A stretch of DNA of 64,000 nucleotides, from NCBI GenBank assembly GCA_963810935.1, contig CAWEPK010000008.1, positions 64,001-128,000 of the forward strand. Direction: 5' to 3'. The stretch comes from an uncultured delta proteobacterium. Lineage in GTDB: Bacteria > Desulfobacterota > Syntrophorhabdia > Syntrophorhabdales > WCHB1-27. The translations under genes and the position numbers were made by a program. Below are positions 1 through 64,000 of this stretch, piece after piece; the first letter of the stretch is position 1; each line of letters starts with the position of its first letter. The notes below the pieces were generated by a model, which saw nothing but the letters and a program-made list of their open reading frames with translations, searched no databases and was not told the DNA's origin.

Positions 1-639
1 AAAGACCATAAACAACACGAGGAGTCTTCTTCGACGATAAGCGAAACCGAGCGCGAGGACACACAGACGGGCTACGAGGTCAGCAAATCGGTGCGGAAGA
101 TCGTCGAGCCCTTCGGTGACATAAAGCGGATATCCCTCGCCGTACTGGTAGACGGAAAATATGAAAAGGTGAAGGGAAAGAACGGCGAAGAGCTGAAGTA
201 CATACCGAGGACGCCGCAGGAGCTGAGCAACATCAAGAATATAGTGGCAAGGGCGGCCGGCCTCAACGACGAGAGGGGCGACAAGGTCGAGGTCCTCAAT
301 ATGCCCTTTGAAGTGGAGGTCATTCCCGAGGAGAAGACCCTGCTGAAACCCGAGAACAAAGAGCTGGCGCTCGGCCTGGGGAAATATGTGTTCTACCTGG
401 TGATAGTGCTCTGTGTCTTCATGTTCGCGCTGAGGCCCATGTTCGGCGCCATGAAGGGCAAGGGCGGCCCTGGCGCTGTTCATGTCAAAGACGTCTATGT
501 AAAGGCCCCGGTCGCAGGCGCTGTTGCCGCCGCCGCAATACCGGCCGTGGAAAAGGCGCAACCGGCGCTCTCCGAAGCGCTCAAAGATAAGGCACTCGTC
601 GGCTCGATAATTCATGAATGGGTAAAGGAGAATGCGTGA
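1..639 (+). CDS. fliF: Flagellar M-ring protein, 3' part (5' end outside window)
   Basis: Frame open from base 1; YEVSK...IKRISLAVLVDG...RGDKVEV motifs plus C-terminal TM helix; stop overlaps fliG start (TGATG). Confidence 0.93.
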   Translation, partial: KDHKQHEESSSTISETEREDTQTGYEVSKSVRKIVEPFGDIKRISLAVLVDGKYEKVKGKNGEELKYIPRTPQELSNIKNIVARAAGLNDERGDKVEVLNMPFEVEVIPEEKTLLKPENKELALGLGKYVFYLVIVLCVFMFALRPMFGAMKGKGGPGAVHVKDVYVKAPVAGAVAAAAIPAVEKAQPALSEALKDKALVGSIIHEWVKENA

Positions 640-1640
640 TGGAAGCTGCTGAAGACCTTTCGGGAGTAAAAAAGGCTGCAATACTTTTGCTTACAATGGA
701 CGAGGATCTCTCGAAGGAGATTATAAAGGACCTCGACGACGAAGATATAGAGGCGGTAGGGCAGGAGATATCCAAGCTCCGCATCATACCCGGCGAAGTC
801 GTCCACAAGGTCCACGACGAGTTCACGAAGAGGGCCGATTTGACGAAGAAGAATATGATCGGCATGGAAGACAAATTCAAGCTGCTCGTGCAGAGGAGCC
901 TGGGGATAGAAAAGGCGGAGATGTTCCTCGGCAATATAGAGGCGAGGAAATCGATGCCGGGTGAGTTCCTGAGGACCGCTGATGCAAAAATGCTCGCCAA
1001 CGTGCTGCGTGGGGAGCACCCCCAGACCATCGCCCTGGTCCTGTCGATGCTCAACGTCAAGAAGGCGCATGAGCTTGTCAGCCATCTTCCCGACAAAGTC
1101 CACTACGACGTCCTCACCCGGATGGCGTATCTCGAAAAGGTGGACAGGAAGATCATCAAGGACGTAGAGAACGTTCTAAGGGAACAGCTCGAAACTTCCG
1201 GCACCGTGGAAGGCAAGCAGCTCGGGGGTGTAGAGGCGGTGGCCGGCATAATCAACCAGATGGACAGGAAGATAGAAACGGAGCTGCTGACGAAGATCGA
1301 GGAGCACGACGCGGCCCTCGCCGAAAAGATAAGGATGCTCATGTTCACCTTCGAGGACATCCTGAGGATCGAAGACCGCGGCATGCAGACGCTGTTGAAG
1401 GAAGTCACCACCGAAGAGCTGGCTCTGGCGCTCAAAGGCGCATCCGACGCGATCACGGAAAAGATATACAAGAACATGTCGGAAAGGGCCTCCGGTATGC
1501 TGAAGGAAGACATGGAAGCAATGGGCCCCGTCCGTCTCTCCGACGTTGAGCGGGCGCAGGCCAAGATAGCCATGGTAGCGAAGAACCTCGAATCCGAAGG
1601 CAAGATTATGCTCGTGAGGGGCAATGAGAGATTCGTGTAG
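639..1640 (+). CDS. fliG: Flagellar motor switch protein FliG
   Basis: KKAAILL, EHPQTIALVLS, GGVEAVA, MFTFED, MGPVRLSDVE motifs. Confidence 0.97.
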   Translation: MEAAEDLSGVKKAAILLLTMDEDLSKEIIKDLDDEDIEAVGQEISKLRIIPGEVVHKVHDEFTKRADLTKKNMIGMEDKFKLLVQRSLGIEKAEMFLGNIEARKSMPGEFLRTADAKMLANVLRGEHPQTIALVLSMLNVKKAHELVSHLPDKVHYDVLTRMAYLEKVDRKIIKDVENVLREQLETSGTVEGKQLGGVEAVAGIINQMDRKIETELLTKIEEHDAALAEKIRMLMFTFEDILRIEDRGMQTLLKEVTTEELALALKGASDAITEKIYKNMSERASGMLKEDMEAMGPVRLSDVERAQAKIAMVAKNLESEGKIMLVRGNERFV

Positions 1641-2256
1641 GCATTCCGCACCCTTCAACTTCGACGACCTCTCCCAGGAAAGGAAGAAGCGGGCCGAAAG
1701 ACCGTTCGTGGCCCTTTTCAATCCGGAGGAGGCGGAAGCCGTTGAAGAAGAGCCGGAAGAGCAGCCCTTAACCGTCGAGGAACAGGCCAGGAAGGTCTTC
1801 GACGACGCGTACGTGGAGGGCGAAAAGGCCGGTCACGAGATGGGCATGAGGCGGGCCGAGCTGGTCGCAAAGAGGCTGGAAAAGCAATTGAACGAATTGA
1901 CATCGTTCAAGAAGACCCTCGAAGAGAAGTACGAAAAGCTGGCGGTCGAGCTGGCGCTCCTCTTCGCTGAGTCGCTCGTCCTGAAGGAATGCGAGGCGAA
2001 CAGAGATCTTATGGTAGGGATGATGAGGAAGGCGCTTCAGGCGTGTGAGGAAAGGGGCGAGATCATAATACGGGTAAGGAATGAGGACCTCAAGCATATA
2101 GAAGGCATCAACCAGGCCAACGTAAGGGTGATTAGCGACGACGCGCTCAAGGAGCCGGGGTTCGTGATAGAGACGTCCCTGGGCGACATAGACGGGAGGA
2201 TCGCCTCCCAAATCGAAGAGCTGAGAAACGCGCTGGTGGGCTATGTCGACGCATGA
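1624..2256 (+). CDS. fliH: Flagellar assembly protein FliH
   Basis: AxxxGxxxGxxxG repeat, C-terminal GFVIETSLGDIDGRI; lies between fliG and fliI. Confidence 0.88.
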   Translation: MRDSCRHSAPFNFDDLSQERKKRAERPFVALFNPEEAEAVEEEPEEQPLTVEEQARKVFDDAYVEGEKAGHEMGMRRAELVAKRLEKQLNELTSFKKTLEEKYEKLAVELALLFAESLVLKECEANRDLMVGMMRKALQACEERGEIIIRVRNEDLKHIEGINQANVRVISDDALKEPGFVIETSLGDIDGRIASQIEELRNALVGYVDA

Positions 2257-3565
2257 GGGCCTCCTGGAAGACGTAAAAGGGAAGCTCGCCGGCATATATC
2301 CCTACAGGATATATGGAAGGGTAAGCCAGGTGGTCGGCCTCGTTATAGAGGGCAAAGGCCCGCTGTCGTCCGTGGGCGACTCCGCCCTGATTTATCCCCT
2401 GGACGATTCAGCGCCCATCCACGCGGAGGTGGTCGGTTTCAGGGACGGGAAAACGATGCTCATGCCCCTCGGCGACTTACGGGGCATAGGCATAGGATCG
2501 AGAATACTGGCGAGAAAAAGCACGGTGAGCGCCCGCGCAGGAAGTGGGCTGCTGGGCCGCGTCATCGACGGGCTGGGCAACCCCATGGACGGGAAAGGGC
2601 CGCTGGACGCCGTCGAATCCGTACCGATCCACCAGGACACCACCAACCCGATGAAAAAGCGGCGCATCCGTGAGCCCCTCGACATGGGAGTGAGGAGCAT
2701 CAACGGCTTGCTCACATGCGGCAAGGGCCAGAGGATGGGCATCTTCGCAGGGTCGGGAGTCGGCAAGAGCGTGCTCCTCGGCATGGTGGCTCGCCATACG
2801 GAGGCACAGGTCAACGTCATAGGGCTCATAGGAGAACGGGGCAGGGAGGTACGGGAATTCATCGAGAAAGACCTTCAGGACGGCGCCGGCCACTCAATAG
2901 TCGTTGTCGCAACCTCGGACCAACCCCCCGTCATAAGGGTAAGGGCCGCCTTCCTGACCATCGCCCTGGCGGAATATTTCCGGGACCGGGGAAACGACGT
3001 GCTCCTTCTCATGGACTCGCTTACGCGCTTCGCGATGGCTCAGAGGGAGATAGGGCTGGCCATAGGCGAGCCTCCTACGTCGAAAGGCTATCCGCCGAGC
3101 GTATTTTCCCTGCTTGCAAAACTACTGGAGAGGGCGGGAAACGGGGAAGGGCAGGGTACCATGACGGCCATCTACACAGTACTGGTCGAGGGTGACGACC
3201 TGGACGACCCTATAGCCGATGCTGCCAGATCGATCCTGGACGGCCATATCGTGCTGTCGAGGAAGCTGGCAAACGAGAACCAGTATCCGGCGGTTGACGT
3301 GCTGAAAAGCATCAGCCGTATAATGAAGGACATCGTTCCGGCCGAGCAGACGGGCTATGCGGGCAAGTTGATCGAGATCCTGTCGGAGTATGAGAGGGCC
3401 GAGGACCTCGTCAATATAGGGGCCTATGTTTCCGGCAGCAACAAAAGAATAGACTACGCGCTTTCCATGATGGAGAAAGTTAGGCTCTTCCTGAGGCAGA
3501 AAGCCGACGAGAGGGCCACGCTTGAGAATACGATGGACAGTATGAGGATCCTTTTCTGTGCCTAG
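2243..3565 (+). CDS. fliI: Flagellar export ATPase FliI
   Basis: GIFAGSGVGKS Walker A, LLLMDSLTRFAMAQRE, GEPPTSKGYPPS. Confidence 0.97.
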   Translation: MSTHEGLLEDVKGKLAGIYPYRIYGRVSQVVGLVIEGKGPLSSVGDSALIYPLDDSAPIHAEVVGFRDGKTMLMPLGDLRGIGIGSRILARKSTVSARAGSGLLGRVIDGLGNPMDGKGPLDAVESVPIHQDTTNPMKKRRIREPLDMGVRSINGLLTCGKGQRMGIFAGSGVGKSVLLGMVARHTEAQVNVIGLIGERGREVREFIEKDLQDGAGHSIVVVATSDQPPVIRVRAAFLTIALAEYFRDRGNDVLLLMDSLTRFAMAQREIGLAIGEPPTSKGYPPSVFSLLAKLLERAGNGEGQGTMTAIYTVLVEGDDLDDPIADAARSILDGHIVLSRKLANENQYPAVDVLKSISRIMKDIVPAEQTGYAGKLIEILSEYERAEDLVNIGAYVSGSNKRIDYALSMMEKVRLFLRQKADERATLENTMDSMRILFCA

Positions 3566-4010
3566 CTTCCATTTCCGTTTCGACAGGTTGATAGAAGTGA
3601 AGGAAAAGCTCGCGGAGCACAAGCAGCGGGAGATGGAGATAACGGCCGCAGAGGCGGTGGCGCTCCAGCAAGAGGCAAGCTCCATAAGCAGGCAGATATC
3701 CAAACACTACGAAGAAATGGAATCGTGCTGCGTAAAGGGTGAAGAGTTCTCCATGTTCCTCGGGTCGGTACGCTACCTCGATATGCAGAAGGCCGCGGCC
3801 CTCAAGGAAAAAGCAAACAAAGAAGCGCGGGTCGATGTGCTCAGGGCGGAGCTTTTGGGCCTCATGGTCGAGGTTAAAGTGCTCGAGAAACTGAAGGTCA
3901 AGGCATATCGGGCCGCAAAAAAAGTCATTGCCAGGAAAGAACAAAAGATCATGGACGCCATGGCTGCGCGTTCCTCGGACCCTCAAAACGCGGGCGCCCT
4001 GCTCCGGTAG
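3558..4010 (+). CDS. fliJ: Flagellar export protein FliJ
   Basis: N-terminal FHFRFDRL, coiled coil, C-terminal EQKIMD; follows fliI. Confidence 0.85.
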   Translation: MPSFHFRFDRLIEVKEKLAEHKQREMEITAAEAVALQQEASSISRQISKHYEEMESCCVKGEEFSMFLGSVRYLDMQKAAALKEKANKEARVDVLRAELLGLMVEVKVLEKLKVKAYRAAKKVIARKEQKIMDAMAARSSDPQNAGALLR

Positions 4011-4051
4011 ACATCCCCATCTCCAAACTCGCAACTCTCTGAAATGCAGGC

Positions 4052-4083
4052 GGAAAATTCTTCCCCGCTCGGAATATTTTTCC
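4052..4083. promoter_or_regulatory. Two GGAA-N5-TTCC palindromes, putative sigma54 enhancer
   Basis: GGAAAATTCTTCC (4052-4064) and GGAATATTTTTCC (4071-4083); motif recurs before cheB and flgF. Confidence 0.55.
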
Positions 4084-4150
4084 ACAGCCGCGCTTTCCGG
4101 AAACAGGCGCGCTGCTCCGTTTTCCCGCACAGACAGGGCTTTGTTGCACG

Positions 4151-4165
4151 TGGCACGCTTCTTGT
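4151..4165 (+). promoter_or_regulatory. sigma54 -24/-12 promoter for fliK-flgD-flgE
   Basis: TGGCACGCTTCTTGT versus consensus TGGCACG-N4-TTGC. Confidence 0.7.
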
Positions 4166-4178
4166 TTAAGAAGCAGTT

Positions 4179-5734
4179 ATGGAACAGACCCTCATGAGTC
4201 TGATCAATGCAGCAGCCAACGTCGAGACAACCACTGCGACGAGCCAGGCATTCTCTTCGTCGGGCGCGGGAGGACTCTTCGCCGATCTGCTCAGCAAGGC
4301 AGTCAGTGAAGGCGGCAACGCCGCTGCAACCTCCGCCTCGGATGCCAATGGGGCGAAGACGCCCTTCGACCTCGCCGAGCTACTGGCCGCCCTTGTCGGC
4401 AAGGGCGGCAGCGACCTCTTCGAAGCGCTCCAGTCGGCTTCGGCAAAAAATGTCACAAGCGGCGTCACGGAAACATCGGACGTACGTGCGAGGGCGAGCG
4501 CTGCCTCAAACGGCGCAGGGGCAACCGGGACGGCGCAGGGAAAAGCTTCGGACACAGTAAAGAGCGGAAGCAGCACAAACCCGGACCTGCAAAACCTCCT
4601 TATGGGATTGCTTGCGCTCGTTATGAAGGATAGCGCAGGGACCGCAGAGACGTCAGGCACGACAACGGACGAAGACACCGGCGACGATAAAACGGCAGCG
4701 GACGCGGCGGCGGCATCTCAGACGGCGGACGCAACGGCGGCCGGCGATAAATCGAAGCAGGACGGCCAATCGATCCTCCAGGCCCTCGGTCTCCTGCTCT
4801 TCGCCGCCCTCGAGGCGGCCGGGGCTGCGCAGAACGGGGCCGTAGCAGTGGGCGGACAGGCCGAAGGCCGGACGCAGGGCGAGACGGAGCAGGCCCAGGG
4901 CAATGCGACAAGCGCGAGCCTCCTTGTGTCCCAGGGCCGGACGGGTCTTGCCGGTAAGTCTGCCTCAGGCGCTGTAGAGGCCGGTTCGGCGGGACCCAGC
5001 CGGAGGAGACGGACGTCGCGGCGTATGCAGCCGCGGCCGCGCAAAAGTCACCGCCCCAGGACGAACGGACTGCCGCCCCCGGGATGGTGACGGTCTCCAC
5101 CGCCATCAAAGAAAACGACACAGCTAAAAACAACGTTACGCTGACGATAAATAGCGTGCAGAATATAAACGGCCAGGCGCTGACGGTGGTCAAAGAGTTG
5201 GCGACCACGATGGATGCGGGCGGCGGGACAGGATCGGACGGCAACGGGACCGGCAAGGAAAAATCGGCTGACCGTGACGTTTACCCACTGACCCCCGACA
5301 ACGGCAGCTCCGCAACGAGCGTGTCCGCACAGGAACAGACGTCGCCGGGAACGGCCAATGTGTCGGGCAGCATCGAGAGGTTCGACAAGGTCATCGAGCA
5401 GCTCGCGGGCAGAAGCGGCTCACACGACCTGACCGTCAGGCTCACCCTCGATAATAACGAGAGCCTCGTCCTGGGTCTTAAAGACCTCGGCCAGAGCATA
5501 ACCGTAGACGTCAGGTCCTCGGACCAGGGGATGATCGGCCTGCTGCAATCGCAGAAGGACACCATCATGCAGCACCTCGACAGCCAGGACGTACGCGCGC
5601 AGATCGTGATCGACCCCAACGCATACGGAACACCCGATCAGAAGGGAAAGCAGCAAGAGGCAAGGCAAAGGAGTTTTACGCCCCGAAGGCAGCCAAGCGC
5701 TACTTTCGGTGCGTTTCTTGAGACATTCGCGTAA
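4179..5734 (+). CDS. fliK: Hook-length control protein FliK, split by a 1-nt frameshift between about 4958 and 5087
   Basis: Ala/Ser/Thr/Gly-rich N-terminal ORF (4179-5090) plus C-terminal T3S4-like ORF (5084-5734); directly before flgD. Confidence 0.75.
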
Positions 5735-5746
5735 AGGAGGAAACAA

Positions 5747-6361
5747 ATGTCAACGGTAGCTTCCTCGACGAACACCGCCAACACAACGAATACCGCAACG
5801 AGTTCCAGCAACGCCACTCTCAGCCAGAACGATTTCCTGCAGATCCTGATGACCCAGCTCCAGAACCAGGACCCCTTGGATCCCACGGACACGAACAGCT
5901 TCGTACAGGAGATGTGCCAGCTCACATCGACACAGGCGATCACGCAGATGCAGACGGACTTCAGCAACCTCGTGAGCAGCCTCCAGAACAGCAGTATGGG
6001 GCAGTGGGCTTCCACGATAGGGGACTACATGCAGGTAAGCAGCACATCGATCTCCGAGGGCGACAAGGTCACGCTGAGCCCGACCGGGAGCTATGACAGC
6101 CTCAGCCTTACGCTGAAGGATTCGTCAGGCAACGAGACGACCAAGACGTTCAGCTCCACCGATACGCCGACATATAGCGACACGGACGGAAACTATACGA
6201 TCGTGAGCGCCAGCCAGACGACTAAGGGCGTATCCACTACATGCAATTACAACGTCTACCGGGTCATATCGGCGATCCAGGGCGGCACGTCGGGCACGTC
6301 CCTCGTCGCAAGCGACGGCACGGCCTACGCTACGAGCAGCATAAATCAGATAGTCCAATAG
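5747..6361 (+). CDS. flgD: Flagellar hook capping protein FlgD
   Basis: DFLQILMTQLQNQDPLDP motif; SD AAGGAGG. Confidence 0.93.
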   Translation: MSTVASSTNTANTTNTATSSSNATLSQNDFLQILMTQLQNQDPLDPTDTNSFVQEMCQLTSTQAITQMQTDFSNLVSSLQNSSMGQWASTIGDYMQVSSTSISEGDKVTLSPTGSYDSLSLTLKDSSGNETTKTFSSTDTPTYSDTDGNYTIVSASQTTKGVSTTCNYNVYRVISAIQGGTSGTSLVASDGTAYATSSINQIVQ

Positions 6362-6378
6362 GAGGAGAGGAGGATACC

Positions 6379-8250
6379 ATGCTCAGTTCACTCTATTCAG
6401 GCATAAGCGGACTTCTGGCGAATTCGGACGCGCTGGATGTCATAAGTAATAACATATCCAACGTGAACACGGTCGGCTACAAGTCACAGGGCGCCCAGTT
6501 CGAGGACCTGCTCTACCAGACCATCGTGGGCGCAAACGGCACCTCCCAGGTAGGCAGGGGCGCCGCTCTGGAGTCGGTAAATACGGACTTCTCGCAGGGG
6601 TCCTTCGAGACGACAAACTCCAGCACCGACCTCGCCATCGGCGGGCAGGGGTTCTTCATCGTGAATAAGCCCGACAGTGATACTCCGTACTATACGAGGG
6701 CGGGCAGCTTCACGCTCGACAAGAACGGCGACTTGGTCGACGACGCGGGCGATTACGTCCAGGGAAAGAGCATCGACCAGTCGACAGGCACGGCCTATGG
6801 CGTAGACGGCAACATCGTCATATCGCAGCAGCCGAGCGAGCCGAAGCCCTCGTCGACGATCGATATGGTCGTCAATCTCGACGCAGGCTCCGCGTGGGCG
6901 GGCAGCGCGAGTATTACGAGCGGGTCTCTTGTCACCAACATCGCGGCAGCGAGCGGACATTATCCTACGTCGGGCAATTACAGCGTTTCCGTCACTGGCG
7001 CCGCGACCGACGGCTCTTATCCCATCGCGCTCACCCTACCCGACGGCTCTACGGTCTATGGCTCCGCGACGGCCGACCAGAGCGTAAGCGATTTCGTCGG
7101 CAATACGAAGGCGGACGGGAGCGGCACTTCGGTCGATACAGGGCTCAGCCTGACTTTCGGCACGCTGTCGTACAGTCCGTCGTTCGCCGAAAGCGGCGTC
7201 GTCACTGAGGCGGCTGCTGCGACGGGCGACTCGCCCGGGGCGGGCACATATACGATCACCGTTACGGGCGCAGCGGTAAACGGCAGCTACCCTATCTCGA
7301 TCCAGATGCCGGACGGGACGACGCTTACCGGGACGGCCGCTAACGGGACCGTGAGCGACCTGGTCGCGACGGGCGGGACCGATACGGGGCTCAGCCTCAC
7401 GCTTTCCGGGTTGAGCTGGAATGCCGGTACGAGTACGGGCAGCACCGGTACGGTCACAGTCAGCGGGAGCGGCGCCACTGCTTTGGCCATCGGTGGCTTC
7501 GACGCCACTTCGGCGAGCTCAATGTCGGCCACGTCTAATTATTCATCTTCGATAACGGTCTATGATTCCCTCGGAACAGCTCACGTCGTCACAGCCTATT
7601 TCAGGAAAGACGACTCGAACTCCTCGGGCGCCACGTGGGACTGGTACGTGGAACCGCAGAGCGGCGATTCCATCACGTCGGGCGGTTCTGGGACCCTCAC
7701 GTTCAACAGCAGCGGCACTTTGATAGCCGGCGGGGCGGCCCAGCCTACGACCTTCAACTTTGCCGGCGCGCAGACGGGACAGGTGGTGAACCTCGTGTTA
7801 GGTTCGGCCTCAGGCGAAGGCTCGACAACGCAGTACTCGTCGACTACCTCCTCTAACACGGTCTATCAGAGCCAGGACGGCTACGCGCCGGGCGTGCTCC
7901 AGAGCATCTCCGTAAGCCAGGACGGCGTCATATCGGGAAGCTACGACAACGGCCAGAGCCTGAAGCTATACCAGCTAACCCTTGCTGACTTCAGCGACCC
8001 GCAGGGCCTTTCTTCGGACGGCGGCAACCTCTACTCTGCGACGCTAAGCTCCGGAGACGCCTACACCTCGGTGCCCGGAGCGGACGGCATGGGGAAGATC
8101 AGCGCGAACTCCCTTGAGGAATCGAATGTGGACCTCGCGACCCAGTTCTCACAGATGATTATCGCGCAGAGCGGCTACGAGGCCAACTCGAAAGTCATAA
8201 CGACGACCGACGAGTTACTCCAGACCCTGATGAACATGAAGACCACGTAA
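6379..8250 (+). CDS. flgE: Flagellar hook protein FlgE with inserted duplicated domain
   Basis: ISNNISNVNTVGYK, TDLAIGGQGFF, YTRAGSF, YDSLG, LEESNVDL; SD GGAGG. Confidence 0.96.
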   Translation: MLSSLYSGISGLLANSDALDVISNNISNVNTVGYKSQGAQFEDLLYQTIVGANGTSQVGRGAALESVNTDFSQGSFETTNSSTDLAIGGQGFFIVNKPDSDTPYYTRAGSFTLDKNGDLVDDAGDYVQGKSIDQSTGTAYGVDGNIVISQQPSEPKPSSTIDMVVNLDAGSAWAGSASITSGSLVTNIAAASGHYPTSGNYSVSVTGAATDGSYPIALTLPDGSTVYGSATADQSVSDFVGNTKADGSGTSVDTGLSLTFGTLSYSPSFAESGVVTEAAAATGDSPGAGTYTITVTGAAVNGSYPISIQMPDGTTLTGTAANGTVSDLVATGGTDTGLSLTLSGLSWNAGTSTGSTGTVTVSGSGATALAIGGFDATSASSMSATSNYSSSITVYDSLGTAHVVTAYFRKDDSNSSGATWDWYVEPQSGDSITSGGSGTLTFNSSGTLIAGGAAQPTTFNFAGAQTGQVVNLVLGSASGEGSTTQYSSTTSSNTVYQSQDGYAPGVLQSISVSQDGVISGSYDNGQSLKLYQLTLADFSDPQGLSSDGGNLYSATLSSGDAYTSVPGADGMGKISANSLEESNVDLATQFSQMIIAQSGYEANSKVITTTDELLQTLMNMKTT

Positions 8251-8260
8251 CAACCACGGT

Positions 8261-8304
8261 AAGGGGGGCGGGTGGGCATAGGCCCGTCCGCCCCCCTTTA
8301 TTTT
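8261..8304 (+). terminator. Intrinsic terminator after flgE
   Basis: AAGGGGGGCGGGTGGGC-ATAG-GCCCGTCCGCCCCCCTT stem followed by TATTTT. Confidence 0.8.
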
Positions 8305-8360
8305 GCCTGCACGCGTCACGCATGTCCCCCAAGTATCTTCCTATCCCGCAAGTCACGCAT

Positions 8361-8374
8361 GTCAAGAAAGTGAC
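8361..8374. promoter_or_regulatory. FleQ-like enhancer box upstream of fliL
   Basis: GTCAAGAAAGTGAC resembles the FleQ site GTCaNTAAAtTGAC; about 110 bp upstream of a sigma54 promoter. Confidence 0.4.
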
Positions 8375-8485
8375 GGAAGTCGCTCCCAACACCAACACCT
8401 GAAAGGCCTCGGAAGCACGGACCGCGCCGCGTCTCATCGTCCATATCCCCTTTAATAGAGCGGGTTTACAACGATCTAAGCGCAC

Positions 8486-8501
8486 TGGCATACATATTGC
8501 T
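8486..8501 (+). promoter_or_regulatory. sigma54 promoter for the fliL operon
   Basis: TGGCATACATATTGCT, GG-N10-GC. Confidence 0.8.
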
Positions 8502-8527
8502 GTTTCGTGTCCCAAGGAGGATGGTAA

Positions 8528-9031
8528 ATGGCTGAAGCAGAGACACAGGAAAAGGCAGCGCCCGAAGCAACCGAAAAGCCCGCGAAAGGGAAGAAAGGGC
8601 TCATCAAGATGCTCATAATCGTGCTCGCAGCGCTGGGGATCGCAGGCGCCTGTGGGTACTACTTCTACGGAAAGAACGCGCTGGCGCATGCCTCGAAAGA
8701 GAAGGCCGAGAAGAAGAATGAAAAGGTCGAGGTAGGTCCCATCGTCTCATTGGAGCCTTTCATCATCAATGTCTCCGGCGATTCCTCCAAATACGTCAAG
8801 ATCTCGGTTGCCCTCGAGCTGAAAAACGAAAAGGGAGTGGAGCACGCAAAGAAGATCACGCCTGTCATCCGCGACGTCATGCTGGGCGTGCTGGGCAGCA
8901 AGACACCTGAGACATTCATCGACGTGACCGGGCGGAACGCGATAAAAAAGGAACTCTTCACGACTGCCGACCGGCTCTTTGCGGACAACGGTCTAAAAGC
9001 GGTCTACATAACCGACATCGTCATGCAGTAG
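8528..9031 (+). CDS. fliL: Flagellar basal body-associated protein FliL
   Basis: Single N-terminal TM helix, LEPFIINV, PVIRD, C-terminal VYITDIVMQ. Confidence 0.92.
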   Translation: MAEAETQEKAAPEATEKPAKGKKGLIKMLIIVLAALGIAGACGYYFYGKNALAHASKEKAEKKNEKVEVGPIVSLEPFIINVSGDSSKYVKISVALELKNEKGVEHAKKITPVIRDVMLGVLGSKTPETFIDVTGRNAIKKELFTTADRLFADNGLKAVYITDIVMQ

Positions 9032-9042
9032 GAGCGATTAAC

Positions 9043-10053
9043 GTGGAGCAATTACTTTCCCAGGAAGAAATCGACGCCCTTCTCAAGGGGATCTCCGAAG
9101 GAGACGTGGAGACGGGGACTGAGGAAATGGAGGCGGAGGCAGAGGGACAGGCCGCAACGGAAGCGGTGCGCGTGCCGGCCACCGCGCAACTCCTCGATTT
9201 CGCAAAGTACACGAAGGTCAGGAAGGAGAAGCTGATTTCTCTGGACTTCATAAACGACCGGGTGTCGAAGTCCCTGCGGTCCGCTCTCACGCTGTTCCTC
9301 GAGAGAGAAGTCGAGATAAACGTCGGCCCGTCGCAGTACCTCGAATACGGCGAGTTCATCAAGACGCTCCCGCTGCCCACGAATATGAACATCGTCACGA
9401 CGGACAACCTCAAGGGCTTCTTCATCGTCATCTTCGACACGAAGCTGATCTTCTGCGTCCTCGAGACGGTATTCGGCGGAAGCAGCGTAACGGCGCCGAA
9501 AATAGAGGGCAGGGAGTTCACCAAGATTGAGTTTAACGTCATAAAGAAGCTGGTCGATATCGTCTGCACGGAAATGGAGCGCGCCTGGGAGCCGGTCTAC
9601 GAGATAAGATGCAGTTATTCGAGGTCGGAGATAAACCCCAATTACGTCACAATGGTCTCGATGGAAGAGACGATTGTTATGACGGAGTTCTCCATAGAGA
9701 TAGCCGACATAGCCGGTTGGATGAAGGTCTGCATACCTTACGGGATACTCGATACGATAAAGGACCACCTTCTGACGACGCCCTCGCGCGAAGACCTGGA
9801 GATGAGGCAGAAGTGGATGCAGAAACTGCGCGACCGCGTGAAGGAGGTGCCCCTCAACCTGAGGGCCGTTCTCGGCAAGAAGAAGCTCACCGTCGAGGAG
9901 TTCCTGAAGATCAAAAAAGACAGCCTGATCGTGACCGATACGCCCGTGGACGAGCCCATCGACGTTCGCATCGGAAACAAGACGAAGCTCAGAGGCAGCA
10001 TGGGCATCCATAAGGGCAGCAAGGCAGTCAGGATCGAGCAGATAGTTTATTGA
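9043..10053 (+). CDS. fliM: Flagellar motor switch protein FliM
   Basis: LSQEEIDALL CheY-binding peptide, REFTKIE, C-terminal SpoA domain. Confidence 0.95.
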   Translation: MEQLLSQEEIDALLKGISEGDVETGTEEMEAEAEGQAATEAVRVPATAQLLDFAKYTKVRKEKLISLDFINDRVSKSLRSALTLFLEREVEINVGPSQYLEYGEFIKTLPLPTNMNIVTTDNLKGFFIVIFDTKLIFCVLETVFGGSSVTAPKIEGREFTKIEFNVIKKLVDIVCTEMERAWEPVYEIRCSYSRSEINPNYVTMVSMEETIVMTEFSIEIADIAGWMKVCIPYGILDTIKDHLLTTPSREDLEMRQKWMQKLRDRVKEVPLNLRAVLGKKKLTVEEFLKIKKDSLIVTDTPVDEPIDVRIGNKTKLRGSMGIHKGSKAVRIEQIVY

Positions 10054-10065
10054 GAGGTGGAAGTG

Positions 10066-10374
10066 ATGGAGCAATTCGCTGAAGAAAAACAGTCCGGCAA
10101 CGGAGAAGGCCGCGAGATGAGCATCGACAGTCTGCTCGACATCCTGGTCGAGATCTCTGTGGAGATAGGAAGGACGAAGATGCCTATAGGCGAGCTGCTT
10201 TCCGTGGGCAGAGGATCGATCGTCGAGCTGAACAGGCTGGCCGGTGAGTCAGCCGACATCTACGTGAACGAGAAGCTCGTCGGGAAAGGAGAGATCGTAG
10301 TGGCGAACGAGCGGCTGGGCGTCAGGGTGCTCGAGATAGTGACCCCGAAAGAAAGGGTCCAGAAGCTGGGCTGA
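10066..10374 (+). CDS. fliN: Flagellar motor switch protein FliN
   Basis: LLDILVEISVEIGRT...GEIVVANERLGVRV SpoA domain. Confidence 0.93.
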   Translation: MEQFAEEKQSGNGEGREMSIDSLLDILVEISVEIGRTKMPIGELLSVGRGSIVELNRLAGESADIYVNEKLVGKGEIVVANERLGVRVLEIVTPKERVQKLG

Positions 10375-10661
10375 TGGAAAGCATATACTTTAGCGCTCTC
10401 AAGATGTTCTTTGCCTTGGCGGCCATGGTTTTCGCCGCTCTGGTCTGTTATCGCTACATGGGCAAATGGCGGGAGAAGCTTAACCTCAACCTGAAGCCCA
10501 GGGGACATCGATACGGGCTGCAGAAGACGGAAACGATCCATCTCGGCTACAGGAAGTTCGTCTCGGTCGTCGAGGTGCACAACCGCGTCCTCGTAATCGG
10601 CGTCGGGGACAAAGAGATAGCCCTCCTGGCGGAATGGCAGAACGCGGAGACCGCAGGATGA
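10374..10661 (+). CDS. fliO: Flagellar biosynthesis protein FliO
   Basis: N-terminal TM helix, VSVVEV...LVIGV; lies between fliN and fliP. Confidence 0.8.
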   Translation: MESIYFSALKMFFALAAMVFAALVCYRYMGKWREKLNLNLKPRGHRYGLQKTETIHLGYRKFVSVVEVHNRVLVIGVGDKEIALLAEWQNAETAG

Positions 10662-11434
10662 TGAAAGCAGTCCTCCTTGTCATCGTAATGGTCTGCCTGA
10701 TCGGCCTGCCCTGCGTCTGCTACGCGAAAGCGCATCAAGCAAAGGCGGCCGCCGCTTCCGCGGGACCGACCAAATCCGACCTCTTCGGCTCTCTTATCGG
10801 GGCCCAGGGGAACAAGAACCTTCTCAACATCGTCATCGTCCTTACCATCCTGACCTTTGCCCCCGCGATCCTTCTATTGATGAGCTCGTTCACGAGGATC
10901 GTCATAGTACTTTCGTTTTTGCGGCAGGCGATGGGCGTACCGCAGCTCCCGCCGAACCAGATCATTGTCGGCCTTTCGCTGTTCCTGACATTCTTCGTGA
11001 TGGCGCCGACGTACACCCGCATCAACGAAGCGGCGTTCGCCCCGTTCATGAGCGATAAGATCGGCTACGAAGAGTTCCTCGGCCGCTCGTCGCAGGAAAT
11101 GGGCAAGTTCATGTTGAAGTTCACCAAAGAGAAGGACCTGGCGCTCTTCATGAACATAGGCGGCTTGCAGCGGCCGGCAAACGAGAAAGACGTGCCTTTC
11201 AGGGTCATAGTGCCGGCGTTCGCGATCAGCGAGCTGAAGAGGGCCTTCCAGATAGGTTTTCTTCTGTACATACCTTTCCTGGTGATAGATATGGTGGTAG
11301 CCAGTATCCTGCTTTCCGCGGGTATGATGATGTTGCCGCCGGTATTCATATCATTGCCGTTCAAGTTAATGCTGTTCGTGCTGGTTGACGGGTGGAACCT
11401 GCTTACAGGCTCACTCATCAAAGGATTCTTATAG
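10658..11434 (+). CDS. fliP: Export apparatus protein FliP
   Basis: SFTRIVIVLSFLRQAMG, PPNQ, MMMLPP, LFVLVDGW. Confidence 0.97.
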   Translation: MMKAVLLVIVMVCLIGLPCVCYAKAHQAKAAAASAGPTKSDLFGSLIGAQGNKNLLNIVIVLTILTFAPAILLLMSSFTRIVIVLSFLRQAMGVPQLPPNQIIVGLSLFLTFFVMAPTYTRINEAAFAPFMSDKIGYEEFLGRSSQEMGKFMLKFTKEKDLALFMNIGGLQRPANEKDVPFRVIVPAFAISELKRAFQIGFLLYIPFLVIDMVVASILLSAGMMMLPPVFISLPFKLMLFVLVDGWNLLTGSLIKGFL

Positions 11435-11443
11435 GGGGATGGA

Positions 11444-11713
11444 ATGAGCCAGGACCTGATCGTCCAGATATTCAGGGACATGTTGAAAACGTCGTTCCTA
11501 CTCACCGCCCCCTTGCTCGGCGTGGCCCTCGTCGTCGGTCTGGCCGTCAGCATTTTCCAGGCTGCGACGCAGATACACGAGATGAGCCTGGCGTTCGTCC
11601 CCAAGGTGCTTGCCATTATGGCCTGCCTTATGTTCCTGTCGCCGTGGATGCTGCACCAGCTCGTATCGTTCACCACCGGCATCATTTCGAACATACCGGT
11701 GTATGTGAGGTAG
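11444..11713 (+). CDS. fliQ: Export apparatus protein FliQ
   Basis: SIFQAATQIHEMSLAFVPK. Confidence 0.95.
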   Translation: MSQDLIVQIFRDMLKTSFLLTAPLLGVALVVGLAVSIFQAATQIHEMSLAFVPKVLAIMACLMFLSPWMLHQLVSFTTGIISNIPVYVR

Positions 11714-11715
11714 GC

Positions 11716-12480
11716 GTGATCGACTTAGGCCTCGACGTCCAGAGGTTCATCCTCGTCTTCTTCCGGGTAGTGTCCATGATCTGGCTGCTGCCCCTTTTCG
11801 AGTCGAAGAGCATATCGATTGTCTACAAGGCGGCGCTTTCCCTCCTGATCGCCTTCCTGCTGTTCAAGACGGTGCCGATACCCGATATGGGCGGGGACGC
11901 CTTCCTGCTCCTGATAGCTATAGGCAAGGAGATGCTTATCGGCCTCTCCGTGGGGTTCATGGTCAAAATAATCTTCGCCATGGTGAGCGCGGCAGGTGAG
12001 GTAATCTCGATGCAGTCGGGCATGTCGTTCGCCCGGTCCCTCGACATGACGATGAACGTGCAGACCTCTGTGATCGAGCAGTTGAAGAACCTCCTCGCCA
12101 TAATGATATTCCTCGCCATAGACGGCCACCATATCGTTTTGAAAGGCATATCGACGAGCCTGAAATACGTTCCGCCGGGCGCGGTCATCATGCGGCCCGG
12201 ACTTTTCGAGTATATGATCGACGCTACGGGCAAGCTCTTCGGAGCGGCCCTGAAGATCGGGGCTCCGGTCATCGTGACGCTTTTCCTCGTCGAGCTGGCG
12301 CTGGGCGTGCTCGCGCGCCTCGTGCCGCAGGTAAACGTCTTCGTCGAAGGTGCTTCCATTAAGATTCTGATCACGCTCACCGTGCTCGCCCTCTCGCTGA
12401 ACCTGATCGTCCCGGTCATAGCGACGGCGTTCAGGGGGATGGACGGTGAGATGCTCAAGCTTATGAAGCTGATGATATAG
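11716..12480 (+). CDS. fliR: Export apparatus protein FliR
   Basis: Multi-TM; FLAIDGHH, LARLVPQVNVF; GTG start chosen. Confidence 0.92.
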   Translation: MIDLGLDVQRFILVFFRVVSMIWLLPLFESKSISIVYKAALSLLIAFLLFKTVPIPDMGGDAFLLLIAIGKEMLIGLSVGFMVKIIFAMVSAAGEVISMQSGMSFARSLDMTMNVQTSVIEQLKNLLAIMIFLAIDGHHIVLKGISTSLKYVPPGAVIMRPGLFEYMIDATGKLFGAALKIGAPVIVTLFLVELALGVLARLVPQVNVFVEGASIKILITLTVLALSLNLIVPVIATAFRGMDGEMLKLMKLMI

Positions 12481-12498
12481 GGAGATAAGAGGCTTAAC

Positions 12499-13563
12499 AT
12501 GCCTGAGACGTTCCAGGAGAAGACAGAGCAACCCACCGATAAAAGGCTTCAGGACGCGCGCAAGAAAGGACAGGTCGCGCAGTCCCCGGAGCTCGCCTCC
12601 TGCTTCGTCATCATCTTCATGACGGTCTTCCTTTACTATTCGATGTCCCGGGGCTTCGACAAGATGTTCACCGTTTACAGCCATTACATCCGGGGCGCTA
12701 ACGCCGACATTACGATATCGAGCGTGCAGGGCATCTTATCCTTCGCCCTCTCGCAGTGGCTTTTCATGGTTGTGCCTGTCTTCGCCCTGCTTATCGCCCT
12801 CGGTCTTTTCTCCGGGTTCATCCAGACAGGGTTTATGTTCAGCTTCGAGGCGCTTACGCCGAAACTGGAGACGCTCGACCCCCTTAAGGGGATAAAGCGG
12901 CTTTTTTCGCAAAGGTCGTTTTTCGAGATGATCAAATCGGTCATCAAGATAGTCGTCCTCACATATTTCGTCTATTCCCTGTTCACACGGGAGATGCCCG
13001 CGATACTCTCACTGAGCGGTCAGGAGACGGGGGCGATACTCCGCTTTGTCGGTCGCTCGGCCTTCGGCCTGACCATGAAGCTGGGGGCCACTTTCCTCTT
13101 CCTTGCCGGGCTCGATTACGCGAGGCAGAGGTGGCAGCAGAGGAAAGACCTGATGATGACGCGGCAGGAGATCAAAGAGGAATATAAGGAGAGAGAGGGC
13201 AGCCCGCTCGTCAAGTCGAGGATCAGGAGCATCCAGAGGGACGCGGCGCGCAGAAGGATGATAGAGGACGTGAAGAAGGCCGACTTTGTCCTGGCCAACC
13301 CGACGAGCCTCGCCATCGCCATACAGTACATCTCGAAGCAGATGCCCGCCCCGAGGGTCGTAGCAAAGGGCGGGGGGTTCGTGGCGGAGCGGATAAAACA
13401 GACCGCCAGGTCGGCCGGGGTGATGATCATAGAGAACAAGCCTGTCGCACGGGCGCTTTTTTACACGATAAAAGTCGGGGATTACATCCCGGAGAAGTTC
13501 TACGTGATCGTAGCCGAGCTTCTTGCACAGGTCTATAAACAAAGGAACAGGGTGGCAATCTGA
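12499..13563 (+). CDS. flhB: Export switch protein FlhB
   Basis: EKTEQPT, KKGQV, EGSP; autocleavage motif reads NPTS rather than NPTH. Confidence 0.95.
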   Translation: MPETFQEKTEQPTDKRLQDARKKGQVAQSPELASCFVIIFMTVFLYYSMSRGFDKMFTVYSHYIRGANADITISSVQGILSFALSQWLFMVVPVFALLIALGLFSGFIQTGFMFSFEALTPKLETLDPLKGIKRLFSQRSFFEMIKSVIKIVVLTYFVYSLFTREMPAILSLSGQETGAILRFVGRSAFGLTMKLGATFLFLAGLDYARQRWQQRKDLMMTRQEIKEEYKEREGSPLVKSRIRSIQRDAARRRMIEDVKKADFVLANPTSLAIAIQYISKQMPAPRVVAKGGGFVAERIKQTARSAGVMIIENKPVARALFYTIKVGDYIPEKFYVIVAELLAQVYKQRNRVAI

Positions 13564-15620
13564 TGGAAACGATCGTCAGCAAGATACGGGACAAGGGCGA
13601 CGTCGTAATCGCCGTAAGCATAGTTTTTGTCATTCTCATCATGCTCGTTCCGCTAACCCCCTTTCTAGCCGATATGTTCCTCACCTTGAGCATATCAATC
13701 TCCCTGCTCGTCATCTTTGTAGGGATGTATATACGCAGGCCGCTGGACTTCTCGGTTTTTCCTTCCGTGCTTCTCATTACGACGCTCTTCAGGCTTTCCC
13801 TCAACATCGCCTCGACCAGGCTGATACTCCTGCATGGCGATGAAGGGCCGCAGGCCGCAGGACGGCTCATCAAGGCGTTCGGCGCATTCATCATAGGCGG
13901 CAACTACGTGGTCGGGTGCGTCGTCTTCCTGATCCTGGTAATCATCAATTTCGTCGTTATCACGAAGGGCGCAGGGAGGGTCGCCGAGGTGGCCGCCCGT
14001 TTCACCCTGGACGCCATGCCGGGTAAGCAGATGAGCATAGACGCGGACCTCAACGCCGGGCTTATCGACGACGTTACGGCCAGGAAGAGAAGGGAAGGCA
14101 TCGCGATGGAGGCCGACTTTTACGGCTCGATGGACGGCGCGAGCAAGTTCGTAAGGGGAGACGCCATAGCCGGCATCATCATCATATTCGTCAATATCCT
14201 CGGCGGCTTCGCCATCGGCGTGCTCCAGAAAGGCATGGGCATTGGAGACGCCCTGGCTAACTATACGATCCTGACAATAGGCGAGGGCCTTGTCAGCCAG
14301 ATACCCGCCCTCCTTACATCTACGGCGGCCGGCATAATCGTGACAAGGGCGGCGAGCGATTCAAACCTCGGCAAAGACATGATAAGCCAGATCGTCATGC
14401 AGCCGAAGGCGATAGTCCTCGCCTCTGCGATCATCCTTTCCCTCGGCCTTGCGCCGGGCATGCCTTTGATGCCCTTTATGGCCCTTTCGACAGTCACCTT
14501 CGCGGCGAGCTACGCCATTAACAAAGCCAAGAAAGAAGAGGCGGCAGCGCTCCCCGCACCGAAGAAAGAGCCTACAGAAAAGGAAGAAACGGTGCAGCCC
14601 ATCGAGCTTTTGGAGCTGGAGATCGGCTACGCCCTTATCCCCTTGGTCGATGCCGAGCACGGTGGGGAGTTGCTCGACAAAATACGGGCCATAAGGAAGC
14701 AGATGGCCCTGGAGCTGGGTATAGTCGTTCCTCCCATGAAGCTGAAAGATAACCTACAGCTAAAGCCGACCGAGTATGTGATCCACATGAAGGGCATAGA
14801 AGTCGGGAAGGGCGAGCTGCTTCTCGGCCACGTCCTTGCCATGAGCCCCGAAGGCAACGAAAAGCATGTGGACGGCGTACCTACGAGGGAGCCGGTCTTC
14901 AACCTTGAGGCTTACTGGATCAAGGAGAAGGACCGCGAGAAGTACGTCGCAGAGGGCCTGACCATCGTGGACCACCCGACTATCGTCGCCACGCACCTGA
15001 CGGAGATAGTGAGGAACAACGCGGCGGAGCTGCTCTCCCGCCGGGAGACGCAGAAGCTCCTGGATTCTATCTCCTCGACGCATCAGAAAGTTATGGAGGA
15101 GATCAATCAGAACCAGGTGAGCATGGGCGTCATACAGAAGGTCCTCCAGAACCTCCTGCGGGAGCAAGTGTCGATCAGGGACCTCGTAACCGTCCTGGAG
15201 GCAATAGCGGACTCCTGCGGCACCATCAAGGACCCGGACATCATAACGGAATACGTCCGGCAGAAGATGGCCCGGAGCATATTAAAGCCTTACCTGACGG
15301 ACGGCGTACTAAACATAATGCTGATGGAGAAGAGCCTGGAGGAAAAGGTGATCGCCCGTCTCCAGGCGTCCGACGACGGCGGCATCCTGGCCCTCGACCT
15401 GGGCTTCGGGCAGAAGCTCGTCGAAAAAATCGGCGAAGAGTCGAGGAAAGCGATGCTCAAGAGCGTCCAGCCGATACTGCTGGTGCACCCGATCATACGC
15501 GGGAAGCTGCGGAGGTTCCTTGAAAGGCATATCCAGGGGATCACCGTGATATCGCACAACGAGATCCCGCCGCAAATAAGAGTGCAGTCCGTGGGCGTTG
15601 TTAAGATGAGCGACCAATAG
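13563..15620 (+). CDS. flhA: Export gate protein FlhA
   Basis: RVAEVAARFTLDAMPGKQMSIDADL, FYGSMDGASKFVRGDAIAG. Confidence 0.98.
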   Translation: METIVSKIRDKGDVVIAVSIVFVILIMLVPLTPFLADMFLTLSISISLLVIFVGMYIRRPLDFSVFPSVLLITTLFRLSLNIASTRLILLHGDEGPQAAGRLIKAFGAFIIGGNYVVGCVVFLILVIINFVVITKGAGRVAEVAARFTLDAMPGKQMSIDADLNAGLIDDVTARKRREGIAMEADFYGSMDGASKFVRGDAIAGIIIIFVNILGGFAIGVLQKGMGIGDALANYTILTIGEGLVSQIPALLTSTAAGIIVTRAASDSNLGKDMISQIVMQPKAIVLASAIILSLGLAPGMPLMPFMALSTVTFAASYAINKAKKEEAAALPAPKKEPTEKEETVQPIELLELEIGYALIPLVDAEHGGELLDKIRAIRKQMALELGIVVPPMKLKDNLQLKPTEYVIHMKGIEVGKGELLLGHVLAMSPEGNEKHVDGVPTREPVFNLEAYWIKEKDREKYVAEGLTIVDHPTIVATHLTEIVRNNAAELLSRRETQKLLDSISSTHQKVMEEINQNQVSMGVIQKVLQNLLREQVSIRDLVTVLEAIADSCGTIKDPDIITEYVRQKMARSILKPYLTDGVLNIMLMEKSLEEKVIARLQASDDGGILALDLGFGQKLVEKIGEESRKAMLKSVQPILLVHPIIRGKLRRFLERHIQGITVISHNEIPPQIRVQSVGVVKMSDQ

Positions 15621-15660
15621 GCGACGGAAGCGACATAAGGGCATTGAGGAGCGATAAACG

Positions 15661-16428
15661 ATGCAGTCATTATCCCAGGCAGGCGTGATGAGCAGACGGA
15701 GACGGATCGTAGCGGTGACCAGCGGAAAAGGGGGCGTCGGAAAGTCGTCCATCGTGTCCAACATGGCTTATTTGCTGACCGGTATGGGCGAGAGCGCGTA
15801 CATATTCGATGCGGACCTCTCCCTCGGTAATATCGACGTGATGCTGGGCCTGGTCCCAAAGGTCAACGTGAGGGACCTTATAGAAGGGAAGAAGGTCATC
15901 GCGGACGTTGTCGTGGAGGGGCCGTTCGGCATAAAGGTCATCCCGGCGACATCCGGCGTCGCGGAGCTTTCCAACCTGAGCATCGAGGAAAGGCAGATCC
16001 TTCTTTCGTCCTTCAGGGAGCTGCCCGATCACGACTTCCTCATAATCGACACGTCCGCCGGGCTTTCGTCGAACGTGATGTATTTCAACGCCATAGCCGA
16101 CGATATCTTCATAGTCGTCACGCCGGACCCGGCGAGCTTTACGGATTCATACGCTGTGATAAAGGCGCTTCGAGGCAGGACCGGGCGCAAGAACTTCAAC
16201 ATAATTGCGAACCTGGTGCGCGACGAGAAAGAAGCGCTGTCAATATTCAACAAGATCGTGACGGTTGCGGACCGGTTCCTCGACGTCTATCTCGACTTCT
16301 ACGGGTACATACCCGTGGACTCCAACATAAGCGCGGCGACGAGGAAGCAGAGGCTCTGGGCGGAGGCTTTCCCCCAGGCCGCTGCAACGAAAGCGCTTAC
16401 AAATATATGCAACAGGTTGGTAAAGTGA
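15661..16428 (+). CDS. flhG: MinD-like flagellar number regulator FlhG/FleN
   Basis: SGKGGVGKS deviant Walker A, DADL, IIDTSAG; lies between flhA and fliA. Confidence 0.9.
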   Translation: MQSLSQAGVMSRRRRIVAVTSGKGGVGKSSIVSNMAYLLTGMGESAYIFDADLSLGNIDVMLGLVPKVNVRDLIEGKKVIADVVVEGPFGIKVIPATSGVAELSNLSIEERQILLSSFRELPDHDFLIIDTSAGLSSNVMYFNAIADDIFIVVTPDPASFTDSYAVIKALRGRTGRKNFNIIANLVRDEKEALSIFNKIVTVADRFLDVYLDFYGYIPVDSNISAATRKQRLWAEAFPQAAATKALTNICNRLVK

Positions 16429-17195
16429 TGATTCCAAAAGCCTACGCAAAGGCAGACAAGGACCAGCGGGAGAAAGTAATAGAGGAGTTCCTGCCCGTCA
16501 TCAAGCACCTCGCCTACAAGATGGCGAGGGGGTTTGAAAACGACAACTTCGTTGACGACCTCGTCTCCGCGGGCATCATCGGGCTCCTTGAGGTAATGGA
16601 GAAGTACGACCCGAGCAGGGGGGCGAAGCTGAACACCTTCGCCTACCTTCGGATCAGAGGGGCGATGATAGACGAGCTTCGCTCCAGGGACTGGTTCCCC
16701 CGAAGCGCAAGGGCCAAGGCGCGAAAAATCCAGGAAGTGTCAAGGAAGCTCGAGCACGAGATGGGGAGGTACCCGGATGAGGAGGAAATGGCCCGGGAGA
16801 TGAACATGGACCTCGACTCCTACCTTTCAATGATAAGGAGCTGCGGCAACCTCTCCGTAGTTAGCATCGAAGACATGAGCGAGGCGGTGGGGGAGAGCCG
16901 GGACAAGGTCATCGGCTACGTCCTCGAAGACGATGAAAGCCCCGAAAAGTACGCCGAGTTCTACGAGCTTGAGAGGATACTCGGCCAGGAGATTGACAGG
17001 CTTTCGGAACGCCAGAAGATGGTCCTTACGCTCTATTACCACGAAGACATGAACATGAAGGAGATCGCCAAGACCTTAGGCGTCACGGAGGCGCGGGTCT
17101 GCCAGATACACGCGCAGGCGGTTACCAACCTGAGGCCCGCGATGGAGAAGCACTTTAAGGGGGAACGGTCGTATGTAGGGAAGGGCGCTTCTTAA
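16428..17195 (+). CDS. fliA: RNA polymerase sigma-28 FliA
   Basis: RIRGAMIDELR, LYYHEDMNMKEIAKTLGVTEARVCQIH. Confidence 0.95.
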   Translation: MIPKAYAKADKDQREKVIEEFLPVIKHLAYKMARGFENDNFVDDLVSAGIIGLLEVMEKYDPSRGAKLNTFAYLRIRGAMIDELRSRDWFPRSARAKARKIQEVSRKLEHEMGRYPDEEEMAREMNMDLDSYLSMIRSCGNLSVVSIEDMSEAVGESRDKVIGYVLEDDESPEKYAEFYELERILGQEIDRLSERQKMVLTLYYHEDMNMKEIAKTLGVTEARVCQIHAQAVTNLRPAMEKHFKGERSYVGKGAS

Positions 17196-18391
17196 GGAAG
17201 CTCTTTCATGTAAAATGGAAGGAAGCTCGACAGGGCGACCAGGCAGCCCAAGGCTATATAGCCGACCCGGAAGCCGACCAGGTCGCCTGAGAGGCCCAAC
17301 AGGTAAGAGCCCAGGCCGCTGCCTGCGAACAGGCTGAAAGTAAGCACCACCCCCGTAGCCATGCTCCTCATGCTGGTGTTGAATACCCTGGCTATCGAAA
17401 CCAGTCCAACCGGAAAAAATCCCGTAACGAAAATCACCTGAAAAAAAAGGGCAACGCCGACCATGCCGGCGGAGGAGACCCCCACTGCTATAGTCATCAG
17501 GCCGGTAAGGAGCATCATGACGAAAGTGATCTTCTTCAGGCTGAACCTGTCCACCAGCACGCCGCAGAGAATGGCCACCCCAATCCCTCCGAGCCTGGAG
17601 AGGCCGAGGGTAGTGCTCGCGTAGGCGACGCTCAAGGAAAGCTCTTTGGTCAGGAAAAGTGGGATAGTGAAGTAAACTCCCCAATATGCGCCCGACGCGC
17701 AAATCCAGAGGGCCGCCATGATCCATAGCGAGCGCTGTTTGAAAAGCTCCGCGTGGACACGGGCGGTGGGCCGGACGACTTTCACTTCACGGCCTGCGAT
17801 GAGGAAGGGAACGGCACAGGTGCAGATGACGAACCCGAAGACGATGAATATCCCCCTCCACGGCAGAAAGTGAAGGATGGAAAGGGCGATGAGCGGGGTG
17901 GCGACTATGCTGAAGGACGCGGCGGAATCGTGGATCGCTATCGATTTGCCCCAATGCCTTTCACCGAAATAATCGGTGATGAGCGGCAGGGCGGCCGGCA
18001 GGTACACACCCGCTGCCGCGCCTGATACGCAGGCAAGCACGTAAAGCATCGAGATGGAGCGTGCAAAGGGCACCAGGAAGCAGACGGACGCAGCAACGCA
18101 AAGGCAAAGGATGATCGACCTCTTGTAGCCGAAAGCCCCGGCAAACATGCCCGCGAAGAAGATGGAGACACCGTAGCCGATCGATTGGAACATGAAGATG
18201 CTGCTCGCGCGGGCGTGCGTGATGGCGAACTCATCCTCGATTATCGGCAATAAGGGCGAAAAAATGGCCCTCATGCCGATGTTCATGAACCAGAGGACCC
18301 ACAGAAGAGAAAGGAACGTGAGCGCTCGACCCCGTAATTCCGCCTTCGATTCCACACCTCCATATAAACACGGACGAGGGAATAAAGGCAA
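17192..18391 (-). CDS. MFS transporter (start uncertain)
   Basis: About 12 TM segments, GVLVDRFSLKK motif A. Confidence 0.88.
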   Translation of the reverse strand: MPLFPRPCLYGGVESKAELRGRALTFLSLLWVLWFMNIGMRAIFSPLLPIIEDEFAITHARASSIFMFQSIGYGVSIFFAGMFAGAFGYKRSIILCLCVAASVCFLVPFARSISMLYVLACVSGAAAGVYLPAALPLITDYFGERHWGKSIAIHDSAASFSIVATPLIALSILHFLPWRGIFIVFGFVICTCAVPFLIAGREVKVVRPTARVHAELFKQRSLWIMAALWICASGAYWGVYFTIPLFLTKELSLSVAYASTTLGLSRLGGIGVAILCGVLVDRFSLKKITFVMMLLTGLMTIAVGVSSAGMVGVALFFQVIFVTGFFPVGLVSIARVFNTSMRSMATGVVLTFSLFAGSGLGSYLLGLSGDLVGFRVGYIALGCLVALSSFLPFYMKELP

Positions 18392-18466
18392 GACTACTTT
18401 TCGGGACCGGGGGCTAAACGGTAGGGTGTTATCTGCTCTTTCAAGAAGACGCGGCCGGTGGCGTAA

Positions 18467-19271
18467 TCATAGACCCAGAGCCTCCAGCAGGTCGGATACC
18501 AGGTAATAATGGCCGAAGCCGTTCCCGGGAATAGTAGGTGAGAGACCCGGGCCTATCGAAAGGCCCTCCGCGGATGCCCGGGGCGCGCAGACCAGGAGCA
18601 CCGAAATGTCCTTCGGCAAAGGCGGCTCGTCCGTTGACGTCTTCCCATGCAAGCTTATATATACCCCCGACCTGTCCCCCTCTATCTTTTTTCCAAGCGA
18701 CTGACCGTCAGTGCCGGAAACTTCCCACAGGATCCACCTCGTCGCCTCCTGCGCAGGTGCGCGCCCTTTCGCTTCGTGGTGGTAGCCGACAACGACGAGG
18801 GCAAAGTTTTCCGTCTCTATGTTTCCCTCCGCGTCAAAACAGGGCTCTACCCGGATGCGGACCTTAAAGAGGCCGTGGTCCGCATCATACCAGAGATGGT
18901 TGCCCGGAGGACCGGCCGCGATGCTCACCCTGAAGGCGTACAGGTCGCCGTGCTCGCTTTCCCCGGCGCTGCCTCCATGCTGCCCCGGCCCCGGCTGCGT
19001 CGCCTCATGCCGGGTGTGCTGCCCGGACTCGAACGAGGCGTAAACCACCGTGATGTCGTGGCCGTTGTAATGCGGGGGCAGGTCCGCCTTGCTCGCGTCG
19101 AAGGGCGTGGTGTCGAAGATTATGGGCGCTTTACCGTTCTTATGGCCCCCGCCGAATTGAACGTCCTTTGCGCGGGAGCCCAGCTCGCGGCTTAAGAAGG
19201 CCGCCGCCCCGGCAACCGAAAAGAAGGGGAGCGGCCACGAGCACGAGTAATATTAAAAGAATCTTCTTCAT
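18467..19271 (-). CDS. Exported hypothetical protein, frameshifted near its signal peptide
   Basis: MKKILLILLVLVA signal at 19271; the +1 frame stays open into ORF 18467-19048. Confidence 0.5.
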
Positions 19272-19285
19272 ATGCATGCCAATAT

Positions 19286-19753
19286 TTAATCGATCATCAC
19301 CCTGTCGTTCGTTCCTTTCGGTTGCGAAGGCGTAAAGATGGAGATATATTGGAGCTCGCTGCCTGCTACGGCGCGGGTCGCGTGGGCCACACCGCGCGGG
19401 CAGGCATGGAAGTCCCCCGCCTTGACCGGGACCCATTTGCCGTTGATGTACATCTCCCCGTTGCCTTTGAACACGTAGATTAACTCGTCCACCGTCGTGT
19501 GGATGTGCCTGCCCAGGCCCCTGGTGTCACGGTTCGTCGTCATGACCGCGCTGCTTCGCGGCGACTCGAAAACCGTATCCCCGCGCGATGTCGTCCCTTC
19601 TTTCGGGGGATGCGCGGCAAACCATTCGTCGAGATGTATCAATACGGACTCCGGGGGAACTGCATCGATGAGGTGCCTGGCTATGGGCGCCGCTACTGCC
19701 TGCCCGAAGAAGAAGACTGCGCAGAGTGCTCCAACGGCCATCATTCGTTTCAT
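19286..19753 (-). CDS. Exported cupin-domain protein
   Basis: SD AAGGAGG, signal peptide ending GQAVA, HIH...E and PRGVAH cupin metal ligands. Confidence 0.85.
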   Translation of the reverse strand: MKRMMAVGALCAVFFFGQAVAAPIARHLIDAVPPESVLIHLDEWFAAHPPKEGTTSRGDTVFESPRSSAVMTTNRDTRGLGRHIHTTVDELIYVFKGNGEMYINGKWVPVKAGDFHACPRGVAHATRAVAGSELQYISIFTPSQPKGTNDRVMID

Positions 19754-19913
19754 TGCGGTTGCCTCCTTTAGCAAGGGGTCTGGAAAGCTTATCAATGCTA
19801 CCACGCCCGGCCCGGACGATAAAGAGCAATTCGGTCCACCGGGCGGAGGCGGAAGTGCCGAGCGCCCTAAAGTGCGGCTCGCGCCTTTCCGATAACATCG
19901 ATGGACGGACCCG

Positions 19914-19947
19914 AGAAGAATTTTCCGGGTCATAGGAAATATTCTCC
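19914..19947. promoter_or_regulatory. Two GGAA-N5-TTCC-like enhancer boxes upstream of cheB
   Basis: AGAAGAATTTTCC (19914-19926) and GGAAATATTCTCC (19935-19947). Confidence 0.5.
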
Positions 19948-20001
19948 GGGTGCCCGTGACGCGGGACCGCAAGATACATGAGAAACCATAGCGCGGCTCC
20001 C

Positions 20002-20017
20002 TGGTACGGATCGTGCA
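20002..20017 (+). promoter_or_regulatory. sigma54 promoter for the che operon
   Basis: TGGTACGGATCGTGCA, GG-N10-GC. Confidence 0.65.
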
Positions 20018-20071
20018 ATGTCGGTCTCGATGGCACCGGAGGCGAGGTACATACCTGCGCAGCGAGGACGG

Positions 20072-21104
20072 ATGATAGATGTACTAGTGGTCGATGATTC
20101 GAGGGTGATGACGCGGATCGTATCGAAGATCCTCGAAAAGGACCCGAACATCCGCGTGGTAGGGGTCGCCGCGAACGGTCTTGATGCCATAGAGAAGATC
20201 GAACAGCTCAAGCCCGCCGTTGTCACGATGGACGTCGCCATGCCCGTTATGAACGGGATAGACGCCCTCAAGCATATCATGGCAAACAACCCCGTTCCGA
20301 TCATCATGCTCAGACTCGCTCTCGCGCGATCATGCAGATATAACCATGGAGGCCCTTAACCTCGGGGCCTGCGATTTCGTTACAAAGGACTTCTCCAACT
20401 GGTCGCTGGCCGACAAGGAGAGGGAGCTTATCAGCAAAGTTAAGAACGTTTCCAGGAGCGGGATCAAGCTGCGCCTTCTCGCTTCCGCCCAGGGACGTCC
20501 GGTCCCGGAACCTGAGCCCGCACCCAGGCGCGTGCGCACCGGGCGGGAAATCCTCTCCATCGGCGCGTCCACCGGCGGACCGCCCGTCCTCCAGTATATA
20601 CTCTCCCACCTGCCGGATGATTTTCCCGTCCCTATCGTTATCGCCCAACATATGCCCCGGACGTTCACGCAGTATTTTGCTGAGAGGCTGGACAGGACGT
20701 CCCGCATCCGCGTCAAGGAGGCCGAGGACGGAGAGGTCCTGGAGCCCGGAGTCGCCCTGGTTTCGCCGGGAGACACGCATATCACGCTGAAAAGGAAGGG
20801 AGAGCGAACGACCGTGCACCTGGTCGTGGACGGCTCTTATATTTACCGCCCCTCCGTGGACCTTCTTATGCGCTCGACGGCCGAGGCCTATGAATCGAGC
20901 TGCGCCGGACTGATCCTCACCGGAATGGGCACCGACGGCCTGGCCGGCATGAAGGAGCTGAAATCGAAGGGTGGTTACGTGATTGCCCAGGACGAGGAGA
21001 CGTGCGTGGTCTACGGTATGCCCAAGGCCGTCGTTAACGCCCATCTTGCCGATGCGGTGCTGCCGACGGAGCGCATACCGGAGGAAATAATCAGGATATT
21101 ATGA
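20072..21104 (+). CDS. cheB: Chemotaxis methylesterase CheB, split by an extra A at about 20314
   Basis: REC domain plus GASTGGP/QHMP/LTGMGTDG; removing A20314 restores IIMLSSLSRDHADITMEAL. Confidence 0.93.
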
Positions 21105-22957
21105 GGGAAAAGCCGATGGGGGATAGGGGAGCAAGGAAAGGTGGATCGGCCACGCTCGACAGGATGATCGCCCGGCTCGAAAGCTCCGACGACTTCGAAA
21201 GGGCCGGTATTCTGGAAAAAGCGGCGTCGGCGCCGAGCAGGGAGCTGGTGGAGGCCCTGGCGCTCCTCCTCTACGGCAAGAAAACTGCCCTGCGGATGGA
21301 CGTGCTCGACACCCTGCGCAAGATAGGAAATCACGCCATAGAGCCGGTGATCGGGCTTCTTTACAGCGAGCACGAGGACGTCAGGGTCTACGGGTGCGAG
21401 GTCTTGCAGAGCCTTAAAAATCCCCTGTCCCTTCCTCACCTTGTCGAGATGGCGCATGAGGAAAACGAAAACGTGAAGAACGCAGCCGTCGTCGCCCTCG
21501 GCGAGTTCGACGACCCGATGGCGGTAAACGTGCTTCTCGAAGTCCTTCAGGAGGAGGAATGGGCCGCCTTCTCGGCGATTTACAGCCTGGCAAGAATAGG
21601 CAGCAGGCGGGCGGTGCCTTCTCTTATGGACGTCTTCAAGAACCGGAGCGAAGAGCTTTCGCTTGCTGCCTGCGAAGCCCTCATGAGTTTTGACGACGAG
21701 AGGATAGTCGATGAGATAGTCGGCTTCATCGGCGGCCTCGACCCGGACAAGAAGCGCACGGTCGTGAGGATCGTCATGGAGCACGGGGACGGCCGGATAT
21801 TCGGCAAGCTGACCGGGCTCATGGGCGAGACGCTCTTGCAGCAACTGCTCGACCTCATTAAACAGCAGAAAGGGAAGTCTACGAAAATCGTCGACCTTCT
21901 GGCCTATTTCAAACACCCGGATTCCGTGCGGGCGTTGCTCGACATCCTGAAGGATATGGAGCCGGACGGGGGAGAATACGGCCATATCCTCGACCTCTTT
22001 ACGGACATGCGTGAAGTATGGGGTCCGGAAATAGAGGAATATCTCTCTGTTGAGGAGTACCGGCTGCCGGTCATCAGGGCATGCGGGGCGGCCCGCTGCC
22101 ACATAGGCGAGGGCCTGCTCCTTGGTGTCTTCCGCTCCTCGCCGCTCGCCGCCAAGAGGGAGATCATGAAGCAGTTGGGGAGGATCGCCAACGGGAGCGG
22201 CAACGTCATCATAAGCGAGGCGATGCGTGACGCGGACGGCCACATACAGGCGGAAGCGGTAGCCATTGCAGGAGACCTGACCATACGCGAGCTGGCGCCG
22301 GACGTGCTGCGCATTGCTAATAACGGCTATGCGGACGTGCGGGTCAGGGCATTGGCCGCGCTGATCAGGATAGACCGGGAAACGGCCGTTTCGACGATAG
22401 ACCGGTTCGTCAACGAAGGCACCACACAGGACAAAAGGACGTATCTGGCAGTCACGGGGTACCTGGACGGCGGCACGAACTTTTCCTTCCTGAAGACGCT
22501 CCTCAACGACGGCGACGATAAGGTGCGGCAGGTGGCCGTGAGCGTCGTCGGCAACTACGTGGAGGACGAGCGGTACCTCGACCTCTTCAGAGCGATGCTG
22601 GATGGCGGCAACGTGCCGGACGAGATGCTAAAGGTGATAGGAGAGAGGAGGCTGAAAGGTTTCAAGGACGTGCTCCTGAGGATGCTCACAGACCCTCTCC
22701 AGCCGCTATGGACCAGGTATCACGCCCTGGCGGCGCTGGGCGCCTTCAGGGACGCTTCGCTCTTCGCGGTTTTTGCGGACTGCCTGAAGGACAAAAACAA
22801 CCTCATTAAGATAGGCGGACTCAAGGCGTTATCGGCAATCGGCGAGAGGAGGGCCATCCCGCGCATCCGGCCCTTCACTAAGAGCATCGACGAGGACGTA
22901 AGGGCGGCGGCTGTAATCGCGCTGGAGCGCCTATCCCGGGCCGGGGGTTTATGCTGA
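21101..22957 (+). CDS. HEAT-repeat protein of the chemotaxis cluster
   Basis: Repeated D/E-x-VR-xx-A-xx-L helices throughout; lies between cheB and cheR. Confidence 0.88.
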   Translation: MREKPMGDRGARKGGSATLDRMIARLESSDDFERAGILEKAASAPSRELVEALALLLYGKKTALRMDVLDTLRKIGNHAIEPVIGLLYSEHEDVRVYGCEVLQSLKNPLSLPHLVEMAHEENENVKNAAVVALGEFDDPMAVNVLLEVLQEEEWAAFSAIYSLARIGSRRAVPSLMDVFKNRSEELSLAACEALMSFDDERIVDEIVGFIGGLDPDKKRTVVRIVMEHGDGRIFGKLTGLMGETLLQQLLDLIKQQKGKSTKIVDLLAYFKHPDSVRALLDILKDMEPDGGEYGHILDLFTDMREVWGPEIEEYLSVEEYRLPVIRACGAARCHIGEGLLLGVFRSSPLAAKREIMKQLGRIANGSGNVIISEAMRDADGHIQAEAVAIAGDLTIRELAPDVLRIANNGYADVRVRALAALIRIDRETAVSTIDRFVNEGTTQDKRTYLAVTGYLDGGTNFSFLKTLLNDGDDKVRQVAVSVVGNYVEDERYLDLFRAMLDGGNVPDEMLKVIGERRLKGFKDVLLRMLTDPLQPLWTRYHALAALGAFRDASLFAVFADCLKDKNNLIKIGGLKALSAIGERRAIPRIRPFTKSIDEDVRAAAVIALERLSRAGGLC

Positions 22958-23778
22958 CAGACCGGGAATTCATACTCCTGAGAGACTTCGTCTACGAGAA
23001 GACCGGCATTTACTTCGCCGAGAACAAGGCCTATCTACTCGAGAGCAGGCTGGCGAACCGGATCGACGAGCTCGGCCTCTCATCCTTCGAGGAGTACCAT
23101 TATTACCTGAAGTACGGCGGCCTAAAGACGAGCCGGGAGCTGACGTCTCTCTTCGACCTCGTCACCACCAACGAGACCAGCTTTTTCCGGAACATGCCTC
23201 AGCTTTATGCCTTCACCACGGTCATTGAGAAAAGCTTCATGAACGGCCACAAGCCCCCGGGCACCGTGCGCATCTGGAGCGCCGGCTGCTCCACCGGCGA
23301 AGAACCGTACACGCTCGCCATACTGATGATGGAGGCGTGCGCGCGGACGGGCAGGAACGTGCCCTTCCACGTCTACGGGACGGACATAAGCTCGAAGGCG
23401 CTCGCCTCGGCCAAAAGGGCAGTCTTCAACAATTACAGCGTGAGGAATACGGACCGGGCGATACTCGATAGATACTTCACCCAGAAAAATGGCGCGTACA
23501 CCCTTTCGGACAAGGTGAAGAAGTACGTCAGCGTCGATTTCCTGAACTTAATGGATTCCGAATCTTACCGAAAATATAGGGAGATGGACATAGTGTTTTG
23601 CAGAAATGTACTCATATACTTCGACGATAGGGGGAAAAAGAAGGTGATTGATAACCTTTACCAGTGCCTGAAGCCCGGGGGGTATCTCACCATTGGCCAT
23701 GCCGAGACCCTTCACAATATATCCAGGGGCTTCAAGCCTTTGATATTTCCCGGCACGATCGCCTATCAAAAGGGATGA
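22951..23778 (+). CDS. cheR: Chemotaxis methyltransferase CheR
   Basis: TTNETSFFR, IWSAGCSTGEEPY, FCRNVLIYFD. Confidence 0.96.
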   Translation: MLTDREFILLRDFVYEKTGIYFAENKAYLLESRLANRIDELGLSSFEEYHYYLKYGGLKTSRELTSLFDLVTTNETSFFRNMPQLYAFTTVIEKSFMNGHKPPGTVRIWSAGCSTGEEPYTLAILMMEACARTGRNVPFHVYGTDISSKALASAKRAVFNNYSVRNTDRAILDRYFTQKNGAYTLSDKVKKYVSVDFLNLMDSESYRKYREMDIVFCRNVLIYFDDRGKKKVIDNLYQCLKPGGYLTIGHAETLHNISRGFKPLIFPGTIAYQKG

Positions 23779-24152
23779 CTATGAAAAAGATCCTGATTGT
23801 TGACGATTCTCCGACGATAAGAAAATTACTGGGGTATACGCTCAAGCGCAATAGCTACATTACCGAAGAAGCGGAAGACGGTATCGACGCAATGGAAAAG
23901 CTGAGCGGGTCAGAGATAGACCTTGTAATAGTGGACCTGAACATGCCTAACATGGACGGCATCTCCTTTGTGAAGAGCCTGAGAAGCGGTTACTACAACC
24001 TGGATGTGCCTGTAATCATGCTGACGACGACGAGCGACGACGAGCTGAGGGAAGAAGCGTACGGTGCGGGCATCAACCTGTTCCTTACGAAACCTATAAA
24101 GCCGGAGTTCCTTTTGGATAAGGTCGAAAGTCTTTTGGGCGGAGGCGCCTGA
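23775..24152 (+). CDS. cheY: Single-domain response regulator, CheY-like
   Basis: ILIVDDS, DLNMPNMDG, MLTT, KP; ATGA overlap with cheR. Confidence 0.85.
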   Translation: MTMKKILIVDDSPTIRKLLGYTLKRNSYITEEAEDGIDAMEKLSGSEIDLVIVDLNMPNMDGISFVKSLRSGYYNLDVPVIMLTTTSDDELREEAYGAGINLFLTKPIKPEFLLDKVESLLGGGA

Positions 24153-25951
24153 TGGAAGAAAGCATATCCGATAAAGACGAAATGCGGGAGATCATAGAGG
24201 AGTTCATCGTCGAGGCGAACGAGCTTGCGGAGAAGGCCATCCAGGACGTCGTCGCCATCGAGAACAATCCCGACGAAGAGCTGATCAACAGCATCTTCAG
24301 GGCGGTCCACACGATAAAGGGCACGTCCAGCTTTCTCGGGTTCGACACGCTCTCCACCCTCTCGCACAAGCTGGAAGATGTCCTGGGCCTGGTGAGGAAA
24401 GGCAACCTTAAGCCCCTGCAGGACGTGACTAACGCCTCTCTTGAGTCACTCGACCTGATCAGGGCGCTCCTCGAAGAGATAAAGGAAACGGGCTCGGAGA
24501 AGAGCGATACCGCAGCCGTAACAGAGAGGCTGGAGGCACTGAAGAACCCCGACAAGCAGAAGCTGGGAAAAATCCTCGTCCAGGACAGCGTTATCGAAGT
24601 GGACGACCTTCACGTCGCCCTGAACAAGCAGGAGGGCGGGAGAGACGAAAAACTCGGCCAGTTGCTCCTCGAAGACAAAGTCATGACCCAGGGGCAGCTT
24701 AATGGCTACCTGAAGAAGCAGAAGACCGGCATGCACAAGGAAGAAAGCACCATCCGGATAGAGGTCAAAAAGCTGGACGAGCTGATGAACCTCGCGGGGG
24801 AGCTGGTGCTCGGCAAGAACAGGCTGATCCTGCTCAATAACACGGTCAAGAAGAGCGAAGCCAGGAACAACCTCGCAGACAGTCTGGCCGACATAACGAA
24901 CTACATGGAGCTGGTCACGAACGAGCTGCAGCTCGCGGTCATGCGGGCAAGGCTCGTGCCGATAAGCAAGCTTTTCAACAAAGTCCCGAGGCTCGTGAGG
25001 GACCTGGGCGGCGAGTTCGACAAGGACATCGAGCTGGAGATGGAGGGCGAGGAGACGGAGCTGGACCGCTCCCTGATCGAGGCCCTTCACGACCCCCTCA
25101 TACATATTATCAGGAACTCGATCGACCACGGCATCGAGAGGCCCGAGGAGAGGGAGAAGAAAGGCAAGCGGGGAAAAGGGCAGCTTACGCTTAAGGCATA
25201 CAACGAAGGCAACAATGTCCTGGTGGAGATATTCGACGACGGCAAGGGCATAGACGTCGAGGCCGTCAAGAAGAAGGCCCGCGAGAAAGGGCTGATAACC
25301 GAGGCCGAGATTGCCACGCTGTCGGCGCGGGAGGCCATGGGCCTCGTCTTCGCCGCCGGACTGAGCACGGCCGCCTCGGTAACCAGCGTCTCGGGCAGGG
25401 GCGTCGGCATGGACGTTGTAAGGAACAACGTCGAAAAAATGAACGGCCAGGTCTCCATCGACTCGGAAGAGGGCCGCTGGACGCGCCTGACCCTGCGGCT
25501 GCCCCTGACGCTCGCAATAATGCGGGCCCTTATAGTAAGGGTGTTCGACGAGCTGTTCGCGATACCCCTCAACACCGTCACCGAGCTGGTCAAGCTGGAC
25601 GAGGGGTTGATAAAGTCGGTAGAAAGGAAAGAGGTAATCGTCCTGAGGGACAGGGTGATCCCGGTGGTCGACCTGGCGGACGTCTTCGCGGACGTGCCGC
25701 GGGCGGAGGAAGCGGAGGACAAGTACGTCGTCATCTGCAACGTCGGCGACAGGGCGATAGGCATCAAGGCCCGTGCGGTCGAGGGGCAGGAAGAGGTTGT
25801 CATAAAACCTCTCGGGACGTTCCTCGGCAACGTGAAGGGCGTGGGCGGCGCAACGATAAGGGGGGACGGCAAGGCGATCCTCATCCTCGACATGTCCGCC
25901 CTGATCGATCATATCTCCCTGCATAAGAACGCGTTCAGGAAGATCGCGTAG
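24152..25951 (+). CDS. cheA: Chemotaxis histidine kinase CheA
   Basis: HTIKG Hpt, HIIRNSIDHG, DDGKG, SGRGVGMDVV, C-terminal CheW domain. Confidence 0.97.
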   Translation: MEESISDKDEMREIIEEFIVEANELAEKAIQDVVAIENNPDEELINSIFRAVHTIKGTSSFLGFDTLSTLSHKLEDVLGLVRKGNLKPLQDVTNASLESLDLIRALLEEIKETGSEKSDTAAVTERLEALKNPDKQKLGKILVQDSVIEVDDLHVALNKQEGGRDEKLGQLLLEDKVMTQGQLNGYLKKQKTGMHKEESTIRIEVKKLDELMNLAGELVLGKNRLILLNNTVKKSEARNNLADSLADITNYMELVTNELQLAVMRARLVPISKLFNKVPRLVRDLGGEFDKDIELEMEGEETELDRSLIEALHDPLIHIIRNSIDHGIERPEEREKKGKRGKGQLTLKAYNEGNNVLVEIFDDGKGIDVEAVKKKAREKGLITEAEIATLSAREAMGLVFAAGLSTAASVTSVSGRGVGMDVVRNNVEKMNGQVSIDSEEGRWTRLTLRLPLTLAIMRALIVRVFDELFAIPLNTVTELVKLDEGLIKSVERKEVIVLRDRVIPVVDLADVFADVPRAEEAEDKYVVICNVGDRAIGIKARAVEGQEEVVIKPLGTFLGNVKGVGGATIRGDGKAILILDMSALIDHISLHKNAFRKIA

Positions 25952-25984
25952 CGGGAGAATATATACCCGGAAGGAGGGTAGGCG

Positions 25985-26455
25985 ATGAACGAAGGAAAAA
26001 TCCTGCAGCTCGTGACGTTCAAGCTCGAAAATGAGGAGTTTGCGGTCGATATACTTAAGGTCCAGGAAATAAACAAGATGATCGACATAACCCGCATACC
26101 GAACGCGCCGTCCTTCGTGGAGGGCGTGATCAACCTGAGGGGAAAGATCATACCCATCGTCGACCTGCGCAAGCGGCTCGGCTTCGAAGGCAGGGCCTAC
26201 GACAAATCGACCAGGATAATCGTCGTCGAGCTGGACGCTATGGTGCTTGGCTTCGTCGTCGATTCGGTCTCGGAGGTCCTGAGGGTCTCGGAGAGCACCG
26301 TGGAGCCGCCCCCGCCGATGGTGGCAGGCATAGAGTCGGACTACATCGAAGGGGTGGGCAAGCTGGATAACAGGCTCCTTATACTCCTGGAGCTTAAAAA
26401 GGTATTCTCCGGCGCGGACAGAAGGGAATTAGAGAGGACCGCCGGGAATAACTGA
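25985..26455 (+). CDS. cheW: Chemotaxis coupling protein CheW
   Basis: GVINLRGKIIPIVDL, GFVVDSVSEV. Confidence 0.96.
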   Translation: MNEGKILQLVTFKLENEEFAVDILKVQEINKMIDITRIPNAPSFVEGVINLRGKIIPIVDLRKRLGFEGRAYDKSTRIIVVELDAMVLGFVVDSVSEVLRVSESTVEPPPPMVAGIESDYIEGVGKLDNRLLILLELKKVFSGADRRELERTAGNN

Positions 26456-26465
26456 AGGAGGACCG

Positions 26466-26702
26466 ATGGACTTTAAGAGTTTTTCGGCCGATTCCATCGT
26501 TACGGTACAGGGCATAGGCAGGGAATGGGCAATGCCCGGCAGGCACGGCCCGCCCTTCCTCAAGCGGTACAAAGGCCCTGTTCGGGATAACGACGGGCGC
26601 AGGGCGCCCGACCGGCACGAGCACCCCCCTTCGGAAGAAAGGGACGAGGCCCCGTCGAAGGAAACCGGCAGCCTGAACGAGGGTTTTGAGATTACGGTAT
26701 GA
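26466..26702 (+). CDS. Small hypothetical protein (78 aa)
   Basis: Strong SD AAGGAGG; directly follows cheW. Confidence 0.6.
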   Translation: MDFKSFSADSIVTVQGIGREWAMPGRHGPPFLKRYKGPVRDNDGRRAPDRHEHPPSEERDEAPSKETGSLNEGFEITV

Positions 26703-26717
26703 AAAAATTGCTCAGGC

Positions 26718-26801
26718 GGAAAAAAATTCCGTTCTAGCCCGCCGCACAGACCCGCAATTCCGCCGGTACACCACGCTTATGGCAGCGGTATGACTATTGC
26801 A
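26718..26801 (+). promoter_or_regulatory. Enhancer box plus sigma54 promoter for the flgF operon
   Basis: GGAAAAAAATTCC (26718-26730) and CGGTATGACTATTGCA (26786-26801). Confidence 0.7.
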
Positions 26802-26812
26802 TAAGCGATGGT

Positions 26813-27544
26813 ATGTTGACCGGCATCTTCACCACACTAAGCGGAAAGACAGCGAGCGAAAAGAAGCTCGACATCATCGCCAATAATGTGGCAAACGCCC
26901 TTACTCCAGGCTACAAGAGCATAGAGGCGGCCTTCGCGACTACCACCCTTGATGATGGCACGGAGCCCGACCAGGTGCCGGTGAACTATGTCAATATTCC
27001 CACTTCCTATACACAGTTTTCTGACGGGCCCCTCATCAATAGTGGGAACCCTCTCGATCTGGGCCTGGAGGGGAACGGCTTTTTCGCGGTGACGACGCAG
27101 GGTGGGACGATGTACACGAGGAACGGCCAGTTCCAGCTCGACGCCACGGGAAGGCTCGTCACGCACGACGGGAACTCAGTTCAGAGCCAGGGCGGCGGCG
27201 ATATCACCGTCCCGGGGGGCGGCAAGGACGTCAGGATCGGAGGCGACGGCTCAGTCTACGTCGATAAGCTTTTCGTGGACAGGCTGAAGATAGCTGACTT
27301 CCAGAACAAGCAGGACCTGAAAAGCACAGGGGGAAGTCTCTTCGTGAATGCGAACCCCAGTAACCAGGAGACCCCGGCGGAGCATTACGTCCTGCACCAG
27401 GGCGCTTACGAGTCGTCGAATGTCGATGTAATGAAGTCGATGGTGCAGATCATTACCGTGTTGAGGGCCTACGAATCGTATGCAAAGGTGGACCAGTCGT
27501 CGAGCGACATGCTTGGAAAGCTGATCGATCTGGGAAAATTCTAG
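26813..27544 (+). CDS. flgF: Flagellar basal-body rod protein FlgF
   Basis: IIANNVANALTPGYK, GNPLDLGLEGNGFF, YTRNGQF, ESSNVD. Confidence 0.9.
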   Translation: MLTGIFTTLSGKTASEKKLDIIANNVANALTPGYKSIEAAFATTTLDDGTEPDQVPVNYVNIPTSYTQFSDGPLINSGNPLDLGLEGNGFFAVTTQGGTMYTRNGQFQLDATGRLVTHDGNSVQSQGGGDITVPGGGKDVRIGGDGSVYVDKLFVDRLKIADFQNKQDLKSTGGSLFVNANPSNQETPAEHYVLHQGAYESSNVDVMKSMVQIITVLRAYESYAKVDQSSSDMLGKLIDLGKF

Positions 27545-27552
27545 GAGGAGTT

Positions 27553-28344
27553 ATGCTAAGGGCTTTGTGGACCGCCAGCACAGGCATGAATGTGCAGCAG
27601 ACGAACCTCGACGTGATCGCGAACAATATCGCGAACGTCAATACGACCGCATTCAAGGCAAGCAGGGCCACGTTCCAGGACCTGATGTACCAGACGATGC
27701 GTCTCATGGGCACGAAGACCGAGCAGGGCAACCAGGTTCCGACCGGCATCCAAATAGGGCACGGTGCGAAGCTGGCCGCCGTCCAGAAGCAATTCACCCA
27801 GGGGGATTACCAGCAGACGGGGAACCAGCTCGACCTCGCTATCGAGGGGAGCGGCTTCCTGCAGATCCAGTTGCCATCGGGCGAGCTTGCCTATACCAAG
27901 GCCGGCTCGTTCCAGCAGGACGCCGAGGGCAGGATATGCACGTCTGACGGATATCTCCTCGACCCGAGCATCACTGTTCCCCAGACGGCCACGGCCGTCA
28001 CCATAGCGAATGACGGCACCGTCTCCGTGCAGTCGCAGAATCAGACGGCGCTCCAGCAGATTGGCACTCTCAACCTCTGGACCTTCCCGAACGTCGCCGG
28101 ATTGAACGCAATAGGCAAGAACCTCTACCAACCGACGGACGCCAGCGGGGCCGCCCTGTCGGGGACGCCCGGCCAGAACGGATTCGGTACGGTCCTTCAG
28201 GGGTACCTTGAGCTGTCTAACGTCAACGTCATGCAGGAGATGATCAACCTCATTATAGGACAGAGGGCATATGAAGCCAACTCAAAGGCAATCCAGGCGG
28301 CCGACCAGATGCTACAGATCTCGAATAATGTCAGGCAGTCGTAA
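27553..28344 (+). CDS. flgG: Flagellar distal rod protein FlgG
   Basis: VIANNIANVNT, FQDLMYQ, PTGIQIGHG, QRAYEANSK. Confidence 0.97.
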   Translation: MLRALWTASTGMNVQQTNLDVIANNIANVNTTAFKASRATFQDLMYQTMRLMGTKTEQGNQVPTGIQIGHGAKLAAVQKQFTQGDYQQTGNQLDLAIEGSGFLQIQLPSGELAYTKAGSFQQDAEGRICTSDGYLLDPSITVPQTATAVTIANDGTVSVQSQNQTALQQIGTLNLWTFPNVAGLNAIGKNLYQPTDASGAALSGTPGQNGFGTVLQGYLELSNVNVMQEMINLIIGQRAYEANSKAIQAADQMLQISNNVRQS

Positions 28345-29018
28345 GGGGGTCTTTCTTCCGGCCCTTCTTCTCGTCGCGGGCCTTCTTTTCGCACAGGGGC
28401 TCCAGGCGGGGACCGTAGAGTCGGAAGTGACCGCTTTCGTTAAGCAGATATACCGGGACAACGAGGTCAAGGTCACGTTTTCCGGCCTGCCTCCGCAGGC
28501 CCAGGGGGACGTGCCCGTTAAAAACATCGGTTTCAGCAAGGTGCCCGACATGGGCGGCGACGGCATTTGCATGGTGGCCATAGAGAGCAGGAACGGCAAG
28601 GACGCGAGTGTATACGTGCCGTTTCGGGTGCTCGTCAAGCGATCGCTCTATATCACCAAGCGCAACATAGGTAAGGGGGACGTCATCCACCTTGCAGATT
28701 TGTCGATAAGGGAGAGCTACCTGAACGGAGCGACTGCCAACTATCCGGTCGGGGTAGACGACGTAGTGGGCAAGGGAGCAAAGAAAGAGATAGCGGCCGG
28801 CGCCGTCCTTACGACGCAGGTCCTGGAGTCCGCCGTGGCGGTGCAAAAGGGAGAGGCGGTCAACGTAACGGCGGAGAACAAGAGGCTGACCGTCCAGGGG
28901 AAGGGCACTGCCCTGGAAAAAGGTAAGCTGGGCGACCTTATTAAGATAAAAAGCCAGGGCGGCAAAGAGGCTCGTCGGCAAAGTAACTGGAAATAATTCC
29001 GTGGCGGTGGAGTTTTGA
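28328..29018 (+). CDS. flgA: P-ring chaperone FlgA; extra G at about 28970 shifts the last codons
   Basis: Signal peptide, SAF domain; removing one G gives GKELVGKVTGNNSVAVEF*, whose TGA overlaps the flgH TTG. Confidence 0.88.
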
Positions 29019-29722
29019 AGAGAGAAGCGATATCGTCCGTAACAGCCGTCTGCCTGCTTTTCCTCGGAGGCTGCATCTCCATAGAGCCCTCGAAGATAGC
29101 TAACGAGCCCCAGACCATCTCGAAGACTTTCAAGGCAACGCCCCCGAAACCCGTCTTTCCGGACGCGAACAACGGGGCCGTGGCGCAGGGAAGGATGAGC
29201 GGACTTTTCGCCGACCAGAAGGCGCGCAACGTGGGTGACGTCCTGACGGTCAATATCGTCGAGGTCTCCCAGGCATCCGAGAGCGCCACTACGGCGACGA
29301 CGAGGAAATCGCAGACCGTCGCCCAGGTCAGCGGCCTCTTCGGCATGGAGAACCATGCCACCGGCCCGTGGAAAAACCTGGGCAACATCATCAACACGAA
29401 CACGCCCAACAATGATTTCACGGGGACGGGGCAGACGACGCGCCAGGGCTCGTTGTCGGCAACCATAACGGCCAGGGTGATGGACGTGATGCCCAACGGC
29501 AACCTCGCCATCGAGGGCAAGCGTGAGATATACGTGAACAACGAGAAGAAGGAGATACTCCTCCAGGGCGTAGTGAGACCGAAGGACATCGCCTTCAACA
29601 ATACGATATCATCCACCCAGGTAGCCGACGCGAAGGTCATTTATACGGGCATAGGTGTGCTCGCAGAGAAACAGAGACCGGGCTGGGGCGCGAGGCTGTT
29701 CGATTTCGTATGGCCCTTCTGA
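29015..29722 (+). CDS. flgH: L-ring lipoprotein FlgH
   Basis: Lipobox LGGC, DQKARNVGDVLTV, NGNLAIEG, C-terminal WPF. Confidence 0.95.
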   Translation: MKREAISSVTAVCLLFLGGCISIEPSKIANEPQTISKTFKATPPKPVFPDANNGAVAQGRMSGLFADQKARNVGDVLTVNIVEVSQASESATTATTRKSQTVAQVSGLFGMENHATGPWKNLGNIINTNTPNNDFTGTGQTTRQGSLSATITARVMDVMPNGNLAIEGKREIYVNNEKKEILLQGVVRPKDIAFNNTISSTQVADAKVIYTGIGVLAEKQRPGWGARLFDFVWPF

Positions 29723-29731
29723 CGGGAAGGC

Positions 29732-30903
29732 ATGCATTGGAGGCGCAGCGTGGGTAAGTCAGAAAACGGGAAAATCGGTCGGGCAGGACGGTCGCACGGG
29801 CTTCGTGCGCTCTTCGCCGCCGCCCTCTGCGGCCTCGCCCTCGTCGCGGCCTCACCGCGCGATTGCCTCTCTGCGAGGATCAAGGACATCGCGTACATCA
29901 ACGGCGTGAGGCCCAACATGCTTATCGGCTACGGCCTCGTGGTGGGGCTAAAACGCACAGGCGATAAGGTGCAGACGATCTTCACCACACAATCCCTCGC
30001 CAACATGTTGGAAAAAATGGGGATAACGGTCGACCCTACGGCCACCAAGGTCAATAACGTGGCCGCGGTCATGGTAACGGCCGAGCTGCCCGCTTTCGCG
30101 AAAGCGGGCAACAAGATCGATGCGACGGTCTCTTCCGCCGGGGACGCGATGAGCCTGGAGGGCGGGGTGCTGCTTATGACCCAGCTCAAAGGGACGGACG
30201 GCCAGGTCTACGCAATCGCCCAGGGAGCAATCACAGTCGGAGGCTTTGCGGCAGCCGGAGCCGCCGCCTCGGTTTCTAAGAACCACCCGACCGTCGGCAG
30301 AATCACGAACGGCGCTATAGTCGAGCGGGAGATCGAGTATCCGGCCATGAAAGGCGAGACGCTGACGATCAGCCTCAAGAAGGCCGATTTCACGAACGCT
30401 CGCAAGCTAGCCGAGCGCATCAACGGCCGTTTCTCCGGCTGCGCGGTGTCAAAGGATGGCGGTACGGTCGTCCTTTCCGTGCCCGAGGAGTGCGGGAAGA
30501 CCCGGTCTCCTTCCTGTCCATCGTGGAAAACCTCGACATCAAGCTCGAGTACCAGGCAAAGATCGTCGTGGACGAAAAAACAGGCACCGTCGTGATCGGT
30601 GAAGACGTGAAGATCGCGTCGGTGGCCATATCGCACGGCAATATAAGCGTCCAGATCAAGGAGACGAAGAACGTGAGCCAACCCCTTCCTTTCTCGAGGG
30701 GCGGACAGACGGTAGTCACGCCCGAGACCGAGCTGCGGGTGGAAGAGGACAAGGGGCATTGGTATTACATGGAGGAAGGGACGAGCATAAGGGAGCTCGT
30801 CAACGCCCTTAACGCAATAGGGGTTTCGACGAGAGACGTCATAATCATCCTCCAGACCATAAAAGCGGCCGGCGCGCTTACCGCCGAGCTGGAAGTCATT
30901 TGA
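29732..30903 (+). CDS. flgI: P-ring protein FlgI, split by a missing base at about 30490
   Basis: RIKDIA, LIGYGLVVGL, AAVMVTA; second ORF AKIVVDEKTGTVVIG...IKAAGAL. Confidence 0.95.
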
Positions 30904-30904
30904 G

Positions 30905-31228
30905 GTGTCCGGTATGGATAGCGCGATAAAGACCGACCCTTCCGACCTGGGATTGAAACCCGTAAGCATCAGCCCCGAGAGGAAGAAATCGATGGAAAAG
31001 GCGGCGGAGGGTTTCGAGTCCTACTTTATATTCAGCATGCTGAAGGAAATGGGCAAGACAGCCAGCTTCACGCAGAAGAGCTACACGGAAGAGACCGAAA
31101 TGTCGATTTTTTATGAAAAGGCGTCCGAATTCATGGCCAAAAAGGGCATAGGCATAAAAGAGGTTATAACACGATACCTGACAAGGAACGATGCTAAAGT
31201 TTTCAGTGGAAACGGCGAACATAAATAA
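30905..31228 (+). CDS. flgJ: Short FlgJ (rod-binding domain only)
   Basis: KAAEGFESYFIFSMLKEM and GIGI motifs; follows flgI. Confidence 0.8.
   Translation: MSGMDSAIKTDPSDLGLKPVSISPERKKSMEKAAEGFESYFIFSMLKEMGKTASFTQKSYTEETEMSIFYEKASEFMAKKGIGIKEVITRYLTRNDAKVFSGNGEHK
31195..31221 (+). promoter_or_regulatory. sigma28-like promoter upstream of flgM
   Basis: TAAA-N15-GGCGAACA. Confidence 0.45.
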
Positions 31229-31245
31229 GCAGGAGGTATTTATCT

Positions 31246-31554
31246 ATGAAGATTGATAACAATAAACAAGTAGTCCTGCTTAACAACCTTACAAAGCCTT
31301 CCTCCACCAACGGCGGAAAAGGCGCAGGCAGCGACGGCTCGCAGACCGTCACCGACTCCGGGGACAAAGTCGAGCTCTCCGGCTGGAAGGGCGGGGTGGC
31401 GAACCTGACCGCGCAGGCGGCGGCGCTCCCCGACGTTGACGAGGAAAAGGTCGCAAGGGTTAAGCAGGCAATCGAATCAGGGACTTACAACGCGAGCGGC
31501 AAGTTGGTTGCACGCGCCATGATCAAGAGCAACCTGCTGGACGAGACACTGTGA
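31246..31554 (+). CDS. flgM: Anti-sigma28 factor FlgM
   Basis: MKID, DKVELS, KVARVKQAIESGTY. Confidence 0.92.
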   Translation: MKIDNNKQVVLLNNLTKPSSTNGGKGAGSDGSQTVTDSGDKVELSGWKGGVANLTAQAAALPDVDEEKVARVKQAIESGTYNASGKLVARAMIKSNLLDETL

Positions 31555-31555
31555 T

Positions 31556-31975
31556 ATGGAACGTGAAGGGCTGACAGGTCTGGAACAACAGGAGCTTTCC
31601 GCTCTGGGTGATTTCCTCAAGGCGCTCACCGCAGAGAGGGACGCCATAATCTCCTTTTCCCTGGAAGGCATAGTGCGCGAGAACAACAGGAAAGAAGAGA
31701 TACTGAAGCGGCTCGAGTACATCGAGACCGAGAAGGAAAAGCTCCTTGCCTCACCCGACAACGGCCACGGCCCCCAAGAAGCGCCGGGGCCGCTCGCCGA
31801 CAAAATCCAGGGCAAGGTCAGAGAGGTCCGGACGGCGCTCGACAAGAACATGCGCCTCCTCTCGTTTTCCATGGACCACGTCAAATCATCTCTGGAAAAG
31901 GTCGTCGAATTCATTAACAGGACTTCCTACCAGAAGGGCAGGACCATATCCGTGATGGTGTCGAGGCAGGTATAG
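31556..31975 (+). CDS. flgN: Flagellar chaperone FlgN
   Basis: Helical ERDAII...KEEIL...NMRLL; lies between flgM and flgK. Confidence 0.75.
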   Translation: MEREGLTGLEQQELSALGDFLKALTAERDAIISFSLEGIVRENNRKEEILKRLEYIETEKEKLLASPDNGHGPQEAPGPLADKIQGKVREVRTALDKNMRLLSFSMDHVKSSLEKVVEFINRTSYQKGRTISVMVSRQV

Positions 31976-33939
31976 TGTCGATAGCATCAATACTCAATAT
32001 CGCGAACAGCGGACTAAACGCGAGCCAGACGGCCATACAGACCGTCTCGCACAACGTTTCCAACGTCGATACGCCGGGTTACTCCAGGCAGCAGGTGGAG
32101 TTGACCGAGGCCGATCCTACCGCCTCATCCGTGGGCCTCATGGGCAACGGCGTCAGCGTGCAGGGGATCAAGAGCTATTTGGACCAGAACCTGCAGGACG
32201 CGATCACGAGTAAGAACAGCGACGTCCAGGAGCAGCAGGTCTCCGAGCAGTACCTGACGCAGATCCAGAGCGTCTTCGATGAAAGCAATTCCAATCTGTC
32301 CACCAATTTAACGAACTTCTTCAACTCCTGGAGCACCCTGTCCACGGACCCGACCAACACGTCCGATAAACAGGCCGTGGCGTCCAGTGGACAAATGCTT
32401 TGCTCGACCTTCAACACGATGTCTTCCGACCTTTCCGGCTTGCAGACGAACCTGAACGGCGAGGTGAGCAGCCAGATTGACGAGATAAACGGGATTACGT
32501 CGCAAATAGCCTCTCTCAACTCGCTGATAAGTCAGTCTTCCACTGGAACATCCACGGCAAACGACTACGTAGACCAGAGGAACCAGCTCCTCCAGCAGTT
32601 GTCCGGCTACATGAACATCAGCTATTACTCGGACAGCTCGACTAATATGGTAGGCGTCCTTACATCGAAAGGAACGACCCTCGTCGACGGCACGGCCTCC
32701 TACAACCTGACACCGGGGCAGGAGGCATCCGGGATGACCTCCGTTGTGTGGCAAGGGCCCTCCGACGATTCAATAGATATAACGGACCAGATATCGGGCG
32801 GTTCATTGGGCGCCGCGCTGACTGCGCGCGACTCCACCATCCCCGGATACCTGTCGAATCTGAACTCTTTAGCCCAGTCTATCGCGCAGAACGTCAATTA
32901 CTTCCACGAGCAGGGCAACGACAGTGCGGGCGTACCTTTTTTTCAGTGCAGCGATACTTCAAACTACGCGAGCGGCATTAGCCTGTCCAGCCAGATCGTG
33001 GACGCCTCGGGCACGGCCCAGACACAGAATATTATGGCAAGCTCTTCCACGACGGACACGACGGACAATGACGTTGCAGCCAGGATCGCCTCTCTTGAAA
33101 GCGAGCCCCTCATGGGAGGAAGCGCGATCGACTCCGGCGTATTCGCTTCAGCCTCGACTAGTGTCGGCCTGACGTCGGACGCTACCCTTGCCGTCAACGG
33201 AGTGGGCGTCACTTTGCACGCCGGGGACTCGCTCAACGACATCGCTGCCGCAGTTAACTCCGCAGCCTCCAGTACGGGCGTAACGGCGCAGGTCGTCCAG
33301 GCATCGTCCGGCTACAAGCTCGTGCTGAGCGCCACCGTTGCCGTCCCGTCGTCATGGACACAAAACTCTCCGAGCCAGGCGCTATCGACCGATAACCCGG
33401 ATCAGCTTGAGCTTCCGGGCGGGGTAGATATCACGTTCCAGGCGGGCCAGTCGCTTAACGACGAGGCAAACGCGATAAACCGCTACCAGAGTACGACGGG
33501 CCTGACTGCCTCCGTTTTTCAGAACAATTCCGGCACATATCAGTTGCTGCTCAGCCCTACCGGAAACGGTAGCGCGCCTCCTGCCCTGAGCAGCGTATCT
33601 GTCGTGAACGGCAGTCTCACGGTGCCGTCGACCTCGGCGGCGTCTTCAGTAACCGGGACGCTGGGCCTGTCCGGTTTCACCTGGGTCGCTTACGAGGCGG
33701 GCGTGGTTTCCGGAGTAGGCCAGGCGACGACTAACGCTACAGACCTCGCCACGTACAACCAGAGCGCCCTGACATCGCTCCAGCAGCAGCAATCTCAGGA
33801 ATCGGGCGTATCGATAGACGAGGAAATGACGAACATGATTCTGTACCAGAATGCTTACCAGGCTTCCGCGCGTCTCTATACGCTCGCGCAGACGATGCTT
33901 AATTCGCTATTGCAGTCCGTGGGGGTGACCACGTCATGA
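31975..33939 (+). CDS. flgK: Hook-associated protein 1 FlgK
   Basis: SHNVSNVDTPGYSRQ, SGVSIDEEMTNMILYQNAYQASAR. Confidence 0.95.
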   Translation: MSIASILNIANSGLNASQTAIQTVSHNVSNVDTPGYSRQQVELTEADPTASSVGLMGNGVSVQGIKSYLDQNLQDAITSKNSDVQEQQVSEQYLTQIQSVFDESNSNLSTNLTNFFNSWSTLSTDPTNTSDKQAVASSGQMLCSTFNTMSSDLSGLQTNLNGEVSSQIDEINGITSQIASLNSLISQSSTGTSTANDYVDQRNQLLQQLSGYMNISYYSDSSTNMVGVLTSKGTTLVDGTASYNLTPGQEASGMTSVVWQGPSDDSIDITDQISGGSLGAALTARDSTIPGYLSNLNSLAQSIAQNVNYFHEQGNDSAGVPFFQCSDTSNYASGISLSSQIVDASGTAQTQNIMASSSTTDTTDNDVAARIASLESEPLMGGSAIDSGVFASASTSVGLTSDATLAVNGVGVTLHAGDSLNDIAAAVNSAASSTGVTAQVVQASSGYKLVLSATVAVPSSWTQNSPSQALSTDNPDQLELPGGVDITFQAGQSLNDEANAINRYQSTTGLTASVFQNNSGTYQLLLSPTGNGSAPPALSSVSVVNGSLTVPSTSAASSVTGTLGLSGFTWVAYEAGVVSGVGQATTNATDLATYNQSALTSLQQQQSQESGVSIDEEMTNMILYQNAYQASARLYTLAQTMLNSLLQSVGVTTS

Positions 33940-34826
33940 GAGTAGGTGATAGCTTCCAGTTCCAGACTTATGCGAGCACGCTGATGAACCTGAAGTCGCA
34001 GATGGACCAGGCGACCCAGGAGATATCGTCGGGCGAAAAGGTCATCGCTCCTTCCGACGACCCGTCGGCTTACGCCCAGAACCTCGAAGTACTGGCCGAG
34101 CAAAGCCAGAACACCCAGTATAAGAGCAACCTGACGAGCCTCCAGACCTTGAGCGGCTATTACCAGAACTCTCTCAACACGGTAAGCAACGTACTGACGA
34201 GCGCGGAGCAACTGGCAGAGCAGATGGCCTCCGACACGCAAGACGCGACCACCAGGACGTCAGCCGCCAGCGAGGTTGGCAGCATGATCGACGAGCTCGT
34301 GACCGTGGGTAACACGAAGGTCGGGGACACGTATATATTCGGCGGAGAAGACGCAGGGACCGCGCCTTACCAATCGGATGGCACGTTCGTCGGTTCCAGC
34401 CAGGTGGGCCAGGTGGCGGTCGATTCATCCTCCACGATGGCCGCCGGCATATCGGGGAACACCATCTTCAACGGCACCGTCGACGGCCAGAGCGTAAACA
34501 TCTTCACCACCTTGAGCCAGTTCCAAACCGACCTGACGAACAATAATACCACAGGCATACAGACAGACCTCAATAATATCGGCAATTGCGTGAGTTTGAC
34601 GACGGGTAACCTGTCCTATGTGGGTTCTTATGCAAACAGCATAAGCAGCCTCCTGACGACAAACTCGAATACGGACACGGCGCTCTCCACAACGTCCTCG
34701 AATCTGGTCGGTGTAGACATGGCGCAGGCCGTCTCTGACTATACGACGCTCTCGACGGCCTACCAGGCTGCGATTTACACGATGTCCAAGGCCTCGAGCC
34801 TTACCATACTCAACTACCTGCCCTAG
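33936..34826 (+). CDS. flgL: Hook-associated protein 3 FlgL
   Basis: SSGEKVIAPSDDP, YIFGG, C-terminal TILNYL. Confidence 0.93.
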   Translation: MRVGDSFQFQTYASTLMNLKSQMDQATQEISSGEKVIAPSDDPSAYAQNLEVLAEQSQNTQYKSNLTSLQTLSGYYQNSLNTVSNVLTSAEQLAEQMASDTQDATTRTSAASEVGSMIDELVTVGNTKVGDTYIFGGEDAGTAPYQSDGTFVGSSQVGQVAVDSSSTMAAGISGNTIFNGTVDGQSVNIFTTLSQFQTDLTNNNTTGIQTDLNNIGNCVSLTTGNLSYVGSYANSISSLLTTNSNTDTALSTTSSNLVGVDMAQAVSDYTTLSTAYQAAIYTMSKASSLTILNYLP

Positions 34827-34845
34827 TTCATAGGGAAGGGAACGA

Positions 34846-35070
34846 ATGCTCGTACTATCCAGAAAAAAACACCAGTCGATCCTTATAAGGGGAAAGGGGG
34901 GCGACATACGTGTAGTCGCGCTGGAGGCCGACAAAGGCAGGCTGCGGCTCGGTATAGAGGCGCCTCAGGGCTATACCATTATAAGAGAGGAGCTCCTGGG
35001 AGAGATAAAAGAGGCCAACAAGCAATCGGCGCTCGGCAGTATGGATGAAATAAGGAAGGTAATAGAATGA
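34846..35070 (+). CDS. csrA: Carbon storage regulator CsrA
   Basis: MLVLSRK...RLGIEAP...IIREE. Confidence 0.93.
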   Translation: MLVLSRKKHQSILIRGKGGDIRVVALEADKGRLRLGIEAPQGYTIIREELLGEIKEANKQSALGSMDEIRKVIE

Positions 35071-35459
35071 CGGCTACAGGCGGGATCCACCTCAAAGGGA
35101 AGGTAATCGGGTTCGAAGAGTTGGAGGACTACGCCCTTCAGGACCCCTTCGGCGCAGATTCGCCCTTCCGGCTTCTCAAGTCCCTTCAGTCGGAGATAGC
35201 TTTTGTTGTGGTCAACCCTTACCATGTAGTCGAAGAATACACGTTCGATATCGAAGACGACACGCTGGCCGCCCTCAGTCTGACGGACAAGGACGTCGAC
35301 CGGGTCGCGGTCCTCTGCATCGCAAGGCGCGAAAACGAGACGGTTTACGCCAACCTGCGCTCCCCACTGCTCATCAACACGGAGAAAGGCCGCTTCCTGC
35401 AAGTGGTCCTGCCTAACGAAGGATATCCCATCTCGGCCCCGCTAGTAAAAAAAGCTTAA
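35067..35459 (+). CDS. fliW: Flagellar assembly factor FliW
   Basis: IGFEE, AFVVVNP, ANLRSPLLIN. Confidence 0.92.
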   Translation: MTATGGIHLKGKVIGFEELEDYALQDPFGADSPFRLLKSLQSEIAFVVVNPYHVVEEYTFDIEDDTLAALSLTDKDVDRVAVLCIARRENETVYANLRSPLLINTEKGRFLQVVLPNEGYPISAPLVKKA

Positions 35460-35483
35460 CCGGTTTTTTTTCCGATTCCCCCC

Positions 35484-35510
35484 TTAAGTATCTTCACTAC
35501 CTGTCGATAA
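35484..35510 (+). promoter_or_regulatory. sigma28 promoter of fliC
   Basis: TTAA-N15-GTCGATAA. Confidence 0.7.
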
Positions 35511-35516
35511 CATTGT

Positions 35517-35593
35517 CATGGAAGGAAAGGAGGTGAGAAAATCAGATCCTTCCGACCAAGGCACGACGCCGAATAAAAACTAAAACATGGAGG
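35517..35593 (+). promoter_or_regulatory. fliC leader with multiple ANGGA CsrA-type sites
   Basis: CATGGAAGGAAAGGAGG inside a GTC..GGAAGGA/TCCTTCCGAC hairpin; ACATGGAGG at the SD. Confidence 0.5.
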
Positions 35594-35600
35594 TTTCAAA

Positions 35601-36701
35601 ATGTCTTTAACACTCAACACGAACGTTTCTTCATTGATTACGCAAAACTGGCTGTCAGTCAATACGGCAGGAGAGTCAAAGGCAACGGAGCAGCTTTCGA
35701 GCGGCTCTAAGCTCAATAGCGCCGGCGACGACCCGGCGGGATACGCCATTGCTTTCTCTCTCGGCGTAAGCGACGCGGCCCTGCAGACGGCCACCAACAA
35801 CGCCAACCAGGGCTCGGCAATGCTCCAGGTGGCGCAGGGGGCCATGCAGCAGATCGGCAACATCCTTACTCAGTTGCAGCAGCTCGCCACCGAGGCGTCT
35901 TCCGCGAACAACGGATCCAACCTTACCTCCCTGGACAGCGAGAGACAAGCCTTGGAAACTGAGATCAACAACATCAACCAGAGTACGACTTACGGCGGGA
36001 GCGCCGTCTTCGGCTCCGGCAACGTGGCATCGGGCACGGCTACGGCAGCCACCGGCTACGTGAGCAGCGACGTCTCGGGTTGGAGCGGAACCGCTGCAGC
36101 GAACTACACCGTAACGGCGACCGCGACTGCAGTGACTCTGACCAATGCGGCCACGGGCGACTCACAGAAGATCGACTTCACAACGCCCACCGGCTCGAAC
36201 ACGACGACGCTGAATTTCAGCTCCCTCGGGATCAAGCTGACGGTCGGCGCTAACGTTGCCAACATGACGGGCTTGACCTTCACCGTAACCCCCGGCGCCG
36301 CCAACATGAAGTTTCAGGTGGGCGATGTGGCCAACACGGCTAACCAGGTTTCGCTGACGCTGAACCAGGTCGGCACTGCGGCCCTCGGTATAACGGGTGA
36401 CCTCACAAGCCAGACCGATGCGGGTACTTACATGGGAACGATCACAAGCGCACTCAGCACGCTGAGCAGCGCAGAGAGCAGCGTCGGCAACGCCCAAAAC
36501 CAGCTGAGCTACGCGACTGCCAACCTGCAGACGATGGATACGAACACCCAGTCCGCCGAATCGACCATCAAAGACACCGACTACGCATCGTCCATGTCGT
36601 CCTTCACGAAGTACCAGATCGCAACCCAGGCGGGCGTGGCTATGCTCTCGCAGGCCAACCAGATCCCGCAGGAGATTCTCTCCCTGATAAAAGGCCAGTA
36701 A
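35601..36701 (+). CDS. fliC: Flagellin
   Basis: NTNVSSL, LSSG-KLNSAGDDPAG, FQVG, IKDTDYA, MLSQANQIPQ. Confidence 0.96.
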   Translation: MSLTLNTNVSSLITQNWLSVNTAGESKATEQLSSGSKLNSAGDDPAGYAIAFSLGVSDAALQTATNNANQGSAMLQVAQGAMQQIGNILTQLQQLATEASSANNGSNLTSLDSERQALETEINNINQSTTYGGSAVFGSGNVASGTATAATGYVSSDVSGWSGTAAANYTVTATATAVTLTNAATGDSQKIDFTTPTGSNTTTLNFSSLGIKLTVGANVANMTGLTFTVTPGAANMKFQVGDVANTANQVSLTLNQVGTAALGITGDLTSQTDAGTYMGTITSALSTLSSAESSVGNAQNQLSYATANLQTMDTNTQSAESTIKDTDYASSMSSFTKYQIATQAGVAMLSQANQIPQEILSLIKGQ

Positions 36702-36718
36702 TCGGGGAAACCGTGCTT

Positions 36719-36748
36719 GCCCCCTCCCTTCGAGGGAGGGGGCTCTTT
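36719..36748 (+). terminator. Intrinsic terminator after fliC
   Basis: GCCCCCTCCC-TTCGA-GGGAGGGGGC followed by TCTTT. Confidence 0.8.
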
Positions 36749-36792
36749 AAACTGAAAGAAGAGGCGTGAAGAAAGAGCAATTTCAATGTATG

Positions 36793-36808
36793 CGGCTCGG
36801 AATTTGCA
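36793..36808 (+). promoter_or_regulatory. Possible sigma54 promoter for fliD-fliS
   Basis: CGGCTCGGAATTTGCA, GG-N10-GC. Confidence 0.45.
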
Positions 36809-36837
36809 CTAGTAAGGTCCGAAGGAGGGCATAAAAG

Positions 36838-38304
36838 ATGTCAACGACCTCATCGACTACGTCTACTACGTCCCCGTCGGTAAACCTTACGGGCATAGTG
36901 AGCAATACCGACTGGCAGACCCTCGTATCGGAGATAACGGCGGACCAGAAAACGGCTGCGGAACAACCGCTTAACGACGACCTGACTACGGAGCAGAACC
37001 TTCTGTCTGCATGGCAGTCTTTCAACACGACCCTCTCCGCGCTCACGAATTACATCAACACCAACAATCTTAATACAGACACCGGCTACCAGGCGTTCAC
37101 CGGCTCGCTGTCGTGCAGCGACGCGAGCGTCACGCCGTCGAACGTGCTGAGCGCCTCGACGGGCACGGGTACGTTGGCGGCGGGAACGTATTCCATAGTA
37201 GTCTCTCAGCTTGCGCAGGAGGAAAAGATAGCCTCTGGCCAGTATTCATCAAGCAGCACGGCCCTCGGCATTTCGGGCAACCTGTTGATCAACGGCACGA
37301 CCGTTTCTATCGCATCGACCGATACACTCTCCGATATCGTCAATAACATCAACAGCTCGGGCGCCGGGGTTAACGCCTCGCTCCTGACGGCCTCGGGCGA
37401 GACGTACATGACGATCCAGGCGTCCGGCGCCGGGTCGTCCAGCATAACGATAGCGGACGGGACCGGCTCGACTGTGGCGGAATCGCTAGGTCTGCTTTCC
37501 AACGGCCAGATTGCGAACCCGATACAGGACGGGAAGGAAGCGGAGCTGACCATAGACGGGTATGCGGTGACCTCTGCCTCGAACACCGTGACCGGGGCAA
37601 TCCCCGGCGTCACCCTTAACCTGACGGGAACAAACGCTTCGAGCAGCCCGATAACGCTCTCCATCACGCAGGACACGTCGGCCGTCACCACGGACGCCAA
37701 CACGCTCGTCTCGGACATAAACAGTGTCCTGACATACATAAACGGCCAGAACACCGCCAGTTCGTCGACTTCTTCTTCGTCCTCGACGTCGAACGTGCTC
37801 ATGGCGAACCCGACGCTGGCTGCCGTAAAGAACTCGATAAACACGACGCTGCTGGGAAACATCAGCGGCAACTCGACCTATACCACGCCCGCCTCCATCG
37901 GCATCACGTTCGGCACGGACGGGAGCACGGATGGCACTATCAGCCTCGACTCCACTACGTTCTCGGCCGCCCTGTCCGCCAACCCGACAGAGGTGATCAA
38001 CGCGATAAAGTCGATCAGCGCCTCTCTTTACACTAACCTGAATGGGTACGTGGATCCTACCACAGGGTCACTGACGTCCCTGCAAACGTCCATTAGCGAC
38101 AAGATCACATCGATAAATGACCAGCTCACCCAGGTGGACCAGCGATGCGCCCAGCAGGCTACTGCCCTACAGACAGAGTATAACAACCTGGAGGTCGTCA
38201 TCGAGAATTCCAACAACACCAAGACATTTCTCACTGACATGGTTAACTCAATGACCAACACGAGCAATAGCAGCTCATCGTCCACTCTTTATAGAGGCAT
38301 ATGA
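36838..38304 (+). CDS. fliD: Flagellar cap protein FliD
   Basis: TGIVSNTDW, VSQLAQ, TLSDIVNNIN, SNTVTGAIPGVTLNL. Confidence 0.93.
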   Translation: MSTTSSTTSTTSPSVNLTGIVSNTDWQTLVSEITADQKTAAEQPLNDDLTTEQNLLSAWQSFNTTLSALTNYINTNNLNTDTGYQAFTGSLSCSDASVTPSNVLSASTGTGTLAAGTYSIVVSQLAQEEKIASGQYSSSSTALGISGNLLINGTTVSIASTDTLSDIVNNINSSGAGVNASLLTASGETYMTIQASGAGSSSITIADGTGSTVAESLGLLSNGQIANPIQDGKEAELTIDGYAVTSASNTVTGAIPGVTLNLTGTNASSSPITLSITQDTSAVTTDANTLVSDINSVLTYINGQNTASSSTSSSSSTSNVLMANPTLAAVKNSINTTLLGNISGNSTYTTPASIGITFGTDGSTDGTISLDSTTFSAALSANPTEVINAIKSISASLYTNLNGYVDPTTGSLTSLQTSISDKITSINDQLTQVDQRCAQQATALQTEYNNLEVVIENSNNTKTFLTDMVNSMTNTSNSSSSSTLYRGI

Positions 38305-38720
38305 ACCCTTATAGCGCTTACGCAACTGCCAGCATGATGACGGACGAACATGACAAGGGGAAGGTCCTCCTCAAGGCATTGAGGACCCTGATCGAGCGGA
38401 TCGAGGAAGTTAAGGTACTCATAACAGAGAAGAAGTACGAGAAGAAATACCAGGAGCTGACCCGCATCGTCCAGGCCATCCAGCTCCTCCGCGGCTCGCT
38501 CGATATGTCGCTGGGAGAGATCCCCCGGAACCTTTCCATGCTGTACCAGTACGTGATGCGGAGGCTTCAGGAGGTGCACTCAAGCCTCGACACCGCCACT
38601 CTCGACGAATGCAAAACGATCCTTGCGACTATCACGGAAGGCTTCGCTGAAGCCTACCAGACGGAAAAAAAGTTGAGGCAGGCGGCCTCTTTAAGCCAAG
38701 CTCGGGGCATGTCGGTATGA
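38301..38720 (+). CDS. fliS: Flagellin chaperone FliS
   Basis: MNPYSAY, LRGSLDM, NLSMLYQY. Confidence 0.9.
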   Translation: MNPYSAYATASMMTDEHDKGKVLLKALRTLIERIEEVKVLITEKKYEKKYQELTRIVQAIQLLRGSLDMSLGEIPRNLSMLYQYVMRRLQEVHSSLDTATLDECKTILATITEGFAEAYQTEKKLRQAASLSQARGMSV

Positions 38721-38728
38721 CACTTGCA
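38713..38728 (+). promoter_or_regulatory. sigma54 promoter nearly identical to the flgF promoter
   Basis: CGGTATGACACTTGCA versus CGGTATGACTATTGCA at 26786. Confidence 0.65.
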
Positions 38729-38739
38729 TATAAATATGC

Positions 38740-38925
38740 ATGGACGAAGGCAGGGGGCCCAGGGAAAAAGAAGGTCGTCTCGACGCCAGGGGTTTTGTCA
38801 GGGACGTCGCTGACGCCAATATGAAAAAGATACGCGCGAGGCTGGCAGACCGAATGTACATCAGCTCTTCGGTTTTCCTGCATAATGTCGCTCTCAAGGC
38901 CAGGCGGAAATGCGAAGATCGATAA
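38740..38925 (+). CDS. Small hypothetical protein (61 aa), weak resemblance to the FlgM C-terminus
   Basis: Fills the gap after a sigma54 promoter; overlaps the next ORF. Confidence 0.4.
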   Translation: MDEGRGPREKEGRLDARGFVRDVADANMKKIRARLADRMYISSSVFLHNVALKARRKCEDR

Positions 38926-39257
38926 CCGCGCCGGGGCGCGAGATAGAGAAGAATTTCATCCGGCTGAGCCGCGCGGCCCTGGAAGAGCAGGACCGGGACA
39001 AGCTTATCGACCTGCTCATGGAAAGGAACAAGCTGTTCATGGAGATGCAGACGGCTGAAAGGACCCCCGACCTGTCACTTGAAGAAATAAATGAGTGCCT
39101 CCAGACGGAGGCTGACATTCTATCGCGCCTCGAGCAAGAGAGGCGCATGCTCCTGTTGAAAATGGACGAGTTTTCAAAAAACAGGAACGCCGTGCAGAAG
39201 TACCGCGCCAGTTTTCCATTCCCTCCGCTTCCCGTATTTTTCGGCTCATCTACGTAA
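38910..39257 (+). CDS. Helical hypothetical protein, possibly a FliT-like chaperone
   Basis: Amphipathic helices (DKLIDLLMERNKL); lies after fliD-fliS. Confidence 0.55.
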   Translation: MRRSITAPGREIEKNFIRLSRAALEEQDRDKLIDLLMERNKLFMEMQTAERTPDLSLEEINECLQTEADILSRLEQERRMLLLKMDEFSKNRNAVQKYRASFPFPPLPVFFGSST

Positions 39258-39267
39258 GAAATAACCT

Positions 39268-39294
39268 TAAGTTTTTAAACTCCTGAACCGATAA
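39268..39294 (+). promoter_or_regulatory. sigma28 promoter
   Basis: TAAG-N15-ACCGATAA. Confidence 0.75.
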
Positions 39295-39312
39295 GATGAA
39301 TACGGGATAACT

Positions 39313-39525
39313 GTGATGACTGTAAGCGACTACCAGATAAATAACGTAATAAAAACATATATGAAGAATATGAAGACGAAGGTGAACCGTGCCGGAAAGG
39401 CGAGTGATGCGACACAGGCGGAAGATAAAGTAAATATTTCTGAAGAGGGCATGAAGAGGGTCCTTTTCAAGAGAATCGGCGAAAAAATGACGGAGCGGCT
39501 GAAAAAGCATGGCCAAAAAAGATGA
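39313..39525 (+). CDS. Small flagellar-associated protein, DVU0524-family-like
   Basis: YQINNVIKTY N-terminus and DKVNISEEG motif; follows a sigma28 promoter. Confidence 0.65.
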   Translation: MMTVSDYQINNVIKTYMKNMKTKVNRAGKASDATQAEDKVNISEEGMKRVLFKRIGEKMTERLKKHGQKR

Positions 39526-40054
39526 CAACTTCAGCATACTGATTGTCGATGACAACATCGAGATCAGGACTATCCTTGAGGAATACCTTAAGGAAGAGGG
39601 CTGCGCCGCCGACGGGGCAGGGGACGGGAAGGAAGCGCTCCTGAAATATCGGGAGACGCCTTACGACCTGGTCATCACGGACCTGAACATGCCCGGGATG
39701 ACGGGCATCGAGCTGATCCGGCAGATCGGCGCAACGGAAAGCATGACGGAGTTCATCATTATAACGGGTTATGCCTCTCTCGACACAGCCATCGAGGCCG
39801 TCAAGGCGGGCGCGTTCGATTACCTGGTGAAACCTTTCAGGATCGAAGAGCTGATGGTGGTAATCAAGAACGTCAAAGACAAGATCATGCTGAAGAAGGC
39901 GAACAGCCAGCTCTTCGATAAGCTCAAGAACTTTTATGTAGAGATTTCCAAGTACAGGCAATGGCTGAACGACGAGCAGGTATCGCGCCTTGTCGACAAA
40001 AAACTGGAAGAGATTGCGGCCGGCACGCGGTCTGTGGAACCGGCCGAGGTATAA
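39509..40054 (+). CDS. Response regulator (REC plus helical tail)
   Basis: ILIVDD, TDLNMPGMTG, ITGY, YLVKPF. Confidence 0.9.
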   Translation: MAKKDDNFSILIVDDNIEIRTILEEYLKEEGCAADGAGDGKEALLKYRETPYDLVITDLNMPGMTGIELIRQIGATESMTEFIIITGYASLDTAIEAVKAGAFDYLVKPFRIEELMVVIKNVKDKIMLKKANSQLFDKLKNFYVEISKYRQWLNDEQVSRLVDKKLEEIAAGTRSVEPAEV

Positions 40055-40082
40055 CGGCCAATAACGAAAGCGGGTAGAAGTC

Positions 40083-41565
40083 ATGATTGAAGGCTCACGG
40101 ATCCTTCTGGTAGACGATAGTCCGGACATCATTCGGCTCCTGTCGGATTTCCTTGCTCCGTACGACTGCGAGGTTTACAAGGCGTACACCGGCAAGGAGG
40201 CCATTGACGTCCTCGCAGAGAGGCAGATCGAGATCGCCATACTCGACGTCAGGCTGCCTGACACGGACGGCATCTCGCTGCTCGATACGATCCGGCTCCA
40301 GGACCCCACTATCTCGGTCGTCATGATCACGGGCTACAACGACCCGGACCTTATCATAGAGGCGATGAAGAGGGGCGCAAGCGATTTCATCATGAAGCCC
40401 TTCTCCATAGACAAGCTTCTCCTCGGCATAATGCGGGTGCGCAAGCAGAGGGACCTGCTGATCGAGAAGAACAACGCAGTTTCAGGCCTCGAGGACGGCA
40501 AGAAAATCAGAGCTGCTCAACCGGCAGCTTCAGGCGAAGATAACCGAGCTTACGAAGATGCACCACATATCGAGCACGTTCAACTCGATGAGCATATTCG
40601 ACGACGTCTACGAAAAGACCGTCCGCATGATCAACGAAGTGCTCGGCTCGAACGCGTGCGGCTATTACATAATGGACCACGAGAACCGGGAGCTTATCCT
40701 ATATCGTGTGGAGACCGCTCCAGGCGCGGACGCAGTAGTGGAGAAGAAGATCGCCGTTACGCCGGAGCTGGTGGAGCAGGTCCGTTCCGGCAAAAGGCAC
40801 TTCCTGCGGAACAACATGGCGTTCCTGGCGCTGATAATAAAGGGGGAGTGGGTAGGCGCCCTGATGATGGCGGGCAGGTCAAACGGGCGCTCGAAGAAAA
40901 GCGCCTTCGGCCCTGACGACATCAATTTCCTCAAAGTAATCGCGGACAAGGCATCGACGCAGATAGAGAACAAGCTTCTTTACGAGAGTCTCTTCGAAAG
41001 CGTGCTTCATACTCTTACCTCTCTCATCGTTGCAATCAACAGGCGCGATATGTACACCGAGGGCCATTGCGGGCGGGTCGCCCAGATGTGCCTTGCCCTG
41101 GCGGACTGCCTCGGCGCCGGCGACTACGAGAAAGACGTTGTGCGCGTTGTCGCGCCCGTACACGACGTAGGGAAAGTCGGCATCCCGGATTCCATACTTC
41201 TCAAAAACGGCCCGCTAAGCACTGAGGAATACGACCTCATGAAGAGCCACTCCGCTTACGGAGAGCAGATAATAAGCCGCTTCGACATATTGTCGAACGA
41301 GGCGCTGATAACGCGCCACCACCACGAGAGGTTCGACGGGGCCGGCTACCCGGACGGGCTCTCGGGCAATGCCATACCCTTCTCTTCACGTCTGATCGCG
41401 GTCTGCGACACGTACGACGCCATGACCACCGATAGGCCGTACAGGAAGGGCCGGACGCACGAAGAGACACTGGCGGAGATTGAAAGGTGCAAAGGAAAGC
41501 AGTTCGATCCGATCATGGCGGATTGTTTCATGGAGATGATGCGCGATGGCTTCCGGCGGGATTGA
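40083..41565 (+). CDS. REC-GAF-like-HD-GYP c-di-GMP phosphodiesterase, split by an extra base at about 40509
   Basis: REC domain; HDVGK and HHERFDGAGYP; removing one base restores KKIELLNRQLQAKITEL. Confidence 0.88.
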
Positions 41566-42109
41566 GAGACGCCAGTTCTTCAGGATAAACGACCGCCTTC
41601 CGGTGCAATTCAGGGAAGTGGCTTACCCTGAGACGGTCGCGCTCCAAAAGAGCCTCATGCAATCGGACGTCCTGTTCGGCCGGCATGAGGCGCCCGTGGG
41701 CGAAGACGGAGCCGTCCTGCCGGGCAAGAGCGAGATGCACGCCTCCCTTAAGGCCATCGAGAAGAAACTGGATGCGGTAATCGATCTTTTGTCGCAGAGG
41801 CAATCGACTTTCGAAAGCGCATACGAAGACGTGACGATAAGCGGGTCCGGGCTGATGTTCCGCTCTCCCGCGCGCCTTGAGCAAGGCGCCTACCTGGAAA
41901 TGGGCGTGGGTCTGCCCGTTCGTCCCGGATACCGGGTGAAGGCCCTGGGGAAGGTGGTTCGGAGCGACCCGTGCAACAATCAGGGCGAGGAAGGCTGGGA
42001 GACAGCCGTAGGTTTTGCCGCCATAAGCGAGGAAGATCAGGACGCGATCGTCGGCTACGTCTTCTCAAAAGAGAGGGAAGGTCTGAGGATGCGCCAGATG
42101 CCTTCATGA
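41546..42109 (+). CDS. PilZ-domain protein
   Basis: ERRQFFR (RxxxR), TISGSG, GKVVR, AVGF. Confidence 0.85.
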   Translation: MASGGIERRQFFRINDRLPVQFREVAYPETVALQKSLMQSDVLFGRHEAPVGEDGAVLPGKSEMHASLKAIEKKLDAVIDLLSQRQSTFESAYEDVTISGSGLMFRSPARLEQGAYLEMGVGLPVRPGYRVKALGKVVRSDPCNNQGEEGWETAVGFAAISEEDQDAIVGYVFSKEREGLRMRQMPS

Positions 42110-42134
42110 TGCGCGGCCGGCCCGGGACAGAGCT

Positions 42135-42902
42135 ATGGACTTAGCGACTATTGTCGGACTGGTGCTTGGAATCGGGGCGGTCCTCGTCTCATTTACGATG
42201 GAAGGCGGCCACCTATCCGCGCTTATCCAGGCCCCTGCCATCATCCTCGTTATCGTGGGGACCGTCGGCGCGTCCATCATCACCACATCGTTCAATCAGC
42301 TACGCAACCTGCCGAAGCTCCTGAAGATCGTCCTTTTCCATCAGACCCTCGACCCCAGGCAGCTCATCGACCTTATCTACAAGCTGTCTCAGAAATCACG
42401 CAGGAACGGACTTCTGAGCCTGGAGAAAGACATCACCCATATCCCCGACGCTTTTTTGCGCAAGGCAATCCAGCTCGCAGTGGACGGCTTCGAGACGACG
42501 AAGATCAGGGAAATCCTCGAGATAGAGATGTCCTATATGCACGAGCGCCACAAGATGGGCTCCGCTTTCTTCCAGAAACTGGGCGGCTTCTCGCCGACCC
42601 TCGGCATAATGGGCACGGTCCTCGGCCTTATACACGCACTGAGCAGCATGGAAGATACCTCCCACATGGCCTCTGCCATAGCCGGCGCATTTATCGCCAC
42701 GCTCTGGGGCGTGGCGATGGCCAACCTCGTCTACCTGCCCATAGCCGATAAGCTCAGGGCAAAGCACCAGGACGAGGCGGTCTACCTGGAGATCATAAGC
42801 GAGGGGGTAGTCTCCCTCGCTATGGGTGACAACCCGCGAGTCATAAAGATGAAACTCCTTTCATTCCTCCTTCCCGACCTGCGGTCGCGCGAGGCAGCAT
42901 GA
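42135..42902 (+). CDS. motA: Flagellar stator MotA
   Basis: MDLATIVG, GLLSLE, PTLGIMGTVLGLI, AFIATLWG. Confidence 0.95.
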   Translation: MDLATIVGLVLGIGAVLVSFTMEGGHLSALIQAPAIILVIVGTVGASIITTSFNQLRNLPKLLKIVLFHQTLDPRQLIDLIYKLSQKSRRNGLLSLEKDITHIPDAFLRKAIQLAVDGFETTKIREILEIEMSYMHERHKMGSAFFQKLGGFSPTLGIMGTVLGLIHALSSMEDTSHMASAIAGAFIATLWGVAMANLVYLPIADKLRAKHQDEAVYLEIISEGVVSLAMGDNPRVIKMKLLSFLLPDLRSREAA

Positions 42903-43613
42903 ACCTGTCAAGAAGGCACAGGGAAGATGACCGGGAGAACCTGGACAGGTGGCTCATTACCTATGCGGACCTCATAACCCTCCTCCTTGCCTTTTTCATC
43001 ATGCTCTATACCTTTTCGAAGCAGGACGCCCGGAAGTACCAGGACCTCTCCAGCGAGTTGAAGACCATATTCAGCGGGGGCAAGACAGAAAAAGCCGCCG
43101 CCGTCCAGGCGGGCGTTGCCGCAGGGCAAAAACCCTCTACGGACATCGAGCGCGAGCTCGAGGACGAGTTGGCGGCGCTTGCCGGCGGGAAAGGCGAAGC
43201 CCACAAGGTGTCCGTCTTCAAGGACGAGAGGGGCACGGTCATCCGCGCAATGGATACGGCCTTCTTCGACGAGGGCAGGGCGGAGGCTGAAGGAAACGGC
43301 AAAGGAGGCGCTGAAAATGATCGCCCCCACGCTGGAAAAGACCAAAAGGCACGTCAGGATCGAGGGGCATACGGATAACGTGCCGATCAAGAACATGGAG
43401 TTCAAATCGAACTGGGAGCTTTCCGCGCGGAGGGCCACCGAGGTCGTCCGCTATCTCATAGAGAAGCACCGCTTCCCGGCGGACCGCATCTCCGTCTCCG
43501 GATACGCCGAATACCGCCCGATAGCAGCGAACGACTCGCCCCGCAACCGGGCAGTCAACAGGCGGATCGAGATAATCATTTTGAAAGGCGCGGAGGATTC
43601 ACCCGCCCAATAG
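42899..43613 (+). CDS. motB: Flagellar stator MotB, split by an extra G at about 43286
   Basis: WLITYADLITLLLAFF; OmpA-like domain IEGHTD, NWELSARRA, NRRIEI. Confidence 0.94.
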
Positions 43614-43689
43614 TAAAACCCCGCGGCCGGCGTGCCATCGCCTGCGGAATTCCTTGTCCGGCAGCCGCTCACTGTGTTAATATTGGTTC

Positions 43690-44466
43690 GTGGCCATCGA
43701 CCTTAATTGCGACATGGGCGAATCCTTCGGCGCTTACCGCATCGGGAACGACGCGGAGGCGGTGCGCCATATCACGAGCGCCAACCTCGCCTGCGGATTT
43801 CACGCCTCGGACCCCAACTGGATGGCGGACACGGTGGCGCTCTGCGCCGCCCACGGCGTAATGGTGGGCGCCCATCCGGGATACCCTGACATGACGGGCT
43901 TCGGCCGCAGGTCGATGCAGATGAGCGGGCGCGAGCTTATCAATTATGTCCTTTACCAGGTAGGCGCCCTTAAAGGCTTCCTCGACGCGGCCGGGTTGCC
44001 TCTCCAGCACATCAAGCTCCACGGCGCGCTTTACAATGACATGGTAAGGCGGGAGGACGAGCTGCTCGGTCTGGCCGCTGCCATGGATAAGGCGTTCAAG
44101 GGCGTGATCTTCGTCACCCTCGGCACGGCGAGGGGCGGGGCGCTGAAGAAGGCGGCAGCGGCAAAGGGGCTGCGGGTCGCGCTGGAGGCGTTCCCTGACA
44201 GGGCCTATACGGACGAAGGCGAGTTGATGGGGCGCCAGCACAAGGGGGCCGTGCTGAAGGACCCGGAGGCGATAGCGCTAAGGGCCGTTACGATGGCCTC
44301 CAGGAAAGGCGTAGAGAGCGCAGGCGGCAAGTGGATCGACATGGAGGTCGATACGCTTTGCATCCACGGCGACAATGCGGAGAGCATCAGCGCCGCCGGA
44401 AGGATCCGGACCCTCATGGACGAGCATGGCATAGCCGTGGAGCCGTTGTCCCGGCTGACGATATGA
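43690..44466 (+). CDS. pxpA: 5-oxoprolinase subunit A (LamB/YcsF)
   Basis: DLNCDMGESFG, ACGFHA, GAHPGYPD, HGALYN, CIHGD. Confidence 0.93.
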   Translation: MAIDLNCDMGESFGAYRIGNDAEAVRHITSANLACGFHASDPNWMADTVALCAAHGVMVGAHPGYPDMTGFGRRSMQMSGRELINYVLYQVGALKGFLDAAGLPLQHIKLHGALYNDMVRREDELLGLAAAMDKAFKGVIFVTLGTARGGALKKAAAAKGLRVALEAFPDRAYTDEGELMGRQHKGAVLKDPEAIALRAVTMASRKGVESAGGKWIDMEVDTLCIHGDNAESISAAGRIRTLMDEHGIAVEPLSRLTI

Positions 44467-44470
44467 CGGC

Positions 44471-45112
44471 ATGGACATACTGCCTTACGGAGAGGACGGA
44501 CTCCGCCTGGTATTCGGCAGCGAAGTAACGCTTGAGATCCACGAACTTGTGCGCAACGCGTATCTCTACCTGAGCACGGCCGCGCTTCCGGGCGTCACCG
44601 ACATAATCCCATCCTTCACGACCTGCCTGCTTATTTTCGACAATAACCGCGTAAGCTTCGGGAAACTGGCCGCAATCCTGCGGGAAAAGCAGGCCGAGAT
44701 GGCGGCGTCCGCGTGTAAGGAGCCGAAAATACACGAAGTCCCCGTCTCCTACGGCGGAGAATGGGGCGCTGATATGGACTCGGTCTGCGCCTATTCCGGC
44801 CTGACGGAAGACGAGGTCATAGAATGCCACACGTCAGCCGTCTATACGGTCTTCGCGGTGGGGTTCCTGCCGGGTTTCCCATATCTCGGCCCTCTCGACA
44901 AGAAGCTTTTCGTCCCGAGGCTCGAAGCGCCCCGCGTGAAAGTGCCGGAAGGCTCCGTAGGCATCGCCCAGCTCCAGACGGGCATCTACACCTTCGACTC
45001 GCCCGGCGGCTGGAGGATCATAGGAAAGACGCGCATCAGGGCCTTCGATACGGAAAGGCCGCCCCACAGCCTCTTTTCGATGGGCGACCGGGTGCGCTTC
45101 GTGAGGGTGTGA
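44471..45112 (+). CDS. pxpB: 5-oxoprolinase subunit B
   Basis: GFLPGFPYLG, GSVGIA, TGIY, SPGGWRIIG. Confidence 0.93.
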   Translation: MDILPYGEDGLRLVFGSEVTLEIHELVRNAYLYLSTAALPGVTDIIPSFTTCLLIFDNNRVSFGKLAAILREKQAEMAASACKEPKIHEVPVSYGGEWGADMDSVCAYSGLTEDEVIECHTSAVYTVFAVGFLPGFPYLGPLDKKLFVPRLEAPRVKVPEGSVGIAQLQTGIYTFDSPGGWRIIGKTRIRAFDTERPPHSLFSMGDRVRFVRV

Positions 45113-46072
45113 TGGCGGCTGAGATAAAGGTCGTCAACCCCGGATGGCTCTCTATCATTGTCGATGAGGGAAGGTCCGGCCTTGCCCATATAGGCGTCCC
45201 ACGCTCCCCGGCCCTCGACGGCTTGGCCTTCGCGGCCCTCAACGTCCTGCTGGAAAATCCGGCCCGGCACGCCCGCTATAGAGGTCTTCGGCACGGAGTT
45301 CTCCATCGCATTTTCGCAAAGTGCGACCGTGGCCGTAACGGGCGCGCGGGTGGCGGCCTTCATGGACGGCGCTCCCGCTCCGCCGTGGGCTGCGTTCGAC
45401 GTTAAGGCGGGCAGCGTGTTGAGGGTGGCCCAGGTGCTCGAAGGCTTCAGGTATTACGTAGGGTTCGCGGGCGCCATGGACCTGCCTGCCGTGATGGGAA
45501 GCCGCTCGACGAACCTCGAATGCATGTTCGGCGGCCTATCGGGCAGACCGCTTATAAAAGGAGACCGCATCGGCCTGGCTGCATGCAGGCGCGTGGCGGC
45601 TAAGTCCGTCCCTGCACAGAACCTGCCTCTCATGGCGCCGCCCCACGTGCTGCGCCTCCTCGACGGCCCTGAAAAGGACCTGCTCACCCGGGACTCCATC
45701 GATAAATTCTGTAATATCGAGAAGAATCTGTGGTACTCTGTCTCTGCGAAATCGAACAGGACGGGCATCCGGCTCGACGGGGAGCCGATGGCGTTCACGC
45801 AGGAGGAAACGGGCGGAATCGTATCGGAAGGGCTGCTGCCCGGGACTGTGCAGGTGCCGCCGGACGGCCGGCCGATCATCGGGCTTTTTGAGAAGACGAT
45901 GGGCGGCTACGCAAGGGCAGGGGTGGTCGCATCCGCAGACATGGACCGCCTGGCCCACCTGAGACCGAAGGACAAGGTGATGTTCGACCGCATAACGCCC
46001 GATGAGGCGATAGCGCTGAAGCACGCGAGGGGAAATTACATGACCTCTCTTTATAAAACAATAGGGGGTTGA
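45112..46072 (+). CDS. pxpC: 5-oxoprolinase subunit C, split by an extra base at about 45265
   Basis: DEGRSG...GVP N-terminus; MGSRST, SNRTGIRL, PGTVQVP, TMGGY. Confidence 0.88.
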
Positions 46073-46073
46073 C

Positions 46074-47333
46074 ATGAGAAAAGCGATAGCCGGTTTATGC
46101 CTCTTTTCATTCGTCCTATGCCTTGCCGCATCCGGCCTGGCCGCCGAAAAAGAGATTAGGATCGGCGTCATATACCCTCTGACCGGCCCTGCCGCCTCGA
46201 CCGGCCAGGTGCTGCTGGAAGGGGTGAAGCTCGCGGCGGAGATCATCAATAACAAGTACAACCTGAATATGCCGCTCGCCAAGACTGCCGGGCTTCCCAA
46301 CCTCGGAGGGGCAAAGATCGTAATTGTCTCCGGCGACCACCAGGCTAAGCCCGATGTTGGCATGGCCGAAGCGGAGCGGCTGATCACGCAGGAAAAGGTC
46401 GTTGCCCTCATCGGCGCATATCACAGCGCAGTCACGGCCACGGCAAGCCAGGCGGCAGAGCGGTACGGCGTGCCTTTCGTCAACGGCGACTCCACGTCGC
46501 CCACCCTGACGGAGAGGGGCTTCCAGTGGTTCTTCAGGACGACCCCCAGCGACCAGCTCTTCGCGGAGAACTTCTTCCAGTTCCTCAATGACGTTAAAAA
46601 GAAAAAGGGCGTCGAGACCGGGCCCGTATCACTCTTCAACGAGAACACGCTTTTCGGCACCGACACGACAAAATTCGAGGAAAAGTTCGCCAAGCAGTAC
46701 AACTACAAGATAGCGGGCCTCGTGACGTACCCCGCAAAGAGCACGCAGCTTACGAGCGAGATCCAGAGGCTCAAAGGCTTCAACGCGAAGGTCGTATTGC
46801 AGACGTCTTACGTGGCCGACGCCATCCTTTCCGTCAAAACGTTTAAAGAGCTTAATTTTACGCCCGACGCGATCATCGGCAACGACGCGGGCCACATCGA
46901 CCCGGAGTTCGTGAAATCCCTCGGCAAGGACGCGAATTACTTCTTCTCCCGCGAAGTCTGGGCGCTCGACCTCGGCGCCAAGAAGCCGATGCTGAAGACG
47001 GTGGCGGAGATGTTCCAGAAACGGACCGGTAAGCCGATGGACGGCTCGTCGTCGCGCGCCTTTACGGCTATGATCGTACTGGCGGACGCGATCAACAGGG
47101 CCGGTTCTACGGACCCCGCCAAGATCAAGAAGGCCCTCCTCGAGACGAACCTGAAGGCAGACCAGCTCATCATGCCGTGGAACGGTGTAAAGTTCGACCC
47201 CCAGACGCACCAGAATATGTTGGGCAGGGGCATCATCGTCCAGGTCCAGGGCGAGAAATACTATACTGTGTGGCCCTTCGACCTTGCCACGAAGGACGTA
47301 GTGTGGCCCTTCCCGAAGTGGGACAAGAGGTAA
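46074..47333 (+). CDS. Liv-type ABC transporter periplasmic binding protein
   Basis: Signal peptide, IGVIYPLTG, WFFRTTP. Confidence 0.92.
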   Translation: MRKAIAGLCLFSFVLCLAASGLAAEKEIRIGVIYPLTGPAASTGQVLLEGVKLAAEIINNKYNLNMPLAKTAGLPNLGGAKIVIVSGDHQAKPDVGMAEAERLITQEKVVALIGAYHSAVTATASQAAERYGVPFVNGDSTSPTLTERGFQWFFRTTPSDQLFAENFFQFLNDVKKKKGVETGPVSLFNENTLFGTDTTKFEEKFAKQYNYKIAGLVTYPAKSTQLTSEIQRLKGFNAKVVLQTSYVADAILSVKTFKELNFTPDAIIGNDAGHIDPEFVKSLGKDANYFFSREVWALDLGAKKPMLKTVAEMFQKRTGKPMDGSSSRAFTAMIVLADAINRAGSTDPAKIKKALLETNLKADQLIMPWNGVKFDPQTHQNMLGRGIIVQVQGEKYYTVWPFDLATKDVVWPFPKWDKR

Positions 47334-47343
47334 GAACGCGTAA

Positions 47344-48204
47344 ATGGAGATATTCGCGCAAACCTTGGTCAGCGGGCTGCTGATCGGCCTTCTTTACGCA
47401 CTGATCGCCGTGGGTCTCACGATGATATTCGGCGTGATGGATATCGTCAACTTCGCCCACGGCGAATACCTCATGGTCGCCATGTACCTGGCTTACTGGG
47501 CTTTCGCGCTGCTCGGTCTCGACCCGCTTTATTCGCTGCCCGCCGTTACCGTAGCGCTCTTCGGCTTAGGGGTGATCACCTATTACCTGCTCATCAGAAA
47601 GATCATCAACGCCCCGATGCTTTCGCAGATATTTGTCACGTTCGGCATCCTCATATTCCTTCGGGGCTTGGCCCAGTTCCTCTGGAAGGCCGACTACAGG
47701 GCCATCCCGCATTCCGTGCTCAGCGGCAGCATCCACGTCTCGGGCGTCTATATCGGCGTGCCGCAGATAGTGGCGGCAGTGGGCGCCATCGTCTGCAACG
47801 GCCTTATCTACCTTTTTATGAAAAGGACCCGCCTGGGCATGGCCCTTGAGGCCGTTGCCGAGGACAAGGAGGCGGCCCGCCTCATGGGCATCAACAGCGA
47901 CCGCATGTTTGCTCTGGCCTGGGGCATCGGTATAGCGAGCGTGGGCGTGGCGGGGGGCCTCCTTTCGAGCTTTTATTACACATTTCCGGAGGTGGGCGGT
48001 AATTTCGGCCTTATAGCGTTCGTCGTGGTGGCGCTCGGCGGCTTCGGCAGCGTAGTCGGGGCCTTCATTGCGGGCGTGATCGTCGGCCTCGTTGAAGTCA
48101 TGAGCGGGTACCTGTTCGCTCCGTCGATCAAATTCGTTGTCGTCCTCGCCCTCTACCTCGCCGTCGTTGTGGCGAGACCGCAGGGGCTTCTGGGCAAGGC
48201 GTGA
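47344..48204 (+). CDS. Liv-type ABC permease (LivH-like)
   Basis: GLTMIFGVMDIVNFAHG, ALGGFGS, RPQGLLG. Confidence 0.92.
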   Translation: MEIFAQTLVSGLLIGLLYALIAVGLTMIFGVMDIVNFAHGEYLMVAMYLAYWAFALLGLDPLYSLPAVTVALFGLGVITYYLLIRKIINAPMLSQIFVTFGILIFLRGLAQFLWKADYRAIPHSVLSGSIHVSGVYIGVPQIVAAVGAIVCNGLIYLFMKRTRLGMALEAVAEDKEAARLMGINSDRMFALAWGIGIASVGVAGGLLSSFYYTFPEVGGNFGLIAFVVVALGGFGSVVGAFIAGVIVGLVEVMSGYLFAPSIKFVVVLALYLAVVVARPQGLLGKA

Positions 48205-48211
48205 GGGGACG

Positions 48212-49156
48212 ATGAAGAAGAGTATTTCCCTGTTCCTTCTTTTTGTCGCAGCGCTCATAGCCTTTCCCGTTTTCTTCCGCAACCCATTCCCGAGACATCT
48301 GCTCATCATGATAATGATGTACGCCGTAATGAGCATCGGCTGGAACATCATAGGCGGCTACGCGGGACAGGTGTCTTTCGGCAACGCGGCGTTTTTCGGT
48401 GTGGGCGCATACGCGTCGGCCATCCTTCTGACGAAGGCGGGGCTCTCGCCGTGGATAGGCATGGGCGTGGGCTGCATCGCGTCACTGGTGCTCGCCGTAG
48501 TCGTCGGCTATCCGTGCTTCAGACTGAAAGGCCATTACTTCGCCATAGCGACCATCGCGGTGGGCGAGATCATGATGGGCCTTTTCATGGTGTGGGATTT
48601 CGTCGGCGCCGCAGTCGGCGTTTACATGCCCATCCTTCCGCAGTCTTTCGCCAATTTCGAGTTCCACGCAACAAAGATTCCGTATTACTACATCATGCTC
48701 GCGATACTCCTGGCGGCTATCGGCGTTGCCTTCCGGGTGGAGCACAGCAGGCTGGGATACTACCTGCGGGCAATCAAGGACGACCCGGACGGTGCGCGGA
48801 GCGTCGGTATAAATATCCAGAAATACAAGATGTACGCGTTTTGCCTTTCGGCGGTGCTTACGTCGGTCTGCGGCACTTTTTACGCCCAGTACGTGCTCTA
48901 CATAGACCCGCCGAGCACCTTCGGGTTGATGATATCGATCGACCTGTGCATCATCTCCCTCATCGGCGGCCTGGGCAAGCTGATGGGGCCGGTCATAGGC
49001 TCCTTTGTCTTCATACCCCTTATCGAGCTGACGCGCGTCTACCTGGGCAGTGAGGGGCAAGGGATCGACCTGATGCTCTATTCGGCGTTGATGATAGTAC
49101 TCGCCATTCTGAGGCCGCAGGGCCTTTTCGGCCTTTTCACGCGAGGCGCCCGATGA
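48212..49156 (+). CDS. Liv-type ABC permease (LivM-like)
   Basis: GYAGQVSFG, YFAIAT, IGGLG, RPQG. Confidence 0.92.
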   Translation: MKKSISLFLLFVAALIAFPVFFRNPFPRHLLIMIMMYAVMSIGWNIIGGYAGQVSFGNAAFFGVGAYASAILLTKAGLSPWIGMGVGCIASLVLAVVVGYPCFRLKGHYFAIATIAVGEIMMGLFMVWDFVGAAVGVYMPILPQSFANFEFHATKIPYYYIMLAILLAAIGVAFRVEHSRLGYYLRAIKDDPDGARSVGINIQKYKMYAFCLSAVLTSVCGTFYAQYVLYIDPPSTFGLMISIDLCIISLIGGLGKLMGPVIGSFVFIPLIELTRVYLGSEGQGIDLMLYSALMIVLAILRPQGLFGLFTRGAR

Positions 49157-49902
49157 GCGAGATACTGCGCCTGGAAGGCGTGACGAAGCGCTTCGGCGGC
49201 CTGGCTGCGAACCAGGACATCTCGTTCTCGGTCGAGAAAGGCGACGTCATAGGGCTGATCGGCCCGAACGGGGCGGGCAAGTCAACGCTCTTCAACTGCA
49301 TTTCCTGCTTCTACCGGGCAAGCGCCGGCCGCATACTCTTCCGGGGCGAAGAGATCACGAACGACACGCCGGAGACAGCGTGCAGGAAGGGCATCGGACG
49401 GACCTTCCAGATCGTGCGGATATTCAAGGAAATGAGCGTCCTCGAAAACATCATGATAGGCGCATTCCTGAAGTACGACAAAACAAAGGCAGCCGCAAAC
49501 AGGGCAGGGGAGGTCGCGGAGCTTTTCGGCTTCTCCGCAAGGCTCGGCAGACAGGCCGGCTCGCTCACAATATCCGAGCAGAAGCGCCTGGAAGTGGCGC
49601 GCGCCTTCGCCACGGGGCCGGAGATACTGCTGCTTGACGAGATTATGGCAGGGCTCAATATCGGCGAGGTGCGAGAAACGACCGAGCTTATGGGACGTTT
49701 GAAAAGCCTCGGCATGACGCTCCTGCTCGTCGAGCACGTGATGGAAGGCATCATGCCCGTTGCGGACAAGGTGGTCGTCCTCGACTACGGCCGGAAGATA
49801 GCGGAAGGCCCTCCATCGGAGATCGTAAAGGACGAAAAAGTGATAAAGGCGTATCTTGGAGTGAAGTATGCTGAGCGTAGAGCGCGTAGACCTGTCGTAT
49901 AG
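49153..49902 (+). CDS. Liv-type ABC ATPase (LivG-like)
   Basis: GPNGAGKST, RTFQ, LLLDE, C-terminal AYLG. Confidence 0.93.
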   Translation: MSEILRLEGVTKRFGGLAANQDISFSVEKGDVIGLIGPNGAGKSTLFNCISCFYRASAGRILFRGEEITNDTPETACRKGIGRTFQIVRIFKEMSVLENIMIGAFLKYDKTKAAANRAGEVAELFGFSARLGRQAGSLTISEQKRLEVARAFATGPEILLLDEIMAGLNIGEVRETTELMGRLKSLGMTLLLVEHVMEGIMPVADKVVVLDYGRKIAEGPPSEIVKDEKVIKAYLGVKYAERRARRPVV

Positions 49903-50572
49903 CGGCGTCAAGGTCGTAGATTCGGTCTCCTTCCACGTGGAACAGGGGGAGATCGTTGCGCTCATCGGCGGAAACGGCAACGGGAAATCGACGATCCTTA
50001 AAGGCGTCAGCGGGATCGTCCACCCTGCCTCCGGAAAGGTGACCTTCGAGGGGCGGGACATCACGCGCCTCGACGCGCACAAGATCGTGGCCCTGGGCGT
50101 CTCCCACGTGCCGGAAGGTCGGCGTCTGTTCCCCTCCCTGAGCGTTTATAAGAACCTGCTCCTCGGCGCCTACCTCGTCTCCGACAAGAAAGAGGTAGCG
50201 GAGCGGATGGACTACGTCTATTCGATATTCCCCATACTGAAGGAGCGGGCGTCGCAAAAGGCGAAGACGCTCTCCGGCGGCGAGCAGCAGATGGTGGCTA
50301 TCGGGCGGGGGCTGATGAGCAGGCCGAAGCTGCTCATGCTGGACGAGCCTTCGTGGGGGATTGCGCCTATCCTGGTGGACAAGATATTCGAGGTCATCGG
50401 GGAGATACGGAAGAACGGGGTGACAGTGCTGCTGGTCGAGCAGGACGTCGAGGCGGCGCTCGACATAGCGGACCGGGCCTATGTTATCCAGACGGGCAAG
50501 GTTGTGCTGGAGGGCAAGGGCCGGGAGTTGCGGGATTCCGAACTTATCCAGAAGGCGTTCCTGGGTCTGTAG
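49868..50572 (+). CDS. Liv-type ABC ATPase (LivF-like)
   Basis: GGNGNGKST, VPEGR, LSGGEQQM, LDEPS. Confidence 0.93.
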   Translation: MLSVERVDLSYSGVKVVDSVSFHVEQGEIVALIGGNGNGKSTILKGVSGIVHPASGKVTFEGRDITRLDAHKIVALGVSHVPEGRRLFPSLSVYKNLLLGAYLVSDKKEVAERMDYVYSIFPILKERASQKAKTLSGGEQQMVAIGRGLMSRPKLLMLDEPSWGIAPILVDKIFEVIGEIRKNGVTVLLVEQDVEAALDIADRAYVIQTGKVVLEGKGRELRDSELIQKAFLGL

Positions 50573-50582
50573 GGGCTGTCAA

Positions 50583-51170
50583 TTACTTCCGAAACAACTT
50601 TAAGTATTCGCCGTAACCATCCTTAACTAAATCATCTTTCGGAATGAAGCGCAGGGCTGCTGAGTTCATGCAGTAGCGCAGGCCCGTGGGCGGCGGACCG
50701 TCTTTGAAGACGTGGCCCAGGTGCGAGCCTGCGTGCTTGCTCCGCACCTCGATGCGTCTCTCGATTACAAAGTGCCTTTCGGGCGTCTCCACGATATTGG
50801 CCGGGTCGAGCGGCCTGGTGAAGCTCGGCCAGCCGGTGTGCGAGTCGAACTTGTCGAGGGAGCTGAACAGGGGCTCGCCCGAGACGATATCGACGTATAT
50901 GCCTTCCTTATAGTTCTTGTCGTATTCATTCTGGAACGGCGGCTCGGTGCCCTCTTTCTGCGTCACCTCGTATTGCAGGGGCGTAAGCATCTTCTTCAAC
51001 TCCGCGTCGCTCGGTTTCTTGAAATGTCTCCAATCCATACCGGTCTGCCCCTTTGCGCGGCCTTCGGCCCCCGCGCCGGCCGTCTGGCTATGCGCTGCCC
51101 CGTGCCATACAAAGAGAACGAGCAACGCCGACAAACCCAAAACCGTCCGTAATGTAGTCCGCCAATTCAT
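50583..51170 (-). CDS. msrB: Methionine-R-sulfoxide reductase, exported, without Zn ligands
   Basis: GTEPPF, GWPSF, HLGHVF, RYCMNS; N-terminal signal peptide. Confidence 0.94.
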
Positions 51171-51230
51171 GCGTAATCCCCTTTTAGTTGGAGTATATAG
51201 CGGGCGAAGGCCGGTTTCAAGGCACGGGGA

Positions 51231-51977
51231 CTAGCAGCAGGTCACGTTCTTATCCGCAAGGGCGTGCCGGAGCCGATCCACCATCTGTGAAACGTACGAG
51301 CCGTCAAGCCATTGCGTGAGCTTATGTTGCTTGTAAATGGCGGCTGTCTTGAAGGGGTAGTTCATCCTGTCGATCAGGACGCTGTCAACGTGTGGGCGTA
51401 TCATTTCGGCCAGCCTTTCCGGGTCGAGGGGCAGCATGGGGCCGATAAATACATACGTCGATATGCCCTCGCCGTGCAGTCTTTCGAGGGCCTTGGCCCG
51501 GGACTTTACAGGCGGCGCGGACGGCTCGAATATGCGCCTTACTGCGTCATTGTCCGTCGTAATGGTGATGCCTACGTCGAGGGAGCGGAACTTCTTCAGG
51601 ACGTCGAGGTCGCGCAGGACGAGGGGCGACTTGGTGAGGACTTCGACAGGGAGTGGGCCGTCAGCCAGCACTTCAAGACACGCGCGCGTCAGTCGAAACT
51701 GGCGCTCGGCGGGTTGATAGCAGTCGGTGACCGAGCTTAAGAGGACAGTGCCTCCAGCCGCCCTGCGGATTTGCCTGGCGAGAAGGGCCGCGGCGTTAAC
51801 CTTGACGTCGAGGAATGCGCCCCACGGCTCCTTGTGCCCCGTAAAGCGGCGCATGAACGTGGCGTAGCAATAAGAACAGGCGTGAGCGCAGCCGACGTAC
51901 GGGTTGACGCAGTAAGCAATGCCGGGTATGCCGGACTTCGAAAGGATCGACCGGGCGTGTATCTCTCTTGGCGTCAA
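51231..51977 (-). CDS. Radical SAM protein, spore photoproduct lyase-like family
   Basis: NPYVGCAHACSYCYA (CxxxCxxC), SSVTDCYQPAE, LTKS. Confidence 0.88.
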   Translation of the reverse strand: MTPREIHARSILSKSGIPGIAYCVNPYVGCAHACSYCYATFMRRFTGHKEPWGAFLDVKVNAAALLARQIRRAAGGTVLLSSVTDCYQPAERQFRLTRACLEVLADGPLPVEVLTKSPLVLRDLDVLKKFRSLDVGITITTDNDAVRRIFEPSAPPVKSRAKALERLHGEGISTYVFIGPMLPLDPERLAEMIRPHVDSVLIDRMNYPFKTAAIYKQHKLTQWLDGSYVSQMVDRLRHALADKNVTCC

Positions 51978-52047
51978 GGTTTTATTATACCACGGCGTTG
52001 ATGACGTTGATGGTGGCCTCTACAATGCCCTTCCCACCGCTCCACTC

Positions 52048-52076
52048 TTGACTATCCACCCCCGCCATTCTAAAAT
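52048..52076 (+). promoter_or_regulatory. sigma70 promoter of def-fmt
   Basis: TTGACT-N17-TAAAAT. Confidence 0.65.
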
Positions 52077-52081
52077 AGTGT

Positions 52082-52576
52082 GTGATCCGAACGATTAAGA
52101 CGCACCCGGACGATGTCCTCAGGCGCGTCGCTCAAGACGTCGACTCTATCACCGAGGAGATCCGCACCCTTTGCGACGACATGGTCGATACCATGGCCGC
52201 CGCGAACGGTGTCGGGCTCGCTGCCAACCAGGTGGGCGTCTGCCTGCGCGTCATCGCCCTGGAGACGGGCACGGAGAAGGAGAGTATCCCCGTCGTCATC
52301 ATCAACCCCCGGATTCTGGGGTTGGAAGGCGAGGAGACGGCCGAGGAGGGCTGCCTCTCTGTCCCCGGTTTCTACGAGTCGGTCAAAAGGGCCGGTAAGG
52401 CCATCGTGTCGGGGGAAAACCTCGAAGGCAGGAGATTCGAGGTCGAATGCACCGGCCTGCTCGCAAGGGCGGTACAGCATGAAGTCGAGCACCTCGACGG
52501 CATCCTCTTCATCGACCACCTAAGCCCTATCAAGAAACAGCTTTTCAAACGGGAGTATGGCAAGGAGAAAAAGTGA
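52082..52576 (+). CDS. def: Peptide deformylase
   Basis: GVGLAANQ, EGCLS, QHEVEHLDG. Confidence 0.95.
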   Translation: MIRTIKTHPDDVLRRVAQDVDSITEEIRTLCDDMVDTMAAANGVGLAANQVGVCLRVIALETGTEKESIPVVIINPRILGLEGEETAEEGCLSVPGFYESVKRAGKAIVSGENLEGRRFEVECTGLLARAVQHEVEHLDGILFIDHLSPIKKQLFKREYGKEKK

Positions 52577-53514
52577 AGCTCTTTTTCTTCGGGTCGTCGG
52601 GCTTTTCCGTGCCGGCGCTCCGCGCCTTGCGCTCATCGATTTCCCTGGTCGTTACAAAAAAGGCAAAGCCGAAAGGCAGGGGATACCTGCTGGACGACAA
52701 TGACGTGAAGCAGGCGGCTCTTTCCGCGGGCCTGCCCCTCGCCGAGATAGGCTCTTTTAAGGACGACGAGGCCAGGCTGCTCGCGGACCAGCGGCCCGAC
52801 CTCCTGGTGGTCGTCTCGTTTGGCCTCATCATCCCAAGGTGGTTCCTCGATGCGCCCTCGGCAGGGGCCATAAACGTGCACCCGTCGCTCCTGCCGAAAT
52901 ACCGGGGCCCGTCGCCCATGCAGTGGGCCGTGCGGAACGGTGACGCAGAGACCGGCATCACAATCATCGCCATGACGGAGCGCATGGACGCGGGCGACAT
53001 ACTCTACCAGGAGAAGACACCCATAGGGCGGGATGAGGACATGGCCGCCCTCTCGGTGCGCCTGTCTTTGCGGGCCGGGGAGATATTGCCTCCCGTCGTG
53101 GAGAAGATGATGGCGCAAGGCATGGCAGGGGCCGTGCCCCAGGACGAGGGGCAGGCGACTTACACGTCCATGGTCACAAAAGAGATGGGGCTGATCGACT
53201 GGAACGCCGCAGCCGATGAGGTCTTGCGGCAGGTCAGGGCGTTCGTGCTGTGGCCCACCGCTTATACGTTCCTGGACGGCAGGATGTTGAAGGTTTACAG
53301 GGCCAAAATCCCGGCCGGCGCCTATCCGCGCGAGGCGGGGCCCGGCACTATCGTATCGGTTTCTCCGGAAGGCATAGAAGTCGCGGCAGGGAGCGGCTCC
53401 GTCGTCATAGAAGACATGCAGATAGAGAACCGCAAGAGAATGTCCGCCGCAGACTTCGCCAGGGGCTACAGGCAGCTCACCGGAAAAAAGCTTGCCCCTG
53501 CGCCTGCCCCGTAA
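52573..53514 (+). CDS. fmt: Methionyl-tRNA formyltransferase
   Basis: NVHPSLLPKYRG, MDAGD, IDW; follows def. Confidence 0.95.
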   Translation: MKLFFFGSSGFSVPALRALRSSISLVVTKKAKPKGRGYLLDDNDVKQAALSAGLPLAEIGSFKDDEARLLADQRPDLLVVVSFGLIIPRWFLDAPSAGAINVHPSLLPKYRGPSPMQWAVRNGDAETGITIIAMTERMDAGDILYQEKTPIGRDEDMAALSVRLSLRAGEILPPVVEKMMAQGMAGAVPQDEGQATYTSMVTKEMGLIDWNAAADEVLRQVRAFVLWPTAYTFLDGRMLKVYRAKIPAGAYPREAGPGTIVSVSPEGIEVAAGSGSVVIEDMQIENRKRMSAADFARGYRQLTGKKLAPAPAP

Positions 53515-53600
53515 TAGATTTTATTAGTTACGCGTAAAACGAGCGTCACCGGAAAACAGGCAATAGAGAAAAATATAATAAGGGAGGGTTGCCATGTCGG

Positions 53601-55406
53601 ATGACCGCAAGAAAAACAGATGGCATCAGCCGGCGTCAATTCTTGAAACGGACTGCGTTCGGAGGTGCAGCGGCCGCTGCATTGGGAGGGGGGCTCACTG
53701 CGGGAAGCACCCCCGCACTGGCCGCCGCCGCTCCCAAGCCCCCCGCCAAGTGGGACCGCGAGGCGGACGTTGTAGTCATAGGGTCAGGGGCAATGGGGCT
53801 TCCCGCTGCCATCGTTGCACGCGAGGCAGGCGCGAAGGTCATCGTCGTCGAGGCGAACTTCGATATAGGCGGCCACGCCATAACGAGCGCAGGCAACGTC
53901 CCTCTAGGGGGAGGTACGAGCGCACAGAAGAAGGCCGGCATCAAGGATTCACCGGACCTTCTCTTCCAGGACCTGACCGACTGGTCCATAGTCCAATCAA
54001 ACGGCTTCCCCGACTACAGGTACAACGACCGCGAGATCATCCGGGCCTTCGCGGATAACAGTGCGCCCACCTACGAATGGCTCGTAGACCACGGGGTAGT
54101 CTTTATAAACAAGCCGCCCGATAATGCCGGTGGTAACTCGATAGGCAATTCCGTCCTGAGGGAGATGCACGCGGCGGCAATGGGCTGGCCCATGGTCCAG
54201 ACGGGCAAGCCGGTGGACCCGACCATCCAGGCCACCACCACGACAGGCAACGGGCTCATGCGTCCTCTGGAGGTTGCGGCGAAAAGGGCGGGCGTCGAGA
54301 TACTGCTGAACCACAGGATGACGGCGATCTACCGCAAAGGGCCTGATGAGGGGCGGGTGCTCGGCATCATGGTGGACAACAAGGGCAGGAAGATCAACAT
54401 CCGCGCGCGAAAGGCCGTCATCATAGCGACGGGTGGCTCTACGGGGAACGTCAATTTCCGCCGCATGTTCGACCCGCGCCTCACGGAGGAATACTGCGGC
54501 CTCGCAGGGATGCCGTGGACGGACCAGGACGCCAGCGGGGAGTTGGCCGCAATGGCGATAGGCGCCTCCCTCTGGGGCCTTTACAACCAGGTCGGGGAGT
54601 TCGGCCCGCCGATCGCCAAGCCGGGCACCATCGGCTGCCAGTACAATTACGCCAACCTCCAGTGGTTCCCGGGCAGCGCGGTCTTCAAGCTCGCCCGCGC
54701 AACGGGCCTGCGCGTCGCGAACTGGCAGGACGCCATTCTGGTGAACATGATCGGGAAGCGCTTCTACGACGAGACTGCGGGCCAGTTCCAGGCCAACAGC
54801 CGGGGGCAGGTCGAGCCTTACGTGCACGGCAGCTACCTGAACGCTAAAAACATCAAGTACGACCCGCCCAACTTCTTAAACGCGGCCCTCGCCGGGATAG
54901 GGGACGGAAAAAACGGCGGAGGCCCCATCTGGGCGATCTTCGACGCGGACGCCGTTGCCAGGGAGCGATGGAACCCGAAGCCGCCGCAGGTCGATATCGA
55001 CGCAGGGTTCTTTTTCAGCGCAAGCTCGATTCCGGAGCTTGCATCGAAGATAGTCATGAAGTACCAGCGCGTGCCGATGCCGCCCGCAAGTCTTGAGGCG
55101 ACGGTCGCCAGGTACAACTCGTTCGTCGATGCCGGAAAGGACGAAGATTTCGGCAAACCGACGCCCAAATATAAAATCGCGAAGCCGCCGTTTTATGCCG
55201 CATGGGCAACGCCGGTAGTCCATGACACGCGCGCCGGATTGAGGATAAATGCAAAGTGCCAGGTGCAGGAGATGTCCGGCCGCGTCATCCCAGGCCTTTA
55301 CTGCGGGGGTGAATCCGCAGGGGGTTTCAGCGAGCACGGCCTTGCAAGGGCCACATGCCAGGGTTATATAGCAGGAAGGAACGCGGCGGCTGAAAAGGCA
55401 GGATAG
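53601..55406 (+). CDS. Tat-exported FAD-dependent oxidoreductase (flavocytochrome c flavin subunit family); start uncertain
   Basis: SRRQFLK Tat motif, DVVVIGSGAMG, IIATGG, IPGLYCGGE. Confidence 0.88.
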   Translation: MTARKTDGISRRQFLKRTAFGGAAAAALGGGLTAGSTPALAAAAPKPPAKWDREADVVVIGSGAMGLPAAIVAREAGAKVIVVEANFDIGGHAITSAGNVPLGGGTSAQKKAGIKDSPDLLFQDLTDWSIVQSNGFPDYRYNDREIIRAFADNSAPTYEWLVDHGVVFINKPPDNAGGNSIGNSVLREMHAAAMGWPMVQTGKPVDPTIQATTTTGNGLMRPLEVAAKRAGVEILLNHRMTAIYRKGPDEGRVLGIMVDNKGRKINIRARKAVIIATGGSTGNVNFRRMFDPRLTEEYCGLAGMPWTDQDASGELAAMAIGASLWGLYNQVGEFGPPIAKPGTIGCQYNYANLQWFPGSAVFKLARATGLRVANWQDAILVNMIGKRFYDETAGQFQANSRGQVEPYVHGSYLNAKNIKYDPPNFLNAALAGIGDGKNGGGPIWAIFDADAVARERWNPKPPQVDIDAGFFFSASSIPELASKIVMKYQRVPMPPASLEATVARYNSFVDAGKDEDFGKPTPKYKIAKPPFYAAWATPVVHDTRAGLRINAKCQVQEMSGRVIPGLYCGGESAGGFSEHGLARATCQGYIAGRNAAAEKAG

Positions 55407-55440
55407 GCGAGAGCATTCTTTGATTTACCGGAGGGATATC

Positions 55441-55866
55441 ATGAAGAGCGCGGCCCGCGTGGCCTTTATCGTACTGTGCCTGTCGGTTGTGGCCTTTTTC
55501 GCTTATCTGAAAAGCGGCGCCATGCCTCTGTTTGCCCAGACCGCACCGGCAACCGGCGCTACGGCGAAAGAAGCCTGTCTCAAGTGTCATGGGCCTTATG
55601 ATAAGCTCGCGGGCGCTCCGGCCGCGTATGCTGCGCCGAGCGGCGAGAAGATAAACCCCCACGTCTACGTTCCGCACTCGTCGAAGGAGGCGAAAGCGGT
55701 CCCGGAGTGCACGAATTGCCACCAGCCCCACGCCCTGCCTCCGAACAAGGCGCAAATCAAATCGCAGCCCGCGCCGGAAGTCCAATGGTGCTTTACCGCC
55801 TGCCACCATGATAACAATTTCCAGCCCTGTCAAAACTGTCACAAAGATATGAAGCCGGCACAGTAG
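55441..55866 (+). CDS. Small periplasmic multiheme cytochrome c (four heme motifs)
   Basis: CLKCH, CTNCH, CFTACH, CQNCH, NPH; signal peptide; SD GGAGG. Confidence 0.88.
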   Translation: MKSAARVAFIVLCLSVVAFFAYLKSGAMPLFAQTAPATGATAKEACLKCHGPYDKLAGAPAAYAAPSGEKINPHVYVPHSSKEAKAVPECTNCHQPHALPPNKAQIKSQPAPEVQWCFTACHHDNNFQPCQNCHKDMKPAQ

Positions 55867-55910
55867 CATCACTTAAAGCCGCTTCTCAGCGATATAAATA
55901 CACTTTTTTA

Positions 55911-55939
55911 TTGACAGGGAGCCAATTCGCTTCTATTAT
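55911..55939 (+). promoter_or_regulatory. sigma70 promoter
   Basis: TTGACA-N17-TATTAT. Confidence 0.75.
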
Positions 55940-55957
55940 CAGGAAGCATTGCGACGA

Positions 55958-57803
55958 ATGGCGCCTATACGGCTTTATATAACTACTGGTTGTGCGGTCC
56001 TGCTATGGGCCGTTTTTTGCTTTTTCGCGAGCGGATGCTCGACCGGCTCCCATTACGCAAGGCCGACGGAAGTTGCAGCATCGGACGATCAGGCAGCCTC
56101 GCAGGACGCCGATAGCGGCACGCAGCCCAAGGCTGCAAAGAGCGGCCGGCAAAAAACATCCGTAAAAAAAACTTATGATAACAAGACGGGCAGGGAAGGG
56201 GACAGGTCGGTCCTACGCGCAGACGGCACGGACCTGGCGTCAGACCCCTATTCCCTCTACAGGAAAAGCGATACCGACGCAGACCTGACCCCGCTGCTCA
56301 CCGACGACTACCTAAAGCAGTTCGACATCCCCATCGTGCTTAACGACGCAGTCCAATACTTCGTCCGGTACTATATGACGGAGAAGAAGAAGGTTTTCAC
56401 CAACTGGCTGCGCCGCTCGCGCCGGTATATCCCCATGATCAAGGAGATCATGCGCAGGCACGGGCTGCCGGAAGACCTCGTTTACGTCGCAATGATAGAG
56501 AGCGGATTCAACCCGAAGGCATATTCCTCGGCGAAGGCGTGCGGTCCCTGGCAGTTCATTTACGAGACGGGCGGGCGGTATGGGCTGCGCGTCAACCACT
56601 GGGTGGACGAGCGGAGGGACCCGGAGAAATCGACGATAGCCGCCGCCCTCTATTTGAGGGACCTCTTCAACCAGTTCGGCTCGTGGAACCTTGCCGCTGC
56701 CGCTTACAACGCAGGCGAGAAGAGGATCGAGAGAACGATCGAGATGTACCAGACAAGCGATTTCTTCGAGCTGATGAAATATAATACACTGCCGAAGGAG
56801 ACGCGGGAATATATACCCAGGCTCCTCGCTGCGGCCCTTGTCGCCAAAAGCCCGGAGAAGTTCGGCTTCACGGGTTTAAATTACGACGAGCCGGTCAGGT
56901 TCGCAAGCGAAGGGGTGCCGGGCGGCATCCCTCTAGACGTGCTGGCGCGGGCTGCATGGACCGACGTAGAGTCGCTCAGGAGCCTCAACCCCGAGCTTCT
57001 GACGAACGTGACGCCGCCCGACGTCGCGACGTATACGATCAATCTCCCCGAGTCCACCCCGAAAGACAGGTTCCGTGCGTCCCTCACCGCGTCCATGCGG
57101 GCGGAGAAGAGGGTCAAGCGGGTACAGATGTACACGTTCAAGAAGAAGGACAAACTCGTCGACGTCATGGGCAAACATGACGTAAGTTTCGACGACCTCC
57201 TGCTCGTCAATACGTGCGACCGGGAGATAAAGGCGAAAGTGGGCGCTGTCGTCTACATCCCCAGTTTTTACGGCTCACGGCGCGCGATGGAAACGGCGCG
57301 CGATACGACAGGCGGGGAAAACGCGGCGCAGCCGGATAAAACAACCGAGTCCGAGGCGAAAGCACAGCCGGAACCCAATGCGCAGCCCGAGGCCAGGCCA
57401 CCGAGCAGATGCGAGCGAGCCGCAGGAGAAGCAGCCTGAGGTAATACAGGTCGCAAAGCAGCCTGACGTGATGCGGGTGGCGGCACTCTCCGAGGGAAGG
57501 GAAGGGTACGAGGGCGGCCGCGAGGAGATCGCCCTTGCGAAGATACGCGCCAAATACGGCATCGAGCCCGCGGCGTTGAAGGAGACGAGCGCGTCAAGGA
57601 AAAGCTCCGTCCGCCCCAAAGCCAGGGGGGAGGCAAAGCCCGAGATGAAGAAGCAGCCCGCGAGCGTTAAGGGCGCAAAGGTCGCCTCTTACCATGCCGC
57701 AAAAAAGGTGAAGAAGGGGAAAGCGAAGACCCGGCCGGCAAGCGTTAAGGATACGGGTCACAGCAAGAAACAAAAGACGCGGACGGCCAGGGCCGGGCTT
57801 TAA
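55958..57803 (+). CDS. MltD-like lytic transglycosylase lipoprotein with Lys-rich tail; 1-nt frameshift near 57400
   Basis: Lipobox ASGC, MIESG, GPWQF, AAYNAG, ETREY; the +1 frame continues to 57803. Confidence 0.85.
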
Positions 57804-57819
57804 AGAACGGCGGACACTT

Positions 57820-58272
57820 CTAAACCTTGAGCACCAGGTTTATCATGTCACCCCTCGAGAAACCCATCGCGTGAAAGAACTGGAGAAGGTCCCAGTCGTT
57901 CCAGTTGACGAGGGTGTAGATCGTATCGACGCCGTACTTCATAAGATTTTCTACACAACTGTTTGCAAGCTGTTTCGCAATGCCCCGGTTCTGGTAATCG
58001 GGGTCGATGCCTATTGTGTCGACCCAGCCGATGTTGTTAGGCACCTTGAACTCCCACCCGCTCACTTCTCCGAGTATGAAGCCCACGACCTTGTTGTCTA
58101 TCTCGGCCACAAGAGAGGCGTCGTGCGGCCTCGATTCCGCCTGTTTGACGATCTTCGTCAGCCAGTAATCCCTGCGCGTCTCTCCCAGCACCTTCGTGTC
58201 GATGTTTACGATAGCGTCCAGGTCTTCCTTTTCCATGATGCGTATCGAAAGATTATCAAGAAAATTGCTCAT
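57820..58272 (-). CDS. GNAT family N-acetyltransferase
   Basis: IDPDYQNRGIA acetyl-CoA motif, FFHAMGF. Confidence 0.9.
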   Translation of the reverse strand: MSNFLDNLSIRIMEKEDLDAIVNIDTKVLGETRRDYWLTKIVKQAESRPHDASLVAEIDNKVVGFILGEVSGWEFKVPNNIGWVDTIGIDPDYQNRGIAKQLANSCVENLMKYGVDTIYTLVNWNDWDLLQFFHAMGFSRGDMINLVLKV

Positions 58273-58500
58273 GGTTTACCCCTTAGCGGTCAACTTGTGA
58301 ATTCTATAACATATCCTGCATAAACCAATCAAGATTATACGTACTCTTGGCATGTAATTATGCGATACTTAGATGAAAAAGAAGATAATTCAACCACTAA
58401 GGCTTGCGCCGGGCAGAAAAAACGCGTACCGGGTCCTTTGTGAATTATACTTATATGTGACAGGTAGCTGTCTTCACATAAAACCATTCTAAGGTGGTCT

Positions 58501-60180
58501 ATGACGGAATTCGATGCATTTGAACGGGAATACTGGGAATGGCGCCTCCGCGAGTTTCCGGAGCTATCTACCTGGACCGGCGACAACCGGTATAACGACC
58601 GGCTCCAGGACATGTCATGGGAGGCCGTAGAGCGCCAGCGGGCCGACGAGCGCGCCATGCATGAGCGCGCCCGCGCCTTCGACAGGCAGGCGCTTTCGGA
58701 GCAGGACGCGATCTCTCTCGATCTGCTTTTATGGGAACTGGAGCAGGCGGTCGCATCGCACAGGTTCCCGCCTGTCATGGTGCTGAACCAGATATGGGGA
58801 CCGCACCTGATGCTCCCGCAGTTGATGTCCGTAACGCCCTTCCGCAACGCCGCCGATTACCGCAATTATGTCGCCCGCCTGAACGCTTTTCCCCGGTATC
58901 TCGAACAGGCCGAGGCGCTACTCTTGCGCGGCATCGAGACGGGGTGGGTGCAGCCGGCTGTGCCGTTGCGTGGCGTACCCGACCAGATCGGGGGCCAGCT
59001 CGTCGATGATGCGGAGAAAAGCATCCTTTTTACTCCCTTCGGGAATGTGGCAGGGCAAATTGGGGAAACAGAGCGCGCGGAGCTGCGGTCCGCCGCCCTG
59101 AAGGCTATACAACAGGGCGTCTTGCCTGCACTGGCCCGCTTCCGGGATTTCGTGACAGCACGCTACCTGCCGGCCGGCGACCGTCCTATCGCGGCGACGA
59201 CGCTCCCCGACGGTCAAGCCTATTACGATCAATCGGTCCGCGAGCATACCACTACGGACCTGACCGCTGCGCAAATCCACGAAATCGGGCTTAAGGAAGT
59301 TGCGCGCATCCGTGCTTCCATGGAGGCGGCCATCGGGCAGGCAGGGTTCAAGGGGAACCTTGCGGAGTTCGTCGCCTTCCTGCGCTCCGACCCCCGCTTC
59401 TATTTCTCGCAGGCCGACGACCTTGTGACTGCCTACCGGGCCATCGCGAAGCGGGCCGACGCGGAATTGCCGGGCCTCTTCGCCGAGCTGCCCCGGACCC
59501 CCTACGGCGTGCGCGCTTTTCCGGACTACGAGGCCCCGAGCCAGACCACGGCCATGTATTTTCCGGGGGCATCCGACGGGTCGAGGGCGGGCTACGTCAT
59601 GGTCAACACGTACAAGCTCGACATGCGGCCGCGTTACGAGATGGAGGCGCTAACGCTCCACGAAGGCGTTCCGGGACACCACCTGCAGATCGCAAGGGCC
59701 CAGGAGCAACAGCACCTGCCCGATTTCCGCCGCAACGCCGGATACAACGCCTATACGGAAGGATGGGGCCTTTACGCTGAAAGCCTCGGGACCGAAATGG
59801 GGTTTTACACGGACCCGTATTCGCGGTTCGGCCAACTGACGTACGAGATGTGGCGCGCCTGCCGGCTGGTGGTCGATACCGGCATGCACCAGCTAGGCTG
59901 GTCGAGGCAGAGGGCCATCGATTACGTAAGCGGGAATACAGCCAAGACGGAGCAGGATATCGCCGTCGAGGTGGACCGTTACATCGTCTGGCCGGGCCAG
60001 GCCCTGAGCTACAAGATCGGCGAGCTGAAGATCAGGGAACTGCGCACTCTTGCAGAACGCTCACTCGGCGAGCGGTTCTCCATCAGGACTTTTCACAACG
60101 CACTGCTCGATGACGGTCCGCTGCCGCTCGCCCTGCTCGAAGAGCGCGTCCGCAAATGGATCGCGTCCCACTCGTCATAG
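58501..60180 (+). CDS. DUF885 family protein
   Basis: HEGVPGHHLQ, EGWGLYAE, WRACRLVVDTGMH, EVDRY, PGQALSY. Confidence 0.92.
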   Translation: MTEFDAFEREYWEWRLREFPELSTWTGDNRYNDRLQDMSWEAVERQRADERAMHERARAFDRQALSEQDAISLDLLLWELEQAVASHRFPPVMVLNQIWGPHLMLPQLMSVTPFRNAADYRNYVARLNAFPRYLEQAEALLLRGIETGWVQPAVPLRGVPDQIGGQLVDDAEKSILFTPFGNVAGQIGETERAELRSAALKAIQQGVLPALARFRDFVTARYLPAGDRPIAATTLPDGQAYYDQSVREHTTTDLTAAQIHEIGLKEVARIRASMEAAIGQAGFKGNLAEFVAFLRSDPRFYFSQADDLVTAYRAIAKRADAELPGLFAELPRTPYGVRAFPDYEAPSQTTAMYFPGASDGSRAGYVMVNTYKLDMRPRYEMEALTLHEGVPGHHLQIARAQEQQHLPDFRRNAGYNAYTEGWGLYAESLGTEMGFYTDPYSRFGQLTYEMWRACRLVVDTGMHQLGWSRQRAIDYVSGNTAKTEQDIAVEVDRYIVWPGQALSYKIGELKIRELRTLAERSLGERFSIRTFHNALLDDGPLPLALLEERVRKWIASHSS

Positions 60181-60230
60181 CCTGGTTCGCCTCTCATAGC
60201 GGGCGTCCGGGCCGGTAAATCCGGGCCGCC

Positions 60231-62501
60231 CTATTTTCCGGCGCCCGAAAGCGTTACGTTAACCGTCGGGGTCGCCGGGTCGTTCGATGATACCGACAGG
60301 GTCGCGCGCCGCGTGCCTGTCTGTTTGGGGTTGAACGTCATGTTGATATTGCACGACTTGGCAGATGTAAGTGTCGAGCAACTGCTCGACCAGTTGAAAT
60401 CCCCGGGGTTCGTACCGCCGATCGATATGGGGCCGACGGTCAGCGTGCCTACACCCGTATTGGCGACCCTCACAAGCCCCGACGTGGACTTGCCTACGCC
60501 CACCTGTCCGAAGTTGATGGACGCCGGCGATACGGAGACCTTCGGCGGCTGCCCGGCCTGGCTGACTGAGAACGTTTGCCCGGCTGCCGTGATGGAGCCC
60601 GACCTGCTGCTTGCGCCGGTGTTGGCCGTTACGCTGTACTTGACAGTGCCGGACCCGCCCCCGCTTGCCCCGGATGTTATCCTGATCCATGAATCGTTGC
60701 TGGCCGCCGTCCACGTGCAGCCGGTTTGAGTAGTCACCGAAAGGCTGCCCGTGCCGGCCTGCGCCGTGAACGAGGCGCCGTTCGGCGAGATCGAGTACGT
60801 GCAGGCCGGCGAGACATACTGGTAAGGGCCTATGTCCCAGGGGCCTGCCGTGGGGCGGGTATTGCCGTCCCGGTCTTTATATATCTCCGGTATGAGTGAG
60901 TTGTTTATGACTACGGCCTGGCCTATAAGGCTGCTGGCGGAGGTCAGGTGGTAGTCGGGTGTCGCAGGGTTTACGAACTCTGCGTACCTGTTATCTACGC
61001 TGCAAACCGAATGGGCATCCTGCCCGTGATTTTTATACCAGGTCCTTGTCGTCGAGCCGGGCGCGCTGGTCGAGTCGTAGAAGTATACGTCATATACATC
61101 AGCGCCGTCCCAGGCTGCGCACGTGTTATAGGTAATCTGCCCACCGGGCTCAAGCTGCTCGAAGTCGTTATAATCGGACGTCAGCGCAAGACCCTCAGTG
61201 TGCTGGGTCCACAGGTCCCAGGGATAGGTTGTATTAGCGTTTGCCCTGCTGTTGCCGTATAAGATGGTGTTCCTCAGATCGACTACGGTCTGCCTGTTCG
61301 TGTAGGCCGGGGCATCGATGTAAACGCCCCACGTGTTCCCCGTCGTCAGGCAGTTGTAGATCGACGTGGTTGCGCCGTTGTAGATGTAGAAGCCTATGCC
61401 GTTTGTCCTGGCGAAGGAGTTGATGTACCAATACCTGATCGTGCCCGCGATGTCGCCCACGTGCGACGCGTACCCGTTCGAGTTGTTATAGGAATCGCAG
61501 TTCACGTACTTGATCATGTCGGTGAGAACTGATGCCGGGCTGCCTACTACGCCCACGTCGAAGCCGTTGCCCTTGTTGTCGTGCGATGTGCAGCCCGTAT
61601 ACGTAACGTTTGTGCTGTTCGTGAGCCAGAAGCCGATCCACGTGTTCGTGTAGCCGGTGCTGGTGCCCGCCACGTCGCCGTTATTGTACGACTGGCAGTT
61701 GATTACCTGCCCGTTGGAGCACCCGTAGGTGTTGTCCCCTATCATGAAGCCGCTGGACAGGCTGCCGTTCTGGTGGTTCCCGTCTATCTCGATGTTCTGG
61801 AAAGTAAATGAATCGTTGCACTGCACGTTCACGTTGAACTCGACGTTATTGAAAAGCTTCATGTTCCTGACAACAAGGCCCTCCATCTTCGTGCTCTCGC
61901 TATCGCCCGTTGCCTGGAAGCCCCTCGATTTCGAATTCTGGATCACGAACCCGCCCGCCTTCACTCCGTCCACCACTATGTAATCACGCTTCCACACGAA
62001 GAACATGGGGTCGTAGTTGGCCAGGGTCTGGTTGGCGCCGTCGAATATTACCGGGCCGCCCGTCCCCCATGATGACGTATCTACTGTAATCGTTATCGGG
62101 GCCGAGGACGTACCCTGTGCGTACCAATCGGAGCTTACGACGAGCTTGTTCGTGATCGTCGTGCCCGATTTTACCTTGATGACGTCTCCGGCCTTGATTG
62201 TCGTCCAGCCCGTCGCGGTGAGGTAGCCGCTGTTGTCGTTGCTGTACGAGCCTGGTATGTGCTGCCACGCCTGTGCCTGTGAGGTGCCAAGGTTGGCGTC
62301 GGAGCCGGAGACGGGATCGACGTAGTAAGTGGGGTCGCCCTCCCTGCCGCCTTGGCCCCCTGACTGCTGGGTGCTGCTTCCGCTTGCCGTGGCGGTGTCC
62401 GCATACCCCGTCGCCGCGCAAGCTATGCGTAGGCCCGAAACAAGGGACAGGACCGCAAGCACGGCCCATAGAAGCACGATGGTTCCGTTTTTAGGACGCA
62501 T
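60231..62501 (-). CDS. Secreted right-handed beta-helix protein with C-terminal BACON-like and Ig/ASH-like domains
   Basis: Signal peptide, TYYVD...GSD..GT, Asn-ladder repeats, DIGPYQY, CTWTAASNDSWI, SPASINFG. Confidence 0.8.
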   Translation of the reverse strand: MRPKNGTIVLLWAVLAVLSLVSGLRIACAATGYADTATASGSSTQQSGGQGGREGDPTYYVDPVSGSDANLGTSQAQAWQHIPGSYSNDNSGYLTATGWTTIKAGDVIKVKSGTTITNKLVVSSDWYAQGTSSAPITITVDTSSWGTGGPVIFDGANQTLANYDPMFFVWKRDYIVVDGVKAGGFVIQNSKSRGFQATGDSESTKMEGLVVRNMKLFNNVEFNVNVQCNDSFTFQNIEIDGNHQNGSLSSGFMIGDNTYGCSNGQVINCQSYNNGDVAGTSTGYTNTWIGFWLTNSTNVTYTGCTSHDNKGNGFDVGVVGSPASVLTDMIKYVNCDSYNNSNGYASHVGDIAGTIRYWYINSFARTNGIGFYIYNGATTSIYNCLTTGNTWGVYIDAPAYTNRQTVVDLRNTILYGNSRANANTTYPWDLWTQHTEGLALTSDYNDFEQLEPGGQITYNTCAAWDGADVYDVYFYDSTSAPGSTTRTWYKNHGQDAHSVCSVDNRYAEFVNPATPDYHLTSASSLIGQAVVINNSLIPEIYKDRDGNTRPTAGPWDIGPYQYVSPACTYSISPNGASFTAQAGTGSLSVTTQTGCTWTAASNDSWIRITSGASGGGSGTVKYSVTANTGASSRSGSITAAGQTFSVSQAGQPPKVSVSPASINFGQVGVGKSTSGLVRVANTGVGTLTVGPISIGGTNPGDFNWSSSCSTLTSAKSCNINMTFNPKQTGTRRATLSVSSNDPATPTVNVTLSGAGK

Positions 62502-62780
62502 GGCGCCTCCTCGTCTTATTCGCGAATAAAGAGTGTCGGAAGGGTAAATTCCCCTGCCGCCGGTTGCCCTCGATGCCGGATGACGGGCGGTCCTTAGGGA
62601 GGCGCGTTGAAGCTGTTCACATGAAGGGGCGACCGAAGCGCCCGGAGGGATGCCCTAAAAATAACAATGCGTACGGGACGCATTTTTGTCAACCAGCGGG
62701 CGCTGCGGAAAGGCCCGGGCTAACGTTTGGCAGGAGATGGATCTTTAAAAAAGCGAAGAGGGGAGGGGACCAAAAAAAAG

Positions 62781-63142
<362 letters not shown>

Positions 63143-63530
63143 GCAGCCGCATCTTTCGCAAGCTTGTCCGCAATCCTGTTTCCTTCTCTCGGGATATATT
63201 TTACCGAAAAATGGGAGAGTTTCCTGATGAGGCGGTGCGCCTCCTCCAGGTAAACCTTGAGCCTTTCGTTCTTGATCTTGTATTTGCCGAGTACCTGGTT
63301 TGCCACAAGCTGCGAATCGGTATATACATGGACGGGCAGGGTATTGCTGTCTTCGACTTTGCGCAGGGCGCGGACAAGCGCCTCGTACTCGGCCATGTTG
63401 TTCGTCATCGTGCCGAGGTGGACGCTCTCCCTCCATACCTCGTTGTTCTCTTCATCGAAGGCAACTATACCTGCGCCGGACAGGCCGGGGTTCCCCAGCG
63501 AGGCCCCATCGATGTAGATGTGCCACTCCC

Positions 63531-64000
63531 TCATTCGTCTTCCTGGAAGTAGAAGATCCTGTTGCAGCTCGGGCACGTGATGATCCTGCTGTTCTTCATG
63601 ACCTCTATGAACAACTGCGGCGGGATATTCATGTAGCACCCCAGGCAGGTGCCGTGCTTTACATTGACAACGGCGATGCCGGCCCTCTTCTCGATCAGCA
63701 CGTTGTATCGCTCTTTGATCTCGTCGTTTATGTCGACCAGCAGCCTCTCACGCTCGCCCCGGAGCTTTTCGATTATGGCGTCGGCCGCCTTGATCTCTTT
63801 CTCGAGTTCACCGACCTCCTGGGCAACCTCCTGCTCCCTTTTTGTCAGCTCTTTCTGGGAGGACTGGCTGTCCTTCTTCAGCTCCTCTATCCGTTCCATG
63901 AGGAGTATTATGTCTTCTTCCGTCTTGTCGTTGGCCGTCCTTGCCGCCTCGATCTCCTTGAGGATCGCCTGGTATTCCTTGTTGGTCTTCACTTCGTGGA
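63531..64000 (-). CDS. Coiled-coil C4 zinc-ribbon protein (CT398/HP0958-like), 5' end outside window
   Basis: Long coiled coil, CLGC...PPQ...CPSCNRI. Confidence 0.88.
   Translation of the reverse strand, partial: HEVKTNKEYQAILKEIEAARTANDKTEEDIILLMERIEELKKDSQSSQKELTKREQEVAQEVGELEKEIKAADAIIEKLRGERERLLVDINDEIKERYNVLIEKRAGIAVVNVKHGTCLGCYMNIPPQLFIEVMKNSRIITCPSCNRIFYFQEDE

Follow-up and report, generated by a model that had tools for sequence, protein, structure and literature searches.

Charge-poor outer flagellar proteins in a Syntrophorhabdales bacterium: probable adaptation to acidic water

Why would a bacterium build the outer part of its flagellum almost without arginine and lysine? The question is raised by a stretch of 64,000 nucleotides (the window) from a member of the order Syntrophorhabdales. 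A sequence-only reading had described its external flagellar proteins as purged of basic residues, even at conserved sites.

Genes of the cluster

The window contains an ordinary flagellar gene cluster (Table 1). Pfam supports all eight flagellar identities scanned. FliC has both flagellin domains above their curated cut-offs, N-terminal PF00669 (87.1 bits, cut-off 26.6) and C-terminal PF00700 (75.2 bits, cut-off 23), which are intact as in the canonical filaments of Bacillus and Pseudomonas (PMC5643327) and in Treponema FlaB1 (PMC13439194). By Pfam analysis of the neighbours, fliC sits among other flagellar genes (flgK, flgL, fliW, fliD and fliS). A genome search for flagellins matched fliC and flgL alone, fliC being the only flagellin found. 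Near-identical fliC pieces occur in two RNA libraries, which attests presence alone, neither transcription nor assembly. A Maf-type glycosylation gene (PF01973) was not found in this 93%-complete genome; glycosylation may nonetheless occur. The open frame of flgE begins at 6241, and 6379 was taken as the gene start.

Table 1. Flagellar genes and FliC motifs of the window (K+R, lysine plus arginine)
Feature	Position	Strand	Evidence and comparison
flgD, hook cap, 204 aa, 2.5% K+R	5747..6361	+	PF03963; sister orthologs 4.9-12.6%
flgE, hook, 623 aa, 2.2% K+R	6379..8250	+	Pfam FlgE domains
flgF, proximal rod, 7.4% K+R, mild shift	26813..27544	+	clade 7.4-9.2% vs. sisters 9.5-14.2%
flgG, distal rod, 4.9% K+R, intermediate shift	27553..28344	+	clade 4.2-5.7% vs. 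sisters 6.9-8.8%
flgH-like, L-ring protein, 10.2% K+R, unshifted control	29015..29722	+	sequence and gene order
flgM-like, secreted anti-sigma factor, 11.8% K+R, not purged	31246..31554	+	sequence and gene order
flgK, hook-filament junction, 654 aa, 1.7% K+R	31975..33939	+	PF22638; sisters 6.5-11.9%
flgL, hook-filament junction, 296 aa, 2.4% K+R	33936..34826	+	PF00669 and PF00700, weak; sisters 8.1-14.2%
fliC, flagellin, 366 aa, 1 Arg + 8 Lys	35601..36701	+	PF00669 and PF00700
FliC EQLSSG, residues 30-35; Gln31 for basic residue	35688..35705	+	flagellin alignment
FliC TQLQQLA, residues 90-96; Q91, Q93, Q94 for conserved R, R/K, E	35868..35888	+	flagellin alignment
fliD, filament cap, 488 aa, 1.8% K+R	36838..38304	+	PF02465 and PF07195; sisters 5.9-13.5%

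Charge content of the outer proteins

The low charge is confirmed. Lys and Arg make up 1.7-2.5% of FlgD, FlgE, FlgK, FlgL, FliC and FliD, and all six are within the lowest approximately 1% of the 2338 soluble proteins of at least 150 aa in our own gene calls (median 12.2%, first percentile 2.5%). Compared with the genome mean, the binomial probabilities are 1.9e-6 to 8.8e-22; compared with the means of sister orthologs, they are 1.1e-3 to 1.2e-15. The earlier hand counts of Arg and Lys were exact: 1+8 in 366 residues for FliC, 2+7 in 488 for FliD, 6+5 in 654 for FlgK, 2+5 in 296 for FlgL, 3+11 in 623 for FlgE (start 6379) and 1+4 in 204 for FlgD. Nor are such values usual for the family: residues 1-140 of FliC contain 2.1% K+R vs. 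6.4-16.7% (median 10.7) in 84 flagellin-family sequences of the same phylum, a sample that leans canonical because 70 of the 90 loci from which it was drawn were chosen among better Pfam scores.

Short-read contigs span most of flgD/flgE and flgK-fliD at no less than 99%, without frameshifts in these genes, except for a single additional base close to the 3' end of fliD in one of the runs. Thus the low charge is no assembly artefact, and the same composition is seen in eight related genomes. GC or codon bias is ruled out as well, as Arg drops only outside and goes up in FlgN and FliL.

Low K+R of FliC is common to the clade of the host (1.3-3.3%), whereas orthologs from two sister families contain 6.2-9.4% and lack the trait. 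The difference is about three-fold in five of the six proteins and 1.7-fold in FlgE, the weakest contrast (2.2-3.4% in the clade vs. 3.3-7.8% in sisters). The clade mean of Arg is 0.4-1.1% across the six proteins, a near-total loss. Judging by composition across the clade and the sister families, the charge loss arose within the order. The expected difference from orthologs is thus clear, the comparison being by kinship and not by known habitat pH. In genus g3, which belongs to the same family, the flagellin is a different one of about 600 aa with canonical motifs (4.6-5.4% K+R), and FlgK contains 4.0-6.5%. The composition and cost comparisons and the site counts below omit the misassigned FlgN of G033 and the FlgE of G012, whose 8.8% was put down to a frameshift in the translation; the site counts also omit genus g3 and the non-orthologous FliC of G050 and G055. 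The ortholog composition survey omits fragments and the frameshifted FliC of G002.

The boundary of the shift

Along the flagellar axis K+R falls from 14.7% in FliE through 13.2% in FlgB, 11.9% in FlgC, 7.4% in FlgF and 4.9% in FlgG to 1.7-2.5%. The higher rod values of the sequence-only reading (FlgF, FlgG) are borne out. The inner parts are mostly unshifted (FlgB and FliE are, and so are the POTRA domains of BamA), but the distal rod protein FlgG, which retains 61% of sister K/R sites, is partly shifted. The FlgH-like protein retains 93% of these sites (clade 9.8-10.8% K+R vs. sisters 10.2-13.0%), and the FlgM-like protein has 11.8-14.9% vs. 16.8-21.8%. The median of 232 signal-peptide proteins is 12.5%.

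The shift is not confined to the flagellum. It is also seen in the secreted TPS adhesin domains (median K+R 3.9% vs. 6.8%) and in the BamA barrel (charged residues 16.1% vs. 20.8% in sisters, with the periplasmic POTRA domains unchanged); Mann-Whitney tests on both treat kin as independent, and their P values overstate the significance. Genus g3 nonetheless has a low-charge BamA barrel together with its canonical-motif flagellin, and therefore the full purge may not be required. Compartment-specific selection is thus supported in a broader form, as selection on what lies beyond the outer membrane.

Lost sites and conserved contacts

Of the sites conserved in the sisters, the six outer proteins of the window retain 32/116 with K/R, 72/148 with D/E and 503/584 that are hydrophobic (19-50%, 37-57% and 80-92%, respectively, in the clade). 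Inner flagellar proteins of the clade retain 69-93% of K/R sites. The lost D/E sites in the window are filled mainly by Q, N, T and S. Hence the loss of Arg and Lys is real, but both charge signs go.

At position 31 of flagellin all 73 background sequences have K or R, and all nine clade members have Q or E. All of the motif changes listed earlier are present, but not all are specific to the clade. Those that are specific are ERLSSG to EQLSSG and TRLKE to TQLxQ in FliC, and QRG to QSG, QNG or QTG in FlgE (8/10 clade members). QNQL and STIKD of FliC are older, as QNQ and TIxD occur in 10/10 sister orthologs; FLQ of FlgD is present in one sister genome, and two genomes of the same genus retain FLK. 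Of 13 basic columns in the FliC terminal helices (K/R in at least 60% of the 73 background flagellins, plus K27), the window FliC keeps four, namely K27 and positions 37, 324 and 337, vs. 10.6 on average in sister flagellins. Residues D43, D44, E114, E121, D325 and D327 are retained.

In Treponema FlaB1 the conserved charged inter-subunit contacts are D106, R91, E92, R223, E225 and R244 (PMC13439194). When mapped by motif via a spirochaete-type flagellin, they correspond to neutral N107, Q93, Q94, Q301, S303 and T322 in the window FliC, the last three positions being already mostly neutral in the sister families. A single-sequence AlphaFold model of FliC had mean pLDDT 46.6 and was set aside.

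A simple charge model, with pKa values from general knowledge, yields median pI 3.6-3.9 in the clade (3.5-3.9 in the window) vs. 4.3-4.8 in sisters. The proposed check of pI and K+R against orthologs thus gives lower values in the clade for both. The modelled charge of FliC at pH 4 is -1.7 per subunit, vs. +8 to +16 in six sister flagellins of the same length. At pH 7 the clade proteins are more negative than those of sisters (FliC -3.2 vs. -1.7 per 100 aa).

Probable adaptation to acidic water

The reading we prefer, with a probability of roughly 0.6, is that the charge loss is an adaptation to acidic water, the known rule of acid-stable enzymes extended to conserved filament contacts. In the hook, junction, filament and cap, most Arg and Lys and about half of the conserved Asp and Glu have been exchanged for Gln, Asn, Ser and Thr. 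Near pH 4 ion pairs would fail because carboxylates take up protons, and each subunit, with its leftover Arg and Lys, would become strongly positive overall, so that the polymer would be pushed apart. If both partners are removed, often through changes of Glu to Gln and of Asp to Asn, which yield the uncharged shape of a protonated acid, the remaining hydrophobic and hydrogen-bond contacts would be independent of pH, and the zero-charge point shifts to around pH 3.6-3.9. Every medium-facing protein would be under the same pressure. An acid-stable filament had been one option of the sequence-only reading; it gains from habitat, convergence and the charge model, the acid stability itself being what we infer.

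Acid-stable alpha-amylases and the Alicyclobacillus maltose-binding protein likewise have fewer Lys, Arg and His and reduced Asp and Glu, with polar uncharged residues instead. The review of this rule explains it by avoided positive-charge repulsion at low pH and mentions exceptions (PMC6172347). The outer proteins considered here share the marks of acid-stable proteins: fewer Lys and Arg than in orthologs, reduced Asp and Glu with polar replacement, and low pI. However, the reviewed cases are monomeric enzymes and binding proteins, whereas here, as far as sequences tell, a polymer has lost conserved contacts, and to a greater extent (about 2% K+R). Across genomes low extracellular Glu goes with low pH optimum (rho 0.56; 10.1101/2024.03.22.586313, accessible part). 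Similarly, Glu is approximately halved in five of the six outer proteins and in the TPS domains, the exception being FlgE (2.4% vs. 3.3% in sisters). That signal, in the part of the source available, is genome-wide, without gene or site resolution, and flagellins are not treated, whereas ours is at the level of sites. In the literature, no paper stating acid-type charge loss for flagella was found. It also counts against the acid reading that ordinary filaments are depolymerised with 50 mM HCl (PMC6637544), an acidity well beyond that of pH 4-5, and that the synthesis cost is lower too, by 0.8-2.5 ATP per residue.

The seven named relatives come from SPRUCE (two), bog_1155, an acid Sphagnum bog, a dystrophic lake (two) and an urban enclosed freshwater sediment; that is, four from bogs, two from the lake and one from urban pond sediment. 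Being all kin, they amount to roughly a single evolutionary event. Of these sites, which include three Danish ones, the SPRUCE bog alone has a pH value, 4.1-5.1 (PMC5159855). The habitat of the window genome itself is recorded as soil, and near-identical pieces of the window genes occur in one peat run and one wetland run. The low-pH-associated gene of KdpA (PMC10146879) is present in 14/14 other genomes of the low-charge genus vs. 16/37 sister genomes. Kdp also marks low potassium, which weakens it as an acid marker. MnhG as a high-pH marker is uninformative (0/21 in the family, 3/37 in sisters).

Other explanations

One could suppose that cationic residues were stripped so that humic acids and Sphagnum polyuronates would not adhere to the rotating filament and foul it, the acidic residues following since their partners were gone or since metal ions bridge them. 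We consider this unlikely, although it has several points in its favour. Both bogs and dystrophic lakes are humic, and the shift stops at the outer membrane, a barrier to polymers but not to protons. The periplasm is usually taken to follow the outside pH, and yet FlgB, FliE and the POTRA domains are unshifted, a point against the acid reading; a large excluded molecule fits the barrier at least as well. For flagellins of Sphingomonas A1 and of E. coli, strong alginate binding at acidic pH has been described, via Arg and Lys of residues 20-40 and of the C-terminal part (PMC9751261, accessible part), and this region is purged here. However, acidic residues would help to keep polyanions away, and half of those conserved have nevertheless been lost. 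Moreover, lost sites such as 16, 31, 314 and 331 are in D0 or the spoke, which in the established filament architecture are buried. The mechanism would work best at low pH and hence overlaps with acid adaptation.

Extreme economy of extracellular protein, by which an energy- or nitrogen-starved syntroph would make unrecyclable proteins from the cheapest residues, seems improbable. Smith and Chapman (2010) described a similar cytoplasm-outward gradient in E. coli, where extracellular flagellar proteins are cheaper, richer in Ala, in Asn and Gln and in Ser and Thr, and poorer in Arg, whatever their copy number (PMC2932507, accessible part). This would account for the 6-9% of the sisters, but not for a further three-fold drop that picks charged and spares hydrophobic sites. 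In all six proteins mean cost and side-chain nitrogen are indeed below those of f4 orthologs (19.4-20.3 vs. 20.5-21.9 ATP per residue, with a cost table from general knowledge). However, the savings do not come from costly residues in general: costly hydrophobic sites are kept at 86% (503/584) and cheap Asp and Glu at 49%, the latter exchanged for dearer, nitrogen-bearing Asn and Gln. The cost of uncharged residues drops about equally in non-exported FlgN and FliL and periplasmic FlgA, FlgM, though exported, keeps 11.8% K+R, and the BamA barrel, never shed, loses charge as well.

Very low salt, cold or GC-driven drift instead of acidity are slightly less probable still. Salt is scarce in bogs and soft-water lakes, and their water is cold. 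Cold-adapted proteins carry less surface charge (PMC3787623, accessible part). However, neither cold nor GC bias is limited to one compartment, whereas the cytoplasmic and POTRA sequences show no shift and Arg is up in FlgN and FliL; the more negative charge of the clade proteins at pH 7 would worsen low-salt repulsion. Least probable of all is escape from trypsin-like proteases (protease resistance was another earlier suggestion), flagellotropic phages or predators, which fits the outer-membrane boundary and the near-total Arg loss but predicts neither the loss of Asp and Glu, nor that of buried sites, nor the same substitutions in unrelated lineages, and escape from phages would be expected to produce diversity, but in the clade the same replacements are fixed.

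Parallel loss in Acidobacteria

It is possible, though we propose it tentatively, that acid-wetland bacteria have repeatedly and independently rebuilt the filament core without conserved ion pairs, at sites 16, 31, 94, 124, 314 and 331. Charged contacts of the flagellin core are regarded as conserved parts of assembly and switching. A filament without most of them, evolved more than once, would make their necessity testable, a natural test for assembly and polymorphic switching, and would itself be pH-independent and hydrogen-bonded. If the link to pH holds, the terminal sequence of flagellin, whose gene is widespread and easily recovered, would be a single-gene, site-level marker of habitat acidity for uncultured bacteria, and a design rule for acid-proof protein fibres is suggested. 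The underlying rule is not new, having been known from acid-stable enzymes and from whole proteomes, which limits the surprise.

Acidobacterial flagellins (Granulicella arctica, Edaphobacter, Acidoferrales, Terriglobales), retrieved with a low-charge query, contain 1.8-4.0% K+R. Among the matches listed in a plasmid search (40 of 324 records) there was no acidophile flagellin. Flagellins of the clade nest among high-charge sister flagellins (SH-aLRT 99), and those of Acidobacteria form a separate branch. A single origin with Acidobacteria, or transfer of one low-charge flagellin, is rejected by the tree and the AU test (p-AU 0.016), and so is one origin for all low-charge groups (p-AU 0.014). 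These were quick trees with the trait columns left in, which should favour grouping of low-charge flagellins. The Acidobacteria have lost sites 16, 31, 94 and 331 as here, and mostly also 124 and 314. In G. arctica and Edaphobacter sp. the likeness to the clade extends to 1.8-2.5% K+R, Gln for Arg31 and the loss of Arg16, Glu94 and Glu331. However, these flagellins keep Arg91 and Asp79 and lose 93, whereas the clade has lost 91 and 79 and mostly keeps Lys93.

Composition of the axial proteins

The flagellar cluster in the window looks complete, and the identities of the axial proteins are upheld by Pfam. In translation, the fraction of lysine and arginine (K+R) falls along the flagellar axis from FliE (14.7%) through FlgB (13.2%), FlgC (11.9%) and the rod proteins FlgF (7.4%) and FlgG (4.9%) to about 2% from the hook onward: 2.5% in FlgD, 2.2% in FlgE, 1.7% in FlgK, 2.4% in FlgL, 2.5% in FliC and 1.8% in FliD. 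The motor, export-ATPase and chemotaxis proteins of the window mostly have 12-19%. Among 2338 soluble proteins from our own gene calls over the whole genome (median 12.2%), the six outer proteins are in the lowest ~1%. The Arg and Lys counts of the sequence-only reading, which had proposed a purge of these residues from the extracellular axial proteins, are reproduced exactly. The outer flagellar genes were recovered in short-read contigs. One such contig has an extra base at window position 38284, near the 3' end of fliD, and thus the last FliD residues, including one of its two arginines, may be an assembly artefact.

Comparison with other flagellins and sister families

In a phylum-wide sample biased to canonical sequences (178 of 301 genomes had a match, and 90 loci were taken from these), K+R is 6.4-16.7% in the first 140 residues of 84 flagellin-family sequences and 4.4-10.6% in the 62 full-length ones. 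FliC of the window, with 2.1% in its first 140 residues, lies below all 84, an unusual composition for the family. Among 60 relatives, FliC has 1.3-3.3% in nine genomes of four genera (g1, g2, g5, g6) of the same family, the window included, and 6.2-9.4% in ten orthologs from the sister families f3 and f4. The four genera also differ from the sisters in FlgK (1.7-3.4% vs 6.5-11.9%), FlgL (2.4-5.6% vs 8.1-14.2%), FliD (1.3-4.6% vs 5.9-13.5%), FlgD (0.9-3.4% vs 4.9-12.6%) and, with slightly overlapping ranges, FlgE (2.2-3.4% vs 3.3-7.8%). FlgH, FlgI, FliS, FlgN, FliW and FliL are hardly shifted, FliE and FlgB are equal to the sisters, and FlgC is slightly lower (11.2 vs 12.6%, five genomes each).

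Another genus of the family, g3 (G010, G013, G016, G018; L024-L026, L030), has a different flagellin of ~600 aa, in tandem copies in some genomes, which forms a separate branch of the tree. It is likely a flagellin replacement, against which the charge purge can be compared as with a natural control. In a sister-family genome, a 2-kb contig (G050:C51, L029) encodes a spirochaete-type flagellin very near the solved 282-aa flagellins; this is likely bin contamination.

Lost positions

At columns occupied by K or R in at least 70% of the sisters, the window retains 32 of 116 basic residues in the six outer proteins; for seven inner proteins (FlgF, FlgH, FlgA, FlgN, FliS, FliW, FliL) the figure is 97 of 121. 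Conserved acidic sites are retained in 72 of 148 cases and hydrophobic sites in 503 of 584. The outer proteins have thus lost charge of both signs, arginine most strongly. The suggested removal of Arg and Lys from conserved sites is thus confirmed, but it is not restricted to basic residues. The lost residues are replaced chiefly by Q, N, T and S. In FliC, nearly all nine low-charge members have a neutral residue at basic positions 16, 31, 91 and acidic positions 79, 94, 314, 331, where almost every sister sequence is charged. The window FliC has Q31, Q91, Q93, Q94, T314 and S331. The FliC motifs QNQL and STIKD, listed initially as examples of the purge, are common to all ten sister orthologs and hence older.

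Six charged residues of Treponema FlaB1 form conserved inter-subunit contacts (excerpt of PMC13439194). All six, mapped by motif through a spirochaete-type flagellin, correspond to neutral residues in the window FliC; three of these positions are for the most part neutral in the sister families too. Canonical Bacillus and Pseudomonas filaments provided the background (excerpt of PMC5643327). A single-sequence structure model of FliC was too poor for use.

Other surface proteins

TPS domains have a median K+R of 3.9% in the low-charge genera (15 sequences) vs 6.8% in the sisters (13 sequences), with overlapping ranges. The BamA barrel is 16.1% charged vs 20.8%, whereas the POTRA domains are unshifted (33.8% vs 33.1%; 13 vs 24 sequences in both cases), and 232 signal-peptide proteins predicted by a crude method have a median K+R of 12.5%. 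The low charge is therefore a property of the cell surface, ending about at the outer membrane. The proposed compartment-specific change outside the outer membrane holds as to the boundary, but other surface proteins are included and the change is not specific to the flagellum. Judged from sequence, the rest of the low-K+R tail of the genome is largely long adhesin-like, other signal-bearing or phage-like proteins. The very low K+R of a run of phage-like structural genes suggests that the virion proteins of a prophage follow the same trend.

Features of the window and of its genome (G000; C, contig)
Feature	Location	Strand	Remark
Squalene-hopene cyclase gene	C9:164502-165365
Two kdpA copies	C9:224529, C15:31606
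Eight TPS-domain matches	C7:181973-195584, C12:343388-350361, C17:57195-60330		several in tandem, all low-charge
756-aa secreted protein, C-terminal BACON and ASH/Ig-like domains	window 60231-62501	(-)	5.3% K+R; low-charge surface protein
Phage-like structural gene run	C7:407000-417100		K+R 0.7-5.5%; read from sequence only
cheB-like gene	window 20018-21104		apparently frameshifted
flgI-like gene	window 29732-30903		apparently frameshifted
Response-regulator/HD-GYP-like gene	window 40083-41565		apparently frameshifted
motB-like gene	window 42899-43613		apparently frameshifted

Convergence

A homolog search found the QLSSG change in unrelated flagellins too. With a profile of 16 such flagellins, sequences of named Acidobacteria and others like them were recovered; 108 were new, with a median K+R of 2.5% in this set selected for the low-charge trait. 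Two Burkholderiaceae flagellins are also low-charge (2.2-2.9%). In the tree, the window's low-charge relatives fall inside a 99-supported group with high-charge sister flagellins, away from other low-charge groups, and AU tests reject uniting them with the latter. Low-charge flagellin has thus arisen at least twice. One flagellin group (P0076, P0088, P0102, P0200) is more extreme than that of the window, with 0.7-1.1%.

The charge stripping is real, strong, lineage-specific and convergent. In a full-text literature search, with most subscription journals outside its coverage, no description of flagellins stripped of charge in acid habitats was found. The underlying adaptation is already known; its form in these flagellar proteins appears to be new.

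Habitats and a probable role of acidity

Close FliC relatives occur in seven named records, namely two SPRUCE Syntrophorhabdales, bog_1155 and four Microflora Danica bins, matching at 64-70% over most of the length and at 80% in one fragment. Over the aligned part, K+R is 1.3-3.3% in six of them; the seventh has a 62-residue FliC fragment with 6.5%, and its FliD has 3.0%. The pH of the SPRUCE bog is 4.1-5.1 (excerpt of PMC5159855). Of the Microflora Danica bins, one is from a Sphagnum acid bog, two are from dystrophic lake sediment and one is from urban enclosed freshwater sediment, according to table rows without pH (excerpts of PMC12313526, PMC12823411). Four soil runs from a single study contain DNA of the window and may be its source. 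Pieces of 151-396 bases that differ from it at 0-2 positions occur in one DNA run from peat and in two RNA libraries, where presence does not equal transcription. KdpA, tied to low-pH preference (excerpt of PMC10146879), is encoded in each of the 14 further genomes from the low-charge genera, four of six g3 genomes and 16 of 37 sister genomes.

Our preferred explanation of the charge loss is adaptation to acidic bog water. In a charge model with textbook pKa values, the point of zero charge of the six outer proteins is at pH 3.5-3.9 vs sister medians of 4.3-4.8. At pH 4 the model gives the window FliC -1.7 charges per subunit and six sister flagellins +8 to +16. A canonical filament in acid water would lose its carboxylate partners and gain mutual repulsion; with amide or hydroxyl residues replacing both partners of an ion pair, the contacts would become insensitive to pH. 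Such removal of charge is the rule that a review gives for enzymes stable in acid (PMC6172347, in excerpt), and it is in line with the genome-wide trend to less extracellular Glu at a lower pH optimum (10.1101/2024.03.22.586313, in excerpt). Strong acid is standard for filament depolymerisation (excerpt of PMC6637544), though at 50 mM HCl, a much higher acidity than pH 4-5. However, two observations count against adaptation to acid: periplasmic proteins are unshifted, although protons should get there, and in g3 the BamA barrel is low-charge, yet the flagellin is canonical and FlgK and FlgL are just intermediate.

Another possibility, rather unlikely, is that the surface avoids humic polyanions. 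This agrees with the outer-membrane boundary and has a precedent in flagellin binding alginate at acid pH (excerpt of PMC9751261), but covers neither the loss at buried sites nor that of acidic residues. Cheap synthesis of extracellular proteins is more doubtful still: economy accounts for the baseline gradient and part of the cost decrease (excerpt of PMC2932507), but not for charged sites being lost rather than costly hydrophobic ones. Escape from proteases or phages fits worse, as do low salt, cold (background on cold-adapted proteins in an excerpt of PMC3787623) and GC drift.

Other genes of the window

The gene upstream of flgD (window 4179-5734), FliK by position, is broken into two frames and had no match in a Pfam scan. 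All four short-read runs have one additional base behind 4994, and thus the split is an assembly error. Its pieces have ~9% K+R, in part owing to an out-of-frame tail. FlgI is 287 aa long in the window vs 383-396 aa (full-length) in relatives; this frameshift and those in the cheB-, response-regulator/HD-GYP- and motB-like genes are probably assembly indels.
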